In this document: piece after piece, positions 1 through 64,000 of the stretch | How the letters are laid out: each line of letters begins with the position of its first letter | Numbering within the stretch: the stretch's first letter is position 1 | Notes under the pieces: generated by a model | Databases searched by the model: none | What the model was told of the DNA's origin: nothing | Seen by the model: the letters and a program-made list of their open reading frames with translations, nothing else | Position numbers and translations under genes: made by a program | Assembly: GCA_049679665.1 (NCBI GenBank) | Contig: JBAUGL010000066.1 | Span: 3,550-67,549 of the forward strand | DNA: 64,000 bases | Direction of reading: 5' to 3' | From: Pyrinomonadaceae bacterium | GTDB taxonomy: Bacteria; Acidobacteriota; Blastocatellia; Pyrinomonadales; Pyrinomonadaceae

Positions 1-680
1 GTGATGGAGATCGCGTCTTGGTTCGAGATTATTTTGCGGTAGATCTGCCGATGGTCGAACTCCGAGGAGACACCGGGCTTTCGCTTACCGAGATTGCCGA
101 GTCGTTTTTTCGACGCTATACGAAGGCGCGAAACGCAAAGTTAGAGATATCGAAACGGATCGAAGTCCTCGAGTCCGAGATCAATCACCTGAGGTTAGAA
201 GCTGATCGGATCGAAGCTTCCATAGAGGCGCGTGAACCTTCGCTTTTGGCCGATTCCGTCGATCAGCCCGATGTTCAAGCACGGAGATCGCACAAGAAAA
301 CGGCTGGCCCGTACGCTGGCGCCCGGCAATTCTTTTCTTCTGAGGGATTCGAAATACTCGTCGGCAAAAAGGCAAAGGACAACGATTATCTAACGTTTCG
401 CGTCGCGAAATCACTTGATACTTGGCTGCATGCCGCCGACTATCCAGGGTCACACGTAGTTATTCGCAATCCGAACCGCGCCGAGATCCCGCAAAAAACG
501 CTTCTCGAAGCCGCCGAACTCGCGGCATTCTACAGCACAGCCAGATCTCAGCCCAAAGCAGCTGTAAACTATACGCAGAAAAAATTTGTAAATAAGCCGC
601 GAGGCGCAGCGCCCGGCCTCGTTAGCCTATCGAGTTTCAAGACAATACTTGTCGAACCGAAGGTCTCGACGGCTCAGTGA
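1..680 (+). CDS. C-terminal part of an RqcH/FbpA-like NFACT protein (NFACT-R / DUF814 domain); 5' end lies outside the window
   Basis: Reading frame is open to the window edge. FFSSEGFEILVGKKAKDNDYLTF...ADYPGSHVVIRNP matches the DUF814/NFACT-R signature, preceded by a coiled-coil-like stretch. Confidence 0.7.
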   Translation, partial: DGDRVLVRDYFAVDLPMVELRGDTGLSLTEIAESFFRRYTKARNAKLEISKRIEVLESEINHLRLEADRIEASIEAREPSLLADSVDQPDVQARRSHKKTAGPYAGARQFFSSEGFEILVGKKAKDNDYLTFRVAKSLDTWLHAADYPGSHVVIRNPNRAEIPQKTLLEAAELAAFYSTARSQPKAAVNYTQKKFVNKPRGAAPGLVSLSSFKTILVEPKVSTAQ

Positions 681-785
681 TAGGTGACCTTCGACACTCC
701 GACGCGGGATGGAGATCATTGAAGTATAAGGGTTAGTTCAGCGGCCAACCTGCACTGATTCTTGAAGTACCAAAAAAAGAAAGCG

Positions 786-1409
786 CTATTCGGAAACGAC
801 CTCTGCGACGAGAGCTTTCATATGTTCGATATCCTTGGGATTTGCGCCGCGGAAAACGCCACGCAAGTGTCCCTCACGATCGACAATAAAGCTCTGTGGA
901 ATACCGCCGAAACGGCTGATCTTTACGAGTTCGTTCTGTGTCGCAGAATCGATCCATACGAGCGGATAGTTTAACTTCATATCCGCGGCAAATTTCTCGA
1001 TTTGAGCTATAGGTTCATTATCCGTGTTCAGGCCAATGACTTCAAAGCCTTTATCTTGATGCTGTTCATGCATTTGAACAAGTGAGGGCATTTCAGCACG
1101 GCACGGCCCGCACCACGTCGCCCACATATTGAGAAGGATAACTTTTCCTTTCTTGTCATTGATCGTAAACGTCGAGCCGTCAAGATTTTTCAACGAGGCC
1201 GTTGCCACCGCGGACGCTATTGGCGGGTATTCAGATGACTTCGATTTCCGGGCAGCGCCCGCGGAGGTATCTGATGCCGGCCCCTCGGTGCTGGATAGCG
1301 AGTCCGAAGATTGCTGTGAATTCGCCGTGTCCGAACAAGCCGTTAGCGCCGAAAACGCCATGGAAAATACGACGAATAAAACTAGGTTCGAAAATATTGC
1401 TCTCATCAT
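786..1409 (-). CDS. TlpA/ResA-family thiol-disulfide oxidoreductase, lipoprotein
   Basis: Thioredoxin active site WATWCGPCRAEMP. Hydrophobic N-terminus ends in the lipobox LTAC. Start placed at ATG 1409, 10 nt after the upstream ABC gene stop; the ORF track starts at 1430. Confidence 0.85.
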   Translation of the reverse strand: MMRAIFSNLVLFVVFSMAFSALTACSDTANSQQSSDSLSSTEGPASDTSAGAARKSKSSEYPPIASAVATASLKNLDGSTFTINDKKGKVILLNMWATWCGPCRAEMPSLVQMHEQHQDKGFEVIGLNTDNEPIAQIEKFAADMKLNYPLVWIDSATQNELVKISRFGGIPQSFIVDREGHLRGVFRGANPKDIEHMKALVAEVVSE

Positions 1410-1419
1410 TCTTGTATAA

Positions 1420-4400
1420 TTATTGCACATCCTGCAGCCGCAAGACTATTAGCGTAACTGACGCCAATATACAAAACATCAGAATCAACACGATCTGATT
1501 CAAAACCTCGTGCATCCACGGATGGAGGAATGAAATGTAGTGGCTAAGGTCGGCAGGTATCTCTTTCGCGGGCGAGATGGGTGGTGGTTCTTCGGGACGC
1601 GGGATCGCCGGATTCGCGCCGCTCCTTAATTCGGTGTCATATCGGCGAAATTGCTCCTCGGCATCTCGTTTGAAACTTTCAAAATTCGATCGAGCTTCGT
1701 CTACGGACTTCTGATTTTCCGATGCGATGAATCTAAATAGCCCCAGGCCGCCTGTCTTTCCCCGCGGATCAGCCCCTTCCGGTTCCAGTGTGTCTAGCGT
1801 CGAGAAGCGCTTTATGGTGTCGAAGGACCACGCCGCCGGCATTGCGAGCCCGGCTACCCTGCTCAATCCCGACGGAACACCCATGAGTCCGCCGAAGAGT
1901 ATTTGCGGGATCAATATCAACGGAACAAGGCTAGTCGCCATTTGTTGCGTATTTACAAGCGCTGAGATAAGAAGCCCGAGCGCAATGCCGACACTCGCCG
2001 TCAGGAGCATCGCCCACAATTGCGGCATTCCCAGCATCTCGCCGGGCATCCGCATCAAACCCGTTAGATCAAAAAACTTCAGCGGAATGAAGAGTAACAG
2101 GCACTGCAGGGTAACGATCGTGCCGATCACAACGAGCTTTGAAGCGAGGTATGGCACCACGCCCAAATTGACCATTCGCTCGCGTTGATAGATCGGACGT
2201 TCCCGAATTACCTCTCGCGCCGACACGCTAGTCCCGAACCAAAACGCGGTAAGCGACAAAACAAAGTATACAAAGTCGCGCGGCTGATCATTCTCGACCA
2301 CCAGATAAGTCATCAATGCGATGATCGGAGCCTGTGCGAAAAGAATAAAAAGGTTGAGCTTATCGCGAAACAGTATTTCCAGATAACGCCTCGAAAGCGT
2401 CATCGTCTGCCGAACCGTACCGAAAATACCCAACCGCCTTTTCTTGTGGATCGCGGTCGCTTCGAGCCCTATGAGCTCCTTCAATGGTTCTGCAATGTAT
2501 TCGTGATAATACGGGGTCGCAATAAATTTCTGCTTCCATTGCTCCGCGGATACCAACGAATTCTCAATTGCAACTTTTCCTTCGCTTACTGCAGGCAATT
2601 CGATCGGGTCTTCCAGGCGATCATAAAGATCCGCGAAAGTGGCCGCATCGAAATGTGACAATGCTTCATCGGGCTTTCCATAGAACACCAGCTTTCCGTT
2701 CATCAGCACCACGACCTTATCGAACAACCGCAAATTCTCCATCGTGTGCGTTGTCATTATTACGGTTCGGCCAGATTCCGCGATCTGGTGGAATAACTGC
2801 ATTATCCGTTCCGCCGCAGCCGGATCGAGTCCTGATGTGGGCTCATCCAGAAATATGACTGACGGCCGCGTGATAAGCTCAACCCCGATTGAAACTCGCT
2901 TTCTCTGGCCGCCGGAGAGCTGTTCGATCCGCATTCCACGCTGGTCACGGAGGCCCGTCACGTCGAGCACTTCATCAATGCTACGGTTGATCTCCGCCGT
3001 TGAAACGTCGCGTGAGAGCCTTAGTCGCGCGACATAATACAATGCACTATGAACCGTGAGTTCACGGTGTATTACGTCGTCCTGTGGTACATATCCTATC
3101 GCCTGTTTGAGTGAATCGATATATCGATATAGATCACGATTGTTTACCAATACGTTTCCGCTACCGGTGGGACGCATCCCGCTCATCGCATCCATCAGAG
3201 TCGATTTTCCAGCACCCGAGGGTCCCAATATGCCAACGAATTCGTTGGGCTGAATCGAGAGCGAAACATCATCGAGCAGGCGAAGAGTACCCCCACTCGC
3301 TCGGCTCTTTACGACCTTTGTAATTCTTACGGCATCGATTCTCGTTTTCGCGCGAGTATCGAACACGCCGATGTGCCCGGACTGGTCTATCTGCAGCAGA
3401 AATGAACCGATGTGAACGAAATCGCGCGGATTGATGACGGATCGAGAGATGCGTTTGCCGTTCACGTAAACGCCGTTAGTGGAGTTTAGGTCATCGATCA
3501 CTACGTCCGAGCCATTCTTGGTCAAGCGTGCGTGGCGGTTCGAGATCTGCAGGCCGTCGAGCCGAATATCACATGTACCGTCGCGGCCAATAAGAAGTGC
3601 ATTCTTATTGCCGAATCCAAGCGTCATCAGGAGTTGAGGTTTGATTTCCGTTGTGATTCGACGGTGCTCCTTGTCGAGCTTTATGACCATCGTCTTGGAT
3701 ATCATTTCCTCAAACCGGTCGGCTGATACAGATAGCTGGCTGCTCTCAACAGCTCGCTGACCCGCGCGACTCGCTCCCTTTGGCGCCGGCTGCAGCGGAG
3801 ATTTGAACCGGAGCACTGGCCCGCCGTATCCGAGTTGTATCTCATCGCCGTCATACAAGGGGGTCGGCGTCACGATCCGCTGTCCGTTAATCAGGGTTCC
3901 GTTGAAACTGTTGTTGTCGTACACCAAATACCGATCACTGTCCCTACGAATCTCGGCGTGCTTTCGCGAGACCATCACATCGGATGACTCAAAATTGATC
4001 TCACAGACGCCGTCGCGCCCCATAAACACGCTCGGGCTCTCCAGTTTGAACGGTTGAATTCCCATCGAACTGGGCAATTCCAGGACTGCAACGTCCGGAC
4101 CACCCGCGGCGTGCGAATTCAGTGTAGAACTTTGAGCAACAGGTTCGCTCGGCGATGGCGCCGGAGCAGCGTTTATTTCCGAGGGTAATTCGAACCACAC
4201 TACGTTCAAGATCGGGCCGTTTGTGCCGAATCGTATTTGATCACCGACGCTAAGCGTCGTCGTCGAACCTAATAGGCGGGTTTCATTGAGAAACGTGCCA
4301 AAGCTCGAATTCTGGTCAGCGATGACCCACAAGCCATCGTGCCACCTCAATTCGGCATGTTTCCTGGAAACCATTGGGAAATGAGCGCCGTCGAAAATCA

Positions 4401-4503
4401 CATCGCATTCTGCGGCTTCGCGGCCGATCACGATAACGGCTTTACTGAAGGCGCGTTCGGTCGACCGGCCCTCGTAAACTTTTTCAGCTAGGACTATGTT
4501 CAT
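1420..4503 (-). CDS. ABC exporter (ATPase + ABC-2 type permease fused) with three N-terminal FHA domains
   Basis: Three FHA modules (GREAAECDV...SRKHAEL, GRDGVCEI...SRKHAEI, GRDGTCDI...SNRHARL). Walker A GPSGAGKST, signature LSGGQRKR, Walker B IFLDEPTSGLD, and a multi-TM C-terminal half. Confidence 0.9.
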   Translation of the reverse strand: MNIVLAEKVYEGRSTERAFSKAVIVIGREAAECDVIFDGAHFPMVSRKHAELRWHDGLWVIADQNSSFGTFLNETRLLGSTTTLSVGDQIRFGTNGPILNVVWFELPSEINAAPAPSPSEPVAQSSTLNSHAAGGPDVAVLELPSSMGIQPFKLESPSVFMGRDGVCEINFESSDVMVSRKHAEIRRDSDRYLVYDNNSFNGTLINGQRIVTPTPLYDGDEIQLGYGGPVLRFKSPLQPAPKGASRAGQRAVESSQLSVSADRFEEMISKTMVIKLDKEHRRITTEIKPQLLMTLGFGNKNALLIGRDGTCDIRLDGLQISNRHARLTKNGSDVVIDDLNSTNGVYVNGKRISRSVINPRDFVHIGSFLLQIDQSGHIGVFDTRAKTRIDAVRITKVVKSRASGGTLRLLDDVSLSIQPNEFVGILGPSGAGKSTLMDAMSGMRPTGSGNVLVNNRDLYRYIDSLKQAIGYVPQDDVIHRELTVHSALYYVARLRLSRDVSTAEINRSIDEVLDVTGLRDQRGMRIEQLSGGQRKRVSIGVELITRPSVIFLDEPTSGLDPAAAERIMQLFHQIAESGRTVIMTTHTMENLRLFDKVVVLMNGKLVFYGKPDEALSHFDAATFADLYDRLEDPIELPAVSEGKVAIENSLVSAEQWKQKFIATPYYHEYIAEPLKELIGLEATAIHKKRRLGIFGTVRQTMTLSRRYLEILFRDKLNLFILFAQAPIIALMTYLVVENDQPRDFVYFVLSLTAFWFGTSVSAREVIRERPIYQRERMVNLGVVPYLASKLVVIGTIVTLQCLLLFIPLKFFDLTGLMRMPGEMLGMPQLWAMLLTASVGIALGLLISALVNTQQMATSLVPLILIPQILFGGLMGVPSGLSRVAGLAMPAAWSFDTIKRFSTLDTLEPEGADPRGKTGGLGLFRFIASENQKSVDEARSNFESFKRDAEEQFRRYDTELRSGANPAIPRPEEPPPISPAKEIPADLSHYISFLHPWMHEVLNQIVLILMFCILASVTLIVLRLQDVQ

Positions 4504-4507
4504 TTCA

Positions 4508-4538
4508 AACGAAAAGGCGTAGGAAAACCCCTACGCCC
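4508..4538 (-). terminator. Putative intrinsic terminator/attenuator between the kinase and FHA-ABC genes
   Basis: On the minus strand the stem GGCGTAGG/CCTACGCC (4516-4523 with 4530-4537) has a 6-nt loop and is followed by TTTTCGTTT. Confidence 0.5.
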
Positions 4539-4563
4539 TTGAAAACAACATCGACTTCGCGAC

Positions 4564-6822
4564 CTAGTTCGAGGTAACGAGCCGGAAACCGAGCCCGGGG
4601 CTTCGTGTACTAGCCTTCAGGTCCGCGCGAAATGTCGAATTTATAGCATTATCGCCGGTCGACTTGTATATCGCCCCGCCGCCGCGCACCATGTAAAATG
4701 GCTCCTTAGAATCCGCACGCTCCTGTGCGGTATTTCCTGGATATAGGGTCGCATCCGAGCTCGTCCATTCAAACACATTCCCGATAAGGTCCTGAACACC
4801 CCAATCATTCGGACATGATTTGGTACCAACCTTTGCGGGTTCATTCTGCCCAGTATCAAGTACCGCACATTTGCCATCAAATGTGTCGCCCCATGGATAG
4901 AGATCGTTCTTGTTTCCGTTGCGCGCAGCAAACTCCCATTCTTTTTCGGTCGGCAGGCGATATTCCACAGAGTCTCGCTTTGATCGCCAGACAATAAACG
5001 CCCTAATATCCTCTACATTGACATAACGGACAGGGAGAAGTTCCTGACCCGCGATCGGTTTATCGTTCTCCCAGTGCGCAAGAAACTTCTCAACGTCCGC
5101 AGGCGAGTAGCCGGACTCTTTCATGAATTCAAAAAACTCACCATTTGTTACTTCTGTGGTATCCATTCGGAACGGCGACACTTCAGCCGTATGCTCTGGC
5201 CGCGCATTCTGCGGGCCCTCGTTTCGTCCCATTCTGAATGATCCGCCAGGTATGAGGATCAATTCAGGCTTGAACTGCGAAACCGCCGGCGTTTCAACCA
5301 CGTTCGGCGTTGGTGTCGGTTTTTCGCCGCCGATATATCCAGTAACGTAAGCGCCCCCGATACCGGCGACAGCAAGCGCGACTAAACCCAGCACGCTCGT
5401 TAAGGTGATCGCTAAGGGCGAAAATATCGACTTTTTCGGCGCCTCCGATTCGACCAATTGAGCTTGGTTTCCTGTTTGCCAATTTGCCTGCGACGTTTCG
5501 ACCGCCGACGGATGCGACCGGTGCGTCTGTTGATATTGTGTTGCCGCCTCCAGCATTGTTTCCGGAGCAGGTATCGCCCCGGTCGTTGCCGGTTTTGGAA
5601 TCGCTGGCATCGATGGATACGATACATCACCTTCATTTCGAAGTTGTGCCATCACCTCCTGAGGTTGACCGTCGCAAACAACATCGCCCTGCCAATCCCT
5701 AAAGCCTGGGTGGCTGATCCGAAGGTGGTGGTTGCCGCTCTGGATACCTTCGAGCAGCAGCCAGCCGTTATCCCGAGTCTCACCAACGTGCACGTTATCG
5801 ACAAAAACCCGCGATACTGGCGGGTGTGTACGGATCCGCAGCGACGATACTGGCAAGGCAGTACCCGTCGTGTGCAGGCCCGCAGGCGAAACCGCCTCGA
5901 CAAATTCCCGGACAAGCGCTTCAACTGATGGTGTTCGCGTCGACTGGTCCTTATGAAGCGTATGACGGACGACCTCTTCAACTTCGGGAGGCATTCGGAT
6001 ACCGTATTCGGCAAATGTCGGCGGCGGGTCGCTAATGTGCTTTTTCATTATCGCCGGAATGGACGATCCCTTGAATGGGACGTCGCCGGCCAGCATCTGA
6101 AATAGCATCACGCCGATCGAATAGACATCTGAACGCGAATCCGGATCATCGTCGGCCCATTGTTCAGGCGCCATATAATACGGCGAACCCATTAATCCAG
6201 TAGTTTGCGCTTGTATGAAAGAGCCAAGCAGCTCACCCGATTTTATTTTCGCGAGGCCAAAATCGAGTATCTTTACCGCATGCGATATATCGGGTTTGTC
6301 CCGGCAGATCATTACATTCAGCGGCTTTAGGTCGCGGTGGACAATTCCCTGGTGATGGGCGGCTCCAACACCGGCACATATAGCCGACGTCAACTCCAAG
6401 GCCCGTTCGGGCGAAAGGGCGCCCTCACGGGTCAACAGATCGTGGAGAGACTCGCCATCCACGTACTCCATTACAAGAAATGGAATATTACCGTCGATCA
6501 CGCCATAATCGGACACGCCAACAACGTTTTGATGTCGGATTGCGGCCGCCGCTAGCGCTTCCTGCCGAAACCGTGTTACAAGCTGCGGATCGTTGCCGAC
6601 GAGATCCGGGAGTATTATCTTTATCGCATGAAGGGTTTTTAGGTAAGCATGACGTGACCGATACACGATCCCCATGCCGCCTTGACCGATGCGCGACTCC
6701 AGATGATACTTTCCCTCAAGGACCGGCTCGCCGTTGAGCGTGTGCACCGTTGGCATTCCGTCATTCGGGCAAGGATTGACGTCATCGGAAAAGCAATTTT
6801 TACAAAGCTGACACTCTCTCAT
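4564..6822 (-). CDS. Ser/Thr protein kinase with N-terminal Cys-rich motif, one TM segment and C-terminal FGE-sulfatase (SUMF1/EgtB-like) domain
   Basis: Hanks kinase motifs GQGGMGIVY, HRDLKPLNVM, DFGLAK, SPYYMAPE. TM segment IFSPLAITLTSVLGLVALAVAGIGGAYV. C-terminal FGE-type motifs (GNVFEWTSS, RGGG). ATG at 6822 preferred over GTG at 6849. Confidence 0.9.
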   Translation of the reverse strand: MRECQLCKNCFSDDVNPCPNDGMPTVHTLNGEPVLEGKYHLESRIGQGGMGIVYRSRHAYLKTLHAIKIILPDLVGNDPQLVTRFRQEALAAAAIRHQNVVGVSDYGVIDGNIPFLVMEYVDGESLHDLLTREGALSPERALELTSAICAGVGAAHHQGIVHRDLKPLNVMICRDKPDISHAVKILDFGLAKIKSGELLGSFIQAQTTGLMGSPYYMAPEQWADDDPDSRSDVYSIGVMLFQMLAGDVPFKGSSIPAIMKKHISDPPPTFAEYGIRMPPEVEEVVRHTLHKDQSTRTPSVEALVREFVEAVSPAGLHTTGTALPVSSLRIRTHPPVSRVFVDNVHVGETRDNGWLLLEGIQSGNHHLRISHPGFRDWQGDVVCDGQPQEVMAQLRNEGDVSYPSMPAIPKPATTGAIPAPETMLEAATQYQQTHRSHPSAVETSQANWQTGNQAQLVESEAPKKSIFSPLAITLTSVLGLVALAVAGIGGAYVTGYIGGEKPTPTPNVVETPAVSQFKPELILIPGGSFRMGRNEGPQNARPEHTAEVSPFRMDTTEVTNGEFFEFMKESGYSPADVEKFLAHWENDKPIAGQELLPVRYVNVEDIRAFIVWRSKRDSVEYRLPTEKEWEFAARNGNKNDLYPWGDTFDGKCAVLDTGQNEPAKVGTKSCPNDWGVQDLIGNVFEWTSSDATLYPGNTAQERADSKEPFYMVRGGGAIYKSTGDNAINSTFRADLKASTRSPGLGFRLVTSN

Positions 6823-7019
6823 TATTGTTTCAGACCTGCCCCGGTGCACTTCTGGAGTTCAAACACATAATACTTAGACAATTTTATTGCGGCATTTTTG
6901 CAACTTTTCTTCTAATTGATTTTAGTTTTTTTACGTATTTCAAGCAAGCATAAACGTTACGGGCCCATTAAGAATCGGCTCAAGATACCGCGCCGGGAAC
7001 TATTCCGCGCTCGACGCTG

Positions 7020-9665
7020 TTACCCTTTTAATACAATATTTATGAGCCGTCGCGGAACTATGATCACCTTGGCTACGTCACGTCCTTCGATGTATTCCCT
7101 TACCTTTTCGTCAGCAAACGCCATTTCACGAAGATCCTCGTTCGGCGTCTCAACGCCGGCATAAATGCGCGAACGTAGTTTTCCATTTATCTGGACTGGA
7201 AACTCGATCTCGTCGGCAGCAGCAAGATCCTCGCGATATTCGGGAAAACGAGCGTGGTTGGCGAGCATTCCGTCATGGTTCCCTATGATGACAGCGTAGA
7301 TCTCCTCCGAAATATGCGGGGCAAACGGTGCAAGCATCAGGACAAGGCTTGTAACGGCTTCTTTTATCGCAAGTCTGTCTTCGTCAGTCGCGTCGACAGG
7401 TTCTACCTTGATATTGTAAAGCGCGTTGCAAAGTTCCATAAGTGCCGCAACCGGCGTATTAAACTGAAGTGATTCAAGATTCTCCTCGATCCGTTTGATG
7501 GTTTGGTGCGTTTTTTGCCGCAGATTCCTTGCCGATTCTCCGGACGGACGGTCGGCCATTTCACTAAAACCTGCTGCGGATCCGACCGAGTCCCGCCATT
7601 TCCAAACGAATCGCCAGACACGCTGCAGAAATCGAACGGCTCCCTCGATCCCAGCTTCGTTCCAAACCAGTTCATTCTCGACCGGGGCAGCGAAAAGTAT
7701 GAACAGGCGAGTAGCATCGGCTCCATAGATCTCGACCATTTCGTCAGGATCGACGCCATTGCCCTTTGATTTCGACATTCGCTCGATCGCAAACTTCAGC
7801 GGCTGGCCCGCCGACGAAACCGCGTGGACGATCTTTCCTTTAGCATCTCGCTCGACCGTCACGTCGACCGGCGAATGATAGACCCGCTTGCCCGACTCAT
7901 CTGAAAAAAACGTCTCGCCTACGACCATCCCCTGTGTCAGCAGCCGCTTTATGGGCTCATCGAACTTAACGAGCCCGAGTTCCTGCATTACTTTCGTCCA
8001 AAAACGAGTGTAGATCAGGTGCATCACGGCGTGGTCGTCGCCGCCTATATACTGATCGACCGGTGTCCAGTATTCGGCGATCTCCGGCTCAAAGGGCAAC
8101 GCAGAATTATGCGGATCGGTGTATCTGAAATAGTACCAGCATGAGTCCACGAAGGTATCCATCGTGTCCGTTTCACGTTTTGCATCGCCTCCGCAATCCG
8201 GACAAACCGCATTATAAAACTCCGGAACCTTCGCCAATGGCGATTCACCGGTGCCGGTAAGCGGAGCCGTGTCGGGCAATTCGACCGGAAGGTTTTCGTA
8301 TTTTTCGGGGATAATGCCGCACTTGTCGCAATAAAGGATAGGTATCGGTGATCCCCAATACCGCTGACGAGATATGCCCCAATCACGAAGGCGATAAGTC
8401 GTTGCCGCTTCACCAAAGCCTTTCGTCTCAACGAATTCCGTCATTTCGGCGATCGCGTCTTCGCTTGTTTTTCCGTTCCAATTATCCGAATTTACCAGAT
8501 TGCCGTACCCGGTAAACGCCTGCTCCGGCGCTACGGCTTGCGTCACGTGAGGGTTTTCGATGAGGTGCGATTCTGCGATGACTTGCCGGATCGGCAAGCT
8601 GAAGGTCTTTGCGAACTCAAAATCGCGTTCATCGTGGGCAGGAACGCTCATCACGGCTCCAGTGCCGTATTCCATCATCACGTAATTCCCAACCCAAACC
8701 GATATAACTTCTCCGCTAAAGGGGTTTAGGGCCTTTAGGCCAGTGTCGATACCATCCTTTTCAATCTCTTTCTCACGATCCGCGGGCTTTAGTTTTTCGG
8801 CCCGCATATGTTCGATCTTTTTGATCACCGTCTGCGGAAAAGCCTGCAAATTGTTGTTAATGATCGGGTGTTCAGCGGCGACAACGATAGCGTTGGCCCC
8901 GTAAATCGTATCGATCCGCGTCGTAAATACCCGAACCCGTTCCGAGTCCCCTTCGATCTCGAAATCCACGAAGGCTCCCCGTGAACGACCGATCCAATCC
9001 CGCTGTCGCTTTAGAACGTTATCGGGCCAGCCTGTCTCGATCTTGGAAGCGCCGTCTAATAATCGATCTGCGAAAGCAGTCGTCTTCAGAAACCACTGTT
9101 CCAGATCTTTTTTCGTCACCGGATTTCCGCATCGCCAACATAAGCCGCCACTTGCCTGTTCGTTCGAAAGGGTCGCCTGGTCGGTTTCGCACCAATTTAC
9201 CTGCGTCATCCTTTTGTATGCGAGGCCCTTCTCGTACATCTTCAGGAAAAACCACTGGTCGAATTTGTAGTATTCCGGCCGGTGCGCGTACATCTGCCGC
9301 CGCCAATCATAGCTGAGTCCGAGGCGTTCGAGTTGACCGCGCATTGTTTGAATATTATTCTCGGTCCATTCCTTCGGATTGACACCGCGTTTGACCGCAG
9401 CGTCCTCGGCGGGCTGACCAAACGAATCCCATCCGATCGGATGCAGGACGTTGAAGCCTCGCAGTCTTTTGTACCACGCCACGACGTCGCCGACTGAATA
9501 GTTCCGCACGTGCCCCATATGGAGATTACCCGAGGGATATGGGAGCATTTCCAACTGGTAAAACTTCGGAGCCAAACCGTCCACTTCGGCCTCGAAAACA
9601 CCGCTCGCGGCCCATTTCTTTTGCCACTTTTCTTCAATTAGCTTTGCGAAATACTTCTCGTCCAT
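7020..9665 (-). CDS. leuS: Leucine--tRNA ligase
   Basis: Class I HIGH variant HMGHVRNY, KMSKS motif KMSKSKGN, and LeuRS-typical length and editing-domain region. ATG at 9665; the ORF track TTG is at 9677. Confidence 0.97.
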   Translation of the reverse strand: MDEKYFAKLIEEKWQKKWAASGVFEAEVDGLAPKFYQLEMLPYPSGNLHMGHVRNYSVGDVVAWYKRLRGFNVLHPIGWDSFGQPAEDAAVKRGVNPKEWTENNIQTMRGQLERLGLSYDWRRQMYAHRPEYYKFDQWFFLKMYEKGLAYKRMTQVNWCETDQATLSNEQASGGLCWRCGNPVTKKDLEQWFLKTTAFADRLLDGASKIETGWPDNVLKRQRDWIGRSRGAFVDFEIEGDSERVRVFTTRIDTIYGANAIVVAAEHPIINNNLQAFPQTVIKKIEHMRAEKLKPADREKEIEKDGIDTGLKALNPFSGEVISVWVGNYVMMEYGTGAVMSVPAHDERDFEFAKTFSLPIRQVIAESHLIENPHVTQAVAPEQAFTGYGNLVNSDNWNGKTSEDAIAEMTEFVETKGFGEAATTYRLRDWGISRQRYWGSPIPILYCDKCGIIPEKYENLPVELPDTAPLTGTGESPLAKVPEFYNAVCPDCGGDAKRETDTMDTFVDSCWYYFRYTDPHNSALPFEPEIAEYWTPVDQYIGGDDHAVMHLIYTRFWTKVMQELGLVKFDEPIKRLLTQGMVVGETFFSDESGKRVYHSPVDVTVERDAKGKIVHAVSSAGQPLKFAIERMSKSKGNGVDPDEMVEIYGADATRLFILFAAPVENELVWNEAGIEGAVRFLQRVWRFVWKWRDSVGSAAGFSEMADRPSGESARNLRQKTHQTIKRIEENLESLQFNTPVAALMELCNALYNIKVEPVDATDEDRLAIKEAVTSLVLMLAPFAPHISEEIYAVIIGNHDGMLANHARFPEYREDLAAADEIEFPVQINGKLRSRIYAGVETPNEDLREMAFADEKVREYIEGRDVAKVIIVPRRLINIVLKG

Positions 9666-9916
9666 ATTTGCCGTCAATTCAACGATGCTATCTCGATTGC
9701 CGATAACTAGTGTATTTTAGCGGATACGCTATACCCTTCCAATTCCTCAAAAACGTCCGTTTGTAATCTGGGTTAGAGTGACGCCACGCACGATATGAAT
9801 TCTCATGCTGCTGGCTAGCTAAGGGCGAGATAGTATCGGCCTGTGATCATTTTTCAAGTTTACGGCAACGTCTGTCCCATGTCCACAGTTTCATTGTTAT
9901 TTACAGCAAATTTCCT

Positions 9917-9944
9917 TTGATTTCTGCAAAGTCTTTGTGATATT
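9917..9944 (+). promoter_or_regulatory. Candidate sigma70-type promoter (TTGATT-N16-TGnGATATT)
   Basis: -35-like TTGATT at 9917-9922 and extended -10-like TGTGATATT at 9936-9944, inside the roughly 400-bp non-coding gap upstream of the 10078 ORF and the HEAT gene. Pattern match only. Confidence 0.25.
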
Positions 9945-10077
9945 CTGACAAAACCTTTTCCGTTAGGAGAATTACCAACGAGAATCTTGATGACAAGAAA
10001 AAACGTTTTGCGGATGGTCGATACATAAAGCATTGAGGTGCGGTTTGACTGTCTGCCGAAAAGGTAAGGAGGCAGTA

Positions 10078-10320
10078 ATGATGGTCAACCGAATCGACGC
10101 ACGAATCTCTGACGAAAAAGATAGACTCAACGAGAACGATACCGCCGCCGTATTGACGTACATAAGCGATCTCAAATCAACCCGAAGACCGACGTCAAAG
10201 GACAACACATTAAACGACGACCTGATCATGTATTTATCGGACGCGTACGAGAACAAACGCGACCGGCAGGTTGCGGAATGGGAGCGGCTGCGAAGGGTCA
10301 ACGTACAGCGGGCCATGTGA
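10078..10320 (+). CDS. Small hypothetical protein (80 aa)
   Basis: AGGAGG Shine-Dalgarno sequence 7 nt upstream of ATG 10078. Composition is protein-like, unlike the S/R/L-rich antisense ORF 9972-10316. Confidence 0.4.
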   Translation: MMVNRIDARISDEKDRLNENDTAAVLTYISDLKSTRRPTSKDNTLNDDLIMYLSDAYENKRDRQVAEWERLRRVNVQRAM

Positions 10321-10361
10321 AATTGTTCCCCGTTTTTGAATGGATAAAGGGAAAACGCTCG

Positions 10362-11228
10362 ATGCGTTATTCCCTTTTGTTCTTTATTGCGGCGCTGGTA
10401 CCGTTCAATCCATCTGTCAGCGCCCAGGGACGTTTCGAAACTTTGGCAATAAATCTACTCCGCGGCGACACCGAAACAAAACGGGACGCACTATTCCAAA
10501 TAAGAAATCTTAGATCAGCGAAGGCGTCGCTGCTTGCCGTCCCGGCACTATCCGATAGCGAAGAGATAGTCCGTGCGACAGCCGTCTCTTCCGTGGTTTT
10601 TCTGGAGAAGCAGGAATCGGCGCGGCTGTTGATCCCATTGCTTGCTGATAAAGCGCCGTTTGTCCGTCGTGAATGCGCGTTTGCGCTCGGCAGTGTCGGT
10701 TCGGCCGCCGCAACCACTCCGTTGATCGCAACGATGCAGCATGATAAAGACCCGGAGGTGCGATCCGCCGCTGCCGTTGCACTTGGGAAGCTTGGCGATG
10801 CGAACGCAGTCGACGCGCTGCTTCGCGTATTGCAGAAAAAACCGAACGAGGAAACCGAGTTTATTCGCCGAGCCGCGGCGCGATCGATAGGCCAAATTGC
10901 CCAGATCATTCATAGACATCGGATCGAGGTCGTCACGCCTCAGAACTTTTTGCCGCGCGAATACAAGTTGCTCGAAGTCCCGAAATTTGAGGAACTGTCG
11001 CTACGATACCCCCAATTCCGCGAGGCGGGACGAGCACTCTCGAGCCTGCTAAAAGATAAGCGCGAATCAGATGACACTCGCCGGGAGGCTGCGTTTTCAT
11101 TAGGCGCTATTGGCGGCGGATCGGAGATCGAGTCGCTGAAAACAAACTTGAATAGCACCGACCCGTTCCTTGCCGAGATCTGTGAAGAAGCGATGGAGAA
11201 AGTCGCTGCCGCGTACGATCCCCGATAA
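10362..11228 (+). CDS. Secreted HEAT-repeat (PBS-lyase HEAT-like) protein
   Basis: Signal peptide MRYSLLFFIAALVPFNPSVSAQ. Repeated units of the form D..VR..A..ALG..G...A...L (for example DPEVRSAAAVALGKLGDANAVDALL). Confidence 0.8.
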   Translation: MRYSLLFFIAALVPFNPSVSAQGRFETLAINLLRGDTETKRDALFQIRNLRSAKASLLAVPALSDSEEIVRATAVSSVVFLEKQESARLLIPLLADKAPFVRRECAFALGSVGSAAATTPLIATMQHDKDPEVRSAAAVALGKLGDANAVDALLRVLQKKPNEETEFIRRAAARSIGQIAQIIHRHRIEVVTPQNFLPREYKLLEVPKFEELSLRYPQFREAGRALSSLLKDKRESDDTRREAAFSLGAIGGGSEIESLKTNLNSTDPFLAEICEEAMEKVAAAYDPR

Positions 11229-11272
11229 CACTTTTCTTTCACTTTCGACGAAAGTTTGGTTTAATTGAAATC

Positions 11273-12454
11273 GTGCTTGCCAAACCTAAAACGGTTTACT
11301 CTGAGGACCTATCGGCGAGATTCGCTTCGGTTCGTTCGTTTACCGAATCTCTTTGTGAACCACTTGAAACCGAGGACTATATCCCCCAGCCCATCGCCGA
11401 TGTGTCACCCGTTAAATGGAATATCGCCCACACAACCTGGTTCTTTGAGGAGATGATTCTCAAGAATTTCGTTCCGAAATATTCTGAATACAATAAGGAT
11501 TTCGGATTCCTGTTCAATAGCTACTACAATTCGATCGGCGAGCGCACACAGCGAGCCAATCGGGGCGATCTTAGCCGTCCCACGGTACGTGAGGTCTTCG
11601 CCTACAGGCATTTTGTGGACAAAGCGATGCTCGAATTCCTTTCCGGAGAGATTCCGGAGGGAGTTCGCGATTTGGTTGAACTAGGCCTGAACCACGAACA
11701 GCAGCATCAGGAACTTCTGGTTGCCGACCTGAAGTATATGCTTAGCATGAACCCGCTTTTTCCGGCATATCGGGAAAATTACGCCCCGGTGGAGGTAGCT
11801 GGATCCGGAATCGAGAACTTCATCGAGATGCCGGCCGGACAATACGGCATCGGCCATGAAGGAGACACATTCAGCTTTGATAATGAACTTCAGCGACACA
11901 CGGTTCACCTCGAAGATTTCACGATCTGTTCACAACTTGTAACGAACCGGCAGTACCTCGAGTTTGTCTCAGATGGCGGCTACCGAAACGCGGATCTTTG
12001 GCACTCCGACGGGTGGGATTGGGTAACATCGAATCGGATCGAATCTCCGAACTACTGGCACAATAAGGACGGACAATTGCGACATTTTACGCTCGGCGGG
12101 TTACGCAGAATGTGGCCCGAGGCGCCCGTCTGTCACATTTCCTGGTATGAAGCATCAGCATTCGCCGCATGGATCGGAGGTCGTCTGCCTACGGAATTCG
12201 AGTGGGAGGCGGCCAGCAGCTTGTTCGAATGGGGCCTTCGCTGGGAGTGGACGAACAGTGCATATCTGCCGTATCCAGGGTACCGCAAACCTGCTGGGGC
12301 CGTCGGCGAGTATAACGGCAAGTTTATGGTCAACCAGATGGTCCTGAGAGGTGCCTCAGTCGTCACGCCCCCGAGCCACAGCCGAAAAACCTATCGTAAT
12401 TTTTTTCAACCAAACGTTTGGTGGCAGTTTAGCGGCATTCGACTAGCCCGTTGA
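11273..12454 (+). CDS. egtB: Ergothioneine biosynthesis sulfoxide synthase EgtB (DinB-like + FGE-sulfatase domains)
   Basis: N-terminal DinB_2-like region (VKWNIAHTTWFFEE, LNHEQQHQEL) and C-terminal FGE-type domain (WEWTNSAY, LRGAS). An egtD homolog follows immediately. Confidence 0.85.
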   Translation: MLAKPKTVYSEDLSARFASVRSFTESLCEPLETEDYIPQPIADVSPVKWNIAHTTWFFEEMILKNFVPKYSEYNKDFGFLFNSYYNSIGERTQRANRGDLSRPTVREVFAYRHFVDKAMLEFLSGEIPEGVRDLVELGLNHEQQHQELLVADLKYMLSMNPLFPAYRENYAPVEVAGSGIENFIEMPAGQYGIGHEGDTFSFDNELQRHTVHLEDFTICSQLVTNRQYLEFVSDGGYRNADLWHSDGWDWVTSNRIESPNYWHNKDGQLRHFTLGGLRRMWPEAPVCHISWYEASAFAAWIGGRLPTEFEWEAASSLFEWGLRWEWTNSAYLPYPGYRKPAGAVGEYNGKFMVNQMVLRGASVVTPPSHSRKTYRNFFQPNVWWQFSGIRLAR

Positions 12455-12459
12455 ATATC

Positions 12460-13428
12460 ATGGAAGGTTCCGCAGGTACAGAATTACACAAATTTGCCGA
12501 TGACGTACGACGTGGCTTGACGAGCTCGCCGAAGTACTTGTCCTCGAGATATTTCTACGACGACGAAGGCTCACGACTATTCCAGCAAATAATGAAGCTC
12601 CCGGAATATTATCTGACCGCCGCGGAAATCGACATATTCACGTCGCAGGCCGGCGAAATACTGGATGCATTTTTCGATGGCGAAAGCGCATTCGATCTAA
12701 TTGAACTTGGCGCCGGTGACGGTACGAAAACCGCGATTCTGATACGTCATTTGCTTCATAATACTGTCGATTTGACCTACGCGCCGATAGATATTTCCCG
12801 CGAAGCATTGGACCACCTTACCGAAACATTCCGCTCCGAGTTTCCCAGGCTCCGTCTGAAACCCAGGCATGGTGACTACCTTCAAGTACTTGGATCCCTT
12901 AAGAACGATTCCGTCAGAAAAAAGATCGTAATGTTTCTCGGCTCAAACATCGGCAACTTCCGCCGAGAGCAGGCTCTTGATTTTTTTCGAAACTTGCGTT
13001 CGGCCATGAACGAATCCGATCGATTGTTCATTGGGTTCGATCTCCAAAAAGATCCTCAAATAATTCTTGATGCCTACGATGACGCAGGAGGCGTGACAGC
13101 CGAGTTCAACCTAAATCTGCTCAGCCGTATTAATCGCGAGATCGGCGCTGATTTTGATGTCGACGAATTCTCGCATTATGCAATTTATCATCCGCTGGAA
13201 TGTGCAGCCCGGAGCTTTCTTGTCAGTCGCAAGCGTCAGACGGTAGATATTTCCTCACTTGGAATGAAGGTCGAATTCGAACCGTGGGAAGCGATATTTA
13301 TGGAGATATCACAGAAATACAGCCTTCCGATGATCGAGGACATGGCCCAGGAATGCGGATTTACGGTAATGAAGAGTTTCTTTGACAGTCGTAATTTTTA
13401 TACTGATTCACTTTGGCGGCCGATCTGA
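12460..13428 (+). CDS. egtD: L-histidine N-alpha-methyltransferase EgtD
   Basis: YFYDDEGSRLFQQIMKLPEYYLT and ELGAGDGTKT SAM-binding motifs typical of EgtD (methyltransferase 33 family). ATG at 12460; TTG at 12451 is also possible. Confidence 0.9.
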   Translation: MEGSAGTELHKFADDVRRGLTSSPKYLSSRYFYDDEGSRLFQQIMKLPEYYLTAAEIDIFTSQAGEILDAFFDGESAFDLIELGAGDGTKTAILIRHLLHNTVDLTYAPIDISREALDHLTETFRSEFPRLRLKPRHGDYLQVLGSLKNDSVRKKIVMFLGSNIGNFRREQALDFFRNLRSAMNESDRLFIGFDLQKDPQIILDAYDDAGGVTAEFNLNLLSRINREIGADFDVDEFSHYAIYHPLECAARSFLVSRKRQTVDISSLGMKVEFEPWEAIFMEISQKYSLPMIEDMAQECGFTVMKSFFDSRNFYTDSLWRPI

Positions 13429-13433
13429 GCGCC

Positions 13434-14174
13434 ATGCAACTGACGATACTTCGTTACGACACGATCGATTCAACAAACACTGAGGCCCTTCGTCAGGCCC
13501 GTCTAGGCGCTGCTGAAGGCCTGGTCATACTAGCCGCTGAACAAACCGGCGGCCGCGGACGGCTCGGCCGAACGTGGGTTTCCACAAAGGATGCGGGATT
13601 GTATTTCAGTGTAATTCTTCGTCCTCGATTTGAGATTCAGTATTTTCCCCTGATCACCCTTATGGCTGGCGTCAGCGTTCACGAAGCAATTGAAGGGTTT
13701 GGCTTGAATCCCGATCTCAAATGGGTCAACGATGTGCTTGTCGGCGGCAAGAAGATCTCGGGGATACTAGCTGAGGCGACCGAGACACCAAGTGGAACAG
13801 CGGTGATTGTAGGGATCGGAGTGAATTTGAGATCTTTCGGATACCCGCCCGAGATCGTCGGCACAGCTACTTCGATCGAGCACGAATTAGGAACAGTATT
13901 GGACGCCGAAGCCGTCCTAGAGCATCTCACGAAAAGAATGATCAAAAATTGGAACACATTGAATCTCTCTGACGGCCCTGAACAAATAAGGCAAAACTGG
14001 ACAAATCGGTCGTCGTACGCGTACGGCAAACGCGTTGTAGCCGTTACAGATGAGGGTAAAGTGAACGGAACTACCAATGGAATAGAATCTGACGGGGCGT
14101 TGAGAATAACTTTGGACGACGGAACGATACGCGTGATCCGCGCCGGTGATGTCGAGATGGTGAGAGCGGCGTAG
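13434..14174 (+). CDS. birA: Biotin--[acetyl-CoA-carboxylase] ligase
   Basis: BirA signature GRGRLGRTW followed by KWVNDVLVGGKKISGIL. No N-terminal HTH domain, so a group I type ligase. Confidence 0.9.
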   Translation: MQLTILRYDTIDSTNTEALRQARLGAAEGLVILAAEQTGGRGRLGRTWVSTKDAGLYFSVILRPRFEIQYFPLITLMAGVSVHEAIEGFGLNPDLKWVNDVLVGGKKISGILAEATETPSGTAVIVGIGVNLRSFGYPPEIVGTATSIEHELGTVLDAEAVLEHLTKRMIKNWNTLNLSDGPEQIRQNWTNRSSYAYGKRVVAVTDEGKVNGTTNGIESDGALRITLDDGTIRVIRAGDVEMVRAA

Positions 14175-14235
14175 TGACCACGATACGCAGCCGAATTGAA
14201 CTTTGCTGCCTAAACGTGTAGTTTGTATTTAACCT

Positions 14236-14565
14236 ATGAGCAATGAATTTGGGTTCGAACCGGAATTTGATTTCGACGAAGATTTTAACGATGAGTTGGA
14301 CGGGTTCGACGATTTCGACGCCGAACTGGACGAAGTTCTCGTTCGTACCGCCGTATTACATAAGAACGATATGGTCGCCCTCCTGTGCATAAAGAGTGCC
14401 ACGGCTGGTGCTGCGATCTGTCGAGTCGACCCGCGTGAGTCACAGCCCGCGGTACAACTATACAACGACCCCTCCAAGGCCCTCGAATGGTTCACGAAAA
14501 GTCTCCGCACGAGTCGCGAGAACGGTTGGAACGTCGTCTATGACGGCCTTCCGCTACAAGGTTAA
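14236..14565 (+). CDS. Hypothetical protein with extremely acidic N-terminus
   Basis: Intact ORF filling the birA-coaX gap. N-terminus FEPEFDFDEDFNDELDGFDDFDAELDE. No recognisable domain. Confidence 0.55.
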   Translation: MSNEFGFEPEFDFDEDFNDELDGFDDFDAELDEVLVRTAVLHKNDMVALLCIKSATAGAAICRVDPRESQPAVQLYNDPSKALEWFTKSLRTSRENGWNVVYDGLPLQG

Positions 14566-14588
14566 CTTGCTGCGAAAATTCACCTTGC

Positions 14589-15353
14589 ATGTTGCTAGTG
14601 ATCGACATCGGAAATACCTCGACTAAGTTCGGTGTTTACGACGGCAGCCGACTCCTTTCCAAATTCGCAATACCTACACAGCGCAACGGTTATGCCGATG
14701 ATATAGGGGCTGCGATCAAGAGCAACATCGAAATTCCGATTGACGCCGCAGTTTCTTCGTCCGTGGTCCCGGAAGCCGAAATCCTTATAAATGAAATCCT
14801 TCGGAACGGGTTCGGCATCGAGCCTGTCTCGATCGATCATAACTTCAAAGTCGGATTGAAGATCTTGTACGATCCGCCTGATGCGGTCGGCGCTGACCGG
14901 CTGGTTGCCGCCGCTTCCGCGGCCGAAAAATATGGGGCGCCGTGCGTTGTTTGTGATTTCGGCACGGCAACAACGATCGATGCGGTCAATTCGGCAGCCG
15001 AGTACCTCGGCGGTGCTATTTCGCCCGGCATGAACACCATGGCGGACGCCCTTCATCTTAAGGCATCGAAGCTCCCCCGTGTTGAGATCGCAAAACCAGA
15101 TAAGGTGATCGGAAATTCCACGATCGGCTCTATACGATCAGGAATTTTTTTTGGTTATATAGGGTTGGTCGAAGGTATGGTGTCACGAATGGCGATCGAA
15201 CTCGGCGGCGATCCGAGAGTCGTCGCAACGGGCGGATTTTCCGGGTTAATTTCAAGCGCAACGAATATCATAGACGTCGTCGACGAGGATCTGATCATTG
15301 ACGGGCTTGCGAGTCTTTACTTAAAGCACAGCGCCGGACGAAACAAGCCCTAA
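14589..15353 (+). CDS. coaX: Type III pantothenate kinase
   Basis: MLLVIDIGNTSTKFGVY phosphate-1 motif, DFGTATT and ATGG motifs of the ASKHA-fold CoaX family. Confidence 0.92.
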   Translation: MLLVIDIGNTSTKFGVYDGSRLLSKFAIPTQRNGYADDIGAAIKSNIEIPIDAAVSSSVVPEAEILINEILRNGFGIEPVSIDHNFKVGLKILYDPPDAVGADRLVAAASAAEKYGAPCVVCDFGTATTIDAVNSAAEYLGGAISPGMNTMADALHLKASKLPRVEIAKPDKVIGNSTIGSIRSGIFFGYIGLVEGMVSRMAIELGGDPRVVATGGFSGLISSATNIIDVVDEDLIIDGLASLYLKHSAGRNKP

Positions 15354-16933
15354 CCTGCCGTCGCCAGAAACTTCGGCGCTCGCCTTGCCTTTGTTGTCTG
15401 TTCAAATGAATACGCTATCTTTAACAAGATGCCCTCGGAATAGGCTCGACCGAAGAACGATATCCCTATCGGCAATTCCATTACGAAACCGGCCGGCACG
15501 GTGATATTAGGGTATCCGGCAACCGCGGCCAATGACGAACTTGAGACATAATTGCCACCGCAATCGCCGCTAACAAGATCGGTCATCCATGCAGGTGCGT
15601 TCGACGGGGCCGCGATCGCGTCGATTCCATGATCATTCATTACGTTGTCGATGCCTTTCTTCCTCGACAGCGATCCGCATTTCTTAAGTGCCTGAAGGTA
15701 CGGGCGCGACGTAAGCGGGCCTTTCTTGGCCGCCTGTTCAAATATCTCCTGCTTGAAATAGGGCATTTCCTTCGCCGCGTTGTCTTTATTGAACTGAATT
15801 AGTTCGTCAAGTGTCGCATACTTCGATCCCCTAACTTTCAAATACCTCTCGAGACCGTCTTTGAATTCGTATAGAAGCACCTCGAATTCCGATGAACCGA
15901 ATTTACCGAGCGTGGGGATCTTAACGTCGATCAGCGTCGCACCCGCGTTTTTCATTGCCTCCAAAGCAGCGTTCATCACAGCGTCAACTTCCGGGCGCTT
16001 ACCCCAAAAGTCCCGTGCGACCCCGATCTTTGCACCTTTTAGCCCGTCGGCGATCAAAAACTTTTCATAGTCGTTTCGGATCGACGATCGATTTCGCGCA
16101 GTTGCCTTGTCCAGTGGATCGGCAGCGGTAATTGCTGACAAGAGTGCGGCCGCGTCCGCGACGGTCCTGGTCATCGGTCCGGCGGTATCTTGTGTATGGG
16201 AAATGGGAATGATGCCGCTTCGTGAGATCAGACCAACCGTCGGCTTCAACCCGACGATTCCCGAGATCGAAGAAGGGCACACGATCGAGCCATCAGTTTC
16301 GGTCCCGACACCAACCGCGGCGAGGTTTGCCGCAATAGCGGCAGCGGTTCCCGATGATGACCCGCACGGGTTGCGGTCAAGGATGTACGGGCTCCGCGTC
16401 TGGCCGCCGCGGGCTGACCACCCGCTCGACGATCCCGAGGATCGAAAATTGGCCCATTCGCTGAGATTCGTTTTTGCGAGAATTATCGCTCCCGCATTCC
16501 TAAGCTGTTCGACCAAGAATGCGTCACGGGTTGGCAGAGGAGCATCGAGGAGTGCAAGGCTCCCAGCAGTCGTCTTCATTCGGTCGGCTGTATCGATATT
16601 GTCCTTGATCACAACCGGTATGCCGTGCAATTTACCTCGAAGGCGGCCCGTCGCGCGCTCGGCGTCCATCTTTTCGGCGATCATCAACGCGTCCGGATTG
16701 GTTTCTACGATCGAATGTAGATCCTTGTCAATCGCCTTGATCGAATCTAAATACGACTCGACGATTCGAACTGAGGTAAGTTCTCCGGAAGCCATTAGCG
16801 CTTGCAGATCACTGATGGTCGCTTCCGCAATACGTGGCTGAGACGTGTTTAATTCACCGGCACGGATCGACCCCGCTCCGATGGCCCCTAGTGCGGCAAT
16901 GCCAACGAATTCTCTTCGGTCGATTGATCTCAT
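15350..16933 (-). CDS. Amidase-signature (AS) family amidase with twin-arginine signal
   Basis: Tat motif RREFVGIAALGA. AS catalytic elements VIKDNIDT (Lys) and CGSSSGTAAAIAANLAAVGVGTETDGSI (Ser-cisSer). Confidence 0.9.
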   Translation of the reverse strand: MRSIDRREFVGIAALGAIGAGSIRAGELNTSQPRIAEATISDLQALMASGELTSVRIVESYLDSIKAIDKDLHSIVETNPDALMIAEKMDAERATGRLRGKLHGIPVVIKDNIDTADRMKTTAGSLALLDAPLPTRDAFLVEQLRNAGAIILAKTNLSEWANFRSSGSSSGWSARGGQTRSPYILDRNPCGSSSGTAAAIAANLAAVGVGTETDGSIVCPSSISGIVGLKPTVGLISRSGIIPISHTQDTAGPMTRTVADAAALLSAITAADPLDKATARNRSSIRNDYEKFLIADGLKGAKIGVARDFWGKRPEVDAVMNAALEAMKNAGATLIDVKIPTLGKFGSSEFEVLLYEFKDGLERYLKVRGSKYATLDELIQFNKDNAAKEMPYFKQEIFEQAAKKGPLTSRPYLQALKKCGSLSRKKGIDNVMNDHGIDAIAAPSNAPAWMTDLVSGDCGGNYVSSSSLAAVAGYPNITVPAGFVMELPIGISFFGRAYSEGILLKIAYSFEQTTKARRAPKFLATAG

Positions 16934-18042
16934 TGGTGTCCTTTATCTTGTGTAATGTTTAGGCTTTCGTTGTTCTGCAACAATCTGATATTACCAGAAA
17001 CCCCGGCTTTCGCGGCGCTTTCGTAGAGGAGTCTGAGCGGTTCGCCCGGCGGCTCGTCCGAGAGGTCGAATCTGCCGAAGTGCATCGGGATCAGCGTTTT
17101 TGCCCCAGCATCAAGAAAGGCCTGTACGGCCTCAGTCGGCGAATCGTGGTTCGGCTCCATAAACCACTCAGGCTTGTACCCGCCGATCCCAACGATAAAA
17201 TAGTCGATTTCCGGGAATAACTCGCCCGTCTCCCTGTAGTGCCCGCCATATCCGCTATCGCCGCTAAAATAGATGGTTGTTCCTTCGCTTTCGATCACGA
17301 AGGCACCCCATAGCCGCTGATTGGTATCCAAAAGCCCTCGGCGAGACCAATGGCGCACGGGTAGAAAGTAGATTTTCAGTCCGTCATCAGGAAGTGTGAA
17401 TTGCTGGAACCTGCCGATCGTCTTTACCTCGTTCGATGGAGTCTTCCATTCGTTGAATATGTCTTCTGCCCCAAGGCCCGCCAGGAGGATCGCGTTCGGG
17501 AATTTTCTCACAATTGCCCGAATCGAAGCTTCATCCGTATGATCGCGGTGATCGTGCGACGTCAGGATATAGTCTACGCTGGTCAATTCACCCAACGGAT
17601 TAGGTATGTCGGCATAAATTGATACCAGTGGCGGCTTACCGAAAACCGGGTCCAGCAGGATACTTTTTCCATTCAATCGAATAAAGAATGTGGCGTGCCC
17701 CATCCACAATATACCGTCACGCTCCGAACGTAAAAATTCCGAAGGATCTCGCACTGCGAGCCGGAACTTATCCTCCGCCTTTTCCGTCCGCTGCGGATTG
17801 CCGCCGGCCTTCCACCGGATCAGATCCCAAATGCTCGAAGTGAACGGAAATTCGTGGTTCATGAATCGTCCGTATTGATCGATCGGCGTTCCCTGCCAGT
17901 CCTTGCGGATCGTGATCGCATCTCCGTTGCTGATGCGTGACGAAGCGACCGACGGCTCTCCCGTCGACCACGCGGCGATCAGTGCTACCCCTGCGGCCGC
18001 CGATACCAAGGCCACGCCGATCATAAGTAACAACTTTTTCAT
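16930..18042 (-). CDS. Exported MBL-fold metallo-hydrolase, NAPE-PLD-like (Lactamase_B_2)
   Basis: Signal peptide MKKLLLMIGVALVSAAAGVALIAAW. WMGHATFFI...LLDPVFG...VDYILTSHDHRDHTD parallels the NAPE-PLD/COG2220 core. Overlaps the downstream amidase gene by 4 nt. Confidence 0.85.
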   Translation of the reverse strand: MKKLLLMIGVALVSAAAGVALIAAWSTGEPSVASSRISNGDAITIRKDWQGTPIDQYGRFMNHEFPFTSSIWDLIRWKAGGNPQRTEKAEDKFRLAVRDPSEFLRSERDGILWMGHATFFIRLNGKSILLDPVFGKPPLVSIYADIPNPLGELTSVDYILTSHDHRDHTDEASIRAIVRKFPNAILLAGLGAEDIFNEWKTPSNEVKTIGRFQQFTLPDDGLKIYFLPVRHWSRRGLLDTNQRLWGAFVIESEGTTIYFSGDSGYGGHYRETGELFPEIDYFIVGIGGYKPEWFMEPNHDSPTEAVQAFLDAGAKTLIPMHFGRFDLSDEPPGEPLRLLYESAAKAGVSGNIRLLQNNESLNITQDKGHQ

Positions 18043-18133
18043 CCGATGTGATTATACAAATCGGCGACCTTCCGTTTCAATTGCATTCACCAATTGTGAT
18101 CAATGAACGCCCGCTCCCGCAGATCAAATACGC

Positions 18134-18139
18134 TATAAT
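18134..18139 (+). promoter_or_regulatory. Perfect TATAAT hexamer 8 nt upstream of the helicase-fragment ATG (possible leaderless transcript)
   Basis: cgcTATAATcacttgaaATG. No good -35 element at the standard spacing. Pattern match only. Confidence 0.2.
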
Positions 18140-18147
18140 CACTTGAA

Positions 18148-20007
18148 ATGAATGGACGCTCACCGGAGATCCCGCCAAACAAACTGATCGCGTCGCTTCG
18201 AGGATATAACTTGCTGCCGGCGATCGTGTTTATGCCGACGCGTCGAAAGTGCGACGAATCGGCATTGGAGGTCGCAGCTGATAGATCGCAGAACCTCGAC
18301 ACTGAGCGTCGGGAGCGCCGCCAGAGACTCTTTGACGAGTACGCGGCTGATAACCCCGAGATCGAAAAACACAAACACAAGAAAATACTCGTAGGCAGCG
18401 GTGTGGCTTCGCATCATGCGGGACACATACCGGCCTGGAAGCTCCTGGTCGAGAAAATGATGTCCGCTGGACTCTTGAATGCGATCTTTGCAACGTCGAC
18501 CGTCGCGGCCGGGGTTGATTTTCCAGCGCGGACCGTTGTGATCACGAATGCCGACACCCGAGGGAATGACGGGTGGCGCCCGCTTCGGGCAAACGAGCTT
18601 CAGCAAATGACGGGGCGTGCTGGTCGCAGGGGAAAAGACAATGTCGGATTCGTTGTTCTCGCGCCCGGACAGTTTCAGGATCCCAAACGCATCGCCGAAC
18701 TGCTTAAGATGCAGCCCGACCCTCTCGAAAGTAGGTTCCGCGCCACCTACACCAGTTTGTTGAACTTGCTCGATGCTTTTGGCGACTTCGCACACCTACG
18801 AGAGATCGCAGAAAAAAGTTTTGCCTTTCGCGATACATTGCTCCAGATAGATAACTTGCGGACAGAATCTGATCGGCTCTTTTCCAATATCGACCGCGAG
18901 ATCAAAAACTCAGGCTTGGGTATTTCCCGCGATGACCTGATGGGCTTTGAGCGACTTTCCCGAACTGTTCAAAGGCTCCAGTCAGGGGCTCCGGAGACTC
19001 GGTTCGAATTGCGTCAGAATTGGCTAAGGAAGAATGTTGTAGCCGGAAGGATAGTAAGCAAGGGCCGAAGCGGCAAAAGATTCTTTTTGATCCTTGGTGT
19101 TCATGGTGAAAAAGTGACCGCTATGCGGGATGACGGCCATGGTGCCAGTTTTCCGGTCTTAGGTGTAAACCGTGTTTATTCGAAAAAATATCCTATCAAA
19201 GAAAACGCCGTTGAAAGTGCGTTTTTTGATGTCGTTAACGGTTCGAATCCGGCTATCGCCGAACCAAAGACTGCGTCCCGCTCTATCGACGAAGCCGTCG
19301 AGATCCTTAACACAGCAGTAGAGACACTTTTGCCGAGGAGTCTCGACGAACAAGGACGCTTGAAAGCTCATCAATTCTTTTGGGAAAATCTGGAACGTAC
19401 ATCGGCCGCAGCGTCGATCGAAAGGGACATTCAAATACTTCGCGACCGCGTATGGATGCCTTTCGAGAAACGTGCAAGAGTGCTTGATCATTTCGGTTAT
19501 CTCGATTTTGCTCAGGAAAAAGTGACCGACAATGGCAAGTGGCTCGCAGATTTGAGGGTCGACCGTCCGCTCCTCGTCGGTGAAACGCTCCGGAACGGTC
19601 TACTTGATGATTTGAGCGAACAGCATCTTGCAGGGTTGATCGCGGCCCTGGCGGCGGATGCGGATCGAAATTACGGCGAACTTTATCTTTCTGAAGGCCT
19701 GCTCGATATTTTGTCAGATCTTGAGGAATTGATCTTCGACATATCGAAGGTCGAGGCTGCAATTGGTGTCAACCCGGTCGAGGAGATCAATTTCTCCGCC
19801 GCCGCCGCCGCTGAACGCTGGGCCGGTCGGATCGATTGGAACGATCTTGTGAATCGGACCAGGGCGGAAGAAGGTGATCTTGTGCGTTTGTTATCCAGAA
19901 CAGGCGAGGTGCTTATGCAGATCGCACATCTGGTCGAATCAAACCCCAAGGCGGCGTTGCTCGCACGGCTTACGGCTGAGAGGCTTTTAAGGGAACCGGT
20001 ACGATGA
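18148..20007 (+). CDS. Ski2/HelY-like helicase, C-terminal portion only (RecA2 + winged-helix/ratchet + C-terminal domain); N-terminal ATPase core is missing
   Basis: Begins at the RecA2 region (LLPAIVFMPTRRKCD; HHAGHIPAWKLLVEKMMSAGLLNAIFATSTVAAGVDFPARTVVI; QMTGRAGRRG motif VI). No Walker A or DEAH motif. In-frame TAA at 18136 closes the ORF. Confidence 0.75.
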   Translation: MNGRSPEIPPNKLIASLRGYNLLPAIVFMPTRRKCDESALEVAADRSQNLDTERRERRQRLFDEYAADNPEIEKHKHKKILVGSGVASHHAGHIPAWKLLVEKMMSAGLLNAIFATSTVAAGVDFPARTVVITNADTRGNDGWRPLRANELQQMTGRAGRRGKDNVGFVVLAPGQFQDPKRIAELLKMQPDPLESRFRATYTSLLNLLDAFGDFAHLREIAEKSFAFRDTLLQIDNLRTESDRLFSNIDREIKNSGLGISRDDLMGFERLSRTVQRLQSGAPETRFELRQNWLRKNVVAGRIVSKGRSGKRFFLILGVHGEKVTAMRDDGHGASFPVLGVNRVYSKKYPIKENAVESAFFDVVNGSNPAIAEPKTASRSIDEAVEILNTAVETLLPRSLDEQGRLKAHQFFWENLERTSAAASIERDIQILRDRVWMPFEKRARVLDHFGYLDFAQEKVTDNGKWLADLRVDRPLLVGETLRNGLLDDLSEQHLAGLIAALAADADRNYGELYLSEGLLDILSDLEELIFDISKVEAAIGVNPVEEINFSAAAAAERWAGRIDWNDLVNRTRAEEGDLVRLLSRTGEVLMQIAHLVESNPKAALLARLTAERLLREPVR

Positions 20008-20074
20008 CTGGGTCACCCCGACAATTAGGTTTCAGTTTCCACAAGGCATTTGATAGAATCAAAGGTGATTTTAT

Positions 20075-20941
20075 ATGAGAGTTTTGCTTGCGAATGAATA
20101 CGGATTTTGCTTTGGCGTCGAGCGTGCCGTCGAGATGGTCGAAGGCGCCCTCGACGACGGCGACACGGTTCGCAGCCTTGGTCCATTGATCCACAACGAC
20201 CAGGAAATGCAGAGACTCGGCACGCACGGAGTTTCCACAATAACCGAACCAGTTCAGATAAAACGCGGTGAAACGGCCGTGATCAGGGCCCACGGCGTAA
20301 CTCCGCAAGTTCAGAAAGAGTTGGAAGAAAAGGCGTCAAAGGTCGTTGATGCGACTTGTCCCTTTGTAACTAGGGTTCAAAAACTCGCAGCGCGTGCAGC
20401 TGAGCAAGATCGCCACGTCGTTGTGGTTGGCAGCCCAGATCATCCCGAAATGATCGGCGTGAAAGGCTATGCACCCGACCACGCATTCGTGATTCGCGAC
20501 GAGTCTGAGGTCGCAAGCCTTCCACGTTTGCGAAATCCGCTTGTGGTGTCGCAGACAACGATCAAAGCAAAAACCTTCTTCGACACGGCTGAAGCGGTCA
20601 GATCCAAGACCGATGACAAGGTTCAGATCGTCAATACTATATGTTCGGCGACCCGCGACCGTCAAGATGCGGCCCGCGCCCTTGCCGGTATGGTCGATGC
20701 GTTCTATATCATCGGCGGCCGTCACTCATCAAACAGTGTGAAGCTTCTTGCCGTATGTCAGGAACAATGCGTTAAAAGTTACCTGATCGAAACCGAGGAG
20801 GAGATCGACCCGCTGGACCTCGTCGGCGTGGAAAAGGTTGGCGTAACCGCCGGCGCCTCGACTCCCAATTGGCTGATAGAGAAGATCGTGAAACACCTCG
20901 AAGAGATCGGCCGTGAAATTGCGGACGGCCGCCCGTCTTAG
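20075..20941 (+). CDS. ispH: 4-hydroxy-3-methylbut-2-enyl diphosphate reductase
   Basis: MRVLLANEYGFCFGVERAV N-terminus, conserved Cys positions (CPFV, NTICSAT) and SSNS motif of IspH/LytB. Confidence 0.95.
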   Translation: MRVLLANEYGFCFGVERAVEMVEGALDDGDTVRSLGPLIHNDQEMQRLGTHGVSTITEPVQIKRGETAVIRAHGVTPQVQKELEEKASKVVDATCPFVTRVQKLAARAAEQDRHVVVVGSPDHPEMIGVKGYAPDHAFVIRDESEVASLPRLRNPLVVSQTTIKAKTFFDTAEAVRSKTDDKVQIVNTICSATRDRQDAARALAGMVDAFYIIGGRHSSNSVKLLAVCQEQCVKSYLIETEEEIDPLDLVGVEKVGVTAGASTPNWLIEKIVKHLEEIGREIADGRPS

Positions 20942-20963
20942 TTCTTACAGCATCCTTGACGAC

Positions 20964-21006
20964 GAAGGCCGACGCATTCGATGCATCGGCCTTCTCTCTC
21001 TTTTTA
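20964..21006 (+). terminator. Intrinsic terminator downstream of ispH
   Basis: 9-bp stem GAAGGCCGA/TCGGCCTTC (20964-20972 with 20986-20994) with inner GCAT/ATGC pairing, followed by TCTCTCTCTTTTT. Confidence 0.6.
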
Positions 21007-21014
21007 GCATTGAT

Positions 21015-21929
21015 TTACGGAATCACAAGTTCAGCACCTACCTCGAGGTCGCTGGGACTATTCATTTTGTCTCTATTTGCCTCGTAGATCTTCATATAGT
21101 GCCGTGAACTGCCGTAAAAGCGTGTACTGATCTTGCCAAGCGTATCACCCGGTCGAACAACATATGTTTGACCGCCGCCCGCCGGAGGATCGTCCATACG
21201 GGGTTCATCGGCAGCGGCCCCCGCCTCCGCAAATCGTGGTAAGGAAACCGACTGGTTCAAATAAACGCCGAATTCCGTTCCTGACTTCACCTCGGCTTCC
21301 TCGCCTTTGGTGTAACGCTCGCCAAGAAATCCGCCTGCAGCGCCAATAATGCCGCCAATAAGGGCACCCTTGCCGCCGCCGATCGCAGCGCCTAATACAG
21401 CACCGCCTGCACCGCCACCGCCAATAAAGATGATCTTTCGATGCTTCATCTTATCGCCTGACGCAGTACCTTCAGCATCGCTCTTGGCATCATCGGTGTT
21501 TAGATCTGTCAATGACCCATTGATCGAACGCGTGTACCCGTTCGGCAATTTGACCTGATTGAAGCTGACATCGATCGATCCCGGGTTACCGCCCTTCTTG
21601 GCCGGTGTTGCGGTGTCGACGCGGCCTATCACCGAGCTCCCTGCCGGCATAACGACAACACCGGTCGTTGAATAGACAGGTTCAGTAACGTTCGCGGTAA
21701 AGCTGTCACCAACCTTTGCCGTTTTTGAACTAAGCGTGTCATTCAGCCGAGCGTGGATCTTTGTACCGCTCTCGACAGTAAATAGTTTGGGGGAGACTAC
21801 CCTCTTAACCGTCGTAGTCTTACGTTTGAGGGTTGGTTTCCTCTTTTGCGCGAGCGTGTCAATTGCACTTAGACCAAAAATCAATACAAAAAACGCGACA
21901 AAACTTCTAAGATAAACTGTTCTTCTCAT
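21015..21929 (-). CDS. Secreted LysM-domain protein with glycine-zipper segment
   Basis: Signal/anchor FVAFFVLIFGLSAIDTLAQ. Gly-zipper GGGGAGGAVLGAAIGGGKGALIGGIIGAAGG. C-terminal LysM YVVRPGDTLGKISTRFYG...IYEANRD. Confidence 0.8.
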   Translation of the reverse strand: MRRTVYLRSFVAFFVLIFGLSAIDTLAQKRKPTLKRKTTTVKRVVSPKLFTVESGTKIHARLNDTLSSKTAKVGDSFTANVTEPVYSTTGVVVMPAGSSVIGRVDTATPAKKGGNPGSIDVSFNQVKLPNGYTRSINGSLTDLNTDDAKSDAEGTASGDKMKHRKIIFIGGGGAGGAVLGAAIGGGKGALIGGIIGAAGGFLGERYTKGEEAEVKSGTEFGVYLNQSVSLPRFAEAGAAADEPRMDDPPAGGGQTYVVRPGDTLGKISTRFYGSSRHYMKIYEANRDKMNSPSDLEVGAELVIP

Positions 21930-22115
21930 AGCTTTCCTCCGTTACATAACGTGCATCGAACTTATCCCCTGCACACGGCTCGAGGTGCTTTATTTGATCT
22001 TAAAGCCATGACGAACCGTTGTATGGAATATGCCCGACCAAAACTTTTCGCTACCACTAACAATACCACGTAATTTAGTTTCTTCGGAATGCGAAACGCA
22101 CTAAACGTCGACTTG

Positions 22116-22143
22116 GGAACCTTGCGGACCAAACTTTTCTTAA
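22116..22143 (+). promoter_or_regulatory. Candidate ECF (sigmaE-like) promoter upstream of htrA
   Basis: GGAACCT (22116-22122), 15-nt spacer, TCTTAA (22138-22143). Resembles the GGAACTT-N15/16-TCnAA envelope-stress consensus. Pattern match only. Confidence 0.2.
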
Positions 22144-22218
22144 TCGAATACGCAACGCTCATGCGCTCAAATTGCATCTGACAAATTGTATAAATTATTG
22201 TCTTAATAAAGAGGAATT

Positions 22219-23430
22219 ATGGCTACAAGGTCCGTATATCAATTATCCGCGAGGCAAATTCTCCTTCTTGGTTTCGCTTCGGCGATGATCGCGGTCGGCG
22301 TAACAGCACTGCTGTACACATTTGGCTCGTTTGGCCTCGGCAAGAACAACGCTAATGTCGCGTTTGCCGAACAGCAGCCCCATGGGTTGACTGACCCCAA
22401 CACCGTCAGCGATGAACAAAATAGTATCGAGGTGTACAGATCCATCTCACCCGGAGTCGCTTTCATAAATACGACCTCCTACTCACAAAACTGGTGGGGC
22501 GACGTTGCAGAAGGACGCGGAAACGGCAGTGGTTCAGTTATCGATGCCGAAGGCCATATACTAACGAATTACCACGTAATTGAAGATGCTAATAAACTTA
22601 CCGTGAATTTTGGCGGTGATAAGGTATTTCCTGCGAAGATTGTCGGAGGTGATCCGGACACAGACCTTGCTATTATCAAAATCGAGCCTCCGGCTGGCGG
22701 ATTGACGGTCGTTCCGTTAGGGAATTCCGACAGTCTCATAGTTGGCCAGAAGGTTCTGGCGATCGGAAATCCGTTTGGGCTTGACCGAACGCTTACGACC
22801 GGTGTTATTTCCGGCCTTCAGCGTCCAATAAGGTCCAGGCCTATGCCCGGTGCCGCAAACGGTCGTCCGATCGACGCCGCGATCCAAACTGACGCCTCGA
22901 TCAACCCCGGAAATTCCGGCGGGCCACTTCTGGATAAATTCGGCAAGATGATCGGCATCAATTCTCAGATATTGTCGCCCGCCGGGGGATCCGTGGGTGT
23001 TGGCTTCGCCGTACCTGTAAATACTGCAAAGCGCGTTATCCCACAGCTGATCCAGTTCGGGGAAGTTCGGCGGCCAAAGTTGGGGGCCAACCTGAACAGT
23101 CTCGAACAATTGAGCACTCGCGGTTATCGTATGCCCGTCGATAGTGGTCTTCTCTTGATCAATACACAGCCGGGCGGATCCGCTGAAAAGGCAGGTCTTC
23201 GCGGATTAAGGCAGGATGCAGGCGGTGTCATCTTGGGCGATATCATAACGTCGATCGACGGTGAACCTATGAAATCCGTCGACGACCTATATAGGCTTCT
23301 AGACAAAAAGCAGTTCGGCGAAACTGTCAACGTTGAGATATTGCGGGAAGGAAAGCCGATGACCGTACCTCTTCGGCTGCTTCAGTCGTCGCAGCAGGCG
23401 CGGCCCAGCCGGCGCCCGGTACAGGAGTAA
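22219..23430 (+). CDS. htrA: HtrA/DegP-family periplasmic serine protease (trypsin-like + PDZ)
   Basis: Catalytic triad context TNYHVI, DLAIIK, GNSGGPL. C-terminal PDZ region. GAGGA Shine-Dalgarno sequence before the ATG. Confidence 0.92.
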   Translation: MATRSVYQLSARQILLLGFASAMIAVGVTALLYTFGSFGLGKNNANVAFAEQQPHGLTDPNTVSDEQNSIEVYRSISPGVAFINTTSYSQNWWGDVAEGRGNGSGSVIDAEGHILTNYHVIEDANKLTVNFGGDKVFPAKIVGGDPDTDLAIIKIEPPAGGLTVVPLGNSDSLIVGQKVLAIGNPFGLDRTLTTGVISGLQRPIRSRPMPGAANGRPIDAAIQTDASINPGNSGGPLLDKFGKMIGINSQILSPAGGSVGVGFAVPVNTAKRVIPQLIQFGEVRRPKLGANLNSLEQLSTRGYRMPVDSGLLLINTQPGGSAEKAGLRGLRQDAGGVILGDIITSIDGEPMKSVDDLYRLLDKKQFGETVNVEILREGKPMTVPLRLLQSSQQARPSRRPVQE

Positions 23431-23443
23431 GTTGATCAAACAG

Positions 23444-23728
23444 ATGCGGCGGACCTTACTGGTAACGCCGCATTTTTGCGTGTCGAATATGATAGCTCTC
23501 AACGATTTCTACAATGACGGGTTCGGCTGGATGTGTCGCCATTGCGAGCCCGTGCGCAATCGCGGAAGCTTATCCTCCCCTGGCCTTGGCCGTTTTTTCC
23601 ATGAGGGCGAAGCTGAAAGTAAGTCACCTGTTTTATCAAACAAGGCGCTTGCCAAGTGGGCGGACCCGGCTCATCGTGTCCTTTCCTGCCCGACGTGCGG
23701 GATCACGGAATTGGTGGATAAAAGATAG
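23444..23728 (+). CDS. Small hypothetical protein with two CxxC pairs (zinc-ribbon-like)
   Basis: CRHC ... CPTC spacing typical of a zinc ribbon. Fills the htrA-cysQ gap. No other support. Confidence 0.4.
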   Translation: MRRTLLVTPHFCVSNMIALNDFYNDGFGWMCRHCEPVRNRGSLSSPGLGRFFHEGEAESKSPVLSNKALAKWADPAHRVLSCPTCGITELVDKR

Positions 23729-23754
23729 CGCGGTTACTTGTCTTTGCCGTAAGG

Positions 23755-24618
23755 ATGAATGATTCTTCAAGGGTGATAGATCGCGAACTTGAGACCATTG
23801 TTCAAATTGCCTGCGACGTCGGCCATCTCATTATGCGGCACTACGCTTCCGAGATCTTCGCCGAGCAGAAAATGGGTGCTGATGCGATTACTGAACCGGT
23901 GACCGCTGCCGACCGCGAAGCGAACGCTTTGATAGTGACCGCTCTGGCGAAACAGTTCCCCGACGATCATGTCTTGTCCGAAGAAGAACCAGACGATTTT
24001 CGAACCAGGATGTCCCATAAACGTGTTTGGGTCGTCGACCCGATAGACGGGACGGCGGGCTTTATCAAAAAAGACGATGACTTTGCGGTACAAATCGGGC
24101 TGGCCGTCGACGGTACGCCTGTTGTCGGAGTCGTTTACCTTCCAGCACACGATACGCTCTATTGCGCACGAAAGGGAGCTGGGGCCTTTTCGATAAGTAA
24201 AGGCGGCGATCAGCGAGCGCTACGCGTGTCTTCAACCACAGATCTCCACGATATTACGCTTGCGGTCTCTCGCAATCATCGAAGTCCGCGTATGGGTCGA
24301 GTGGTCGAAGGAGTCGGCCTAAAACGCGAGGTCCAACGCGGGTCGGTCGGACTAAAGATCGGGCTGATTGCTGAACAAACTTGCGATCTTTACGTGCACC
24401 TTTCACCCCGAACTAAACTTTGGGACACATGCGCGCCGCAAATTATACTTGAGGAGGCCGGAGGCAAGCTGACCGACTTGTTCGGTTCCGCGCTCCGATA
24501 TGACAACGCCGATGTCCAGAATCACAACGGAGTGTTGGCGTCGAACGGCGTTTCTCATGATCTCGTCGTCAAAAAGCTAGCACCGATCCTCACCGAATTT
24601 TCGCGCGTCCCAGTATAG
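23755..24618 (+). CDS. Inositol monophosphatase family / 3'(2'),5'-bisphosphate nucleotidase (CysQ-like)
   Basis: IMPase motifs LSEEE, WVVDPIDGT and WDTCAP. Confidence 0.85.
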   Translation: MNDSSRVIDRELETIVQIACDVGHLIMRHYASEIFAEQKMGADAITEPVTAADREANALIVTALAKQFPDDHVLSEEEPDDFRTRMSHKRVWVVDPIDGTAGFIKKDDDFAVQIGLAVDGTPVVGVVYLPAHDTLYCARKGAGAFSISKGGDQRALRVSSTTDLHDITLAVSRNHRSPRMGRVVEGVGLKREVQRGSVGLKIGLIAEQTCDLYVHLSPRTKLWDTCAPQIILEEAGGKLTDLFGSALRYDNADVQNHNGVLASNGVSHDLVVKKLAPILTEFSRVPV

Positions 24619-24755
24619 ATCGAATACCTTAAATACGAAATTTCCGAAAAAACCGCAAAAAAAGACGCAAAGAAAGCGAAGAAAACTTTGACTCGATCGT
24701 GAAATCGAGCCCCGTTCTCTTCGCAGCTTTGCACCATTGCGGGAATGGTCTTCTT

Positions 24756-27659
24756 CTAAAACTTGAACCTTAATCCAAGCTGTACTTGTCGCGGTTCGCC
24801 AAACCCGGCGGACACCGTACCATCGAAATTGAACGTCAACGGCCGCGGAAGGCTTCGCTGATTGCTGTTGTTGAAGATATTGAACGCCTCAAAAATCCCC
24901 TCCAACGACATCCTTTCCGTAAACTTGAATTCTTTCGAGGCACGGACGTCAAACGTGAAGAATTCGTTATCGAGCCGTTCCGTGTTTCGTTGAATGATCT
25001 CTCCATTAACGAGTACAGCGTTTCCGTTGAAATCAGTGCGCGTTACCGACGTCGGCTGTGCCGAACGATACTGCACGATCGGCGAAATGTTGATGTCCCA
25101 CGGAAGCAGAAACGTCGCGAATGCATTGAATCGGTGACGCTGGTCGCGGTCCGAATAGCTGTATTCCGGTGAAAGATCCCGAGGGTCGGCATAACGGAAC
25201 GTGAACGGATCGCGTTCATTATCGTCATCGGATTTGTCCCATGACAAAAGGTAATTGGCCTGGAACTGATAACGGTCTGCGAAACGCTTATTCAAGGTGA
25301 ATGTTACGCCCTGATACAGCGATTTGGCCGAGCTCTCCGTTGAACGTATCTCGCCGACACCCGAACCGTCAGGTCGAGCGAACGGCCCAAAATCTGACGG
25401 GTTACCGCCGGCAAAGCGGCCGTCATTACGATTGACGAATCTTGTGAGTCGGTCCGATTTCGCGAGATTGTAGGCGACAAGGAAGCTTGTGTGCTTGAAC
25501 AGTTCCCGCTCCACGCTGGCACTGTATTGAATCGTTCTCGGATTCTTGAAATTCCGTTCGAACACCGCCACACCCGGGTTAAACGGGCTAAAACCGGCAG
25601 TGGGGACGACGCCCGGAAAAACCGGACAGCCGCCTAGTCCTGGCCCGGAGCAAAGGAAGTTGGCAAAAAAGATGTTTCCGGCGATAACGCCGTCGGTGTT
25701 ACGCGGCCCGGCGACTACCAATCCGGGAATACGGGCATAAAAGACACCCGCCCCAAGTCGAATCGCCGTTTTTCGATCGCTTCCCGGCGACCAGGAAAGT
25801 CCTAATCGCGGCGACCAGCCATCAGTGAAGTCCGGAATGCTGCCATCCGAAGGGAAACTTGGGTCGCTCAGGAATTGACCGTATCGGGTCTCGCTTGGAT
25901 CGTTGATCGGATCGGGCTGATATTGCCCTTCCCATCGAAATCCAAGGTTTACCGTCAGGTTTGGTCGTACCTGCCAGTTGTCCTGTACATACAGGCCCGG
26001 CTCGAACGTCGAATACGACTGCGTTCCCGCTTCTTCGACCGTACGGTTGCCGATCGGCGCAAACTGCAAATAAAGTGCGAGAGCGCCCGCGCTTACACCG
26101 TCAATATAATTCTCAAATCCGTCGATCGCTTGATCGATCGTGGGTGCGGCAAATATATACCTTCCGCGGGCGAAACCGATAAATGTCTGTGAAACCTTGG
26201 TCCGATTCAGATCAATACCGAATTTAACGGCGTGGTTCCCTCTGATAACCGTGAAATTATCCGTAAATTGGATCCGGACATCGTCCGATGGGACCGGCAG
26301 AAAGAATGGACGCCCGAATCGGTATGAGATCGTTCCGTCAAAAGTTCCAATCGTGGTGTCCGGAAGGTCGGGCCCGTCATAAAACCGCGGACGCTCTTCC
26401 TTCGCCCATTGAAAGCGAAATTCGTTAAGAAGCGTTGACGAAAAATTAGTCACAAGCTGACCGATAAACGAGTTTGAATTGTCCGTTTCGCGGCCGTTTG
26501 CACTCACTCCCCAAGTCGGAACATCAAATGTTCCGTTAACCTGTTCAGCACGGCTATAATTGTGACGCAGCGTTAAAAGGTTGTTCGAGTTTACCTGGAC
26601 ATCCACTTTTCCGAGAAGAACGTCGGCGACGTTTGTACGATCGATCACACCCTGTTCGCCGGGCGAATTGAACCTTGTGGCAAAAATATCCACAAGCCGC
26701 GGATCGATGAAATTAGGTTTGGAGCTCGTCCCGTCATTACGCTCATATGCGACAAAGAAAAACGCGCGGTCCTTTTTGATCGGGCCGCCGACGTTGCCGC
26801 CGAATTGATAGTTGCGAAAATCTTCGATCGGCAGGCCCGCATCTACAGCGTCCGGATTTTGGCCTGAAAGCGATTGGTTCCGGAAAAACAAGAAGGCAGC
26901 GCCGGTAAAATCATTAGTGCCTGACTTTGTAACGACGTTGATAAATCCGCCGGAGCTGCGGCCGAATTCTGCCGAGGCACCGACCGGAACAACCTGAAAC
27001 TCCTTGACCGATTCAAGACTTATAGTGAACGCCGGCCGCTGGCCGCCGCGCTGCTCTCCAAAGAATGGATTGTTTGCGTCCGAACCATCGATCGAAACAT
27101 TGTTCTGAATTCCCTTTTGTCCGTTTATCGAAATCTCATCGCCATCCGGTCCTTGGACGATCGAAACGCCCGGCGTAAGCAGCGCAAACCGTGAAAAATC
27201 CCTGCGATTGATCGGCAGATTTTCGACTGATCGTTCGTTCAGCTGAGTGGAAAGCTCTGTCCGCGCCGTTTCGACACCTTCAGGATCGGCGGACACATCA
27301 ACTGTAGTAACAGTGGTTCCGACCGCTAATTCGATCCTTAGGCTCATGGTTTGTCCAAGCGTCACATTGACGTTTTCCAGATTCGACTGAGCAAAACCCT
27401 GCTTCGTCGTCGTTACGCGGTATCTCCCGAGCGGCAGCAAGGGCGCATTAAAAAAACCATCGGAATTGCTCTCGACGGTTCGTTCAAATCCTGTATCCAA
27501 ATTCCGGGCAACGATTCCCGCGCCCGTGACGATTGCGCCATTTTGATCAACGACCGTGCCTTGGATGGTTCCCGTTGTCGCCTGAGACTGAGCAAACCCC
27601 GACATTGCGAGCACGCACATTAGAATGCAGGCCATCGAAAGTTCTTGAATTGTTTTCAT
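24756..27659 (-). CDS. TonB-dependent outer-membrane receptor with N-terminal carboxypeptidase-regulatory-like domain
   Basis: Signal peptide MKTIQELSMACILMCVLAMSGFAQS. CarboxypepD_reg-like GTIQGTVVDQNGAIVTGAGIV. Plug and long beta-barrel ending in the aromatic terminus LGLRFKF. Confidence 0.9.
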   Translation of the reverse strand: MKTIQELSMACILMCVLAMSGFAQSQATTGTIQGTVVDQNGAIVTGAGIVARNLDTGFERTVESNSDGFFNAPLLPLGRYRVTTTKQGFAQSNLENVNVTLGQTMSLRIELAVGTTVTTVDVSADPEGVETARTELSTQLNERSVENLPINRRDFSRFALLTPGVSIVQGPDGDEISINGQKGIQNNVSIDGSDANNPFFGEQRGGQRPAFTISLESVKEFQVVPVGASAEFGRSSGGFINVVTKSGTNDFTGAAFLFFRNQSLSGQNPDAVDAGLPIEDFRNYQFGGNVGGPIKKDRAFFFVAYERNDGTSSKPNFIDPRLVDIFATRFNSPGEQGVIDRTNVADVLLGKVDVQVNSNNLLTLRHNYSRAEQVNGTFDVPTWGVSANGRETDNSNSFIGQLVTNFSSTLLNEFRFQWAKEERPRFYDGPDLPDTTIGTFDGTISYRFGRPFFLPVPSDDVRIQFTDNFTVIRGNHAVKFGIDLNRTKVSQTFIGFARGRYIFAAPTIDQAIDGFENYIDGVSAGALALYLQFAPIGNRTVEEAGTQSYSTFEPGLYVQDNWQVRPNLTVNLGFRWEGQYQPDPINDPSETRYGQFLSDPSFPSDGSIPDFTDGWSPRLGLSWSPGSDRKTAIRLGAGVFYARIPGLVVAGPRNTDGVIAGNIFFANFLCSGPGLGGCPVFPGVVPTAGFSPFNPGVAVFERNFKNPRTIQYSASVERELFKHTSFLVAYNLAKSDRLTRFVNRNDGRFAGGNPSDFGPFARPDGSGVGEIRSTESSAKSLYQGVTFTLNKRFADRYQFQANYLLSWDKSDDDNERDPFTFRYADPRDLSPEYSYSDRDQRHRFNAFATFLLPWDINISPIVQYRSAQPTSVTRTDFNGNAVLVNGEIIQRNTERLDNEFFTFDVRASKEFKFTERMSLEGIFEAFNIFNNSNQRSLPRPLTFNFDGTVSAGFGEPRQVQLGLRFKF

Positions 27660-27883
27660 TGTTTTTCCGTCCGGATAAGTTAAATATTGTGATTCGATTC
27701 GGAGCAAATGGGAAGGTAAATCTCAAATCGATATTAAATCTTTGAGAATTTAACACATTAGTATGAGAAAACCAAATCGCTCTCAATGAGAAGTTTTCGA
27801 CGCGTATTCAGGGTCCGTATAAGCACAAACCTGATCAAGCCGCTTGCCTGGCTCACGTTCACCGATTCCGCCGTTACAAAGGT

Positions 27884-29455
27884 CTATTGGCGCTCGGGCT
27901 CTTGTACGGCAGGAACCATACTACGCTCATAGCGCGTCCGCTTTTTATACGAACGCCAAGTGCGGAAACCTTCTTTTGAAAGGCTGAAGATCGATCGGCG
28001 ATTGTCAAAGACAAGCTTGAACCATGCTGATTTGCTCATCTGTGGAAAGTAGATCCCGCGGAAAAACAACCGGGAGACGAAATGGCCCATCTTCGTGTCG
28101 ATCGGCGCCGATTTGAGCGCCTGGATAGCTTCCCAGTTGCGCTCGGGCCCGTATGACCGGTTCCACGCTTCAAAGGTCTCTTCCTTCGCCTGTTCGATGG
28201 TCATCTTTAACGGGTCATGTGCCATAACGAACGGTGCGAAATCGAGCCAATGCTTTGGCCGCTTCAGCCGACCTGACTTCTCTAGCCGCGTATATAATGG
28301 AGTCGACGGAAATGGTGTTAGCTGACCAAACACCGGCAGTCCGGGCGCCCAGCTTTCGATCTCATCGACCGTTCGGCCCGCGACGCCGACAGTATCATTG
28401 TCCATTCCGAAAATGAACGAAGTGATCGCATAGATATTCCGTCTTGCAAGCCCATCCAGAACCTTCTTGTAGTCGCCTGGTTTGGAAAAATTCTTGTTAA
28501 CATCGGCCATATTCGCCGGGTCGATCGATTCCATCCCGATAAAGATCCATTTGCCGCCGGCTTCGGCGATCAGATCGACGAGCTCTTCATCGCCAAGCAG
28601 ATTCGCGCTTATCTGCGCAACCCATGGCAGCTGTGCATCGGCCGCGATTATGTCACGCAGCAGCCCCTTTAATCGCTTTTTGTTTATCGCGAGATTATCG
28701 TCAATAAAGAAAACCGCCATTTGCCCTTTCTCTTTACGTGCCCGCGCTTTAAGTCGGAGCAACTCCTCGACGACGCTTTCATTAGAGCGAAACCGTATCG
28801 AATCTCCGAAAAAACCGGTGACAGTGCAGAACTCACATCCGTAAGGGCAGCCGCGGCCGGTTTCGATCGGTACCACAAAGAATTTGCCCCAACCCGTGCC
28901 CATTTTAGAAAGGAAAGGACGAAACATTTTTGGCACGAGGCTAAATTGGTCAAGATCAAGCGTCTCCCAGGGGATATGCGGGTATGGCTGCAAATTCGGT
29001 TTTTTGTCGTTCCCTTTCGGGTCGATCTCAGGGGTATAGACCTCTTTTAATTCCCCATTCGCAGCATCCGCAACGATCTGCGGCCACGTTTCGTCCGCTT
29101 CTCCGAGTGCCACGGCGTCCGCATGCCGCGGGCCACCGTCCTTACCTAAAGCCTCGTCCGGGCACTCCGTCACGTGCGGGCCGCCCATTACGACCTTGAA
29201 TCCCGCTTGGCGCAATGAATCCGCAACGAGGTAAGCGCGCGCGACCATTCGCGTCATCGACCCGATCCCGACAAGGCCAACTTCCTCGCGGCGACAGAAT
29301 TCGACAAGTTCTTCGCGGGTCATCGCCTTGGCGTTCCCGTCGATAAGGATCACCTCATGCTCTTTCGGAGTAAGGGATTGCAAAAGAAACATCCAAAGAT
29401 GCGGCATGAAGTTGCGCGTTATCCCATTGTCCGGGTTATAAAGTAATATTTTCAT
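27884..29455 (-). CDS. B12-binding-domain radical SAM enzyme
   Basis: N-terminal cobalamin-binding Rossmann region (MKILLYNP...GLVGIGSMT) and radical SAM cluster motif GRGCPYGCEFCTV. Substrate unknown. Confidence 0.88.
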   Translation of the reverse strand: MKILLYNPDNGITRNFMPHLWMFLLQSLTPKEHEVILIDGNAKAMTREELVEFCRREEVGLVGIGSMTRMVARAYLVADSLRQAGFKVVMGGPHVTECPDEALGKDGGPRHADAVALGEADETWPQIVADAANGELKEVYTPEIDPKGNDKKPNLQPYPHIPWETLDLDQFSLVPKMFRPFLSKMGTGWGKFFVVPIETGRGCPYGCEFCTVTGFFGDSIRFRSNESVVEELLRLKARARKEKGQMAVFFIDDNLAINKKRLKGLLRDIIAADAQLPWVAQISANLLGDEELVDLIAEAGGKWIFIGMESIDPANMADVNKNFSKPGDYKKVLDGLARRNIYAITSFIFGMDNDTVGVAGRTVDEIESWAPGLPVFGQLTPFPSTPLYTRLEKSGRLKRPKHWLDFAPFVMAHDPLKMTIEQAKEETFEAWNRSYGPERNWEAIQALKSAPIDTKMGHFVSRLFFRGIYFPQMSKSAWFKLVFDNRRSIFSLSKEGFRTWRSYKKRTRYERSMVPAVQEPERQ

Positions 29456-29613
29456 TCAAATTCAATTAAGTCAGTATTGGGCCGAATTCGGTTAACGGGG
29501 ATAGAGACACACAAGAGGCCGCGATCGACGCTTAACACCATATTCGCACTTTACAGTTGTTTTGGCTATCGGAATGGGCAAGATTGATACAAGCCGGGGG
29601 TCACGGAAACCCT

Positions 29614-30423
29614 TCATTTTGCGAGTATTGTCTCTATTACCTTGGAAAACACTCGGTCCGGCGTAATTCGCCTAAGAAATAATAAACCCTTTGCGTTGAC
29701 GGGATATCTGAGCTTTTTGCTGCCGTCCGTTACCGAATCGTAAACTACCTGGGCGACCACGGAGCCATCCGGTGCTGTTTCGCCTGCCTTTTTCATATTT
29801 GCCATCGCGCGTGAAACGAGATCGTCGTAGGCAGTTAGCCCTTCCCTATGTGCTGCAACCTGCGATCGGCCGTAGAAATCGGTTCTGATGGGGCCTGGCT
29901 CAATTATCTTTACCCGAATATTAAATTGCTCAAGTTCGTACTGCAATGATTCCGAAAAGCCCTCGACCGCCCATTTTGTCGAATTGTAGACGCTGTAGAG
30001 CGGAAATGTGACCCGGCCGCCGACAGACGCAACATTTACGATATATCCGCGGCGTTGCTCGCGGAAATACGGAATGATCTCGCGGCAAACATTCATCAGT
30101 CCGAACACATTGGTCCGAAACAGTTCGACGATCTGTTCCGCCGTCGCCGCCTCGAACGGTCCGGCCACCGAATAGCCGGCATTGTTGACTATTGCGTCGA
30201 TTCGGCCAAATTTCTCAATAGTTAGATCGATCGCTGCCTTGATCGAGTCCGTATCCGTCACGTCCATTCGCAAACATTCGACATCGACGATGTGCCGTAG
30301 GTCATGGGCCGTGTCCGGGTTTCGCATCGTGGCCGCAACCTTCCAATTCTTAGATTGGAATAATTTAGCGGTTTCTTTTCCGATGCCGCTTGAGGCTCCC
30401 GTTATCAGGACGACATTGTTCAT
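29614..30423 (-). CDS. Short-chain dehydrogenase/reductase (classical SDR)
   Basis: TGASSGIG cofactor motif, NNAG, catalytic YNSTK. Confidence 0.9.
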   Translation of the reverse strand: MNNVVLITGASSGIGKETAKLFQSKNWKVAATMRNPDTAHDLRHIVDVECLRMDVTDTDSIKAAIDLTIEKFGRIDAIVNNAGYSVAGPFEAATAEQIVELFRTNVFGLMNVCREIIPYFREQRRGYIVNVASVGGRVTFPLYSVYNSTKWAVEGFSESLQYELEQFNIRVKIIEPGPIRTDFYGRSQVAAHREGLTAYDDLVSRAMANMKKAGETAPDGSVVAQVVYDSVTDGSKKLRYPVNAKGLLFLRRITPDRVFSKVIETILAK

Positions 30424-30460
30424 AGACGTTAATCTAACACCGTTATGATAAAATTACGCG

Positions 30461-31732
30461 ATGAAGTTCCTTCATATTTCAGACGTTCATCTCGGCTGTA
30501 CGCGTTACAACCTTGCCGAAAGCCCGCGCGATTTCTTTGACGCATGGATAGACGTTCTTCACAAATACGCGATAGGCGAGTGTGTCGATTTCGTGATAAT
30601 GTGCGGGGATTTTTTTCATAAAAAGAATGTGCCGCCTGAAACGATGAATTATGCATTTGCGGGTCTTACTTTACTGAAAGAAGCCGGTATTCCCATCGTT
30701 TCTATTGAAGGTAATCATGACCAAAAGTATTCCGACAGCGATTACAGCTGGCTCCGGTCACTCGCCAACTGGGACCTGCTTACCCTGCTCGAACCAACCA
30801 ATCGCGAAGGAGAAATGGTATACGAGGCATGGAGCAGCGAAGACAGAAAAGGTGGTTACATAGACATCGGCCGAGCGCGGATCTTTGGGTCTGATTGGTA
30901 CGGTGCTTCAGCGAATTGGGCAATTCCAATGCTCACAAAAGCGATCGGCGATAATCGTCGCGACGGGGCGTTTCACATATTAATGCTGCATACCGATGTC
31001 GAGGGGCATCAGACACACCCAATGCCGGCACTTTCGATATCGGCGCTGGCGGAACTCAAATCGGTCACCGATTATGTTGGACTGGGTCATACTCACAAGC
31101 ATTATGAGATAGACAATTGGGCATTCAATCCTGGTTCGCTTGAGATCACCAGCATCGACGAATTTAGAGAAACGCGCGGCGCCTTCTTAGTCGAGGTCGG
31201 TGATGACAACAACGTGTCCGCAGTTCATATTCGCGACTATCGACAGCGCCCTTTCCAGCGTATCTCGTTTAATGTCACAAGTTCCGCGGACGCTGCCTCT
31301 GTAACCGAGGGGGTCCTCGCAATAGTCAGGTCGAACGCTCGGGCCGCCGAAGTCGATCTGCCGCGTCCGATCATTGAACTTACACTAAAAGGACAGCTCG
31401 GCTTTCCGAATTCCCTTCTTGAAACCCGAAAGATCCACGATGAGACACTTCGCCTGACGGGCGCGCTTCATGTACGGCTCAAAAACCACTCGGTCCCGGT
31501 TGAATACGCGGTCGCCGCGGACCTGGAAGACGATGTCGGTCGCGAGAAACTCGAACGTCGGGTGATCGAAGACATTGTCGCCCGCGATTCGCGCTACAAA
31601 GGCAGGATCGGTGATATTGCCGAAGCCGTCATAGGCGCGAAGCGTCTTGCACTTAGTGACGAGCCGGCCGAGAAGATCGCCGAATTCGTTGCGGTAAAAG
31701 CGGTCGGGAAACCCGGGTCGCCCGAGCGTTAA
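30461..31732 (+). CDS. SbcD/Mre11-family metallophosphoesterase nuclease
   Basis: Calcineurin-like motifs MKFLHISDVHLG, MCGDFFH, EGNHD, GLGHTH. Confidence 0.85.
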   Translation: MKFLHISDVHLGCTRYNLAESPRDFFDAWIDVLHKYAIGECVDFVIMCGDFFHKKNVPPETMNYAFAGLTLLKEAGIPIVSIEGNHDQKYSDSDYSWLRSLANWDLLTLLEPTNREGEMVYEAWSSEDRKGGYIDIGRARIFGSDWYGASANWAIPMLTKAIGDNRRDGAFHILMLHTDVEGHQTHPMPALSISALAELKSVTDYVGLGHTHKHYEIDNWAFNPGSLEITSIDEFRETRGAFLVEVGDDNNVSAVHIRDYRQRPFQRISFNVTSSADAASVTEGVLAIVRSNARAAEVDLPRPIIELTLKGQLGFPNSLLETRKIHDETLRLTGALHVRLKNHSVPVEYAVAADLEDDVGREKLERRVIEDIVARDSRYKGRIGDIAEAVIGAKRLALSDEPAEKIAEFVAVKAVGKPGSPER

Positions 31733-31738
31733 ACACTT

Positions 31739-32437
31739 ATGTCCGAAGCCTCCGAGAAGGTCGCTGGGGTCGAACAAATTCCGATATTTCCGTTGCCGTT
31801 GGTACTGCTTCCCGGCGAATTGCTGCCGCTGCATATATTTGAACCGAGGTATCGCCGAATGTTGGAAGATATCCAACTCGAACGAAACCTTTTCGGTGTT
31901 TTGTTATTTGACCCACAAGAATCGATGGAAGCGAAGCCGGCGCCCGGAATCGTTGGGTGTGTCGCCGAAATACGTGAGTCGCATACGCTGCCCGACGGCC
32001 GCTCGAATATACTGTCGACCGGGATCATAAGGTTTCGCATTCGCGAATACGTTGAAGCGGATGTGCCGTATCTTGTGGGCAGAGTGGCATTCTTCGAGGA
32101 CGAGCCGGCTAGCGATTCAGAAACTGAATCACTGGTCGCTGAAGTATCTGATCTGTTTGAGCGCGTAGCAAAGGCGGCCTTCAAAATAAGCGGTAGCAGG
32201 GGGCGTTTTCCCGAAATACCGAAGACCTCACCCGAGCAACTTTCTTTCCTTATCACCGCCGCATTCAATCTGGATATCGCCTTGAAATATGAATTACTCG
32301 AGATGACGTCTACATTCGAGAGATTGAACCGACTGAAAACGATGCTCGCGAAGACGGTTGATAAAATGGAGGAAAACGCGGAACTGACAAAGTTAGCCCG
32401 ATCGAATGGGCACGGAACCAAAAATATCGACACTTAG
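31739..32437 (+). CDS. Stand-alone LON N-terminal (substrate-binding) domain protein
   Basis: IPIFPLPLVLLPGELLPLHIFEPRYRRML is the canonical Lon-N opening. No AAA+ or protease domain. 6-nt gap from the SbcD-like gene. Confidence 0.85.
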   Translation: MSEASEKVAGVEQIPIFPLPLVLLPGELLPLHIFEPRYRRMLEDIQLERNLFGVLLFDPQESMEAKPAPGIVGCVAEIRESHTLPDGRSNILSTGIIRFRIREYVEADVPYLVGRVAFFEDEPASDSETESLVAEVSDLFERVAKAAFKISGSRGRFPEIPKTSPEQLSFLITAAFNLDIALKYELLEMTSTFERLNRLKTMLAKTVDKMEENAELTKLARSNGHGTKNIDT

Positions 32438-32567
32438 TCCGCGTGAAACAATTGCAACTTCCGGCTCGTTCACCCCGTCTTAGTCAAGAGCCTAAAGGCA
32501 AAATATCCTTCTTTGCATCGTTCTATCGTGTTACCATGATGGTCAACATTGCCGGAGACTAATCGGA

Positions 32568-34403
32568 ATGATCTATTTAAGAATCTTAACCCTGTTTGCG
32601 GTGCTTACATCCGCTGTAATTGGCATTTTCGGCCAAACATCGCTCGATAATGGCAGCCGATTTCTTCCGCTGGCCGACGTAAAAGAAGGAATGACCGGCA
32701 TTGCAAAAACCGTATTCCGGGGCAGCGAATCGGAGGAGTTTAACGTCGAGATACTTGGGGTACTTCCCGGCGGGATCGGCCCGAAACAGGATCTAATTGT
32801 TGGACGTCTTAGCGGGAAGAACGCCGAACGAACCGGTGTTTTTGCCGGAATGTCCGGATCGCCTGTATACATCAACGGCAAGTTGGCAGGCGCGATATCT
32901 TACAGTTTTCCTTTCTCCAAGGAGCCTATCTGCGGTATCACGCCGATCGAACAAATGATCGCGATCTTTGAGAGCAGGCAGCCCGATAAAATAAAGTCCG
33001 GCGAGCCTCGTGCCGTGTCGTTTTCTGAACTTGTCTCTTCGATATGGCAGCCCAGCCTGCCTGTCGGCGCTTCCGTCGAGAGTTCTTATACTACCGGGTC
33101 AGCACTGGCAGCTGTTTCCGGCCAGTCGTTCAGGCCGATCGCAACGCCGCTTACTTTTTCCGGCTTTTCACAAAAAACCCTGGATATTTTTAGCGCTCAG
33201 CTCTTGAGCGCCGGTTTGCTGCCTATCGCTTCTGCCGGCGGGGCTTCACCGATCACGCACCTCAAAGCAGCCGATGAAACGACCCTTGTCGGCGGCGATT
33301 CGGTTTCGATGCAGCTGTCTCGTGGTGATTTCAGCCTCGCTGCCGCGGGCACTGTCACTTTTCGGGATGGCGAAAGCATTTATGCCTTTGGACACGCTTT
33401 CCTGAGTCTTGGGTCGTCTGATCTGCCGATGTCAGAATCCAGCGTCGTAACCGTAATTCCGAACATAAACAACTCGTTCAAGCTCGCCGTTCCCGAATCG
33501 ATGGTCGGAAGTATGACACAGGATCGTGCGACGGGCGTCTTTGGCAAACTCGGCCGAGACCCAAAAATGATCCCGGTCACGATTAATCTTAAAACCAGCC
33601 GCGGACAATCGGAATCGTTGAAGCTCGAAGTCGTCAAGGATGATTTTCTGACGCCCTTGCTACTGAATATGTCCGTGTTCAACGCTGTCGTCGCAAACGA
33701 GCGGGGCCTTGGTGATTCAATGATTGAAATGCTGGGTGAGATCATTGTCAAGGGCCAAGCGCCGGTAAACATTCAGCGGCGTTTTGCCGGACCGCAGGCA
33801 ACCCAGTTTGCTGCCGCCGCAGTTACGATCCCGGTCAGTACGCTTATGCGTAGTCGCTTTGACGACCTCGAGATTGAAGGTGTGGTCCTTAATCTCACCT
33901 CGGCGGATGGCAGTAAGACGGCCGTTCTGGAACGAATCGCGGTCGACAAAACACGGGTTAAAGCTGGTGACACGGTGGAGGTACAGGCGTTCGTTCGGAC
34001 CGATTCGAGCAAGCTGTTTGTGCAGAAAATAATGGTGACAATTCCGGCCGACACGCCCGAAGGCCCTTTATCGATAGTTATCGGCGACGGAAACGCTATT
34101 CAACTGACGGCAAATATACAGCAGTTTGTTCCAAAAACGTCGGCTGAACTCGTACAGACGATCAATAAGATAAAGCTGTCTGATCGACTTTATGCGCAGA
34201 CCCTTCGAGTAACAAATGGAGCGATCATCGGCGTCAACGAAATGCCGAACTTGCCACCTTCAATGCTGGCGACACTCAATAACGACCGAACCGTCGGCGG
34301 CGTAAAACCGTCGGTCCAGACGATAATCACCGAGCAGGAGATTCCGCGCGCTGATTTTATTATTTCCGGCCAGCAAACTCTGGCCATCGAAGTTGTAAAG
34401 TGA
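32568..34403 (+). CDS. Secreted peptidase S55 (SpoIVB-like) domain protein
   Basis: Signal peptide. FAGMSGSPVYINGKLAGAIS resembles the SpoIVB catalytic-Ser region. Long C-terminal extension of unknown function. Confidence 0.65.
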   Translation: MIYLRILTLFAVLTSAVIGIFGQTSLDNGSRFLPLADVKEGMTGIAKTVFRGSESEEFNVEILGVLPGGIGPKQDLIVGRLSGKNAERTGVFAGMSGSPVYINGKLAGAISYSFPFSKEPICGITPIEQMIAIFESRQPDKIKSGEPRAVSFSELVSSIWQPSLPVGASVESSYTTGSALAAVSGQSFRPIATPLTFSGFSQKTLDIFSAQLLSAGLLPIASAGGASPITHLKAADETTLVGGDSVSMQLSRGDFSLAAAGTVTFRDGESIYAFGHAFLSLGSSDLPMSESSVVTVIPNINNSFKLAVPESMVGSMTQDRATGVFGKLGRDPKMIPVTINLKTSRGQSESLKLEVVKDDFLTPLLLNMSVFNAVVANERGLGDSMIEMLGEIIVKGQAPVNIQRRFAGPQATQFAAAAVTIPVSTLMRSRFDDLEIEGVVLNLTSADGSKTAVLERIAVDKTRVKAGDTVEVQAFVRTDSSKLFVQKIMVTIPADTPEGPLSIVIGDGNAIQLTANIQQFVPKTSAELVQTINKIKLSDRLYAQTLRVTNGAIIGVNEMPNLPPSMLATLNNDRTVGGVKPSVQTIITEQEIPRADFIISGQQTLAIEVVK

Positions 34404-34951
34404 ACGGTGCGGAGAAAATCCTACGTGCCACAGACTTCGCGGCTCACAAGCACGCCGGGCAAATCCGCAAAGGCCGCAGCGCCCATCCATACATTAATCA
34501 CCCGATTGGGGTCGCTCACCTTGTCGCGACCGTCGGCGAAGTGTACGATGCCGACATTCTCGTTGCAGGTATTCTTCACGACACGGGGGAAGATTGCGGC
34601 GTAACATTCGAGGAGCTTGCCGGTTTATTTGGCCACGCCGCCGCCGCGATCGTGATCGAGCTAACCGACGAGAAATCATTGCCGGACATTGTTCGAAAGC
34701 AGCGACAGATCGAAAACGCCCCTAACCTTTCTGAAAGAGCCAAGGTTGTGAAGCTTGCGGACAAAATCGACAACATTTCGGAACTGGTTGACGATACTCC
34801 TCCAGATTGGCCGGTGGAAAAATGTCGGGAGTATGTCGAATGGGGCGTCAGCGTCGTAGACGGGTTGCGCGGAACTAATGCGCCTTTGGAGAAATTATTC
34901 GATCAGGTCGTTGAACGCGCAAGATCAAAATTTGATGCTTCGACGACCTAA
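34400..34951 (+). CDS. HD-domain small alarmone hydrolase (Mesh1/SpoT-hydrolase-like)
   Basis: FAAHKHAGQIRKG...PYINHPIGVA...LHDTGED...KLADKIDN match the RelA/SpoT-type HD hydrolase motifs. GTG start overlaps the upstream stop (GTGA). Confidence 0.8.
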   Translation: MNGAEKILRATDFAAHKHAGQIRKGRSAHPYINHPIGVAHLVATVGEVYDADILVAGILHDTGEDCGVTFEELAGLFGHAAAAIVIELTDEKSLPDIVRKQRQIENAPNLSERAKVVKLADKIDNISELVDDTPPDWPVEKCREYVEWGVSVVDGLRGTNAPLEKLFDQVVERARSKFDASTT

Positions 34952-34953
34952 AA

Positions 34954-35373
34954 TTACCCAGCGTCATTTTCGACCCACAATTCACCGTCTGAATAGACCT
35001 CTTTTTTCCAAATCGGCACGCTTCGTTTCAGTTCGCGGATAAGCCATTCGCAGGCATCAAATGCAGCTGCTCGGTGCGGGGCCCCAACCGAAATAACAAC
35101 GCTGCTTTCCCCTATCTCCAGCCTCCCGAGGCGATGAACAACGCAGACATTTGCTATCGCAAACTGCTCATATGCCCGAGAGATAAGCTTTTCAATTTCC
35201 TTGAGCGCCATCGGCTCGTAAGCTTCGTAAAAAAGATGCAGCGTCTGGCGGCCCTTTGTAAATTGGCGGACATAGCCGTCAAGCGTAACGGTTGCCCCAC
35301 ATTCAGGGGATACAATGCGGCGGGAGATCTCGCCAACTTCGAGCGGTTTCGTTGTTAGTTCGAAGAAGTCCAT
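34954..35373 (-). CDS. moaE: Molybdopterin synthase catalytic subunit
   Basis: GATVTLDGYVR...LFYEAYEPMA...VGESSVVISVGAPHRAAAF...IWKKE pattern of MoaE. Confidence 0.88.
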   Translation of the reverse strand: MDFFELTTKPLEVGEISRRIVSPECGATVTLDGYVRQFTKGRQTLHLFYEAYEPMALKEIEKLISRAYEQFAIANVCVVHRLGRLEIGESSVVISVGAPHRAAAFDACEWLIRELKRSVPIWKKEVYSDGELWVENDAG

Positions 35374-35375
35374 CG

Positions 35376-35615
35376 TTAGCCGCCGGAGACAGCTGTAAAG
35401 ATCGCAAGCTCGTCACAGTCGGCCAACGCTTCAGTGCCGGTCGCGTATTCATGATTTACTGCATAAAAGAGACCTTGGCCGGACAAATTCGGATAAATAT
35501 AAAGAATCCGTCCGAACGCATCGGCCGCGGTTGAGGGTGGCTCAAGCTCGAGCCGAGTCTCGCGTATGCCCGTGGCGTCGGCCACTGCACCGAAAAATAG
35601 AACCTTTACCGTCAT
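35376..35615 (-). CDS. moaD: Molybdopterin synthase sulfur-carrier subunit (ubiquitin-like, C-terminal GG)
   Basis: 79-aa MTVKVLFFGAVADATG...IFTAVSGG, 2 nt upstream of moaE. The ORF-track N-terminal extension overlapping thiG was rejected. Confidence 0.8.
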   Translation of the reverse strand: MTVKVLFFGAVADATGIRETRLELEPPSTAADAFGRILYIYPNLSGQGLFYAVNHEYATGTEALADCDELAIFTAVSGG

Positions 35616-35700
35616 AATTCGACTTAAGACTTCACAGCGATAAAAACAAAGGATCCAACGCTTACGCGAGTGTATTCCAACTACACCTGGATCTGTCGAT

Positions 35701-36489
35701 CTATTTGATCGCCCCTTCGATAGGGCTGGACGCCGATGCGTACAATCTTTTTGGCATTCGGCCCGAAAGATATGCAAGTCGGCCGGCTCGAACGGCGAAG
35801 TTCATCGCAGTGGCCATAACGGCCGAGTCTCCCGCTTCGGCGATGGCCGTATTCATCAAGATAGCGTCAGCGCCGAGTTCCATTGCCGTTGAGGCGTCGC
35901 TGGGCACGCCAACTCCCGCATCGACAATGATAATTGCGTCGGGCAACTGCTCGCGCATGATACGTAAGTTCGAAGGATTCTGGACGCCCATTCCGGATCC
36001 GATCGGAGCCGCAAGCGGCATGACCGCGGGACAGCCGGTATCCAGGAGTTTTTTTGCCATGATTAGATCGTCAGTAAAGTACGGCAATACGATAAAGCCT
36101 TCTTTCACAAGCACTTTTGCTGCCTCGAGCGTTTGTTCGTTATCAGGCAGGAGCGTCGTAGGGTCACCAATGACCTCGAGTTTAAGCCAATCGGTTTCGA
36201 GGGCTTCGCGCGCTAGTCTCGCCGTGCGGATAGCATGATCGGAATCATAACAACCCGCGGTATTCGGCAGAATATGCATCTGCGGGTCAAGATGGTCGAG
36301 AAACGACTCGGTCGTACGATCGAGTGGCACCCGGTTTACGGCGACCGTAACCATTTCGGCCCCTGAAGCCCTGTGGGCCGCCTTCATTTCGGCGTGCGAA
36401 CGGTATTTTCCGGTGCCAATGATCAAGCGAGATTCGAACAGCTTTCCGGCTAATGAAAACGTGTCGGTCATAGATGGATTTTCCGGCAT
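35701..36489 (-). CDS. thiG: Thiazole synthase
   Basis: LIIGTGKY, LKLEVIGD, VMPLAAPIGSG, DAGVG motifs of ThiG. Confidence 0.95.
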   Translation of the reverse strand: MPENPSMTDTFSLAGKLFESRLIIGTGKYRSHAEMKAAHRASGAEMVTVAVNRVPLDRTTESFLDHLDPQMHILPNTAGCYDSDHAIRTARLAREALETDWLKLEVIGDPTTLLPDNEQTLEAAKVLVKEGFIVLPYFTDDLIMAKKLLDTGCPAVMPLAAPIGSGMGVQNPSNLRIMREQLPDAIIIVDAGVGVPSDASTAMELGADAILMNTAIAEAGDSAVMATAMNFAVRAGRLAYLSGRMPKRLYASASSPIEGAIK

Positions 36490-36528
36490 AGTCGCAAAGA
36501 ACGCAACGAACGGCGCTGGACATTAAGG

Positions 36529-36729
36529 TTATCCGCCGCCAACAAATTGGATCACTTCGATTCGGTCGCCATCTGCCACAAGGGTCTCAGTCCACGCAGT
36601 TCGATGAACCACTTCGCTATTTCGTTCAACTGCGATCCGCTGTGTCGGCATCTCAAAATGCGTCAGAAGTTGAGCAAGATGGAACCCATCCGGGATTTCC
36701 CGAGTTTCTCCGTTAATGAATACTTTCAT
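36529..36729 (-). CDS. thiS: Thiamine biosynthesis sulfur-carrier protein
   Basis: 66-aa MKVFINGE...IEVIQFVGGG with a C-terminal GG, directly upstream of thiG. Confidence 0.88.
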   Translation of the reverse strand: MKVFINGETREIPDGFHLAQLLTHFEMPTQRIAVERNSEVVHRTAWTETLVADGDRIEVIQFVGGG

Positions 36730-36739
36730 TTTGCTTTCA

Positions 36740-36745
36740 ATTATA
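36740..36745 (-). promoter_or_regulatory. Perfect TATAAT hexamer 10 nt upstream of the thiS ATG (near-leaderless transcript?)
   Basis: Minus strand reads cattcTATAATtgaaagcaaaATG. TTGACA lies 23 nt further upstream, which is a non-standard spacing. Confidence 0.25.
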
Positions 36746-36815
36746 GAATGTTACCGGGTAAAAATCATTGTCAAGACCGGGCCATAACGGTCGTTCCTTC
36801 AAGTAAGCAAGTGCC

Positions 36816-36844
36816 TTGACACTAAATCACGCTTAACTTAGGAT
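36816..36844 (+). promoter_or_regulatory. Candidate sigma70-type promoter of the nuo operon (TTGACA-N17-TAGGAT)
   Basis: TTGACA at 36816-36821, 17-nt spacer, TAGGAT at 36839-36844, about 90 nt upstream of nuoA. Pattern match only. Confidence 0.3.
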
Positions 36845-36937
36845 TTAGTTTGTTCCGGTTTTCTAAAGTATACCAAGACAATGTATGATTGACGTTACCG
36901 TTCTATGGATTCGTAGCATCGTTTTTCCGAGGTTCGA

Positions 36938-37426
36938 ATGTCTGATTTCAACGTATTTGATTACGTGCCGATCGTCATAATGTTTCTGGTCGCAATCGGA
37001 TTTGCTGGGAGCCAGTTGCTGGTGACGCAATTGATCGGCCCGCGAAAACGAACAGCGACGAAATTGATGCCCTACGAATGCGGCAAGGACCCGGTCGGTT
37101 CTGCGCGTTCGCGATTTTCGATCAAGTTTTATACCGTAGCGGTCATTTTCCTTTTATTCGATATCGAAGTTTTGTTTATGATTCCGTTCGCGGTTGCATT
37201 TAAGACACTTCTTGCCGAAGAAAAGATCAGCGGCATTGCCTTCGGAACCATCGCGCTTCTGGAAATACTTGTTTTCATAGGAACACTGATTGTTGGGTAT
37301 ATATATGTGTGGCGAAAAGGCACATTTGATTGGGGGGTTCAGGCCCGTGCCGAAGCGCGCGCCCAGGCGAAGATAATGGCGAATAAAAAGCGCAAAGAGG
37401 ATATCGAGGTAAAAAAAGCAGCTTAG
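36938..37426 (+). CDS. nuoA: NADH-quinone oxidoreductase subunit A (with charged C-terminal extension)
   Basis: PYECG motif, three TM segments, first gene of the nuo block. Confidence 0.9.
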   Translation: MSDFNVFDYVPIVIMFLVAIGFAGSQLLVTQLIGPRKRTATKLMPYECGKDPVGSARSRFSIKFYTVAVIFLLFDIEVLFMIPFAVAFKTLLAEEKISGIAFGTIALLEILVFIGTLIVGYIYVWRKGTFDWGVQARAEARAQAKIMANKKRKEDIEVKKAA

Positions 37427-37450
37427 CGGTGTTTGATTGGAATCTAAATC

Positions 37451-38098
37451 ATGGGGTTAGAGAATAAAATATTTGAATCATTGCCGGATGTTGTAACCGT
37501 CAAGCTGGATGCGGTTGTAAACTGGGCCCGAAAGTCCAGTCTTTGGCCGGCGACGTTTGGACTGGCTTGTTGTGCGATCGAGATGATGAATACTGTCTCG
37601 GCCCGGAACGACCTTTCGCGCTTCGGTGCGGAAACGTTTCGTGCGAGCCCGCGGCAGGCGGATGTGATGATCGTCTCAGGGCGTGTTTCACGTAAGATGG
37701 CACCGGTCCTACGGCGGATCTACGACCAAATGCCTGAGCCGAAATGGGTTATCTCGATGGGCGCCTGCGCTACCTCGGGCGGCGTTTTCGATAATTACGC
37801 TATCGTCCAGGGCGTCGACAAGATCGTTCCAGTGGACATATACGTTCCGGGATGCCCGCCTCGTCCGGAAATGCTCGTGCACGCGATAATGATGCTCCAA
37901 GACAAGATAATGAAGGAATCGGTCAAGGATCGCCTGGATACATTTGAACCGGAATCACGCGTTTCCATTGTTCCAGGCACTCTGCCCGTCACTGAAGGAA
38001 CCGCTCTTGAACGCAAAACTGAGATCGAAGTCGCGCAGAATAATGTCTCAAGACCTTATTCGATCCCTTCGAGACACGAGCGCCGACGATCGTCATAA
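37451..38098 (+). CDS. nuoB: NADH-quinone oxidoreductase subunit B
   Basis: N2 cluster ligand motifs [26 protein letters not shown]. About 50 aa of C-terminal extension. Confidence 0.95.
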
Positions 38099-38117
38099 AC
38101 ATCTGATACTGCCTGAA

Positions 38118-38600
38118 ATGAATATCAAAGATTTGCTCGGCTTCGTCGACGCCTTAAAGACCGAGAACACAGCGTGGGTGAGTGAGGTCAAAGACGCGCT
38201 TGGCGAGGTGACGATTACGGTTCCCAGGGAAGCGATCGTCGATGTCTGCTGGGTGCTTAAAACGCAGCACGGTTTCGATATGCTGGCCGATCTTTGCGGC
38301 GGCGATCGCGGGCCGGAAGAAGACCCGCGGTTCGAGGTCAATTATCATGTGTTCTCCACGCGACACTACAATCGTTTACGTTTAAAGGTGTTGCTCTCCG
38401 AAGACGATCCGCTCGTTACCACAGTCACGACCGTGTGGAAAACTGCCGATTGGCACGAGCGCGAAACTTACGACCTTTTGGGTATTAAATTTGATGGGCA
38501 CCCCGACTTACGCAGGATCCTTCTGCCGTCGGATTTTGATGGCCATGCTTTGAGGAAGGATTATCCTTTACGAGGTTACGAGCCGTACAGCATGAATTAA
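38118..38600 (+). CDS. nuoC: NADH-quinone oxidoreductase subunit C
   Basis: WHERETYDLLGIKFDGHPDLRRILL signature. Start at ATG 38118 avoids overlap with nuoB; 38043 is an alternative. Confidence 0.85.
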   Translation: MNIKDLLGFVDALKTENTAWVSEVKDALGEVTITVPREAIVDVCWVLKTQHGFDMLADLCGGDRGPEEDPRFEVNYHVFSTRHYNRLRLKVLLSEDDPLVTTVTTVWKTADWHERETYDLLGIKFDGHPDLRRILLPSDFDGHALRKDYPLRGYEPYSMN

Positions 38601-38654
38601 GTATCACGGACCAATAGTCCGTCGCGACGGCGCTAGCAGCTGTCGTATGTTTTT

Positions 38655-39875
38655 ATGAGCATTTCCGTGGACAGAATTCCGGCACAATTCGAAGTGATCG
38701 ACGGCTCTCTAGATTCACAGATGACACTTTCGATGGGGCCGCAGCACCCTTCGACCCACGGGGTTTTGCGACTGGATCTGAGGCTCGACGGCGAGCTGGT
38801 TGTCAAGGCTATTCCCGACATAGGCTATCTGCATACGGGAATGGAGAAGCTCTTTGAATACAAGAAATACCAGCAGGGTATCGTCATAACGGATCGGATG
38901 GATTATCTTAATCCGCTTGGCAATAACCTTGCGTATGTGATGGCCGCCGAAAAGCTTCTGCAGCTTGAAATACCCGAACGGGCACAGGTCGTCCGTGTGC
39001 TGATGTGTGAACTGCAGCGTATTGCCTCGCATATGGTCTGGTTGGGTACGAGCGCTCTCGATCTCGGCGCGATGAGCGTGTTCTTCTTCTGTTTCAAGCA
39101 GCGCGAAAAGATACTTAACCTTATCGAATCGGCCTCAGGCGGCCGAATGACGCCCAGCTATTTCCGTATCGGCGGACTAATGATGGATCTCCCGGCGGGA
39201 TTCGAACGCCGCTGCAACCAGTTCATGGCCGATTTTCCGGAAGCACTAAGTACCTTTGATACGCTTGTCACCGGGAACACAATTTGGCAAAGCCGAACGA
39301 TGGGGATCGGCGTGATCTCGGCCGAAGAAGCGATCTCATGGGGACTGACGGGGCCGAGCCTTCGCGGAAGCGGGGTTGAACTCGATCTTCGCCGTCACAA
39401 CCCCTATACCGGTTACGAAACTTACGATTTCGACATTCCCACGGAGCCCGACGGCGACGTCTGGTCGCGATTTCGTGTACGTATGCGGGAACTCGACGAA
39501 TCATACAAGATCGTTCGTCAGGCGCTCGAACGCCTGAAGCCCGGCCCGATCAAGGCGGACTCGCCTAAAGTCGTACTACCCGACCGCGACGATATGCGCA
39601 AGCATATGGATTCGCTGATCCATCACTTCCTGATCGTTGCCGAAGGATTTAACGTGCCCGAGGGTGAGGTTTATATGGCGATCGAGGCTTCAAAAGGCGA
39701 ACTCGGTGTCTACATGAAGTCCAACGGCGGCCCGAAGCCGGAACGCGTCCACTTCCGCGGCCCAAGCTTTGTAAATCTTTCGGCGTTGCCCGTGATGAGC
39801 GAAGGAGAGATGGTAGCTGACGTGGTGGCGATAATCGGAAGCCTGGATATTGTGCTTGGAGAGATAGATCGATAG
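38655..39875 (+). CDS. nuoD: NADH-quinone oxidoreductase subunit D
   Basis: MGPQHPSTHGVLRL, GYLHTGMEK, and a C-terminal DIVLGEIDR ending. Confidence 0.97.
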   Translation: MSISVDRIPAQFEVIDGSLDSQMTLSMGPQHPSTHGVLRLDLRLDGELVVKAIPDIGYLHTGMEKLFEYKKYQQGIVITDRMDYLNPLGNNLAYVMAAEKLLQLEIPERAQVVRVLMCELQRIASHMVWLGTSALDLGAMSVFFFCFKQREKILNLIESASGGRMTPSYFRIGGLMMDLPAGFERRCNQFMADFPEALSTFDTLVTGNTIWQSRTMGIGVISAEEAISWGLTGPSLRGSGVELDLRRHNPYTGYETYDFDIPTEPDGDVWSRFRVRMRELDESYKIVRQALERLKPGPIKADSPKVVLPDRDDMRKHMDSLIHHFLIVAEGFNVPEGEVYMAIEASKGELGVYMKSNGGPKPERVHFRGPSFVNLSALPVMSEGEMVADVVAIIGSLDIVLGEIDR

Positions 39876-39881
39876 AACAGT

Positions 39882-40229
39882 ATGGCGGGAGAATACGACG
39901 AGAAATTCGAGCAACTTACAACCGTGATTTCGAGAGTTGTCGGCCGGGTAGACGAACTACGTCTTGAAATGCGTGATATGAGCAGCGAACTGCGATCTAA
40001 TACGACGCAGTTAGGATCGGTTACGACGGCGCTAGGATCGGTTAAAACGGAGCTAAGATCGGTTAAATCGGAACTAGGATCGGTTACGACGCGTCTTGGA
40101 TCGCTTGAAAGTAAAGTCAACTTACTTTCGGCACAGTTCACCGATGTCGCCAGCATGGCGATCAAGGACCATCCGAGGATCGACAACCTTGAACAACGCG
40201 TCGGTGCTCTCGAATCAGAAACACATTGA
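39882..40229 (+). CDS. Small heptad-repeat coiled-coil protein of unknown function inserted between nuoD and nuoE
   Basis: 115-aa ORF 6 nt after the nuoD stop. Its stop overlaps the nuoE ATG (TGATG). Core is LRSNTTQ-LGSVTTA-LGSVKTE-LRSVKSE-LGSVTTR-LGSLESK. Confidence 0.6.
   Translation: MAGEYDEKFEQLTTVISRVVGRVDELRLEMRDMSSELRSNTTQLGSVTTALGSVKTELRSVKSELGSVTTRLGSLESKVNLLSAQFTDVASMAIKDHPRIDNLEQRVGALESETH
39990..40115 (+). repeat. Six tandem 21-bp units (consensus about CTAGGATCGGTTACGACGNNN) encoding heptads
   Basis: Read directly from the sequence. Units start at 39990, 40011, 40032, 40053, 40074 and 40095. Confidence 0.9.
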
Positions 40230-40759
40230 TGGCAACAGCAGCCCCCACAACTTTTACAGATCAGATCGAATACTCCGAAGAAGTAGCGGAGTTTTCGCCG
40301 GATATCATCGATGAAATGTACGGCCACCTCGCTAAGTACCCGCCAGAGCGGAGCCGTTCTGCTTTGATACCGCTCTTGACGCTGGTCCAGCGTGAACGTG
40401 GATGGATAGACAACCCGGGTGTGAATTTCCTCGCAAAATTCCTCGGACTGCATGTTACCGATGTTTGGGAAACGGCGACGTTCTATTCGATGTTCAATCT
40501 GCGCCCAGTGGGCCGCCACCACATCCAGATCTGCAAGACGCTCTCGTGCAAGATCATGGGCGAGCCCGAGATCACCGATCATATCTGTAAAAAGATCGGT
40601 ATTCACCCTGGCGAAACAACCGAGGACGGCAAGTTTACCGTCACGATGGTCGAATGCCTCGGAAGCTGCGGTACGGCGCCGATGATGCAGATCGGGTTTG
40701 ATTATCACGAGGACCTGACAACGAAGAAGGTAGATGAGATTTTGGATTCGTGTCAGTAG
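40229..40759 (+). CDS. nuoE: NADH-quinone oxidoreductase subunit E
   Basis: Thioredoxin-like 2Fe-2S motifs ICKTLSC ... ECLGSCGTAP and the YP...SALIPLL N-terminal region. Confidence 0.93.
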   Translation: MATAAPTTFTDQIEYSEEVAEFSPDIIDEMYGHLAKYPPERSRSALIPLLTLVQRERGWIDNPGVNFLAKFLGLHVTDVWETATFYSMFNLRPVGRHHIQICKTLSCKIMGEPEITDHICKKIGIHPGETTEDGKFTVTMVECLGSCGTAPMMQIGFDYHEDLTTKKVDEILDSCQ

Positions 40760-40814
40760 GTTGGATGTGTCAGTAGCTCGCACGTGTCAGTAGCCCGCAC
40801 GTGAGTAAGGGCTC
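40751..40814 (+). repeat. REP-like cluster: TGTCAGTAG x3 at 17-nt spacing, the third extending into a full unit GTGTCAGTAGCCCGCACGTGAGTAAGGGCTC
   Basis: Copies at 40751, 40768 and 40785. The first copy supplies the nuoE Cys-Gln-stop codons. Confidence 0.75.
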
Positions 40815-41370
40815 GACATATATCTCGTTCAACGTTATTTTGACTACTCGCGACTACATAGAGTTTCAGGATCGTTCGGTAGCAAAAGGGTATTTGATAA
40901 CATTCCGGTGCTACGGAACATGGCTGCACGGAGACGAACAAGGCTCCGTCGATCGACGATGGCACAACACGTATGGCACTACGATGATCAAGCCTGACGC
41001 CGAAAAAGTTAGTCGAAAGGCGAGCCAATTAAAGAGCGAGACTTTTCTGCTGCGCGGACGCGAGCGAAAAGTCGTTGAAGAAGCGATCAGAGAAGTCTGC
41101 GATGTTCGGGGATACGGATTATTCGCTGTGAACGTGAGGACCAATCACGCTCACTCGGTCGTTAGTAATTCCGATAAACCGGAACGATTGATGAATAGCT
41201 TTAAGGCGTATTCTACTAAGGCTCTAAGAACTGCCGGTTTACTCGCAGCCGACGCTCGGGCATGGAGCCGTCATGGAAGCACGAGATATCTCTGGACAGA
41301 CGACCACATTTCAGCGGCGGTTGACTATGTAGTCAACGGGCAGGGCGGTGACTTGCCGAAGTTTGAATAG
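40801..41370 (+). CDS. IS200-like / REP-associated tyrosine transposase (RAYT, HUH-Y1 family)
   Basis: YLITFRCYGTWLHGD N-terminal strand, HUH motif VRTNHAHSVV, catalytic-Tyr region WSRHGSTRYLWTDDHISAAVDYV. GTG start lies inside a REP unit, so the start is uncertain. Confidence 0.8.
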   Translation: MSKGSTYISFNVILTTRDYIEFQDRSVAKGYLITFRCYGTWLHGDEQGSVDRRWHNTYGTTMIKPDAEKVSRKASQLKSETFLLRGRERKVVEEAIREVCDVRGYGLFAVNVRTNHAHSVVSNSDKPERLMNSFKAYSTKALRTAGLLAADARAWSRHGSTRYLWTDDHISAAVDYVVNGQGGDLPKFE

Positions 41371-41375
41371 TAGTT

Positions 41376-41508
41376 GTGTCAGTAGCCCGCACAGTAAGTA
41401 GGGACTCAACGTAGAGCTAGATAACGTTGGCCACCACGCTCGACCACGTTACCTGATATTGACTTATGAATGAACTTGAGCCCTTACTTACGTGCGGGCT
41501 ACTGACAC
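41376..41508. repeat. REPIN-like inverted pair of the same REP unit
   Basis: Direct unit at 41376-41407 (GTGTCAGTAGCCCGCACAGTAAGTAGGGACTC). Inverted unit at 41478-41508 (reverse complement GTGTCAGTAGCCCGCACGTAAGTAAGGGCTC). Spacer is 70 nt. Confidence 0.75.
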
Positions 41509-41559
41509 GAGGATTTGACGACTGAAAAGGTGGATAAGATTTTGGAGGAATGTCAATGA
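41509..41559 (+). pseudogene. Orphan copy of the nuoE 3' terminus (encodes EDLTTEKVDKILEECQ-stop)
   Basis: Hand alignment to 40708-40758 gives about 36/51 nt and 12/16 aa identical. It ends in an ATGA overlap with the next ORF. Confidence 0.65.
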
Positions 41560-41915
41560 GGGAAGGAACTCAAACGATAGCAAATCAGCAACCCACAAAT
41601 GTCTTTGTCGCTTTCGAGATGCTTCTTGAGGAAATAGAGGCGGAGGTCGAAATCGTAAATCGAGCAGGTGGAAGGGCGTTCGAGCGAGGGAACTATGAAG
41701 ATACCCGCGCAATTCTCGAACGAGCTGGCGTGGTCACAAGTTTCCGGGATCGGACTGATGCGTTGCGTCGCGATTGGGATAGCTTCTTCGCTTCAGCCGA
41801 AGCCAAGGAAGATGTTGAGACGCTCGCTGAACGGCGAAATCTTGGACGCCTATCACGAGGATTGAGGACGCCTGAGCAGGCGTACAATCGACCAATTCTT
41901 GAGGTACTGAACTAG
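41550..41915 (+). CDS. Hypothetical protein, N-terminal fragment of a winged-helix protein; ends at an in-frame TAG
   Basis: ATG at 41550 or 41556. The C-terminus ...RTPEQAYNRPILEVLN looks like the opening helix of an Mrr_N-type winged helix that continues in the next ORF. Confidence 0.5.
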   Translation: MSMREGTQTIANQQPTNVFVAFEMLLEEIEAEVEIVNRAGGRAFERGNYEDTRAILERAGVVTSFRDRTDALRRDWDSFFASAEAKEDVETLAERRNLGRLSRGLRTPEQAYNRPILEVLN

Positions 41916-42152
41916 ATGGGCGGCAGGGGGCCAATGAGCGAGGTACTCGACAAAGTTCAAGTCAAGTTGGGTGGTGTGCTAAAAGACGTGGACTTCGAAC
42001 CGTTGGCATCCGACACCAATATTCTTCGTTGGCGAAATGCAGCCCAGTGGGCAAGGAATACGCTGGTTAAGGAAAGGCTGCTTAAGAATGATAGTCCACG
42101 AGGAACTTGGGAAATCACTGAAGCAGGTACTAAGGCCCTACGCGAAACATAA
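41916..42152 (+). CDS. Mrr_N-like winged-helix domain fragment, same frame as the preceding ORF
   Basis: GGRGPMSEVLDKV...LRWRNAAQWARNTLVKERLLKNDSPRGTWEITEAG matches the Mrr N-terminal wHTH pattern. Its stop overlaps the nuoF ATG (TAATG). Confidence 0.55.
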   Translation: MGGRGPMSEVLDKVQVKLGGVLKDVDFEPLASDTNILRWRNAAQWARNTLVKERLLKNDSPRGTWEITEAGTKALRET

Positions 42153-43459
42153 TGGAAATCAAAGCAATTGGCTGTGAGCCGCTTCAGTTGAAGCGAATGC
42201 ACATCAAGGATGGGCACACGCTAAAGGTGTATCGCGAAACGGGCGGTTACAAGACGCTCGAAAAGGCGCTCAAGATGGCGCCGGCGGATATTATCGAAGA
42301 GGTGAAACTGTCAGCGCTGAGAGGGCGTGGCGGTGCCGGATTCCCGACCGGGATGAAATGGTCGTTTGTTCCAAAAGATTCGCCGAAGCAGAAATATATC
42401 GTCTGCAACGCCGACGAGTCAGAGCCTGGCTCATTCAAAGACCGGTATTTGATGGAACGCGACCCGCATTCAATGATCGAAGGGATGATCATCGCCGCGT
42501 ATACACTTGGTTCGCAGACGGGCTACATTTATACACGCGGCGAATATAAGTACCTGATCGATATTATGGATGCCGCCCTTGCCGAGTGCCGCGAAGCCGG
42601 CATTCTCGGCAAAAACATCTTCGGCTCGGATTTTTCGTGCGATATTCATACGCACACCGGCGCCGGTGCTTATATCTGCGGTGAAGAAACGGCATTGCTC
42701 TCGAGCCTTGAAGGGTTTCGAGGTCATCCGCGGATGAAGCCTCCGTTTCCGGCCGTCGAGGGTCTGTATGCATCGCCGACGATCGTAAATAATGTCGAAA
42801 CATTCACCTCGATCCCGCAGATCATCGAAATGGGTGGAATTGCCTGGCGCGATCTTGGCACGGAAAAATCGGGCGGGACAAAGCTTTGGTCTATCAGCGG
42901 ACACGTTAAGAAACCGGGCGTTTACGAGCTTCCGATGGGCTACGCCGATATGGAAAAGTTCATCTTCGAGGATTGCGGCGGGATGCTTCGCGACGATAAG
43001 AAGCTCAAGGCGGTCATCCCAGGCGGTTCGAGCGTTTACATAATGAATGCCGGCCAGATTCTCGGCAAAAACGTCACGCTGGATTACGAGGGCCTTGTCG
43101 CAGCGGGCTCGATGCTTGGCACGGGCGGGATGATGGTTATGGATTCCACGGTCGATATTATGGAATCGACCAAGAATCTGTCGGAGTTCTATAAACACGA
43201 ATCGTGCGGTTGGTGTACCCCATGCCGCGAAGGAACGGATTGGCTCGTCAAAATTTTCGACCGCATTGCATCAGGCGGCGGACGCCCCGAGGATGCACAG
43301 CTGCTGCTCGACATCTGCGACAACATCGAAGGCAAAAGCTTTTGCCCGCTAGGTGATGCGGCCGCATGGCCGGTCCAAAGCGCGATCAAACAGTTTCCGG
43401 ATGATTTTAGGAAGTGGCTCGTCGATAATACGAATGGCGATATCGTTGCAAATGTTTAA
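42152..43459 (+). CDS. nuoF: NADH-quinone oxidoreductase subunit F
   Basis: GRGGAGFPTG (FMN), CNADESEPG, GAGAYICGEETAL (NADH), and the N3 cluster motif ESCGWCTPCREG. Confidence 0.96.
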   Translation: MEIKAIGCEPLQLKRMHIKDGHTLKVYRETGGYKTLEKALKMAPADIIEEVKLSALRGRGGAGFPTGMKWSFVPKDSPKQKYIVCNADESEPGSFKDRYLMERDPHSMIEGMIIAAYTLGSQTGYIYTRGEYKYLIDIMDAALAECREAGILGKNIFGSDFSCDIHTHTGAGAYICGEETALLSSLEGFRGHPRMKPPFPAVEGLYASPTIVNNVETFTSIPQIIEMGGIAWRDLGTEKSGGTKLWSISGHVKKPGVYELPMGYADMEKFIFEDCGGMLRDDKKLKAVIPGGSSVYIMNAGQILGKNVTLDYEGLVAAGSMLGTGGMMVMDSTVDIMESTKNLSEFYKHESCGWCTPCREGTDWLVKIFDRIASGGGRPEDAQLLLDICDNIEGKSFCPLGDAAAWPVQSAIKQFPDDFRKWLVDNTNGDIVANV

Positions 43460-43517
43460 CTTCGTGTTCGAAACTGTCAATACGATTTATGTTTTTCACT
43501 AAAATAGGGAGGATGCT

Positions 43518-44411
43518 ATGAAACAACTTAGACTTCTTGTACTGCTGATGTTGGGTCTCTTGCTTTTTTCTGGGATTATCTCGGCGCAAAACAATCAGGT
43601 CATCATATACAACGATTTCAATTTTCAGGGTGCCAACATAGCTCTTACAGGAAACTGGAACGGAACGGGTGGCTTTGACCGGAACATAAAGTCGGTCCGC
43701 ATTCCCCAGGGGTACAGGGTGACCATGTTCCAAGAGAAGAATTTCAGGGGAACGTCGACGGGGGTTATGACGGAAGACTGGAACCCAGGCCGGGGTGCCC
43801 ACTGGATCAACCGGGTTCGTTCGATCCGGGTCGAAGGTGGATACGCTCCTCCGCCGACTCCGGGCGATTTCCCTGTGATTTACGCCCAGGCGAATTACCA
43901 GGGGCCGGCTGAAGCGATAGAAAACGGCTATGCCGGACGGCGTGACTGGGAAGGCTCGCCTCATCGAATCCGATCGATCCGTGTGCCTGCCGGCTGGAAA
44001 CTTACGCTATATACACTGCGGAATTACACCGGGCAGCAAACCACGGTCACATCCAGTATATCGTGGGTTCCCGGCGATTGGTGGAGCGGGAAAGTTCGTT
44101 CGATACGAGTTGAACGTACCGGCGGCGGCACAACTCCGGGCGGTTCCGTTGTGATCTATGCCCAAAACAACTATAACGGCCCAGCCATGGCCGTCGATCG
44201 CGACTGGCCGGGCAATCGTGATTGGGACGGCAGGCCGCACAGGATTCGTTCCATCCGGGTGCCGCAGGGTCGACCAATTATGGTTTATGAAAAGACAAAT
44301 TACCGCGGCAGGTCATATCTCGTGACATCGGACTGGGCGCCGCAGCCGGGCGATTGGTGGTTCGGTCGGATCCGTTCGATCAAACTCAATCCGGGGCCAC
44401 AGCCTAGATAG
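43518..44411 (+). CDS. Secreted protein with three beta/gamma-crystallin-type domains
   Basis: GGGAGGA Shine-Dalgarno sequence and signal peptide MKQLRLLVLLMLGLLLFSGIISAQ. Three units of the form (V)IYxxxNYxG...IRSIRVPxG...(Y/F)xxxNYxG...VRSIRV. Confidence 0.8.
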   Translation: MKQLRLLVLLMLGLLLFSGIISAQNNQVIIYNDFNFQGANIALTGNWNGTGGFDRNIKSVRIPQGYRVTMFQEKNFRGTSTGVMTEDWNPGRGAHWINRVRSIRVEGGYAPPPTPGDFPVIYAQANYQGPAEAIENGYAGRRDWEGSPHRIRSIRVPAGWKLTLYTLRNYTGQQTTVTSSISWVPGDWWSGKVRSIRVERTGGGTTPGGSVVIYAQNNYNGPAMAVDRDWPGNRDWDGRPHRIRSIRVPQGRPIMVYEKTNYRGRSYLVTSDWAPQPGDWWFGRIRSIKLNPGPQPR

Positions 44412-44432
44412 TACTAACAAAAGTTAGTGTCG

Positions 44433-44460
44433 CGGGAGCCATCGTGAAGCATGGCTCCCG
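44433..44460 (+). other. Strong 10-bp hairpin after the crystallin gene (possible U-tract-less terminator or processing site)
   Basis: CGGGAGCCAT / ATGGCTCCCG with an 8-nt loop. A second small hairpin GCAAA/TTTGC follows at 44461-44478. Confidence 0.4.
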
Positions 44461-44509
44461 GCAAATTGTAAAGTTTGCGACCAACCGGGATATTTTGATG
44501 CAGTTCAAT

Positions 44510-45781
44510 ATGAGTAGAATCTGTGTTCGAACCGCGATCCTCTTTTTGATCGCAATTTCGACATTTGCGGCCTCCGTATTGGCACAAAGCGGTGGCCTTG
44601 TGGCATCGACGCGAATTGCGACGATGCCCGCAGCCCAATTCAACGCACGATTGAACGAGGTCTTTGGCACGTCCGCTCCAGAACCGCTTCGAGGTTCTTT
44701 GAATCTATATAAGGTTACTTACCGCTCGCGGGACGCGAATGGAAGAAATGCGGTCTTGTCCGGACTTGTCGTCGTTCCATCGAATGGGGCACCGAACGGT
44801 CTCGTGGTTTTCAACCACGGCACTACAGTTTACAACGGCCATATGCCGTCAAGATTTACGAGTAAAACTAAGGGAACAGAGCCGGAAACGGCAATACTTG
44901 CCTTCGCGTCGGGCGGTTACGCGATCGCGATGCCGGATTATATCGGCCAGGGCGATCACACCGGCGGACATCCGTATCCGGCGAACATAGTCAACGCGCA
45001 GGCAGGAATCGATTTGATCAAAGCCGCCAGCGAAGTCGGTCGACGAAATACGGTGAATATCGGTCGACAGCTTTTTATTACTGGTTATTCGGAAGGCGGC
45101 GGCGTCGCGATGGCTCAGGTTCGCGAGCTTGAACGCTCAAACGACCCGGCGCACCGCGTGACGGCGGCGGCTCCAGCATCTGGGCCTTATGACCTGTCCG
45201 GATCAACGCGGGAATTCATGCTTGAACAGCCGACAGATCAGGCCGGTTTTGTTGTTCGAACATATCTGCTAGGCGACTTGGTATATTACGTGCATAAGAG
45301 CAAGGGCGTGAAGATCTCGGACTATTTCAAATCGACAATGGCCTTTACGATCAATAACGCTTACGGTGGGAAGACCAAGGACGAAGACATCATCAAGCGA
45401 ATCGGCTTGACCGCCATCCTGATGCGGGCGAAAAACAATATTTACAACGTCGTCACGCCGCGTTTTAAACAAGCAATTGAAACGATGGATCTGCGCGATC
45501 CGGCTGTAAGTTTGCTAAAAGACAACGACGTTTATGACTGGTCGCCGAGATCCAAAATGCTGCTCATTAATCTCGAGGGCGATACGATCGTGACGCCGAG
45601 GAATTCGGAGGTGGCATTCCAGACAATGCGTCGACGGGGAGTCGGGCGCGAGACGCTGCGGCGGTCGATCATACGCGATTCGAGTCTGAATCACATAACC
45701 GCGGTACCGGCAGCGATGCTTCAGGCCCGACATTTTTTCGATGGCGGCTTCCAGGGCGTTCGTGATCTGGACGAAAATTAG
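44510..45781 (+). CDS. Secreted alpha/beta-hydrolase, lipase/esterase-like
   Basis: Signal peptide MSRICVRTAILFLIAISTFAASVLAQ and nucleophile elbow GYSEGGG. Start moved from the GTG at 44444, which lies in the hairpin loop, to ATG 44510. Confidence 0.8.
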   Translation: MSRICVRTAILFLIAISTFAASVLAQSGGLVASTRIATMPAAQFNARLNEVFGTSAPEPLRGSLNLYKVTYRSRDANGRNAVLSGLVVVPSNGAPNGLVVFNHGTTVYNGHMPSRFTSKTKGTEPETAILAFASGGYAIAMPDYIGQGDHTGGHPYPANIVNAQAGIDLIKAASEVGRRNTVNIGRQLFITGYSEGGGVAMAQVRELERSNDPAHRVTAAAPASGPYDLSGSTREFMLEQPTDQAGFVVRTYLLGDLVYYVHKSKGVKISDYFKSTMAFTINNAYGGKTKDEDIIKRIGLTAILMRAKNNIYNVVTPRFKQAIETMDLRDPAVSLLKDNDVYDWSPRSKMLLINLEGDTIVTPRNSEVAFQTMRRRGVGRETLRRSIIRDSSLNHITAVPAAMLQARHFFDGGFQGVRDLDEN

Positions 45782-45824
45782 GTAGTATTTCTGATTCAAC
45801 AGTTTTGATAGAGAGGTAATAATT

Positions 45825-45968
45825 ATGGGAAAAGGCGATAAAAGATCACGAAAGGGAAAGATCGTAACTGGTAGTTTCGGTAAAACCAGACCGAAGAAAA
45901 AGAAGGCTCACAGCGCGGAAGTCGTTGCTGATGCCAAAGCGAAGAAAAAGAAAGAAGCCTCAGGTTAA
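45825..45968 (+). CDS. 30S ribosomal protein Thx (bTHX), 47 aa; absent from the ORF track
   Basis: MGKGDKRSRKGKIVTGSFGKTRPKKKK closely parallels Thermus Thx ([26 protein letters not shown]). GAGAGG Shine-Dalgarno sequence 8 nt upstream. Confidence 0.85.
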   Translation: MGKGDKRSRKGKIVTGSFGKTRPKKKKAHSAEVVADAKAKKKKEASG

Positions 45969-45982
45969 GGTAACAGTTTTCA

Positions 45983-48256
45983 ATGTCAACTGAATTGATC
46001 AAAGTAACGATAAACGAACAGGAATTCGAGGTTGCTAAAGGCTCCCGCCTGATCGACGTCTGCCGTGAAAAAGGCTTTGGGATCCCTTCGTTTTGTTATT
46101 ATCAGGACCTCGAACTTCAGGCGTCCTGTCGTATGTGTCTCGTCCGCATCGAAAAGATGCCGAAGCTCCAAACGTCCTGCACGATCATCTGCTCCGACGG
46201 AATGGTAGTCACTACGACCGGCGACGAGATCGAAAAGGCGCAGCGCGCGATGGGTGAGTTTTTGCTTATTAACCACCCGCTGGATTGCCCTGTTTGCGAT
46301 CGGGGCGGCGAATGCGAACTGCAGGAAGTCATTTTCGATTGGGGCGACGTCGAAGAGCGGTTTACGGAGAAGAAGAACGCAGCGCCGGAGAAATATCTTT
46401 CGCCGATCGTCGCCAACGACCCTCAGAGGTGCATTCTCTGCAAACGCTGCACTCGAGTCTGCGACGAATGGATGGGCGAAGATGCCATTGAAGCCGGAAA
46501 CCGCGGTGTAAATACCGTGATCGGAACCTACGGCGGCTGGCTTAACTGCTCGCAGTGCGGAAACTGTATTGAAGTTTGCCCGACCGGTACCCTCCTCGAT
46601 GGCGTTTACCGTCACGAAACACGTCCATGGGAACTTGAACAGACTGTTTCAACGGACGTTTACGGCTCTGATGGGATGCAGATCAGTATCGGGTCACGCG
46701 CTGGCGCGGTGCATCGGATCGTAGCGCGAGACCGATATGTTAATGGTTTGAACGGTGAGTTTCTTGATGTAAAAGCAAGATTTGGCCACGGATTCGTGAA
46801 CCATCCGGATCGAATCAAGACCCCTATGATCCGTTATTCGAAAGGCGGGAAGCTCATTCCGGCTACCTGGGACAACGCGATCAAGTTCGCCGCTGACAAA
46901 CTCGCTGAATGCGGATCTTCCGTTGGAGTGATCGCGAGCCCGCGTCTGACGAACGAATCGATCTTTACGTTGAAGCGATTTGCGCAGGAAGCAGTCAAAT
47001 CGGACAATTTTGCTACGGCAGATCGCTCTGACCCCTCCCACGTTTTAGAAAACTTAAGTGTTCCACTATGTACTCATAAGGAAATAAGGTACGCAAAAAC
47101 GATCCTGCTCGTCGGCGGGGAGCCGGAAGAGGAACAATCGTTCACGGCTAAGCAGATACGACAGGCCGTCAGGAACGGCGGTGCCGATCTCATTGTTGTC
47201 AACGATCGTCCGATACGTCTAACTGCTCAGGCTAAACAGTTTATTCATATCAATCCGGGTTCATACGATGCATTCGCTCTCGCTCTTTCGGGGACGGACG
47301 TTAATGATTCAGCGGATAGAATGGGTATTCAGGCCGCAGAGCTCGACCTCTTGTCCAGTTCAATGAGCGCGGCCGTCGGAGATCTGATCATAATGATCGG
47401 ATCGGACCTTTCGCCCAATGCCCAAACCGTTTTGGCGGCGACGGCGGCTAAGTTCGAGGCAGGCGATCGTCGAGTGCTGATCCATCCGCTTCCGCTTTAC
47501 AATAACTCGGTCGGTGCCTTTGATCTAATGGCGGGCAAAAAGCCGCTTCGCACCGTAGCTATGAGTTCGAAGGGCTTGCTCATTGCCGGAAGCCTGGAGG
47601 ATGCGACCATTTTGCAGGGTAAAGAGTTCGTCGCGGTGCAGGAACTCTTTGAAACCGAGACGACCGAAGTGGCGGACGTAGTGTTTCCGGCGGCAAGTTT
47701 TGCCGAAGTGGATGGCACGTATACAAACAATTCCGGAAACGTTCAACGGGTGAGGAAGGCCATCGATCCAATTCATCAATCGAAACCGGACTGGCATATC
47801 ACCACTTTGATCGCGCGCGAAATGGGCATCGATTTTGGATATGATTTCTCGGCATCGATGGTGTTTAAGTCCATAGCCGATAGCGTGCCGGCATACAATG
47901 GTCTTCGATATTCGGCATTTAAGGATGAGTCCGATCCGGCGCAAGTGAAGCATTTGATAGTGGAATCTGACGTGACGGGAGCGATCGATGCGCTAAGGAA
48001 AGCGTCGGAAGATATCAAACCGAGCGAGAAGGTCACGGATGTACCTCGTGTTGGTCACAAGCTGCACAGGCTAACCACGTTGACCAGCAAGACTGAGCAG
48101 TTTCACCTTCTTGCCCATGGCAATCCGAAGCCGGACAGCCTTCTGGTGTCCCCGCTGGTACAGTTCCAACCGGACGGAACACCGCGTGAATCAAGCATAG
48201 AAGCATCCGCAGCAGTACATGCTTCGGATCGGGCACACATCGGCATCAACAAATAG
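45983..48256 (+). CDS. nuoG: NADH-quinone oxidoreductase subunit G
   Basis: N-terminal 2Fe-2S (CRMC...C), HPLDCPVCDRGGECELQ, CILCKRCTRVC, CSQCGNCIEVCPTG, and a molybdopterin-oxidoreductase-like C-terminal half. Confidence 0.96.
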   Translation: MSTELIKVTINEQEFEVAKGSRLIDVCREKGFGIPSFCYYQDLELQASCRMCLVRIEKMPKLQTSCTIICSDGMVVTTTGDEIEKAQRAMGEFLLINHPLDCPVCDRGGECELQEVIFDWGDVEERFTEKKNAAPEKYLSPIVANDPQRCILCKRCTRVCDEWMGEDAIEAGNRGVNTVIGTYGGWLNCSQCGNCIEVCPTGTLLDGVYRHETRPWELEQTVSTDVYGSDGMQISIGSRAGAVHRIVARDRYVNGLNGEFLDVKARFGHGFVNHPDRIKTPMIRYSKGGKLIPATWDNAIKFAADKLAECGSSVGVIASPRLTNESIFTLKRFAQEAVKSDNFATADRSDPSHVLENLSVPLCTHKEIRYAKTILLVGGEPEEEQSFTAKQIRQAVRNGGADLIVVNDRPIRLTAQAKQFIHINPGSYDAFALALSGTDVNDSADRMGIQAAELDLLSSSMSAAVGDLIIMIGSDLSPNAQTVLAATAAKFEAGDRRVLIHPLPLYNNSVGAFDLMAGKKPLRTVAMSSKGLLIAGSLEDATILQGKEFVAVQELFETETTEVADVVFPAASFAEVDGTYTNNSGNVQRVRKAIDPIHQSKPDWHITTLIAREMGIDFGYDFSASMVFKSIADSVPAYNGLRYSAFKDESDPAQVKHLIVESDVTGAIDALRKASEDIKPSEKVTDVPRVGHKLHRLTTLTSKTEQFHLLAHGNPKPDSLLVSPLVQFQPDGTPRESSIEASAAVHASDRAHIGINK

Positions 48257-48262
48257 TTCGCT

Positions 48263-49351
48263 ATGGAATCTGTAATAAAAACTGCATTTCCGTTCATCGT
48301 CATCTCGGTCGCGATATTGCTCGCGTTTCAGGGGGTGCTGATGATCGTTGCATACACGGTGCTCGCCGAACGCAAGGTGCTCGGTTGGATCCAGGGACGG
48401 ATCGGCCCAAACCGCGTCGGGCCGTGGGGCCTGCTTCAGCCGTTTGCCGATCTGCTGAAGTTCATCTTTAAGGAAGATCTTGTTCCGGATAAATCGACGA
48501 AGTTCGTCTATTTTCTAGCGCCATTGGTCGCGTTGACGTGTGCCTTGCTGCCGATCGTTGTTTACCCATTCGGACCGGCGATCACTTCTGTCGACTGGAG
48601 CTTTCTCCCATTCGGACTCGGAGATGGCGTGAAGCAGCTGCCGATGACGATCTCGCAGATAGATGTTGGGGTGTTGTTCGTCCTCGCGATAACCTCGATC
48701 GGTGTTTACGGAATTGCACTTGCGGGCTGGTCATCCAACAATAAATACAGCCTTATGGGCGGGCTGCGGTCGTCGGCACAGATGATCTCGTATGAACTCG
48801 CGATGGGCGCATCCGTGATAGGCGTCGTGATGCTCGCTGGTACGCTCGACCTCAACGGCATCATCCACGCCCAGATAAATTCTACATTCAAATGGTTTAT
48901 CATCCCGCAATTTATAGGATTTATCGTGTTTCTGATCTCCGCGTTCGCAGAGACGAACCGAGTTCCGTTCGATCTTCCCGAAGCTGAAACAGAGCTTGTC
49001 GCAGGATTTCATACTGAGTATTCAGCACTGAAATTCGCGCTTTTCTTTATGGCGGAGTACGTGAATATGTTCACCGTATCCGTAATGGTAACTGTGTTGT
49101 TTCTCGGCGGCTGGTACGTTCCGGGATTGAGTTACATCTTTGAGCCGGGCTCGATCCCTTACGCTCTCGCAAGCCACGTCGCCTTTATCGGCAAGATCTG
49201 CGGGTTTTTGTTCTTTTATATCTGGGTCCGCGGAACCTTGCCGCGATTTCGCTTCGACCAGCTGATGAATTTTGGGTGGAAGTTTTTGCTTCCCGTCGCA
49301 TTAGGAAACGTCCTTTTGACTATCCTCGTTGTTTATTTTCTCAATTCGTGA
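48263..49351 (+). CDS. nuoH: NADH-quinone oxidoreductase subunit H
   Basis: AERKVLGWIQGRIGPNRVGPWGLLQPFADLLK and AETNRVPFDLPEAETELVAGFHTEYS. Confidence 0.96.
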   Translation: MESVIKTAFPFIVISVAILLAFQGVLMIVAYTVLAERKVLGWIQGRIGPNRVGPWGLLQPFADLLKFIFKEDLVPDKSTKFVYFLAPLVALTCALLPIVVYPFGPAITSVDWSFLPFGLGDGVKQLPMTISQIDVGVLFVLAITSIGVYGIALAGWSSNNKYSLMGGLRSSAQMISYELAMGASVIGVVMLAGTLDLNGIIHAQINSTFKWFIIPQFIGFIVFLISAFAETNRVPFDLPEAETELVAGFHTEYSALKFALFFMAEYVNMFTVSVMVTVLFLGGWYVPGLSYIFEPGSIPYALASHVAFIGKICGFLFFYIWVRGTLPRFRFDQLMNFGWKFLLPVALGNVLLTILVVYFLNS

Positions 49352-49367
49352 CCGTTGAAATCTTGTA

Positions 49368-49952
49368 ATGGCTACTAACGTTCTATTTTTTCTGTTTGCA
49401 GGCTTGGCGATCGGGTGCGCACTATCGATGGTCTACCATAAGAATCCGCTCTACAGCGCTATTTCTTTGGTAGGTGTTTTTATCTCATTGTCGTGTCTAT
49501 ACGTGACTCTTGCAGCCCCGTTCATTGCTGCCGTTCAATTGCTGATATACGCCGGCGCGATAATGGTATTGGTTGTCTTCGTAATAATGTTGCTAAACCT
49601 TGACGAAGAAAATCGCGACAACCGATTGCGTTACTTATATTTTCTAGGCGGAGCATTGGGCGTGGTACTTCTCGGTCAAACTTTGTTCATATTTTATGCG
49701 GTCTTGAAGGCACCGAAACACACCGTCGAACAATCGGAAACTGTCGGTAAAACCCTGAGCATCGGCACGGCAATGTATACCCAATACCTTCTGCCGGTCG
49801 AAATAGTTGGAATATTACTCTTGATGTCGATCATCGGCGGCGTGGTCCTCTCCAGGCATTTGACTCATCGGCAGCTTGAGTTGGTAGTGGAAAATGAACT
49901 TGACCGACGGAATCAAGAGAGTGAGACAGGAGACTATCGCACCGCGCTGTAA
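49368..49952 (+). CDS. nuoJ: NADH-quinone oxidoreductase subunit J
   Basis: [10 protein letters not shown]...[23 protein letters not shown], typical of NuoJ. Starts 16 nt after the nuoH stop. Confidence 0.93.
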
Positions 49953-49962
49953 CAACAATAAG

Positions 49963-50268
49963 ATGGAACCAAGCTTAGCAAGTTATTTGGCATTATCGGG
50001 CATCCTGTTTGCGATCGGTGCCGTCGGCGTTATCTTTAAGCGCAATGCGTTGGGTATGTTCATGTGCATCGAGCTTATGCTCAACGCAGTAAACCTCACC
50101 TTCGTGGCATTTTCGCGGTACTACGCGGATGTCACTGGCCAGTTGTTCGTATTTATGGTTATGAGTGTGGCCGCGGCTGAGGCGGCCGTAGGCCTCGGGA
50201 TAATAATCACGTTCTTCCGTAACCGCCAGTCGGTGGATGTCGACGACGCGAGCATATTGAAAAATTAG
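49963..50268 (+). CDS. nuoK: NADH-quinone oxidoreductase subunit K
   Basis: 101-aa protein with three TM segments, [11 protein letters not shown] and AAAEAAVGL motifs. Start at ATG 49963. Confidence 0.93.
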
Positions 50269-50349
50269 TGATGGATCGATGCGTGAACAAAGCTTCCGAA
50301 TGTGCATAGGCCGCATCGTACGGCAGCGGTCAGTTAGAGTTTTAGGTCG

Positions 50350-50982
50350 ATGTTAAATGCCGATGTTTTGACATTTCAGGAGTTTGCGATGCATGAACCG
50401 CTTCCGTTATCAAAGATTCAAGGAGCTGTGCTCGAATTTTTGCAAGGGCGGGACGATGCGGTTCTGTTCGGAGCACAGGCCGTAAATGCATATGTCAGCG
50501 AACCGCGTGCTACTCAGGATGTCGACATTATATCCACGCGTGCGATTGAGTTCGCGGAAGAGTTGCGTGAGCATCTTAGCGAAACGTATCATATCGCGAT
50601 TCGTGTTCGCGAAGTTGGTGGCCGAGGGTTAAGGCTTTATCAGGTCCGAAAAGAAGGAAACCGTCATTTGGTTGACGTGCGGATCGAGAATACGCTCCCG
50701 GCGACCGAGGAAATCGAAAAGATTCGCGTATTGACGCCGGTCGAATTGATTGTGAGCAAAGTGATCTCGTATCAATCGCGTCGTGGAAAGCCTAAATCCG
50801 GAACCGACTGGCGAGATCTAGCTATGCTTCTTGTCAGGTTTCCTGAGCTTAAAGTAGCTGATGGTGATGTAGGAAAGATTCTTTTGGAACGTAATGTCGA
50901 TGAAAACGCGGTCAAATTTTGGAACGATTTGGTTCAACAAGATTTTTCGCTCGATGACGAAGACGATGATCTGAGTTTTTAG
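50350..50982 (+). CDS. Nucleotidyltransferase-fold protein (AbiEii/MNT-like) inserted between nuoK and nuoL
   Basis: Pol-beta NTase motif FGAQAVNAYV...RATQDVDII plus the downstream SGTDWRDLAMLL motif. Acidic C-terminal tail. No cognate antitoxin-like neighbour. Confidence 0.6.
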   Translation: MLNADVLTFQEFAMHEPLPLSKIQGAVLEFLQGRDDAVLFGAQAVNAYVSEPRATQDVDIISTRAIEFAEELREHLSETYHIAIRVREVGGRGLRLYQVRKEGNRHLVDVRIENTLPATEEIEKIRVLTPVELIVSKVISYQSRRGKPKSGTDWRDLAMLLVRFPELKVADGDVGKILLERNVDENAVKFWNDLVQQDFSLDDEDDDLSF

Positions 50983-50983
50983 A

Positions 50984-53215
50984 ATGACTGAGAATAACCT
51001 TTTAAGTCTAATAATTTTCGCGCCGCTTGCTGGTGCCCTCATCAACTGGCTGATCGGCGGGCGGCTAAAGAATGAATCATTCAGCGGCCTTGTCGCATGC
51101 GGAAGCATTGCTGTTTCTATGATCGTCGCGTTTATGATCGCATTCGGTATCGGAACTCCGCACGTCGGGGCCCTCGTAGCTCCGGAAGGCAAACCTGTCC
51201 TCGATCATCTATGGACATGGATAAATGTCGGCGGATTTCGGGCCGATTTCGGTCTCGGGATGGACCGGCTTTCCGGTATTTACGCGTGTTTTGTTACATT
51301 CGTCGGCCTTTTGATCCATATATTTGCGACGGGTTATATGCGGGGAGACAAGGGTTTCTACCGCTTTTTCGCATACTTGAACCTGTTCATGTTCTCGATG
51401 CTGACGCTCATTTTGGCGGATAATTTTCTGCTGATGTTCGTCGGTTGGGAAGGAGTTGGCCTCTGTTCGTATCTCCTTATCGGCTATTATCTGAAAAAAG
51501 ATGAGGCTCGCGAAGCCGCCAAGAAGGCTTTCGTGATGAACCGGATCGGCGATTGGGGAGTGCTCATCGGGATATTTCTTATCTTTACGCTTACAGGATC
51601 GATCTCGTTTTATGACAAGACTGTTGACGGAACTCCTGTAGCAAGCGCGCTGAACATTTTCGCCCAAATGTCGGCGGATCCGTTCACGCTCGGATCGATC
51701 GTGGCCGGCGGGATCACGTCCGTTGCCGTGCTTTTATTCATAGGAGCCACCGGTAAATCTGCTCAAATTCCGCTTTTCACATGGCTGCCCGACGCGATGG
51801 CCGGCCCGACGCCCGTTTCGGCACTGATCCACGCGGCGACGATGGTTACCGCGGGCGTTTATATGGTCGTCCGCTGCAATGCGATCTATCAAAACGCGCC
51901 CACAGCAATGTTTATCGTGGCTATCATTGGATGCGCGACGGCCATATTTGCCGCAACGATCGGACTTGCTCAAAACGATATCAAGAAAGTTCTCGCGTAC
52001 TCGACCGTTTCTCAGCTCGGCTATATGTTCCTTGCGTGCGGTGTCGGGGCATTTGTAGCCGCTATCTTTCACGTGATGACCCACGCGTTCTTCAAGGCGC
52101 TTCTGTTTCTCGGTTCGGGCTCAGTTATACACGGTATGCATCACGAGCAGGATATGCGTCGGATGGGCAACCTGCGCAAATTCATGCCCGTCACGTTCAT
52201 CACGATGATGATGGGTTGGCTTGCGATCTGCGGAATCCCGATCTGGGCCGGCTTTTTCTCAAAGGACGAGATCCTTTATAAGACGTTTGCCGCTCCGAAT
52301 ATCCCAGAACCGTGGAATTATGTTTTGTGGGTCGTCGGATTGATCACTGCAGTTCTCACGGCTGCGTATATGACGCGGATGATGTGGATGACATTTTTCG
52401 GTGAGGAGCGATTTCACGAGGATATTGCCGAAGTACACGCCTATGCTGCTCAGACTGACGAGCATTCCGATTCGCATACGCAAGATGACGATGAAGATCA
52501 TCACCACGCCTTACCGCACGACTTTAAGCCTCACGAATCGCCGTGGACGATGACCGTCCCATTGATCGTTCTTGCATTTTTGTCGACCGTTGGCGGCCTT
52601 GTCGGCGTGCCGTATGCGATGAGTTCTCTGTTCGGGGCCGGTGATGTCAACGTTTTTGAACACACACTTGAGCCGGTTATCGCGAAGGTCGGAAATAGTG
52701 CCGCGAAGGATGCGCATTCCGCGGCGCCTGCGAAGGACGTACAAAGCCCCTCGGTAAAGCACTTTTACGGATCCGCGCCGGCTGCAGCTGCAGCATCTGC
52801 GACAGAATCACATGACGCGCATTCTCCGGAAGAGATTCGCACCGAACGGCTCCTCGCGGTCCTTTCCGTTTTACTTGCGTTATCGGGTATCGGCATCGGT
52901 TTTGCGTTATTCGGGAAGACCCCGCTTCGTAAATTGCCGAAGATACTCGAAGAAAAATGGCGTATCGACGAGTTATATAACGGATATATCGTCGACCCCA
53001 TAACGACTCTTTCGCGAAATGTGCTCTGGAAAGGGATCGATCTAGGATTTGTCGACGGTATCGTGAACGGGATCGGCCATTTCGTCACGTCACTCGGCTC
53101 ATTATTTAGAACAATTCAGGTAGGGTTTGTTCGCAGTTACGCGGCATTTATTCTCGCCGGGGCCCTCGTATTGATCGGGTATTTTATGTATTTTGGGTTT
53201 AAGCTGATCGGATAG
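50984..53215 (+). CDS. nuoL: NADH-quinone oxidoreductase subunit L (with low-complexity His/Asp- and Ala/Ser-rich inserts)
   Basis: VGWEGVGLCSYLLIGYY, KSAQIPLFTWLPDAMAGPTPVSALIHAATMV. At 743 aa it is longer than typical. Confidence 0.95.
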   Translation: MTENNLLSLIIFAPLAGALINWLIGGRLKNESFSGLVACGSIAVSMIVAFMIAFGIGTPHVGALVAPEGKPVLDHLWTWINVGGFRADFGLGMDRLSGIYACFVTFVGLLIHIFATGYMRGDKGFYRFFAYLNLFMFSMLTLILADNFLLMFVGWEGVGLCSYLLIGYYLKKDEAREAAKKAFVMNRIGDWGVLIGIFLIFTLTGSISFYDKTVDGTPVASALNIFAQMSADPFTLGSIVAGGITSVAVLLFIGATGKSAQIPLFTWLPDAMAGPTPVSALIHAATMVTAGVYMVVRCNAIYQNAPTAMFIVAIIGCATAIFAATIGLAQNDIKKVLAYSTVSQLGYMFLACGVGAFVAAIFHVMTHAFFKALLFLGSGSVIHGMHHEQDMRRMGNLRKFMPVTFITMMMGWLAICGIPIWAGFFSKDEILYKTFAAPNIPEPWNYVLWVVGLITAVLTAAYMTRMMWMTFFGEERFHEDIAEVHAYAAQTDEHSDSHTQDDDEDHHHALPHDFKPHESPWTMTVPLIVLAFLSTVGGLVGVPYAMSSLFGAGDVNVFEHTLEPVIAKVGNSAAKDAHSAAPAKDVQSPSVKHFYGSAPAAAAASATESHDAHSPEEIRTERLLAVLSVLLALSGIGIGFALFGKTPLRKLPKILEEKWRIDELYNGYIVDPITTLSRNVLWKGIDLGFVDGIVNGIGHFVTSLGSLFRTIQVGFVRSYAAFILAGALVLIGYFMYFGFKLIG

Positions 53216-53226
53216 GGTTCTACCAT

Positions 53227-54834
53227 ATGGATTTCATTTCTGAAAATCTTTTGACAATACTTATTTTGCTGCCGGTCTTCGGTGGACTGCTTGCGCTCGG
53301 CCACCAGATGTTTTGGAAACACGAACAACAGACAAAATGGATCACTCTCGGCTTTACGATCGTCAACTTTCTGATCTCACTGCTGCTTTTGGCCGACAAT
53401 GGGGTGGTTTCTGCGGCTGGGTTTTCGTTTGAGAGGAATGTGCCTTGGATCTCGGCGATCAACACTAATTACCACGTTGGTGTGGATGGACTAAGTATTT
53501 GGCTGGTGCTGTTAACCACGTTCATTATGCCGATCTCAGTGATCTCGGCTTGGAACGCGATTGAAAAATGGCCGACCGCTTTTTTTGTTTTCCTGCTTCT
53601 TCTCGAAAGTGCGATGATCGGCGTATTCGTATCGCTCGATCTGCTCGTTTTTTATCTGTTTTTCGAAGCGTCACTCGTGCCGATGTTCTTCCTAATTGGC
53701 ATCTGGGGTGGTCAGAACCGTATTTATGCCGCCGTCAAGTTTTTCATATTTACGGCACTCGGCAGCTTGCTCATGCTTGCGGCTATCATAGTCCTTTATT
53801 ACCTCCATGCTGATGCAACCGGGATCGGGTCGTTCGATTTTGTAACACTCCTTAATTCCCTTAAGATCGGTAATCTTGTGCTTGCTCCGCAGACCGGAAT
53901 GCTTTTGTTCCTGGCATTTGCGCTTGCGTTCTCTATCAAGGTTCCCATCTTTCCGTTCCATACTTGGCTGCCCGATGCGCATACTGAAGCTCCGACGGCT
54001 GGTTCGGTGATCCTGGCAGCGATCCTTTTGAAAATGGGCACTTACGGCCTAATGCGATTCAATTTCGCTTTTTTCCCTGAAGCGTCACGCGAGCTCGCCT
54101 GGATATTCATTATTCTCGCGATCATCGGGATCATTTATGGGGCCCTCGTCGCGATGGTACAGCCGGATATGAAGCGGCTTGTCGCTTATTCATCGGTCGC
54201 TCATATGGGGTTTGTGATCCTCGGGATGTTCTCGTTTACGGAATGGGGAATGCAAGGTGCACTTTACACCATGCTGGCCCACGGCGTTTCGACCGGAGCG
54301 CTATTCTTGCTTGTCGGATTTATTTATGAACGCCGGCATACCAGAGAGATCAAAGATTTCGGCGGCCTTGCGAATGTAATGCCAGTCTACGCGACGCTCT
54401 TCGTGATCACGACCATGGCGTCCATAGGCCTGCCGTTTCTCAATGGATTCGTAGGGGAATTCCTGATAATGGTTGGAATGTGGAAGTCGCAAATCTTGCT
54501 GATAACCGACGGTGTTAACTGGAACTATATCGCTACGATGTTTGCCGGCAGCGGTGTCATCTTCGCAGCTGTCTATCTGCTGTGGATGGTTCAGCGCGTC
54601 TTCTTCGGCAAGGTCACGAATCCGAAAAACAAGTTCCTCGGCGATCTGAGCTGGCGAGAGATCGGGTTGATGGTTCCTCTCCTTTTTCTAATGATTTATA
54701 TGGGTGTCTATCCGCGGCCGATCTTAGATTTGTCCGAAAAAAGCATCAACGCGATCAAGGAACGGGTTATGCATCAAGCAGGCGGAAGCGTCGACCACGC
54801 AAATGAAGGGGCCCGAGAGGTCATCGGCAATTGA
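53227..54834 (+). CDS. nuoM: NADH-quinone oxidoreductase subunit M
   Basis: KVPIFPFHTWLPDAHTEAPTAGSVILAAILLKMGTYG. Confidence 0.95.
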   Translation: MDFISENLLTILILLPVFGGLLALGHQMFWKHEQQTKWITLGFTIVNFLISLLLLADNGVVSAAGFSFERNVPWISAINTNYHVGVDGLSIWLVLLTTFIMPISVISAWNAIEKWPTAFFVFLLLLESAMIGVFVSLDLLVFYLFFEASLVPMFFLIGIWGGQNRIYAAVKFFIFTALGSLLMLAAIIVLYYLHADATGIGSFDFVTLLNSLKIGNLVLAPQTGMLLFLAFALAFSIKVPIFPFHTWLPDAHTEAPTAGSVILAAILLKMGTYGLMRFNFAFFPEASRELAWIFIILAIIGIIYGALVAMVQPDMKRLVAYSSVAHMGFVILGMFSFTEWGMQGALYTMLAHGVSTGALFLLVGFIYERRHTREIKDFGGLANVMPVYATLFVITTMASIGLPFLNGFVGEFLIMVGMWKSQILLITDGVNWNYIATMFAGSGVIFAAVYLLWMVQRVFFGKVTNPKNKFLGDLSWREIGLMVPLLFLMIYMGVYPRPILDLSEKSINAIKERVMHQAGGSVDHANEGAREVIGN

Positions 54835-54859
54835 ATTACGAATATAAAGCTCGAATCAA

Positions 54860-56404
54860 ATGAATACGATCTTATTAGCAGATATTGTTAATCCCAATGC
54901 AGATATAGGGTCCATCCTGCCCGAATTGATCGTTGCCGCAACCGGCGTGATCGTGATGCTCTACGACAGCTTTTTTCCAAGAGATCGGACCATAACCAGC
55001 GTCATCTCGCTTCTCGGGATTGTCGTATCCGCGGTGGTGCTCACTATGTTGTGGTCGGCCGGAAACACGGCGCCCGCTTCATCGTGGAATGGAATGATCG
55101 CGACCGATAATTTGCGGCTTGCGTTTTCTTTTGTGTTCCTGCTGGTTACCGCCCTGACGATCTTGATCTCTACGGTTTGGGTCGAACGCGAAGACGTCCC
55201 TGTCGGTGAGTACCATGCGCTTCTATTGTTCGCGACATTCGGGATGATGCTGATGGCCTCGGGTAACGATATGGTCGTGCTGTTTCTTGGCCTTGAGACA
55301 TCGTCGATCGCCACCTATGTAATGGCGGGGCTCAGAAAGACCGATCTCCGATCCAACGAATCCGCTATGAAATATTTTATTTTGGGTTCGTTCGCATCTG
55401 CATTTCTACTTTATGGTATGGCCTTGGTTTACGGAGCAACGGGTTCAACCAATATTCCCGAGATCGCGGCCAAAATATCTAACCCTAACTTCCCTGCGCT
55501 TCTGCTTGTCGCTGCAGCTATGATGATCGTCGGCTTCGGGTTCAAGGTCGCAACCGTCCCCTTTCACGTGTGGACACCGGATGTCTACGAGGGCGCACCT
55601 TCCGCGATAACAGGATTTATGGCAACTGGGCCAAAATCAGCCGCATTCGCCTCATTCCTCCGTGTTTTTGTGATCGGTTTTCCGCTGGTCGCGGGCGTAA
55701 AGGCATCGGGCTTTCTTCACGAAACTTGGATCACGACACTCGCGATCATGGCGATATTTTCAATGACCATCGGGAACGTTGCCGCAATTCTCCAAAATAA
55801 TGTGAAGCGAATGCTCGCCTATTCTTCGATAGCGCATGCGGGTTATGCACTGGTCGGCTTTATCGGGGCCGGTGTCGCCGTTTCGGTCCAGGGAAGGGAC
55901 GAAGCCGTGGCTGCCGTTGCTTTTTATTTACTGGCGTATGCAATAACAAATATTGGAGCCTTTGCGATCGTGACACTGGTTGGTCAGAAGAATGACCGCC
56001 GGGCCGAGTTTGATGACTACAACGGTATAGGTTTTCGGTCGCCGGTTATCGCCTTTAGCCTTGCCTTATTTATGCTCAGCCTTATGGGCCTCCCGCTAAC
56101 GGCCGGGTTTATGGCTAAAGTGCTTGTGTTTCGTCCGGCGCTCGAGAACGGGGAACCGCTGCTGGTCATTCTCGTGGTCGCGGCAGTGGTGAACACCGTT
56201 ATTTCGGCTTATTATTACCTTCGTCTCATTGTCGTAATGTTCTTCCGAGATCGAACGACGCAATGGATTGAACCGCGGATGACCATCGGTATGGCGACAG
56301 CGCTCGTTATCGCGGTCATGGGGGTCTTTTACCTCGGGATCTTTAGCGATCAATTGATAAGCAAATTTTCTGAAACGGTACCGTCACAGGTGCTTTTGAA
56401 ATAG
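54860..56404 (+). CDS. nuoN: NADH-quinone oxidoreductase subunit N
   Basis: KVATVPFHVWTPDVYEGAPSAITGFMATGPK and YSSIAHAGY. Confidence 0.95.
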   Translation: MNTILLADIVNPNADIGSILPELIVAATGVIVMLYDSFFPRDRTITSVISLLGIVVSAVVLTMLWSAGNTAPASSWNGMIATDNLRLAFSFVFLLVTALTILISTVWVEREDVPVGEYHALLLFATFGMMLMASGNDMVVLFLGLETSSIATYVMAGLRKTDLRSNESAMKYFILGSFASAFLLYGMALVYGATGSTNIPEIAAKISNPNFPALLLVAAAMMIVGFGFKVATVPFHVWTPDVYEGAPSAITGFMATGPKSAAFASFLRVFVIGFPLVAGVKASGFLHETWITTLAIMAIFSMTIGNVAAILQNNVKRMLAYSSIAHAGYALVGFIGAGVAVSVQGRDEAVAAVAFYLLAYAITNIGAFAIVTLVGQKNDRRAEFDDYNGIGFRSPVIAFSLALFMLSLMGLPLTAGFMAKVLVFRPALENGEPLLVILVVAAVVNTVISAYYYLRLIVVMFFRDRTTQWIEPRMTIGMATALVIAVMGVFYLGIFSDQLISKFSETVPSQVLLK

Positions 56405-56410
56405 GAATTG

Positions 56411-57037
56411 ATGTACCGAGACGTCGATATCGAGACTTGGCCGCGTCGTACGGCATTTGAGTATTTTAGGGATTACGACGACCCATTTTTTAATATTGCG
56501 GCTAATTTAGATGTCACACAGCTTTATGCATACGTAAAAGACTCCCGGCTCTCATATGCTTTAGCAGCGCTGTTTTATTCCCAGGAAAGTGCAAACGAGA
56601 TACGGGAATTCAAGATCAGACTCCTGAATGACCGGCCGGTCGAATGTGATTCGGTACACGCCACACAGACCATCCTGAATCCGGACGAATCGTTTTCGTT
56701 TTGTTATTTTGAGAATCGAACGGATGTGTTCGAATACGTTCGGTATGGACGTGAGGCGACTGCGATATATAAAGAGCGGAAGACATTCGATGTCGAAAGC
56801 GGTCGATTGGATCTGATCTATTATTCAGTAATTCCATGGATTTCGTTTACAAGCTTTAAGCACGCGAGCCGAATAGATAATCGCCAAACGGTACCTAGGA
56901 TCGTTTTTGGCAAAATATTCGATTCGGGTCCCTTAAAACTGATGCCTGTCTCGGTGGAGGTCAACCACGCGATAATGGACGGACTTCATGTAGGCAAGTA
57001 CTTTGCGAGCTTTCAGGATAAGATCCGTTCGCTTTGA
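56411..57037 (+). CDS. Type-A chloramphenicol O-acetyltransferase (CAT) family protein
   Basis: DIETWPRRTAFEYF opening and catalytic-His region VEVNHAIMDGLHVGKYF (compare HHAVCDGFH). Length of about 208 aa. Starts 6 nt after the nuoN stop. Confidence 0.85.
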   Translation: MYRDVDIETWPRRTAFEYFRDYDDPFFNIAANLDVTQLYAYVKDSRLSYALAALFYSQESANEIREFKIRLLNDRPVECDSVHATQTILNPDESFSFCYFENRTDVFEYVRYGREATAIYKERKTFDVESGRLDLIYYSVIPWISFTSFKHASRIDNRQTVPRIVFGKIFDSGPLKLMPVSVEVNHAIMDGLHVGKYFASFQDKIRSL

Positions 57038-57059
57038 CATTGTGCACGCCCGTTTTTCG

Positions 57060-57539
57060 ATGCCCGAAATAGTTTCACGAGTCAAGGAAAAGCTGGGGAC
57101 CGAGTGGATACCAGTCATTTACAGAGAGAAGGTCCGATCACAGCGGACGCGTTTGTACCGGCTCGATGATTTGTATCGCGGCAGTGACCCGATCATTATG
57201 CACACGCTTCTCGGCATAGAACTGAAGGCGGGAAAAACTCGGATCAGCTGCCCGGACCTTGCGACAGCACGGTATTTACGTGTTTTTGCCCGATTCGGAT
57301 GTCGTGAATTTGCAATACCATACGACATTACAAAGATCTCGGCGATAGCGGACCAGATGGAGGTCGCCTGGCACAGGTTAATGCTGACTATCGACGATGA
57401 AACGGCTGGTAAGTCGAAGCGATCTCGCGGTTTTGCCCGCTCATTGGTGATCCGTGAAATGCGCAGAGAGATCGAAGAAACGGGAGCCGGTGCCGTGATG
57501 CCTGAGTTCAGTAAAACAACCAAGCAAATCGCGGATTAG
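57060..57539 (+). CDS. Hypothetical protein
   Basis: Intact same-strand ORF between the CAT and GATase-like genes. No motif recognised. Confidence 0.5.
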   Translation: MPEIVSRVKEKLGTEWIPVIYREKVRSQRTRLYRLDDLYRGSDPIIMHTLLGIELKAGKTRISCPDLATARYLRVFARFGCREFAIPYDITKISAIADQMEVAWHRLMLTIDDETAGKSKRSRGFARSLVIREMRREIEETGAGAVMPEFSKTTKQIAD

Positions 57540-57556
57540 AACTTTCATCGAAGTTA

Positions 57557-58519
57557 ATGACGCTTTTGCAAACCGGCATAGTTTGCGGTATTTTTGTAAC
57601 GCTTATGTTTGATGGAATGACTACAACTAACGAACTGGAAACGCTTCCGTTTCCCTATTCAAGGAATTCTTACTGCCGGTATGAGCCTTTTGAGAAGAAG
57701 ATCGGTCATGCGAAGGTCTTGATCGTAAATGACCTGCTTCGTTATGAATCTGACCTTTCTCCGCTTGCACTGGCCGAATGGAGCGGTTCGATCGATGGCA
57801 AACTCGAGTTCGAGCGATTTGTATCCTCGATGGCATGCAACAATATCGCTAAGAATGTATTGCGCCTCGTCAAAAATCCGAAAACCCTTACTGTTCACTT
57901 ATCTGAGATCGCCGATGCTGCAAGGGATTTCGCTCCGGATGCGATCGTGATGAGCGGCTCTTTCAGCGATTTCGATTATTATAATTTTGATCATCTCCAG
58001 GGATTTGAGAAATTTATAGTAGAAACAAAGATCCCGGTCCTGGCAATATGCGGTGCGCATCAGCTCGTCGGTCAGGCGTTCGGCTCCCGACTCACGACTC
58101 TCGACGACGTCGAATTATCTGAAAAGCGCAACGATCGAATGGTCGAATATCAGTACCGTTTTATCAAGATCGTGGACAAGTCTGACCCGATCTTTGACGG
58201 TATCGATGACCAGGTCTCGGGCATTTGGCAGGATTATACGAAAGATGATGACATACTTCGGGTCTGGCAAAATCACGGTGTCCAGGTCGAAGGTGTTCCC
58301 GAAGGTTTCAAGCTTCTTGCATCGTCCTACCTTTGCAAAAATCAAATGATGGTCAAACGCTCATCGGGTCAGCTTATCTACGGCGTACAGTTTCATTTAG
58401 AGAAGTCCTTCGAAGATTGGTCCAAGAATCCCACCCGTTGGGAGCATCAAAACGAATCCCGCGACGGCCGCATCCTGTTTGAAAATTTCCTCGAGCTCGC
58501 TATAGCCCACAGATATTGA
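57557..58519 (+). CDS. Class I glutamine amidotransferase-like protein with N-terminal extension
   Basis: Nucleophile elbow VLAICGAHQLVGQAFG and His/Glu region GVQFHLE. Confidence 0.75.
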   Translation: MTLLQTGIVCGIFVTLMFDGMTTTNELETLPFPYSRNSYCRYEPFEKKIGHAKVLIVNDLLRYESDLSPLALAEWSGSIDGKLEFERFVSSMACNNIAKNVLRLVKNPKTLTVHLSEIADAARDFAPDAIVMSGSFSDFDYYNFDHLQGFEKFIVETKIPVLAICGAHQLVGQAFGSRLTTLDDVELSEKRNDRMVEYQYRFIKIVDKSDPIFDGIDDQVSGIWQDYTKDDDILRVWQNHGVQVEGVPEGFKLLASSYLCKNQMMVKRSSGQLIYGVQFHLEKSFEDWSKNPTRWEHQNESRDGRILFENFLELAIAHRY

Positions 58520-58646
58520 AAAAACTCTTGCCCTAAAATTGGAATTGTAATAAAGTCGATTCTCCACCCACTATGTGAGCGAATTTACACTCCGGTGATG
58601 TTCGCCTGTTAGTTTCGTAGATCCCTTCGGATCAAGGAGAATAAGA

Positions 58647-59165
58647 ATGACTAAGTTTCGGACTATGGCCATCGCACTTTCGATGGCTTTCATTATGTTT
58701 ACCGGAAATTCTAACGCACAAGGCGAAAAGACTTTGTATGAGCGCCTCGGCGGTGAAGGCGCCGTCTCGGCTGTCATAGATGACTTTGTAGGCCGTGCGG
58801 CCGCCGATGATCGCGTGAACAAGAAATTTGGTAAGACCAATATAGAACGCGTGACATTTCATCTAAAACAGCAAGTTTGCGAGGTTACTGGCGGCCCCTG
58901 CAAATATACAGGGCTGAGCATGAAAAAGACGCACAAAAATATGAAGGTCACCTCTGGTGAATTCAATGCCCTGGTCGAAGACCTTATAGCGACACTCGAC
59001 AAATTTAAGGTTCCGGATAAGGAGAAAGATGAGCTGCTTGGGCTGCGTGGGTCCCTGAAGGGAGACATCGTTGAGGTGGATTCATCCGATACAGGAACAC
59101 CTTTGCCAAATAAATTCAAGCCGGCTCCACCCCTTAAGAGCAAGGCGAAGAGTAGCCCCTATTAG
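58647..59165 (+). CDS. Group I truncated hemoglobin (trHbN-like) with N-terminal signal peptide and C-terminal extension
   Basis: Signal peptide [25 protein letters not shown], then [32 protein letters not shown] ... [22 protein letters not shown], the 2-on-2 globin pattern. AAGGAG Shine-Dalgarno sequence. Confidence 0.85.
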
Positions 59166-59221
59166 CCATTCGAACACGAAGATACCTTCTGATCTGAGGG
59201 CTCTTCTGGAAACGGCGGGAT

Positions 59222-59290
59222 CACGTTGAACGGATTGAACACGTTGAACACGTTGAACACTTGAACACTTGAACACTTGAACGTTGAACC
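59222..59290. repeat. Eight tandem TTGAAC-containing units with 9/9/9/8/8/8/7-nt periodicity
   Basis: TTGAAC at 59225, 59234, 59243, 59252, 59260, 59268, 59276 and 59283, in the 131-bp gap between convergent genes. Confidence 0.85.
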
Positions 59291-59296
59291 GTTTAG

Positions 59297-60418
59297 CTAA
59301 TCGAAGCAAGGTGCAGGCACATTCTCCAGCGTATTCTTCATTAGCATATCGACCACAGCGTTGAAATCCCCGCCGGATTCTTCGTACACTTTGAGTTGTT
59401 CGTCCGCCGACGTTCCGCGATCGAGAATGGTGTGAACATGGTCGATCTCCTTTCGCGAATCGAGCGGATCGACCACGTCATCGACAAATTCCAGAAGTTC
59501 GCGGATCAAATCCTTCACCGGTACTTCTTTTTGCTTTCCGAGATCGAGCAGCATCCCGTCCAGCCCATATCGGATTGCCCGCCATTTGTTCTCCTGGATC
59601 AAACGACGGTGATAAAGCCGGAACCCGAGATTTTTGTCGATCAGGATCGTCAGTTTCGCGACGATCGCCTGAAACAGCGCCGCGACGGCAATTGTGTCGT
59701 CGACACGCGTCGGAATGTCACAAATGCGGAACTCCAAAGTCGGAAACAGATGGTGCGGTCGGACATCCCACCAGATCTTCGAACCGTTTTGGATACAGTT
59801 CATTTTTATCAACAGATCGACGTAACTTTGATATTGCTGAAATGACTCAAAATGATCAGGGATCTCTGTTCGGGGAAACTTTTTGAAAACTTCACAGCGG
59901 TAAGATTTCAGACCCGTGTTAAACCCAAGCCAGAACGGTGACGACGTGGTCAGAGCCAAAACATGAGGCAGAAAATAACGGGCAGCATTCATAATGTGAA
60001 TGCGGCGGTCGAGATCCGGAATACCGACGTGCACGTGTACGCCAAAAATTAAGAGACTCCGAGCTACCATCTGCAGTTCGTCCACAAGCAGCTTATATCG
60101 GTCACCCTCGTAAATCTCTTGTTCTGACCATTTCGAAAACGGGTGGGTCGAAGCGGCGACGATTGCCATTCCTTTTTTTTGAGCGAGATCCGAGATGATG
60201 CATCTAAGCTTTGTAATGTCCTCACGAGCCTCTTGGATATTGGCGCACACGCCAGTTCCGACCTCGATCATGGACTGGATCATTTCCGGCTTGATCTTCT
60301 CCCCGAGAAGCAATTTCCCTTCTTCGAGAATTTCGGAAACGTGCGATTTTAGCTCGCGCGTTTCGGGGTCAACAATCTGAAATTCTTCCTCGATCCCGAG
60401 AGTAAATTGTTCAAACAT
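59297..60418 (-). CDS. ybdK: Carboxylate-amine ligase, YbdK / glutamate-cysteine ligase family 2
   Basis: FTLGIEEEFQIVDPETREL opening and GVHVHVG motif typical of GCS2. ATG at 60418. Confidence 0.88.
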   Translation of the reverse strand: MFEQFTLGIEEEFQIVDPETRELKSHVSEILEEGKLLLGEKIKPEMIQSMIEVGTGVCANIQEAREDITKLRCIISDLAQKKGMAIVAASTHPFSKWSEQEIYEGDRYKLLVDELQMVARSLLIFGVHVHVGIPDLDRRIHIMNAARYFLPHVLALTTSSPFWLGFNTGLKSYRCEVFKKFPRTEIPDHFESFQQYQSYVDLLIKMNCIQNGSKIWWDVRPHHLFPTLEFRICDIPTRVDDTIAVAALFQAIVAKLTILIDKNLGFRLYHRRLIQENKWRAIRYGLDGMLLDLGKQKEVPVKDLIRELLEFVDDVVDPLDSRKEIDHVHTILDRGTSADEQLKVYEESGGDFNAVVDMLMKNTLENVPAPCFD

Positions 60419-60464
60419 ACTATTACCTAATTCCAATTTCCTATTATGTAGAAGTCTATCACTA

Positions 60465-61346
60465 TCACTTGGACATAGTCTTAGCGATCTCTAAAAATGC
60501 TTCCGCCGCATGTGACAAGACGGAGTTTTTGCGATAGATGAAATTCAGTTTCCTTTCCAGCTTCATCTCGTTCACTGATATCCCGACCAGTTCGCCCCGG
60601 GCGACTTCGTGCTCTGCAGAAAGTTTCGGGATCAACGCCACCCCGACGTTGCGGCTAACGAGCCTCTTGATCGCTTCGAGCGAAGGCAATTCGATGGCAA
60701 TATTTAAACGTACACGGTGTTTTTCAAATGTTTCGATAACGCGTCGGCGATAAGGCGACGGCGCATTATGCGCTATAAATATCTCGTCCGCGAGTTCCCT
60801 TACCTGAACGGTCGATTTCGTTCGCAAACGGTGAGATGGACCGACGATCAGAAGCAATTCGTCTGTCAACACCGGCACCGATATTAGCGACGGGTCGTTT
60901 GGCATGAACGAAATAACGCCAAGCTCGACCTCGCGTCCCGTGATCTCCTTTGGGATCCTGCTGGCCACGCCGCGGCGGACCTCGATCTTTACTAGTGGAT
61001 GCCGTAGCCGAAATTCCTCGATCACCGGAAGTAAATAAAAAACGGTATGTTCGTTCGCGCTGATCGATACCTTCCCCTGATGGAGATCGGCCATTTCACG
61101 TATAGCATTCTCAGCCGAATTACGGAGGTTAAGCATCTGTTGCGCATAGTCCAGTAGAACTTCCCCGGCAGACGTAAGGGTCCCGTCTTTTGACGACCGG
61201 TCGAAAAGTTTTTCCCCAAGTTCGGTTTCGAGTCTTCTTATCGCCTGGCTGACCGCAGGTTGCGTCCGATCTAGCACATCCGCAGCTCGCGAAAAGCTCT
61301 TCTCGCGAGCCACTGTGGCCAAAACCTCCAGTTGATTAATGTCCAT
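60465..61346 (-). CDS. LysR-family transcriptional regulator
   Basis: N-terminal HTH LEVLATVAREKSFSRAADVLDRTQPAVSQAIRRLE plus a LysR substrate-binding domain. Divergent from leuA. Confidence 0.92.
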   Translation of the reverse strand: MDINQLEVLATVAREKSFSRAADVLDRTQPAVSQAIRRLETELGEKLFDRSSKDGTLTSAGEVLLDYAQQMLNLRNSAENAIREMADLHQGKVSISANEHTVFYLLPVIEEFRLRHPLVKIEVRRGVASRIPKEITGREVELGVISFMPNDPSLISVPVLTDELLLIVGPSHRLRTKSTVQVRELADEIFIAHNAPSPYRRRVIETFEKHRVRLNIAIELPSLEAIKRLVSRNVGVALIPKLSAEHEVARGELVGISVNEMKLERKLNFIYRKNSVLSHAAEAFLEIAKTMSK

Positions 61347-61580
61347 TAAAGGGTTCCGAAAGTCTCAAAGGATAGACAACAAAATCTTTTCCGCGTTACG
61401 AAACAATATTATCAAAACTTCTGATTAGATAACAGGATATAACTCAACATAGGTCCAGCAACGAAGAATTTGAATTATAATTATTTATGCTTATCTAGGA
61501 TACATAATCTTGACTTTGAGGTCTGTGACTATTAATATCTATTTTTCGGCGAATGAATTATACAATCTACGGGAGTTTTT

Positions 61581-62750
61581 ATGGGTCACGATAGAATTGC
61601 GATATTCGACACAACGCTTCGCGACGGCGAACAGTCACCCGGCTGTTCCATGTATCTGGAGGAAAAGGTGGCCTTTGCGCACCAATTGGAACTCCTCGGA
61701 GTTGACGTGATCGAATCAGGTTTCCCGATCGCCTCCGATGGAGATTACCGGTCTGTCCGGGCGGTCGCAGCTGAATGTAGAAATTCGGTCATCGCGGGTC
61801 TCGCCCGAACGGTCCCTGAGGATATCCTGCGGGCAGCTGACGCCCTAAAAGACGCTTCACGATCTCGGATTCACACGTTTGTCGCGACTTCGGACATTCA
61901 CATGGAGTTCAAACTGAAGAAGAGTCGGGACGATGTTATCCGGATGACCAAGAATGCTGTTCAACTTGCCGCCGATAATGCGGACGAGGTCGAATTCTCC
62001 GCTGAAGACGCCACAAGAAGCGATCTGGATTTTTTGACTGATGTATTTAGTACAGCCGTTGAAGCGGGTGCAACGATACTTAACATCCCCGACACGGTCG
62101 GATATACGTTCCCCTCCGAATTCGCTGCCCTTGTTCGAACGATTAGAGAGCGAGTGGCAGGCGATAACGTCACGATCAGTGTTCATTGTCATAACGACTT
62201 AGGGCTCGCCGTGGCGAACAGCCTCGCAGCCATAGAAGCTGGGGCGCGGCAGGTAGAGTGTACCGTCAATGGAATCGGCGAGCGTGCCGGAAATTGTTCG
62301 CTAGAGGAGTTTGTAATGGCCGGTACCGTGCGTGCTGACCAAATGCCGTATTCAAATAACGTCGATACGACACAATTATATCCAACAAGCCAATTGCTCT
62401 CGTCTATTATCAGTTTCGGCGTCCAGCCGAATAAGGCAATTGTCGGCAGAAATGCATTTGCACACGAAGCAGGCATCCACCAACACGGCGTTTTGAGCAA
62501 TCCGCTTTGTTACGAGATCATGACGCCCGAATCGGTCGGCGTCCCGAAGAACGATATAGTTCTTGGCAAACATTCCGGGAAACACGCGCTTCAAGCGCGG
62601 TATCAGTCACTCGGGTTGGAACTAAGCAATGATGACATTCAGGATATTTATGGTAGATTCATCCATCTTGCAGATCGAAAGAAGAACATTTTTGATCAGG
62701 ACCTTTTAGCCCTGCTGCCTGCATCGTCACCGAGGGCGATAGCAGCCTAA
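61581..62750 (+). CDS. leuA: 2-isopropylmalate synthase-family enzyme, short form without the C-terminal regulatory domain (LeuA/CimA/homocitrate synthase-like)
   Basis: [36 protein letters not shown]. At 389 aa it ends shortly after the catalytic TIM barrel and subdomain. leuB and leuC follow. Confidence 0.8.
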
Positions 62751-62763
62751 GTCATTAGATATT

Positions 62764-63852
62764 ATGAAGATCACCGTATTGCCCGGCGACGGGATTGGGC
62801 CCGAGGTCACGCGCGAAGCCGTTCGGGTGCTGCAACACATAGACAGGTCATTCAAAATTGGGTTCGAATTTACGGAACACCTTATCGGAGGTGCCGCAAT
62901 CAAGGCAGCAGGCTCAGCGTTGCCCGATGCGGCCTTGGCGGCCTGCCTTGCTGGCGATGCAGTACTCTTGGGCGCCGTCGGTTCACCCGAATTCGATCAT
63001 TTAACGCCTTCGGAACGTCCGGAGATAGGCCTTCTTCGTCTGCGCCGGGAATTGGGTGGATTCGCAAATCTACGCCCGGCTCGCTCTTTTCCGGCATTGT
63101 TGGATTCATCACCTCTTCGGCCGGAGATATTTGACGGTACGGATCTGCTGATTGTTCGCGAGTTGCTGGGCGGTATCTATTTTGGCGAGCCGCGCGGATT
63201 CGAAGACTCAAATAATGCCGCGTTTAATACGATGCGATACTCGACTGCGGAAGTAGAACGGGTCGCTCGTCTTGCCTTCGAGTTGGCCCGAACGCGAAAG
63301 AAAAAACTTACATCCGTCGACAAGGCCAATGTTTTGGAGTCGTCCCAGCTATGGCGCTCTGCCGTGACTCGTATCGGGCAAGAGTTTGTCGACGTTTCGC
63401 TCGATCATCTCTTCGTCGATACGTGTGCCATGCATCTCGTCACCGATCCGACGCGATTTGATGTGATACTTACCGAAAATCTCTTTGGCGATATTCTTTC
63501 AGACGAGGCCGCAGTCTTGACTGGCTCATTGGGTATGCTGGCCTCGGCAGCCATCGGCGGCTCGGTCGATCTATATGAACCCGTGCACGGTTCGGCCCCG
63601 GACATCGCCGGAACGGGCCGGGCTAACCCATTGGGGGCGATCGCCTCTGCAGCGATGATGTTGCGGTTCACCGCAAAGAATGAAAGAGCCGCCGTCGGGA
63701 TCGAAACTGCGATTGAGCGTGTTCTTACTGAAGGATACAGGACCGCAGACATTGCGCGGCCGGGCTCGAATCGTATTTCTACTGAGGAATGCGGCGCATT
63801 GGTCGCGAATTTCGCATCCGATTCGGCCGAACGTGCGTCATCGGCGGCTTAG
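62764..63852 (+). CDS. leuB: 3-isopropylmalate dehydrogenase
   Basis: [48 protein letters not shown]. Confidence 0.96.
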
Positions 63853-63859
63853 AATAAGA

Positions 63860-64000
63860 ATGAAAACGCTTTACGACAAGATTTGGGACGCGCACATCGT
63901 CCATGAGGAAGCTGGTAAACCCTCGCTAATTTATATCGACCTGCATTTGATCCATGAGGTCACCTCGCCGCAGGCTTTTGACGGACTGCGGGTAAATGGC
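63860..64000 (+). CDS. leuC: 3-isopropylmalate dehydratase large subunit, N-terminal fragment (runs off the window)
   Basis: [14 protein letters not shown]...[22 protein letters not shown] is the canonical LeuC N-terminus. Confidence 0.9.

Follow-up and report, generated by a model that had tools for sequence, protein, structure and literature searches.

In textbook accounts, the operons of essential multi-subunit enzymes are usually compact. In Rhodothermus marinus, Melo and colleagues reportedly described in 2005 nqo genes that lie in separate units, some subunit genes being found alone, and genes foreign to complex I are said to be co-transcribed inside the cluster; these extras (a pterin dehydratase, an antiporter) are reportedly few, and a functional link with the enzyme was suggested for them. 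Extra ORFs (URFs) have long been known among the clustered nqo genes of Paracoccus denitrificans and nuo genes of Rhodobacter capsulatus, and the compact 14-gene unit that the initial annotation took as canonical is not universal (PMC1959517). Disruption of these URFs had no effect on complex I, according to the part of PMC1959517 that cites Dupuis et al. 1998 and Xu et al. Here, we examined the complex I (nuo) cluster of a soil acidobacterium (Pyrinomonadaceae, Acidobacteriota), at positions 36938-57037 on the + strand of a 64,000-nt stretch of DNA, referred to as the window.

The nuo cluster of the window

The cluster reads nuoA-B-C-D-[coiled-coil]-E-[RAYT/REP unit; TAG-split Mrr_N wHTH]-F in its first half and, from nuoF onwards, [crystallin; lipase-like hydrolase; Thx]-G-H-J-K-[AbiEii-like NTase]-L-M-N-[CatA-like] in its second. 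Each of the 13 nuo genes in the window gave a full-length Pfam match, and nine non-nuo genes, all on the + strand, are interspersed in or appended to the cluster. The mosaic order first read from the DNA, with every insert on the nuo strand, was confirmed by Pfam for genes and inserts alike. The order stood for these 13 genes; nuoI had been passed over without comment and is present as a single copy on another contig (G000:C94:20205-20723(-); TIGR01971, 134.7 bits against a cut-off of 113). The core subunit set nuoA-N is thus complete and intact in the genome, although its genes are not contiguous in one compact cluster, nuoI being unlinked and non-nuo genes lying between others. The run of + strand genes extends beyond the CAT gene, to about 59165.

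36816..36844, +: promoter-like site TTGACA-17-TAGGAT, 94 nt before nuoA (10/12 matches, consensus match only)
5' of nuoA, −: thiS and thiG, annotated in the upstream region, with a divergent thiS/nuoA spacer
36938..37426, +: nuoA (PF00507, E 3.9e-32; single copy)
37451..38098, +: nuoB (PF01058, E 3e-31)
38118..38600, +: nuoC (PF00329, E 1.8e-44), starting at the ATG 19 nt past the nuoB stop
38624-38654: hairpin with T-run in the nuoC/nuoD spacer (sequence scan)
38655..39875, +: nuoD (PF00346, E 2e-112), the genome's sole nuoD
39882..40229, +: passenger 1, coiled-coil (cc) gene, 115 aa (heptad repeats, sub-threshold coiled-coil Pfam matches)
40229..40759, +: nuoE (PF01257, E 4.9e-52)
40706-40759, +: intact copy of the duplicated segment (repeat D2), the last 54 nt of nuoE
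40766..41509, +: passenger 2, RAYT/REP unit, with a Y1 HUH transposase-like gene at 40801-41370 (PF01797)
40766-40783, 40783-40800, 41375-41392: REP copies, with an inverted copy at 41492-41508 (repeat search)
41506..41559, +: relic of the nuoE end (17 codons and stop; 76% identity over 50 nt to 40706-40755)
41550..42152, +: passenger 3, wHTH (Mrr_N) gene, about 200 aa (PF14338 on its second half; in-frame TAG at 41913-41915)
42152..43459, +: nuoF (PF01512 and PF10589)
43518..44411, +: passenger 4, beta/gamma-crystallin protein with three repeats (PF00030, E 3.4e-25)
44433..44460, +: G+C-rich hairpin without U-tract in the 111-nt crystallin/hydrolase spacer (MFE -34.9, z -3.84)
44444..45781, +: passenger 5, lipase-like alpha/beta hydrolase (PF03583, 24.7 bits against 23; likely start ATG 44510)
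45825..45968, +: ribosomal protein bTHX gene, Thx (PF17070 and TIGR04560), the genome's sole copy
45983..48256, +: nuoG (PF13510, PF10588, PF22117, PF00384)
48263..49351, +: nuoH (PF00146, E 1.3e-121), the genome's sole nuoH
49368..49952, +: nuoJ (PF00499), 16 nt past nuoH, nuoI missing here
49963..50268, +: nuoK (PF00420; start read from the sequence)
50350..50982, +: passenger 6, AbiEii-like nucleotidyltransferase, NTase (PF08843, 28.4 bits against a cut-off of 22.5)
50984..53215, +: nuoL (PF00361, PF00662)
53227..54834, +: nuoM (PF00361)
54860..56404, +: nuoN (PF00361)
56408..57037, +: trailing passenger, CatA-like O-acetyltransferase, CAT (PF00302, E 6.2e-27)

The window was compared with 80 related loci (81 in total), which are relatives rather than independent samples and come mostly from metagenome-assembled genomes, with some closed chromosomes. 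The order A-B-C-D-E-F-(Thx)-G-H-J-K-L-M-N was identical in 81/81 loci.

Gene joins and transcription

Reading of the boundaries bore out the stop/start overlaps and tiny gaps noticed at the insert joins. The cc gene begins after a 6 nt gap from nuoD (read from the sequence) and its TGA runs onto the nuoE ATG (TGATG), the wHTH gene and nuoF overlap in TAATG, and the TGA of the nuoE relic overlaps an ATG of the wHTH gene (ATGA). Thx lies 14 nt ahead of nuoG, the NTase gene 1 nt ahead of nuoL and the CAT gene 3 nt past nuoN. In relatives, the NTase gene is found 3-14 nt past nuoK and about 5 nt ahead of nuoL, and Thx 18-47 nt past nuoF. These overlaps and tiny gaps suggest that the nuo and passenger genes are co-transcribed.

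Wider spacers precede the crystallin (58 nt), hydrolase (about 98 nt), Thx (43 nt) and NTase (81 nt) genes. The initial annotation had seen no convincing terminator besides the hairpin at 44433-44460; this structure is real (z = -3.8) and indeed lacks a U-tract, but a second hairpin, with a T-run, is present at 38624-38654. Gaps of 58-98 nt before the crystallin, hydrolase and NTase genes, one of which contains a strong hairpin, could allow transcription to start internally or to stop in part.

The cluster could instead comprise a series of independent transcription units with nothing in common but their strand, each passenger or following nuo block having its own promoter. Consistent with this are the four wider spacers, the hairpins in the crystallin/hydrolase spacer and before nuoD, and promoter-like matches of 9/12 at 40813, 45796 and 50988. 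Furthermore, nuoI is transcribed apart in any case and, being expressed from elsewhere, shows that complex I does not require one transcript. However, we consider such an arrangement unlikely. No excess of promoter- or terminator-like sites over shuffles was found in the cluster, where promoter-like sites are in fact rarer (10 against 18.7 in shuffles); the site at 36816..36844 is the only promoter-like match above 9/12 in the scan, and the 45796 site would initiate inside Thx. Five passenger boundaries in the window overlap or leave 6 nt or less, and the same passengers lie 0-14 nt from both neighbours in relatives. Upstream of Thx, no conservation apart from the Shine-Dalgarno sequence was seen across relatives. 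Moreover, the conserved insert families have 329 of their 342 members on the nuo strand and 13 opposite, a bias that is the expected product of selection by polarity. The initial annotation had offered internal promoters or passengers riding on the operon; the latter fits better, because of this strand bias and because genes at many joins overlap or lie too close together for a promoter to fit, with internal promoters possible at the gaps of 58-98 nt.

Residents and newcomers at the nuo junctions

Interruption had been read as a peculiarity of one operon. In the 81-locus synteny comparison, it is family-wide, old and still ongoing, and most inserts of the window (the cc, NTase, Thx and CAT genes) are inherited residents rather than recent arrivals. 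Across the 81 loci, 426 insert ORFs fall into 130 clusters, and about eleven nuo junctions are variably filled with unrelated genes; E/F (55/66), K/L (44/59) and D/E (38/58) are occupied, F/Thx and Thx/G also vary, and A/B (0/51) and H/J (0/71) were never filled in the surveyed loci. The distribution of passengers on the NuoG tree is patchy. For Uma2, HicA and HicB, copies at the same junction are 74-81% identical, against 26-44% for copies at different junctions. In a 40-genus sample, nuo clusters measured 15.0-22.3 kb (sd 1.85), compared with 16.8-18.6 kb (sd 0.37) for the ribosomal-protein cluster and 14.6-17.2 kb (sd 0.96) for the dcw cluster. Length is thus far less variable in these two controls, on which, for unrelated reasons, constraint may be stronger than on nuo.

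The cc, NTase, Thx and CAT genes are old residents of their junctions, inherited orthologues that remain intact at one junction family-wide and have been lost in some lines. The cc gene, which carries a 21-nt tandem array (39966-40110), belongs with its homologues at D/E to a 33-member cluster that includes the window copy, and full-length NTase orthologues (58-80% identity) occupy K/L in 23 loci. PADLOC AbiEii models match the NTase weakly (E 5e-4), and no AbiEi wHTH antitoxin gene stands beside it, its neighbours being nuoK and nuoL and its 81-nt upstream spacer holding no ORF. Thx (TIGR04560, 47.2 bits against a cut-off of 26; PF17070, 36.1 against 29.7) lies between nuoF and nuoG in 76/81 loci and is a fixed operon member in Pyrinomonadaceae. 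CAT orthologues (57-68% identity) are found 3' of nuoN in 10 loci. The CAT protein falls far below the NCBIfam equivalog cut-offs for type A chloramphenicol acetyltransferases (NF000491, 101 against 270; NF033155, 106 against 300) and matches only the broad PF00302 family.

The crystallin, hydrolase and wHTH genes are younger and common to a few relatives. A crystallin homologue of 73% identity sits at the same junction in locus L106, and hydrolase orthologues occur at F/Thx in L013 (76%), L106 (80.5%) and L077 (53%). The wHTH reading frame is the same on both sides of the TAG at 41913-41915, and intact homologues of 190-197 aa are common; the closest (74%) lies intact between nuoE and nuoF of a relative without the REP unit.

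The fixed junctions and intact frames of the cc and NTase genes might suggest that these and the other conserved passengers (DUF1684, DUF1579 and SnoaL-like genes among them) serve complex I as accessory subunits or assembly factors peculiar to the lineage, and are retained for that function. In Thermus, indeed, complex I contains one subunit more than expected, whose gene lies away from the cluster (PMC1959517). Such a role is nevertheless very unlikely. Each passenger is absent from some relatives, the conserved ones from many, with intact nuo genes, and the other families of the class have compact nuo operons (8 outgroup loci) without any conserved passengers. Family-wide, the passengers are functionally miscellaneous (TA modules, nucleases, secreted hydrolases, a signal peptidase), and an equally similar crystallin (72%) stands free elsewhere in L107. 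The URF disruptions in Rhodobacter and Paracoccus, as far as PMC1959517 relates them, likewise left complex I unaffected.

That we are dealing with a paralogue in decay or with a chimeric assembly, the working complex I genes being elsewhere, can hardly be credited despite the stop codon in one passenger, the missing nuoI and the draft state of the genome (162 contigs, 98.7% complete), since every nuo gene and every passenger gene is single copy, the Pfam matches are full-length, the same layout recurs in 80 other assemblies, closed chromosomes included, and a search of the genome contigs for a second nuo operon, compact and functional, found none, the window set being the genome's sole one.

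We therefore consider it probable that this is the sole, intact nuo operon, with nuoI elsewhere, and that the operon of Pyrinomonadaceae is a long-lived collector of passenger genes. The passengers would lack terminators and mostly also promoters of their own, and would be read through from the nuo promoter or promoters, and often may be translationally coupled via TGATG, TAATG or ATGA joins. Surviving inserts would be those in sense orientation that leave the flanking nuo frames whole, which would account for the strand bias.

Scars and comparison with known systems

The RAYT/REP unit is the youngest insert and unique to the window, with no RAYT homologue in the nuo clusters of the 80 related loci. 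Its gene, single copy in the genome, matches PF01797 (27.2 bits against 23) and, weakly, NF047646, and its translation contains an H-A-H motif. The unit is bounded by 32-nt inverted arms, 97% complementary, and the REP 17-mer has 17 genomic copies, against 0 for the control.

The nuoE relic beyond this unit is one of a series. Relic gene ends at 12 junctions, the window E/F included, scored above the maximum of 556 shuffled controls; each repeats, in decaying form, the terminal or initial 26-82 nt of the adjacent nuo gene, and the 12 scarred junctions are a minority of those occupied. In L088, Pfam detects the NuoD C-terminus fused to a TonB_C ORF. These end copies point to insertions that duplicate, and hence preserve, a nuo gene end. 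Judged from the scars alone, new DNA probably enters by recombination anchored in, and duplicating, such an end, candidate routes being homology-facilitated illegitimate recombination or single-crossover integration of a circle that carries it. The essential nuo gene would thereby remain intact, and the relic would serve as ribosome-binding or coupling region of the next gene. While the copies are still alike, the insert could be removed by recombination between them; once diverged, they would lock it in.

A more speculative extension, which we think quite unlikely, is that the conserved nuo gene ends serve as attachment sites in a traffic of cassettes that needs no integrase. Host recombination between two nuo-end copies would excise the passenger that they flank as a loop, which could then reach a relative and integrate by a single crossover in the same gene end. 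If so, the complex I operon would work as an integrase-less integron, and the gathering of genes by nuo operons in several phyla would be explained.

One family's essential respiratory operon tolerates up to about 7 kb of unrelated genes. Toxin-antitoxin pairs, nucleases and secreted enzymes are encoded among them, as is the only Thx ribosomal protein of the cell. Since young, middle-aged and old insertions lie at known junctions, some still between duplicated gene ends, the data set offers a natural system for three questions, namely by what means a tightly coupled operon takes up foreign genes and stays functional, why these genes persist, and whether they gain expression at no cost. For annotators, position inside a nuo cluster alone is poor ground for a role in complex I.

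The cluster resembles integron arrays in that unrelated, probably promoter-less genes on one strand gather behind a resident promoter and differ between relatives. It differs in that insertions are spread over many junctions within an essential operon rather than confined to one attI; no integrase was suggested among the Pfam matches of the cluster ORFs, and scars made of duplicated host gene ends argue for host recombination rather than a dedicated recombinase. The RAYT/REP unit is like a REPtron, a single-copy Y1 HUH transposase-like gene bracketed by inverted palindromic repeats that are dispersed 17 times genome-wide; unlike a REPtron, it lies inside an essential operon, between the nuoE end and its relic copy, and its protein scores only 22 bits with the RAYT model NF047646, for which the cut-off is 80. 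Unlike the extras of Rhodothermus marinus, the Pyrinomonadaceae passengers are many, miscellaneous and variable. As with the URFs of Paracoccus and Rhodobacter, unrelated ORFs on the same strand lie between complex I genes and vary between related organisms, whereas the Acidobacteriota cluster has nuoI unlinked and a ribosomal protein gene embedded. Relative to the alphaproteobacterial clusters, and within the literature searched, what is new is the turnover over about 80 relatives, the about 130 insert families and the scars.

The complex I operon and its passengers

The order of nuo and passenger genes given in the initial annotation, with every gene on the + strand, was borne out by ORF listing and Pfam scans. 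The genes it named are all present; the omission of nuoI it had passed over without comment.

Genes of the nuo operon and the evidence for each
36938-37426, +, nuoA (ORF listing, Pfam)
37451-38098, +, nuoB (ORF listing, Pfam)
38118-38600, +, nuoC (ORF listing, Pfam)
38655-39875, +, nuoD (ORF listing, Pfam)
39882-40229, +, coiled-coil ORF, 115 aa (ORF listing)
40229-40759, +, nuoE (ORF listing, Pfam)
40801-41370, +, Y1_Tnp (RAYT-like) gene (Pfam)
41550-42152, +, wHTH (Mrr_N) gene, in-frame TAG at 41913-41915 (Pfam)
42152-43459, +, nuoF (ORF listing, Pfam)
43518-44411, +, beta/gamma-crystallin, three repeats (Pfam)
44444/44510-45781, +, LIP-type alpha/beta hydrolase (Pfam)
45825-45968, +, ribosomal protein Thx (TIGR04560 and PF17070, both above cut-offs)
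between Thx and NTase, +, nuoG, nuoH, nuoJ, nuoK, in order (ORF listing, Pfam)
50350-50982, +, AbiEii-like nucleotidyltransferase, NTase (Pfam)
between NTase and CAT, +, nuoL, nuoM, nuoN, in order (ORF listing, Pfam)
56408-57037, +, CAT-family gene (Pfam)

Three further + strand ORFs follow the CAT gene, the run ending at about 59165. The NCBIfam match of the CAT gene is among 'CatA-like' proteins alone, far under equivalog cut-offs, and the only PADLOC matches in the operon are a weak AbiEii and a weak Mrr-type.

Most passenger joins are tight. The spacer from nuoD to the coiled-coil ORF, read base by base, is 6 nt; the coiled-coil ORF joins nuoE by a TGATG overlap and wHTH joins nuoF by TAATG, while 14 nt separate Thx from nuoG, 1 nt NTase from nuoL and 3 nt nuoN from CAT. 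Wider spacers lie 5' of the crystallin (58 nt), the hydrolase (~98 nt, enclosing a hairpin at 44433-44460, z -3.8), Thx (43 nt) and NTase (81 nt). Mean GC3 is 0.51 for passengers versus 0.61 for nuo genes. As the old residents share the low values (coiled-coil 0.49, NTase 0.46, CAT 0.50, Thx 0.42), weaker codon selection fits better than recent import; the crystallin (0.61) and hydrolase (0.59) are nuo-like. The coiled-coil gene rests on a 21-nt tandem array encoding heptads (39966-40110). Its homologues between nuoD and nuoE range from 68 to 174 aa, with two copies in some loci, which suggests repeat expansion and contraction.

The source genome (G000) comprises 3.4 Mb on 162 contigs and is 98.7% complete. 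It has a single nuoD and a single nuoH, and tblastn found one copy of each nuo gene and each passenger. A second, compact operon, beside which this cluster might be a degenerate paralog, had been considered in the initial annotation; with one copy per nuo gene, the genome has none. A second nuo cluster does occur in larger-genome genera (G031, G034, G038, G045, G049, G058, G064, G065 and others), with NuoA and NuoN ~40% identical to the first, a span of 19-27 kb and a position a few kb from atpB; G000 and its small-genome relatives lack it. The nuoI gene is absent between nuoH and nuoJ (49352-49367) and lies alone on another contig (G000:C94:20205-20723, -) between unrelated neighbours, a DUF4190 gene and an M78-peptidase gene. 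It is likewise unlinked in 71/71 related loci and seven outgroup clusters covering the nuoH-nuoJ junction.

Junction occupancy across the family

With NuoG as query, 80 species-representative loci were retrieved from Pyrinomonadaceae (Acidobacteriota, Blastocatellia), all together with 10-kb flanks; NuoG identity was 71-76%. Comparison of nuo synteny, proposed in the initial annotation, revealed that the insert-bearing layout is family-wide. The order A-B-C-D-E-F-(Thx)-G-H-J-K-L-M-N, without nuoI, is kept in all relatives, with highly variable spacing (the 36 complete loci have nuoA-to-nuoN spans of 15.4 to 22.0 kb). Junctions were counted as occupied when the gap was at least 250 nt.

Occupied junctions (loci occupied/loci counted)
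nuoE-nuoF, 55/66
nuoK-nuoL, 44/59
nuoD-nuoE, 38/58
Thx-nuoG, 33/73
nuoF-Thx, 28/69
nuoM-nuoN, 19/45
nuoG-nuoH, 15/79
nuoL-nuoM, 14/49
nuoC-nuoD, 11/56
nuoJ-nuoK, 10/67
nuoB-nuoC, 6/54
nuoA-nuoB, 0/51
nuoH-nuoJ, 0/71

The gaps hold 426 ORFs, which fall into 130 sequence clusters. In clusters with at least two members, the nuo strand carries 329 members and the opposite one 13. Insert representatives are miscellaneous and include an LCAT-type lipase, DUF1579, Uma2 nuclease, SnoaL-like, HicA/HicB, S26 signal peptidase, SIMPL, DUF1684, TonB_C, GNAT, PPIase, DUF1272 and aspartyl protease proteins, together with a weak, sub-threshold BrnT-like match. Many passengers are envelope or exported proteins (TonB_C, S26, SIMPL, PPIase). 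Seven outgroup nuo clusters (five complete, two partial), drawn from four further families of the class, are compact and lack both Thx and nuoI; an eighth outgroup locus (L102) gave a nuoG match alone.

Three long clusters were compared for length in one sample of 40 Pyrinomonadaceae genera.

Length variation of conserved clusters
ribosomal S10-to-L17: 30 genomes, 16.8-18.6 kb, sd 0.37 kb, CV 0.021
dcw, rsmH-to-ftsZ: 24 genomes, 14.6-17.2 kb (two modes), sd 0.96 kb, CV 0.059
nuoA-to-nuoN: 23 genomes, 15.0-22.3 kb, sd 1.85 kb, CV 0.106

The nuo cluster is clearly more permissive than these two, although two controls do not amount to a genome-wide rule. The ATP synthase operon was discarded as a length control because in Pyrinomonadaceae atpB is far from atpC or on a separate contig, which leaves no measurable span.

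Age of the passengers and gene-end scars

Insert clusters were mapped on an outgroup-rooted NuoG tree. The coiled-coil ORF (nuoD-nuoE), NTase (nuoK-nuoL), Thx and families such as SnoaL, S26, SIMPL and DUF1684 are distributed across the whole family and are old passengers with differential loss. Intact full-length orthologues were taken as the sign of selection in place of dN/dS, which the saturation of synonymous sites at 71-76% NuoG identity makes unsuitable; NTase has full-length orthologues in 23 loci (58-80% identical) and CAT has orthologues in 10 (57-68%). Thx lies between nuoF and nuoG in 76/81 loci (the window and its 80 relatives), whereas the outgroups lack it there. Every copy has a strong Shine-Dalgarno sequence, many start 18-47 nt past nuoF, and no other conserved sequence was found 5' of the gene across loci. 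In G000 the copy embedded in the operon is the only Thx gene, so ribosomal protein supply seems tied to nuo transcription.

The hydrolase is common to the window and three relatives (L013, L025, L077), and the crystallin and hydrolase occur as a pair at the same junction in the MAG GCA_030856545.1 (73% and 80.5%). In another genome (L107:10001-10864), a crystallin gene 72% identical to that of the window stands free, with ~580 nt of upstream spacer, dprA on one side and a gene for a lytic transglycosylase on the other. Equally similar crystallins inside and outside nuo show that genes of this type travel between the operon and ordinary genomic loci. Among the relatives, the secreted lipase-like hydrolase at the nuoF-Thx junction is of either the LCAT or the LIP type, the two being similar in size. 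A single diverged gene was rejected, since BLASTP gave no similarity (E 1.8), and the two are separate occupants of one junction.

For Uma2, HicA and HicB, identity is 74-81% between copies that share a junction but only 26-44% between copies at different junctions, even within one genome, so junction-to-junction hopping was rejected for HicAB and Uma2. The relatives carry two Uma2-family nuclease lineages, ~26% mutually identical and one per junction (nuoC-nuoD or nuoJ-nuoK), often both in one genome; within a junction, copies are 74% identical across genomes.

Intact homologues of the wHTH gene, 190-197 aa long, occur in many phyla. The closest (74%) is on a related contig, flanked by nuoE and nuoF at distances of 3 and 0 nt; this contig shares the thiG-thiS-nuoA neighbourhood and lacks a REP unit. 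In the window this unit is laid out as a classic REPtron: inverted REPs bracket a single-copy gene of the Y1 transposase-like kind, and the REP 17-mer has 17 copies in G000 versus 0 for the control. Directly 3' of the right-hand REP, the nuoE 3' end (40706-40759; 17 codons plus stop) is repeated at 41506-41559 (76% over 50 nt), and the TGA of this relic overlaps an ATG of the wHTH gene. The original join was therefore nuoE-ATGA-wHTH, which the related contig without the REP unit retains; the REP unit came in later along with a fresh nuoE end. No counterpart of the RAYT/REP unit was found in related loci, and it is the youngest passenger.

Every occupied junction in the 81 loci was searched for a second copy of a neighbouring gene's end. 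Gene-end duplications exceeded the maximum of 556 shuffled controls at 12 junctions.

Examples of duplicated gene ends
L075, nuoE-nuoF: 80 nt, near-identical bar two single-base indels, flanking two short ORFs (84 and 79 aa)
L050, nuoK-nuoL: first 82 nt of nuoL including the ribosome-binding site, 88%
L069, Thx-nuoG: 62/77
L088, nuoD-nuoE: 50/59
L010, nuoE-nuoF: 47/52
L041, nuoC-nuoD: 26/26

The first short ORF of L075 has a weak, sub-threshold BrnT-toxin match. In L088 a TonB_C ORF (L088:3057-4199) ends in a 25-residue NuoD C-terminus relic recognised by Pfam; this passenger took its stop region from the duplicated nuoD end. At scarred junctions it is always the nuo gene that has the intact copy, while the relic adjoins either the older passenger or the new one. 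No other kind of insertion into a spacer of a few bases would leave an essential gene whole. Illegitimate homology-anchored recombination and single-crossover entry of a circle are established mechanisms, and the scars could have arisen by the first or, where a circle carried the gene end, by the second.

Expression of the passengers and known precedents

Beside the observed anatomy, family-wide variation, strand bias, ages and scars, we propose that passengers are read through from the nuo promoter(s), often with translational coupling. Inserts that are antisense or bear a terminator would deprive the nuo genes 3' of them of transcription and so be purged, and a passenger could be lost while its flanking repeats are similar and locked in once they diverge. 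The main rival to read-through is that internal promoters may act at the longer spacers, possibly at some joins. Counts of promoter- and terminator-like consensus sites were at or below those of shuffles and carry no weight either way; the highest-scoring promoter-like site matches at 10 of 12 positions and stands 94 nt 5' of nuoA, within the spacer that separates this gene from the divergent thiS-thiG. Scans of 35500-59500 found neither Rfam families nor tRNAs. An 8-bp G+C-rich hairpin with a T-run (38624-38654) occupies the nuoC-nuoD spacer, reaching the nuoD start codon, and could be an attenuator or RNA-processing site.

That conserved passengers are complex I accessory proteins is unlikely, as judged from their patchy presence among relatives and from the negative outcome when extra ORFs were knocked out in the complex I clusters of Rhodobacter and Paracoccus (PMC1959517).

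Nothing specific was found in the literature on Pyrinomonadaceae complex I or on recombination-scar insertions in operons. Passenger ORFs in complex I clusters are a known kind of thing: extra, mutually unrelated ORFs have been described in those of the alphaproteobacteria Paracoccus and Rhodobacter since the 1990s (PMC1959517). To these precedents the present analysis adds a dense comparative series of passenger-bearing nuo operons, a sole Thx gene inside the operon, a nuoI unlinked class-wide, and recurrent gene-end duplication scars that offer a concrete, testable insertion route.

Follow-up and report, generated by a model that had tools for sequence, protein, structure and literature searches.

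A dispensable gene for a predicted coiled-coil protein lies tightly coupled between nuoD and nuoE in Pyrinomonadaceae and changes length in heptad steps

The open reading frame that separates nuoD from nuoE in a soil-dwelling acidobacterium of the Pyrinomonadaceae is a genuine protein-coding gene, which we refer to as cc1. It belongs to a family restricted to the Pyrinomonadaceae, has kept its tight coupling to the neighbouring genes across relatives, varies in length by whole heptads, and is dispensable and not a core part of complex I. On balance we lean toward the view that cc1 encodes a dispensable, lineage-specific coiled-coil rod, produced from a coupled slot downstream of nuoD. The gene lies within the window (the whole 64-kb stretch of DNA that was analysed), where the order on the + strand is nuoA-B-C-D, the ORF at 39882-40229 and then nuoE; a genome search found a single nuoD. 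The relatives with which it was compared belong to the Acidobacteriota, Blastocatellia, Pyrinomonadales/Pyrinomonadaceae, and all of them are metagenome-assembled genomes. The features of the locus are as follows.

38655-39875, + strand: nuoD (406 aa), the upstream neighbour; Pfam Complex1_49kDa, E 2e-112.
39858-39863, + strand: GGAGAG, Shine-Dalgarno-like, within the conserved nuoD codons for LGEID and 18 nt 5' of the ORF ATG; read from the sequence.
39876-39881, + strand: AACAGT, the 6-nt spacer from the nuoD stop to the ORF start; read from the sequence.
39882-40229, + strand: cc1, gene for a predicted cytoplasmic coiled-coil protein of 115 aa; from the ORF, dN/dS, AlphaFold2 (AF2) and syntenic homologs.
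39882-39989, + strand: N-terminal cap, residues 1-36, MAGEYDEKFE...GRVDELRLEMRDM; from the family alignment.
39990-40115, + strand: heptad array, six 21-bp units, residues 37-78; from repeat analysis, three units being absent from 94-aa orthologs.
40116-40226, + strand: C-terminal cap, residues 79-115, ...LSAQFTDVASMAIKDHPRIDNLEQRVGALESETH; from the family alignment.
40227-40231, + strand: TGATG, 1-base overlap of the ORF stop with the nuoE start; from the sequence.
40229-40759, + strand: nuoE (176 aa), the downstream neighbour; Pfam 2Fe-2S_thioredx, E 4.9e-52.
39710-40783, - strand: antisense open frame of 357 aa, from the ORF list, judged spurious.

The junctions on both sides of cc1 are tight. 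The first-pass annotation had placed a 115-aa ORF 6 nt after the nuoD stop with its own stop overlapping nuoE, and the sequence confirms both: the nuoD TAG occupies 39873-39875, the ORF ATG begins at 39882, and the ORF TGA (40227-40229) has A40229 in common with the nuoE ATG. That annotation had also regarded the ORF as embedded in the translational coupling of the operon, a claim borne out by relatives. The cc start follows the nuoD stop by 2-17 nt in most simple loci, and nuoE begins -1 to +15 nt after the cc stop in 28 of 31 loci. Since these distances to the nuoD stop and the nuoE start are tight across relatives, the coupled arrangement of cc1 is conserved across the 31 loci. The GGAGAG motif falls within codons for the NuoD C-terminus (...DIVLGEIDR), which is invariant across all relatives compared, and it may serve in initiation. 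No promoter-like or terminator-like sites were found in 39500-40600.

Comparison of orthologs established the coding status of the frame. The dN/dS of cc1 orthologs was 0.05-0.22 (Nei-Gojobori), and that of nuoE in the same genome pairs was 0.065-0.13; synonymous sites were saturated, with a dS between orthologs of 0.8-3. Because the dN/dS of cc1 is low, selection acts on the amino-acid sequence encoded by the + strand frame. The family alignment has a conserved N-terminus (MAGEYDEKFE...DELRLEMRDMR), a conserved C-terminus (QFxDVxxMAIKDHxRIDxLExRVxxLESETH) and a variable middle. Near-invariant columns are G3, E4, Y5, D6, F9, G21, D24, E25, E29, R31, D32 and R34 in the N-terminal cap, and Q85, F86, V89, I94, D96, R99, I100, R106 and E111 in the C-terminal cap. 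The first-pass annotation had noted that conservation of the DNA repeat without the ORF would speak against a gene. Instead, the non-repeat termini are conserved as protein and the repeat is the variable part, which favours a gene. Selection as strong as that on nuoE, together with the conserved charged residues of the caps, points to a putative specific partner of the protein.

The 357-aa antisense frame, which runs opposite the last part of nuoD, cc1 and the whole of nuoE, was rejected, as it covers conserved codons of nuoD and nuoE, is broken in most relatives (leaving antisense frames of 37-65 aa) and selection fits the + strand. Explanations of the locus at the RNA level were likewise rejected: the fold of the array showed no significant excess of structure over shuffled sequences (z = -1.28), a search of Rfam returned no match, and promoter and terminator sites were absent. 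These findings bear on the idea that the peptide itself is irrelevant, the frame acting as a translational coupler or spacer between nuoD and nuoE, or being an accidental frame across a DNA repeat or an RNA element by which the NuoD:NuoE ratio is tuned. In its favour, the ORF maintains the nuoD-to-nuoE coupling chain, and in genomes that lack a cc gene nuoD can be coupled directly to nuoE, the two lying -1 to 4 nt apart. Nevertheless, we regard it as extremely improbable given the dN/dS, the conserved residues outside the repeat, a heptad register that is unbroken, the unremarkable RNA fold with no Rfam match, and the conservation in relatives of the protein and not of the DNA repeat.

The centre of cc1 had been described in the first-pass annotation as six near-identical 21-bp units at 39990-40115. 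The six units stand, all in frame (encoding LRSNTTQ/LGSVTTA/LGSVKTE/LRSVKSE/LGSVTTR/LGSLESK), but near-identity does not, with pairwise DNA identities of 43-86%. The four central units are identical to one another at 14-18 of 21 positions, and the outer two match the rest at 9-14 of 21. Tandem Repeats Finder reported a period of 21, 4.3-4.9 copies, 75-81% matches and a score of 112; a repeat search of the array region likewise gave a spacing of 21 nt. Matches to the 21-bp unit occur 4 times in the 64-kb window, all of them within the ORF, compared to an expected 0.17. The array also carries six GATC sites at 21-bp spacing. We rejected this periodicity as a signal, as the sites stem from G/R-S codons and are lost in orthologs. 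As a separate observation, the window as a whole holds 645 GATC sites where base composition predicts ~249, a 2.6-fold excess of which the six array sites are a share.

Copy-number variation through slippage-prone repeats, which the first-pass annotation had anticipated between strains, was seen at the level of the family. The window protein and homolog P0002 carry six units, and 94-aa orthologs carry three, so that the difference between 115 and 94 aa is a 21-aa indel of 3 heptads. P0069 and P0073 are identical save for one extra LETKFGG heptad, P0058, P0066 and P0064 form an allele series of 98/112/119 aa, and P0041 differs from P0045 by one heptad. Among near-identical alleles of the family, length differences were exactly 1, 2 or 3 heptads. 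The expanded heptads vary from one family member to another (HSQILDR, VKSDV.., MEVRD..), indicating independent repeat types. With a 21-bp unit whose copy number varies between orthologs and alleles, cc1 is a slippage-prone, in-frame tandem-repeat gene. Because the unit is 21 bp, changes in the array alter length only and do not act as an on/off switch; a phase-variable contingency locus was thus rejected, all length differences being multiples of 7 aa. The caps flank the central array, and gain or loss of 21-bp units shifts the length of the predicted rod by ~1 nm per step with the frame kept.

The first-pass annotation had also proposed that the ORF encodes a coiled coil, and the modelling agrees. 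AlphaFold2, run with a 20-sequence alignment, predicted helices at residues 2-96 and 98-114 with a mean pLDDT of 90.2, providing the continuous alpha-helix that defines the coiled-coil class. The heptad register is unbroken over residues 9-92, giving 12 heptads in one fixed phase, and within this stretch 23 of 24 a/d positions (96%) hold L/I/V/M/F, compared to 8% at other positions. No signal peptide, lipobox or membrane segment was found in the cc1 protein (MAGEYDEKFEQ...ALESETH). Taken together, the model and the heptad pattern firmly predict a soluble, all-helical protein with a 12-heptad coiled coil, for which standard coiled-coil geometry predicts a rod of ~12.5 nm.

Searches for known families agreed with the first-pass statement that no complex I subunit of this architecture is known. 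No family in Pfam, NCBIfam, PHROGs, PADLOC or PDB sequences scored above cut-off against the window protein, Foldseek gave 0 matches in the PDB for the single-helix model, and homology to described complex I subunits or assembly factors was found in none of Pfam, NCBIfam, PDB sequences and Foldseek. Matches to SMC, tape measure, reovirus sigma-1 and P22 gp26 proteins were sub-threshold and mutually inconsistent and were rejected as matches of composition; those in PHROGs and PADLOC were generic coiled-coil noise. The best Pfam match of the window protein was DUF7310 (PF23991), a coiled-coil region whose model describes a generic heptad coiled coil carrying no functional information. Membership was rejected, as the score of 24 bits (E 5.7e-5) lies below the gathering cut-off of 40; a long form of the family, P0040, also stays below this cut-off at 32.6 bits, and many cc family members match DUF7310 weakly. 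Separately, other Blastocatellia encode coiled-coil proteins in unrelated contexts with long heptad arrays, e.g. 12 copies of RLDA[IV]E[TN] (L070:1123-2040(-), L074:1300-2028(-), L071:1288-1893(-), L011, L012 and L075). In two species of one genus, such proteins measure 305 and 242 aa, a difference of 63 aa of repeats, and L070 and L071 exceed the DUF7310 cut-off.

Among 5.8 billion protein clusters we found homologs of 81-180 aa, and the cc family is undescribed and fast-changing, with ~80 clusters among the 5.8 billion and none of them named. Source annotations of the homologs read 'hypothetical' or are coiled-coil mis-calls ('chromosome segregation ATPase', 'Lpp', 'dynactin subunit'). Long multi-stretch proteins from a 1.84-billion representative search (e.g. 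P0083, 1256 aa) showed generic repeat similarity and were placed outside the family. Full-text literature searches returned nothing on the cc family, nor on extra genes in acidobacterial nuo operons.

We determined the distribution of cc1 using contigs from ENA, NCBI, JGI and Logan, species representatives, same-genus genomes and seven further genera. All cc homologs came from metagenome-assembled genomes of Pyrinomonadaceae. The gene is single-copy. More than 40 copies from at least 8 genera had a context that could be read, and all of them sit at the nuoD-nuoE junction. The window's own genome holds no cc1 paralog, the second-best match having an E of 0.26. Two assemblies, G011 (L009 and L017) and G024, contain two nuoD-cc-nuoE loci or two nuoE copies, which suggests mixed strains in metagenome-assembled genomes and no true paralogy.

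A census anchored on NuoE in same-genus genomes, to which the other loci were added, gave 45 non-redundant nuoD-nuoE junctions. This survey of nuoD-nuoE spacers, which the first-pass annotation had recommended, revealed variation in presence and absence: the cc gene occupies 31 of the 45 junctions and is absent from 14. Seven junctions couple nuoD to nuoE directly, 5 have an ORF-less spacer of 62-189 nt, and 2 have a gene for a secreted TonB_C-domain protein alone between nuoD and nuoE. The ORF-less spacers of relatives hold no recognisable remnants of a cc gene, and genomes with empty junctions have no cc copies elsewhere. In three same-genus genomes (G051, G020 and G005; loci L039, L052 and L034, respectively), ORF-less spacers of 62-77 nt are built of 7-nt repeats arranged as inverted arms (GTCAGCT.../...CTGACCA CTGACCC in L039; GGAAAATG... 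in L034). A NuoD+NuoE tree, which is weakly resolved over its 268 columns, needs at least 8 changes of presence and absence, and cc1 is also found in an outgroup genus; this outgroup presence fits cc1 being an old gene that may have been lost repeatedly. The C-termini of NuoD and N-termini of NuoE did not differ between carriers and non-carriers, with no visible co-adaptation.

Family proteins range from 78 to 199 aa across loci. In some relatives a second helical ORF, B (91 aa, ...FEQRISV), follows the cc gene (L022:988-1263, L025:972-1247, L026:3332-3607), and in long forms of 127-199 aa ORF B is fused to the N-terminal half of cc (L027:1921-2373, L013:1411-1944 and P0040). Conservation of the long form is good, with 20 invariant columns across 24 sequences, and a helical bundle is predicted for its C-terminal half. 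The model of this class has a pLDDT of 65, and Foldseek matched it only to designed 3-helix bundles at E > 0.07.

Genes other than cc1 also occupy the junctions of the operon. In the window, the nuoE-nuoF junction (40801-42152) holds a RAYT-like Y1 transposase and two ORFs, of which the second encodes an Mrr_N domain. In the relatives compared at this junction (L003, L004, L061, L064) it holds a SnoaL_2 gene. L061 and L065 have a Thx ribosomal-protein gene 5' of nuoG, and genes for Thx, TonB_C, Ureidogly_lyase and SnoaL_2 proteins are found at nuo junctions in relatives. The whole nuo operon is a mosaic of inserted genes. In several relatives, a secreted TonB_C protein of 222-380 aa is encoded directly after nuoD, with or without a cc gene (L023:1491-2633, L026:2169-2957, L038:746-1492, L045:668-1486, L050:282-950); its domain was supported by Pfam E values of 2e-12 and 5e-11 in the two that were scanned.

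A RAYT/REP cassette at the neighbouring junction of the same operon, the patchy distribution of the cc gene, and the 7-nt repeat hairpins in ORF-less spacers of relatives would be in keeping with a small cassette, mobile or spread by recombination, that favours operon junctions as selfish DNA with no host function. So would a second branch of the family, cc2 (described below), which is multi-copy and dispersed among unrelated housekeeping genes; nuoD1 and nuoD2 share the peptide encoded at their 3' ends, and these ends could mediate recombination. We nonetheless consider a selfish cassette very unlikely. The region 39600-40500 contains no inverted repeats, flanking direct repeats are absent, flanks of 6 nt and -1 nt leave no space for either, and no transposase is associated with the cc gene, the RAYT at 40801-41370 being a separate cassette beyond nuoE. 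PHROGs and PADLOC contributed only generic coiled-coil noise. Moreover, cc1 was found nowhere but at nuoD-nuoE and occurs in an outgroup genus, consistent with vertical inheritance accompanied by losses, and the saturated dS between orthologs argues for an old residence.

Weaker matches to the cc1 profile in other genera lie beside nuoD2, a paralogous gene whose product is 45-48% identical to NuoD. It belongs to a second complex-I-type operon of the order nuoC-nuoD2-nuoH, present in 80 of 151 genomes of the family alongside the canonical operon and absent from the window's genus; no nuoEFG genes adjoin it. We refer to this branch as cc2 (consensus MSxDRxTEILNYLSAISREVGELRxE...LExRVxxLEGKQ). 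Its homology to cc1 is based on profile similarity and the shared neighbourhood: end-to-end hhalign gave a probability of 95.8% and an E of 6.7e-9, a score that coiled-coil composition may inflate. At nuoD2 loci of other genera (L092, L093, L095, L104-L133), a ureidoglycolate-lyase-like gene often separates nuoD2 from nuoH. cc2 flanks nuoD2 at 10 of 30 nuoD2 loci, where it occupies the nuoC-nuoD2 or the nuoD2-nuoH junction, in the latter case often after the ureidoglycolate-lyase-like gene. A genome-wide search found 1-5 copies of cc2 per genome in 32 of 151 genomes. By coordinates, ~16 of ~49 copies are beside nuoD2, a share far in excess of the ~0.1% that chance would give, and ~33 are elsewhere, between unrelated housekeeping genes and in some cases in genomes without nuoD2. 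Because cc2 is spread yet enriched beside nuoD2, the cc superfamily is dispersed with a strong hot spot by nuoD genes.

The evidence above bears most directly on whether cc1 is a lineage-specific, non-essential accessory subunit of complex I, or an assembly or stability factor. Such a protein would attach to the Q module, which contains NuoD, or to the interface of this module with the N module (NuoEFG), and its rod length would be tunable by heptads. The strict residence of cc1 at nuoD-nuoE in at least 8 genera, its coupling on both sides, a dN/dS comparable to that of nuoE, the charged residues conserved in the caps and the enrichment of cc2 beside nuoD2 all argue for it, and bacterial supernumerary subunits do exist, namely the NDUFS4/S6/A12 homologs of P. 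denitrificans and the NDUFA9 homolog of M. smegmatis (PMC12361115). Against it, 14 of 45 junctions have no cc1, nor do the genomes concerned carry it elsewhere, and neither the NuoD C-terminus nor the NuoE N-terminus shows a change that would compensate; a range of 78-199 aa is hard to square with a fixed binding groove; some cc2 copies lie in unrelated contexts or in genomes that lack nuoD2; the searches revealed no similarity to known complex I subunits or assembly factors; and unrelated genes occupy the same nuo junctions. We therefore treat an accessory role as possible but doubtful. The first-pass annotation had implied such a role, which stays unproven given the 14 empty junctions, the location of most cc2 copies away from nuo genes and the sharing of junctions with unrelated genes.

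A bolder proposal, that cc1 and cc2 are a new class of optional bacterial complex I partners which dock on NuoD and were recruited independently to two paralogous operons, strikes us as unlikely. We hold in similarly low regard its corollary that soluble rods, their length tuned in 1-nm heptad steps, might e.g. tether the peripheral arm or make it more stable, or link the Q and N modules while the complex is being assembled.

That cc1 is a dispensable occupant of a slot downstream of nuoD is supported by selection on the protein and its caps, the predicted long helix with its hydrophobic a/d core, the tight junctions, change in heptad steps, the 14 absences, the NuoD and NuoE termini that are alike in carriers and non-carriers, a permissive operon and the dispersal of cc2. 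Three observations stand against it: all of the more than 40 readable cc1 copies are locked at nuoD-nuoE across at least 8 genera, cc2 is strongly enriched beside nuoD2 in two distinct positions, and purifying selection matching that on nuoE, together with the charged residues conserved in the caps, suggests a specific partner. A gene that was purely a passenger would explain the enrichment of cc2 beside nuoD2 weakly, and the enrichment fits a possible functional tie to NuoD. If cc1 is such an occupant, we envisage that it would be translated by termination-reinitiation within the nuo mRNA, which would keep the nuoD-to-nuoE coupling chain intact and could yield the protein in amounts comparable to the subunits of the peripheral arm. 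The site downstream of nuoD would then be a privileged, cheap expression slot, owing to the SD-like GGAGAG in the invariant LGEID codons, which cc1 would fill as a dispensable passenger. The protein itself would form a homo-oligomeric rod whose conserved caps may bind some partner, and it would presumably not be obligate in complex I.

Several known systems resemble parts of this picture. Bacterial supernumerary subunits of complex I also include Nqo15 and Nqo16 of Thermus, and most such subunits are encoded outside the operon. Like cc1, if it proves to be one, they are lineage-restricted additions to the 14-subunit core. They differ from it in being globular and in having a demonstrated physical association, and share no sequence or fold similarity with cc1. 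To our knowledge, complex I of Acidobacteriota has been the subject of no structural study. [quoted passage not shown] These alphaproteobacterial URFs are, like cc1, extra ORFs that lie among complex I genes and share their transcript, and it is mainly by position that they have been linked to the enzyme. The likeness is positional only: they belong to another phylum, kinship in sequence is not expected, and cc1 varies by heptads and is often absent within one genus. Lpp (PF04728) and Borrelia Bdr are, like the cc family, short coiled-coil rods whose length shifts in whole repeat units, and both are homo-oligomeric. Lpp carries a signal peptide with a lipobox, and Bdr is anchored in the membrane, whereas the window protein lacks all of these features and is predicted to be cytoplasmic. 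A Pfam LPP match to the window protein was sub-threshold and compositional and was rejected.

Whether cc1 is a passenger or a partner of complex I, the cc family is at present unannotated or mis-named by automatic pipelines. Were cc1 an accessory protein, it would represent a new kind of supernumerary partner for bacterial complex I. If, as we lean toward, cc1 is a passenger, then a conserved operon junction acts as an expression slot that keeps and loses small lineage-specific genes, the slot consisting of an invariant nuoD 3' end with a built-in SD-like site and stop-start coupling. In that case, cc1 would also provide a natural example of the length of a coiled coil evolving in quantised heptad steps.

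Follow-up and report, generated by a model that had tools for sequence, protein, structure and literature searches.

A transposase and repeat cassette bracketed by a duplicated nuoE tail in the nuo operon of Pyrinomonadaceae

The window, as the whole analysed stretch of 64,000 nucleotides is called here, carries the nuo operon of a soil member of the Pyrinomonadaceae (Acidobacteriota). In the nuoE-nuoF junction of this operon lies a unit of the REPtron/TIRtron type, which is co-oriented with the operon and bracketed by a direct 51-nt duplication of the nuoE tail. The two tail copies are named T1 (upstream) and T2 (downstream), relatives and contigs are given as L numbers, and the features of the locus are the following:

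40229..40759, + strand: nuoE (complex I 24-kDa subunit), intact, 176 aa; Pfam 2Fe-2S_thioredx, 4.9e-52
40709..40759, + strand: T1, the upstream, translated tail copy (EDLTTKKVDEILDSCQ-stop), 0.73 to the family consensus, further from it than T2
40750..40759, + strand: GTGTCAGTAG, the repeat-head 10-mer, with which nuoE ends (final codons and TAG stop)
40767..40783, + strand: partial repeat (outer 17 nt, 1 mismatch), part of a 17-nt tandem array at 40749-40803
40784..40814, + strand: left repeat unit GTGTCAGTAGCCCGCACGTGAGTAAGGGCTC, with its GTAG head at 40790-40793
40801..41370, + strand: Y1 HUH transposase gene (RAYT/TIRYT-like), probable start TTG 40840 (176 aa), same orientation as nuo
41376..41409, + strand: degenerate unit of the repeat, forming the inner arm in the downstream doublet
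41478..41508, - strand: right repeat unit, whose outer end ...CTACTGACAC adjoins T2
41509..41559, + strand: T2, the downstream, putative relic tail copy (EDLTTEKVDKILEECQ-stop), 0.81 to the native-tail consensus; 62 against 18.4 +/- 3.5 for shuffled sequences
41544..41558, + strand: GGAGGA Shine-Dalgarno-like motif (41544-41549) and the ATG of the next gene (41556), both within T2 and read from the sequence
41556..42152, + strand: 119-aa ORF (family unknown) and 78-aa Mrr_N ORF, cargo ORFs between T2 and nuoF
42152..43459, + strand: nuoF; Pfam Complex1_51K, 2.1e-47

A protein identical to the NuoE of the window is found in one NCBI Pyrinomonadaceae MAG and in one Logan contig, and the end of the gene, TCGTGTCAGTAG, includes the first 10 nt of the repeat. 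An in-frame TGA at 41503-41505 closes T2 upstream, two codons ahead of its start. At its other end T2 finishes with caATGA, in which TGA 41557-41559 overlaps ATG 41556, the start of the 119-aa product in the Logan gene call as well, so that the stop/start overlap with the next gene described in an earlier note on this DNA is indeed present. This next gene is not nuoF: T2 is followed by the 119-aa ORF and the 78-aa Mrr_N ORF, neither of which has a homolog among the other relatives' loci compared, and then by nuoF at 42152. Promoter and terminator scans gave nothing exceeding shuffles, and Rfam gave no match over 39500-42500. As read from the sequence, the cassette does not truncate nuoE: T1 completes the gene and the downstream translation-initiation region is retained, with T2 as a predicted untranslated relic that still carries the ribosome-binding site of the next gene and the stop/start overlap.

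The recurrence of the last 51 nt of nuoE, on which the earlier note rested, is real, with the correction that the upstream copy occupies 40709-40759 and not 40708-40758, one base off. In the corrected register (EDLTTKKVDEILDSCQ-stop versus EDLTTEKVDKILEECQ-stop) the copies match at 36/51 nt and 12/16 aa, as had been estimated by hand, and at 37/51 if shifted by one base to take in a shared C; the repeat search places the pair at 40706-40755 and 41506-41555 (spacing 800) with a CAC common to both and preceding each copy. Ungapped 51-mer scores on both strands of the window have a mean of 12.7 and a standard deviation of 3.1, the best unrelated pair reaching 29/51. A chance resemblance, or a mis-assembly across the repeat, is extremely improbable. 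The assembly graph does branch at the 31-mer, and in an independent assembly the Logan contigs L001 and L082 break and overlap inside the right repeat unit, one ending and the other starting there; against this, the observed match lies about 7.5 standard deviations above background, and the order nuoE, T1, cassette, T2 and, further down, nuoF is the same in five other lineages from independent assemblies. Nine of the 15 differences between T1 and T2 fall on third codon positions (P=0.03), and in all lineages the first 36 nt of T1 and T2 are 78-86% identical, compared with 53-67% for the last 15 nt. Besides being closer to the consensus (0.81 versus 0.73), T2 is nearer than T1 to L027 and L026, both phylogenetic neighbours of the window (0.78 and 0.84 for T2, 0.65 and 0.69 for T1). 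These values support the earlier proposal that T2 is an end of the native or ancestral type, and we infer that in the window T2 would be the native tail of the lineage and T1 the derived one.

Between the tail copies lie inverted 31-nt GTAG-headed repeats and a Y1 gene, in agreement with the REP-like repeats and HUH-Y1 gene previously recognised there. The GTAG head is invariant, and a 32-nt inverted pair (40783-40814 / 41478-41509) is 97% complementary. Taken singly, the left unit shows weak folding (-5.5 kcal/mol, z -1.6), and the unit at 41376-41409 together with the right unit forms a long hairpin (-35 kcal/mol, z -6.7), strong hairpins arising from repeat doublets only and not from single units. 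The motif GTGTCAGTAGCCCGCAC occurs 4 times against 0.06 expected. No copy of the repeat was found outside the cassette within the 64-kb window, and in roughly 0.75 Mb from relatives seven copies lie elsewhere. T2 begins exactly at the outer end of the last repeat (ctgacac/gaggat, the slash marking the junction), just as had been observed before. At the other side of the cassette, the repeat head GTGTCAGTAG provides the "CQ-stop" of nuoE in at least nine relatives, where the full repeat is fused to the gene (tcGTGTCAGTAGCCCGCAC). GTAG repeat termini are known to often give a TAG stop to flanking ORFs (Di Nocera 2013, PMC3733652).

The transposase gene is the only ORF between T1 and T2. Its product scores above the gathering cutoff of Pfam Y1_Tnp (27.2 bits versus 23), residues H116 and H118 (H116-x-H118) and Y163 are invariant in 18 homologs, and close homologs are labelled RayT by JGI. 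With an AF2 model of pLDDT 74.5, the top 30 Foldseek matches are all IS200/IS605 Y1 or TnpA-REP structures, including TnpA-REP 4er8 (E 7e-5). The protein falls below the cut-offs of the curated RAYT model NCBIfam NF047646 (22.1 versus 80 bits) and of the IS200 model (22 versus 55), and a PDB sequence search with it gave no match. Transposases of the same clade occur between nuoE and nuoF in at least seven other lineages (L012, L078, L083, L084/85/123, L093/94/121, L120/119 and L122). They are 68-81% identical to each other (differing by 19-32%) in a star-like pattern, and homologs at non-nuo loci are at most 72% identical to the transposase of the window. A search for a near-identical second copy of the whole element found none, the best homolog anywhere being 81% identical.

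The identical junction, CTGACAC/GAGGAT at nuoE -51, accompanied by a significant relic, is present in the window, L061, L120, L122, L084 and L093 (each P=0.002). Aligned with its relatives, the nuoE-nuoF interval agrees with the earlier view in that the T2-type end is ancestral-like; the cassette itself is not private, its junction being shared with five other lineages, and by sequence comparison the arrangement appears to be an old, shared architecture and not a fresh insertion. Identity of T2 to the native-tail consensus ranges from 0.75 to 0.94 (functional tails, 0.76 +/- 0.07), with the T2 of L122 being 94% identical to the consensus and that of L061 97% identical to the functional tail of L075. 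T2 is followed by differing genes of native style (S26 peptidase, HicB, SnoaL_2), and the tail-gene junctions are the same in relatives without the cassette. On the NuoD+NuoF tree the taxa that bear the cassette lie scattered, with sister taxa that have none. Relic decay also varies: the relic is partly degraded in L084 and truncated in L093, and a significant one was sought in L066, L083 and L012 and found in none of them. Possible decayed relics following the repeat in L066, L046, L083, L012, L078, L009, L018 and L014 were no better than shuffles and were rejected.

The earlier note had proposed that the element lands in nuoE and replaces its C-terminus. What stands is that the cassette sits between a functional and a relic tail and that the stop is the repeat head; what outruns the evidence is a landing particular to this genome, a contribution of more than 10 nt and a tie to the transposase. 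Only the last 10 nt of T1 (the CQ-stop) are assignable to the repeat. For the 39 nt of T1 that precede the repeat head, Mann-Whitney tests of cassette linkage gave P=0.13 (difference) and 0.018 (identity), and because this association is weak T1 is not claimed as cassette-borne. Both tail copies, moreover, occur in relatives that lack a RAYT between them: L061 has only a repeat doublet there, and in L036, L013 and L054 the copies surround unrelated cassettes. Tail duplication accordingly does not depend on the transposase. A mobile unit consisting of a nuoE-like tail, repeat, transposase and repeat that transposed into nuoE at -51 and brought along its own C-terminus and stop codon, in the manner of integrase-type islands at icd or tRNA genes, would fit the topology, and the left flank of the target (TATCAC/) and the right end of the unit (GACAC/) share CAC, as cleavage and rejoining by an HUH enzyme would give; DSCQ-type T1 tails, in addition, recur in scattered lineages. 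Nevertheless, T1 tails vary widely among cassette-bearing lineages (DSCQ, AACE, NECE, AECA, AECQ, EKCQ) and share lineage-specific variants with T2, T1 without the repeat head is not significantly linked to the cassette, cassettes of this transposase at other loci mostly have neither a gene tail nor a flanking repeat, and with no transposase pair above 81% identity there is no sign of recent spread. We consider such a unit improbable, and a recent transposition carrying its own C-terminus has probably not taken place.

Tail duplication extends to other passengers and other genes. Unrelated cassettes of relatives, some of them toxin-antitoxin-like, are likewise bracketed by nuoE-tail duplications, and these non-repeat cassettes, each type of which occurs once in the sample, have the same architecture with other boundaries (-66, -85 and about -100). 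Flanking copies can be nearly identical, as in L036 (81 nt, 97.5%), L054 (52 nt, 90%) and L099, in which a cassette of the same transposase type splits the 5' end of coaBC between 43-nt flanking repeats (93%). Tails of nuoD are duplicated in L049 and L055, and several tails are stacked in L054 and L093. The coaBC case, a second and independent instance of a long flanking repeat, hints that the insertion process itself may create long flanking repeats. It could do so in situ and independently in each lineage, through staggered breaks or template switches separated by about 45-105 nt, or through one-sided homologous plus illegitimate recombination, with only those duplications that span a gene end surviving. 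Consistent with such an origin are the near identity of the young cases (L036, L099, L054), the lineage-specific variants shared by T1 and T2 in L084, L120 and L054, the varied boundaries of the non-repeat cassettes and the nuoD duplications. However, it leaves the same repeat/GAGGAT nucleotide in six lineages unexplained unless joining is site-specific, a simple duplication would not be expected to leave the greatest T1/T2 differences at the 3' ends, and target duplications are not known for IS200/IS605-type enzymes (PMC2817692). Nor is a long flanking repeat a general trait of repeat islands, most of which have none, L099 being the only case besides those at nuoE. We regard independent in situ duplication as unlikely.

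The reverse extreme, one ancient insertion with duplication in an ancestor of the family, followed by vertical descent only and frequent loss, with T2 maintained either by selection for its role as leader and ribosome-binding site or through gene conversion from T1, would suit the deep, star-like group formed by the nuo-located transposases, the GGAGGA and start codon of the next gene held by T2, and the range of decay of the relics, from L084 and L093 to those with none significant; RAYTs are also typically single-copy and vertically inherited (PMC5581495). It requires many independent losses, though, and selection for a ribosome-binding site would not explain why the 5' 36 nt of a relic that is not translated should be conserved at the amino-acid level, nor T2 identities as high as those of L122 and L061. 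The lack of a positive correlation between transposase and host identity points in the same direction (rho -0.58), although the pairs are few and non-independent, which makes it weak evidence either way. Purely vertical descent seems improbable.

The reading that we favour, to which we give a probability of roughly 45%, is that of an old cassette allele with direct gene-tail repeats, of single origin, that has since been gained, lost and refreshed by homologous recombination. Under this model, an illegitimate or transposase-assisted join at CAC/GAG would have created the junction once, and the cassette would then have persisted as an allele. Homologous recombination between T1 and T2 would delete it and restore a single tail, and installation into a cassette-free relative would require a left crossover in nuoE and a right crossover between T2 and the tail of the recipient, which would work whatever gene lies downstream of that tail. 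This would explain the constant junction, the patchy distribution and the presence of young, native-looking relics beside old, diverged transposases, and the tails stacked in L054 and L093 are expected from repeated upstream installation. The CTCGAC shared by both copies in L084, a variant specific to that lineage, fits in situ duplication or gene conversion equally well. The recombination model is weakened by the fact that RecA works poorly across species on an arm of 51 nt with 75-85% identity, and also because no breakpoint is seen along nuoE (51-nt windows against 11 relatives, and body-versus-tail identity, gave no clear tract) and the link between T1 and the cassette is weak once the 12 repeat-derived nt are removed. 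A search for a cassette-free conspecific allele, which would show gain or loss directly, found none: the NuoE search returned nothing between 86% and 100% identity, the sole NuoE above 86% being the identical one, and exact-protein look-ups led to no contigs other than those of the same sample. The 92% identity that NuoE seemed to have to L120 is an artefact, since the comparison took in the conserved C-terminal part alone.

A broader and more doubtful extension is that a gene tail, of nuoE or nuoD, serves as a portable homology arm, with cassettes that carry a distal tail copy being installed, stacked and exchanged by homologous recombination into an integrase-free, integron-like array within an essential operon, of which the transposase/repeat cassette would be the oldest and most widespread passenger; alternatively, the constant CAC/G junction might reflect the in vivo cleavage and joining specificity of the transposase family. 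The locus shows how selfish or accessory DNA can inhabit a translationally coupled essential operon without breaking it, the upstream gene remaining whole and the ribosome-binding site of the next gene being kept because the tail of the upstream gene is duplicated. Such a bracket would make the insertion reversible and transferable through ordinary recombination, and this would account for nuoE-nuoF gaps of anywhere between 0 and about 2.5 kb within one family. For the question of how RAYTs and REPINs move, the locus offers a conserved and precise junction between repeat end and coding sequence, CTGACAC/GAGGAT, that is testable in vitro. New here are the nuoE -51 junction shared with five other lineages, the repeat-head CQ-stop, the consensus-like relics, the other tail-bracketed cassettes and the coaBC case.

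Among known systems, the locus resembles REPtrons and RAYT-REPIN systems (Nunvar 2010, PMC2817692; Bertels & Rainey 2011, PMC3116915; Bertels 2017, PMC5581495) in having a lone Y1 HUH gene between inverted short repeats, a GTAG repeat head, doublets that form long hairpins, tandem or clustered arrays beside the gene, and co-occurrence of repeat and transposase across species; most of the repeat-containing homolog loci likewise have the gene between inverted repeats. It differs from them in its host, an acidobacterial family, in a single unit that is barely self-complementary, in a protein below the NCBIfam RAYT cut-off and in the conserved position of the gene inside an essential operon. A 51-nt direct repeat of a neighbouring gene's tail around the cassette was not found in this RAYT literature (PMC2817692, PMC3116915, PMC5581495). 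TIRtrons encode TIRYTs, RAYT-like tyrosine transposases with non-palindromic terminal inverted repeats that include a sharply defined group in Acidobacteria, and some of their repeat families are moderately abundant and occur as dimers or clusters (PMC3733652). By description, TIRtrons are alike in inverted repeats that are not proper palindromes, in dimers and clusters and in their occurrence in Acidobacteria; in contrast, the repeat described here has a GTAG head, and gene-tail duplication is not reported for TIRtrons (PMC3733652). IS200/IS605 elements have distinct subterminal hairpins, no terminal inverted repeats and several near-identical copies, whereas the ends of the present cassette are inverted copies of one repeat.

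Integrative elements such as e14 and phage 21 in icd and the islands in tRNA genes substitute a duplicate copy for the 3' end of the gene that they enter. As in the nuo operon, functional and displaced, diverged 3'-end copies flank the inserted DNA and the gene stays intact. Such elements depend on an att site and an integrase of the tyrosine or serine type; here there is no integrase, the only enzyme being a Y1 HUH transposase, and the bracket is also found around unrelated cassettes at this position. In homology-facilitated illegitimate recombination of transformable bacteria, one homologous crossover and one illegitimate join insert foreign DNA (PMC3240628). In that case, too, the 3' end of T1 would be foreign and T2 would stay native, but it predicts a junction that differs from event to event and not one nucleotide in six lineages. 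Finally, and by analogy only, integron arrays also stack unrelated small cassettes at one site with the newest beside the anchor, as in L054 and L093; here, however, there is neither an integrase nor an attC, and what is repeated is part of the upstream gene.

The repeated end of nuoE lies within the complex I (nuo) operon, in which the features discussed here are arranged as follows.

Features of the nuo region (window coordinates)
from 36938, nuoA
from 37451, nuoB
from ~38100, nuoC
38655-39875, nuoD
39882-40229, 115-aa coiled-coil ORF between nuoD and nuoE, stop/start overlap at both ends
40229-40759, nuoE
40709-40759, T1, translated copy of the last 51 nt of nuoE, preceded by CAC
40801-41370, 189-aa ORF, transposase
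41509-41559, T2, downstream relic copy, preceded by CAC
41556-41915, 119-aa ORF, no family match
41916-42152, 78-aa ORF, Mrr_N winged-helix domain (5.5e-12)
42152-43459, nuoF
43518-44411, beta/gamma-crystallin-like secreted ORF, nuoF-nuoG gap
44444-45781, lipase-like ORF, nuoF-nuoG gap
nuoF-nuoG gap, Thx ribosomal-protein gene

T1 and T2 are spaced 800 nt apart and bracket a cassette that consists of a Y1 HUH transposase gene and flanking inverted 31-nt repeats. The duplication described in the earlier note is borne out, with 36 of 51 nt and 12 of 16 amino acids agreeing in register, once its coordinates for the upstream copy are shifted by one base. Background 51-mers agree at 12.7 +/- 3.1 positions and the best unrelated one, in 128,000 positions, at 29. 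Of the 15 differences between the copies, nine concern third codon positions (P=0.03) and none is an indel. In every lineage the identity of T1 and T2 drops from 78-86% in the first 36 nt to 53-67% in the last 15 nt. T2 starts, as had been claimed, where the inverted repeat has its outer end, and it does end in a stop/start overlap (caATGA), the gene overlapped being the 119-aa ORF and not nuoF. Because the repeat puts an in-frame TGA two codons ahead of it, T2 cannot be read from upstream; it carries the ribosome-binding site and start of the next gene. The 119-aa and 78-aa ORFs are cargo between T2 and nuoF (41556-42152) for which no homologs were found among the other fetched loci, the 78-aa ORF having a weak PADLOC match to type IV restriction enzymes. 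The nuoF-nuoG gap (43460-45982) is likewise filled with cargo, and no duplication of the nuoF tail was found in it. Upstream, the 115-aa ORF contains a 21-bp tandem repeat (~4.9 copies, 40001-40103) encoding LGSVxxx heptads, and has homologs in the same position in the relatives L042 (63%) and L052 (60%) and weaker ones in ~15 others.

The 189-aa ORF passes the Pfam Y1_Tnp model (27.2 bits, gathering score 23) and misses both NCBIfam equivalogs (REP_Tyr_transpos, 22 vs 80; IS200, 22 vs 55). An alignment of 18 homologs contains an invariant H116-x-H118 and Y163 within WSRHGSTxYLW, and suggests that the true start is the TTG at 40840. The top 30 PDB matches of its AlphaFold model (pLDDT 74.5) are only IS200/IS605-family Y1 transposases, including the E. 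coli REP-associated 4er8, and close homologs are labelled 'REP element-mobilizing transposase RayT' by JGI. The repeat can be read through in one frame (RVSSPHVSKGS), which continues in frame into the ORF (40784-40842, and the N-termini of transposases P0001 and P0107), so that gene callers extend the protein N-terminally through the repeat; judging from sequence conservation, the real start is probably M(P/K)(K/T)RDYIEFQ. Since a single repeat folds poorly (z -1.6), doublets fold strongly (z -6.7 and -9.3) and a GTAG head is present, the unit is intermediate between the REPtron and TIRtron classes of Di Nocera et al. (PMC3733652), in whose work a distinct acidobacterial group of such transposases is described.

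The REP-like repeats reported earlier were recovered, GTGTCAGTAGCCCGCAC being present four times against 0.06 expected, and a 32-nt inverted pair with 97% complementarity flanks the transposase ORF. At its 5' side the 31-nt repeat is sharply delimited at GTGTCAG, and its GTAG head is invariant. Across many species it is almost unchanged (0-2 mismatches), and among the fetched loci it is concentrated in the nuoE-nuoF gap. In at least nine lineages it is fused to nuoE, with GTGTCAGTAG encoding the final Cys-Gln-stop; GTAG heads donating TAG stops are already known (PMC3733652). An unrelated ~365-aa gene enters the repeat head in another frame (L087 3949, L089 1498, L091 3941, L100 3935), and thus takes its last six codons and stop (VSxART-stop) from the repeat; in these four loci the transposase cassette lies immediately downstream. 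Between the nuoE stop and the inside of the left repeat (40749-40803) there is a tandem array of 17-nt units, and the outer 17 nt of the repeat (GTGTCAGTAGCCCGCAC) is also often multiplied at other cassette borders (L084 4770-4821, L114 609-670, L014, L078). The boundary between tandem units, CAC followed by GTG, has the same context as the repeat-nuoE junction, CAC followed by GAG, and may be a trace of the transposase cleavage site. When the same sample was assembled independently (Logan), contig L001 stopped (window ~41507) and contig L082 began (window ~41480) inside the right repeat, with an overlap of ~28 nt, which indicates further copies of the 31-mer in that metagenome or genome. Chance resemblance and mis-assembly are excluded for practical purposes, with the caveat that this independent assembly branches inside the 31-mer.

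The length of the nuoE-nuoF gap varies between 0 and 2490 nt among 80 genomes of the family, and in compact genomes the nuoE stop abuts the nuoF start (...GATTGTAAGTAG followed by ATGGAG). Transposases of the same clade (68-81% identity) are found co-oriented between the two genes in L012, L078, L083, L084/85/123, L093/94/121, L119/120 and L122, while homologs at other loci reach at most 72% identity and are mostly flanked by inverted repeat copies. In six lineages (window, L061, L120, L122, L084 and L093) a statistically supported relic tail starts at the same nucleotide, right after ...CTGACAC, with scores of 50-88 each vs ~16 +/- 3 for shuffles. The gene that follows varies, being the 119-aa ORF in the window, an S26 signal peptidase in L061, SnoaL_2 in L120 and HicB in L122 and L084; these tight junctions between tail and gene are also present in cassette-free relatives (e.g., ...GAGTGTAAATAAatATGAGC for SnoaL_2). 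In L061 both tail segments surround a repeat doublet without a transposase, which comes close to what the earlier note had named as evidence against its own reading.

Which terminus is ancestral, a question that note had put to related genomes, was answered with a consensus of 62 native tails. T2 is 0.81 identical to it in the window and 0.75-0.94 in other lineages, compared with 0.76 +/- 0.07 for functional native tails and 0.73 for T1, and the L061 relic is 97% identical to the functional tail of L075. The window T2 is closer to the tails of the tree neighbours L027 and L026 (0.78 and 0.84) than T1 is (0.65 and 0.69), and the tails nearest to T1 are those of the repeat-bearing L010 (0.90) and L009 (0.86); T2 is thus the native end of the lineage, of ancestral type, and T1 the derived one. 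The affinity of T1 to other cassette-bearing tails comes mostly from its repeat-derived last 12 nt and is weak without them. That a transposon carried the tail along, as first proposed, is considered quite unlikely. The nuo-located transposases differ pairwise by 19-32% in a star-like pattern and the carriers occupy scattered positions on a NuoD+NuoF tree and have sisters that lack the cassette; the cassettes are therefore old, and no positive correlation between transposase identity and host Nuo identity was found for the nuo-located transposases. This creates an age paradox, as the cassettes are old, yet the junction is constant and their untranslated relics look just as young as coding tails. 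Pure vertical descent, with T2 kept by constraint or gene conversion, agrees with relics that have decayed (non-conservative transitions in L084, truncation in L093) or are undetectable in several carriers; it is nevertheless improbable, because T2 would then be free to decay and only some relics have decayed.

Tails of nuoE also bracket cassettes unrelated to the transposase, with different left boundaries (-66, -85 and ~-100, in nt counted back from the nuoE end), and similar duplications affect nuoD.

Other duplicated tails (coordinates of each locus)
L036, 6461-7200, BrnT-like pair, duplication of 81 nt at 97.5%, boundary ~-85
L013, 6451-6780, small membrane ORF, boundary ~-66
L054, 1974-3660, three stacked nuoE tails
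L093, 3140-3260, second, longer relic
L049, 5810-5831, nuoD 3' end, 22 nt at 100%, enlarged nuoD-nuoE gap
L055, 5283-5332, nuoD 3' end, 50 nt at 88%, enlarged nuoD-nuoE gap

Tail duplication is thus not confined to nuoE. The non-transposase contents of the bracketed cassettes (L054, L036, L013, L093) include a BrnT-like pair, DUF2283 and a small membrane ORF, and the tails, up to three of them, can lie one behind another like growth rings, with HicAB, SnoaL_2, SIMPL and tautomerase genes between them; the older L054 arrangement (DSCK tail, degenerate repeat and SIMPL) corresponds to the live one in L035. In L011 (2722-2749) the nuoE end is duplicated in tandem over 14 nt (GTGACTGTAAATAG twice) directly before nuoF, with nothing inserted, which may be a footprint or precursor. 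At an unrelated locus, L099 (3560-3660, 4230-4340), a cassette of the same type splits the coaBC 5' end; the relic keeps the native coaBC start and promoter-proximal 45 nt, closed by a repeat-encoded VSVART-stop, and a 43-nt copy (93% identical) restarts intact coaBC 16 nt past the right repeat. The flanking repeat is absent at most other repeat islands, so insertion does not necessarily leave a bracket behind; brackets are seen where a gene would otherwise be cut by the cassette. L084, L099 and L036 hint that duplications can arise in situ; as the origin of the nuoE bracket we consider a long in situ duplication with site-specific joining rather unlikely. Independent illegitimate events would not strike the same nucleotide in six lineages.

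The sequences themselves show the bracketed arrangement, what its parts are, its recurrence with a single junction, the native character of T2 and the presence in T2 of a ribosome-binding site and start for the following gene; the history behind them is inferred. The best model, to which we assign a probability of roughly 0.45, is that of a single founding join followed by gain, loss and refreshment of the allele by homologous recombination. The outer end of the repeat would have joined nuoE once at CAC followed by GAG, where the 3 nt CAC are shared, and the cassette would then persist as an allele. Recombination between T1 and T2 would remove it; one crossover in nuoE and another between T2 and the native tail would install it and thereby refresh it. 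Such a history would explain why the junction is constant, the relics are young and the native downstream genes are diverse, as well as the patchy distribution and the stacking. Against it count the very short right homology arm and the hints of in situ duplication; no recombination breakpoint is visible along nuoE, and no same-species empty site was found. The nearest genomes, at 78-86% NuoE identity, are MAGs of Pyrinomonadaceae (Acidobacteriota, Blastocatellia). An identical NuoE is recorded in an NCBI Pyrinomonadaceae MAG contig and in the Logan assembly of SRR28022739.

With respect to known systems, the papers examined describe neither a Y1-transposase cassette that keeps a single site within an essential operon throughout a bacterial family, nor a 51-nt duplication of a neighbouring gene's tail bracketing such a cassette, nor the same tail bracket around unrelated cassettes. 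Flanking inverted repeats like those of the window cassette are already known from RAYT/TIRYT units, and gene-end duplications from integrase-mediated islands.
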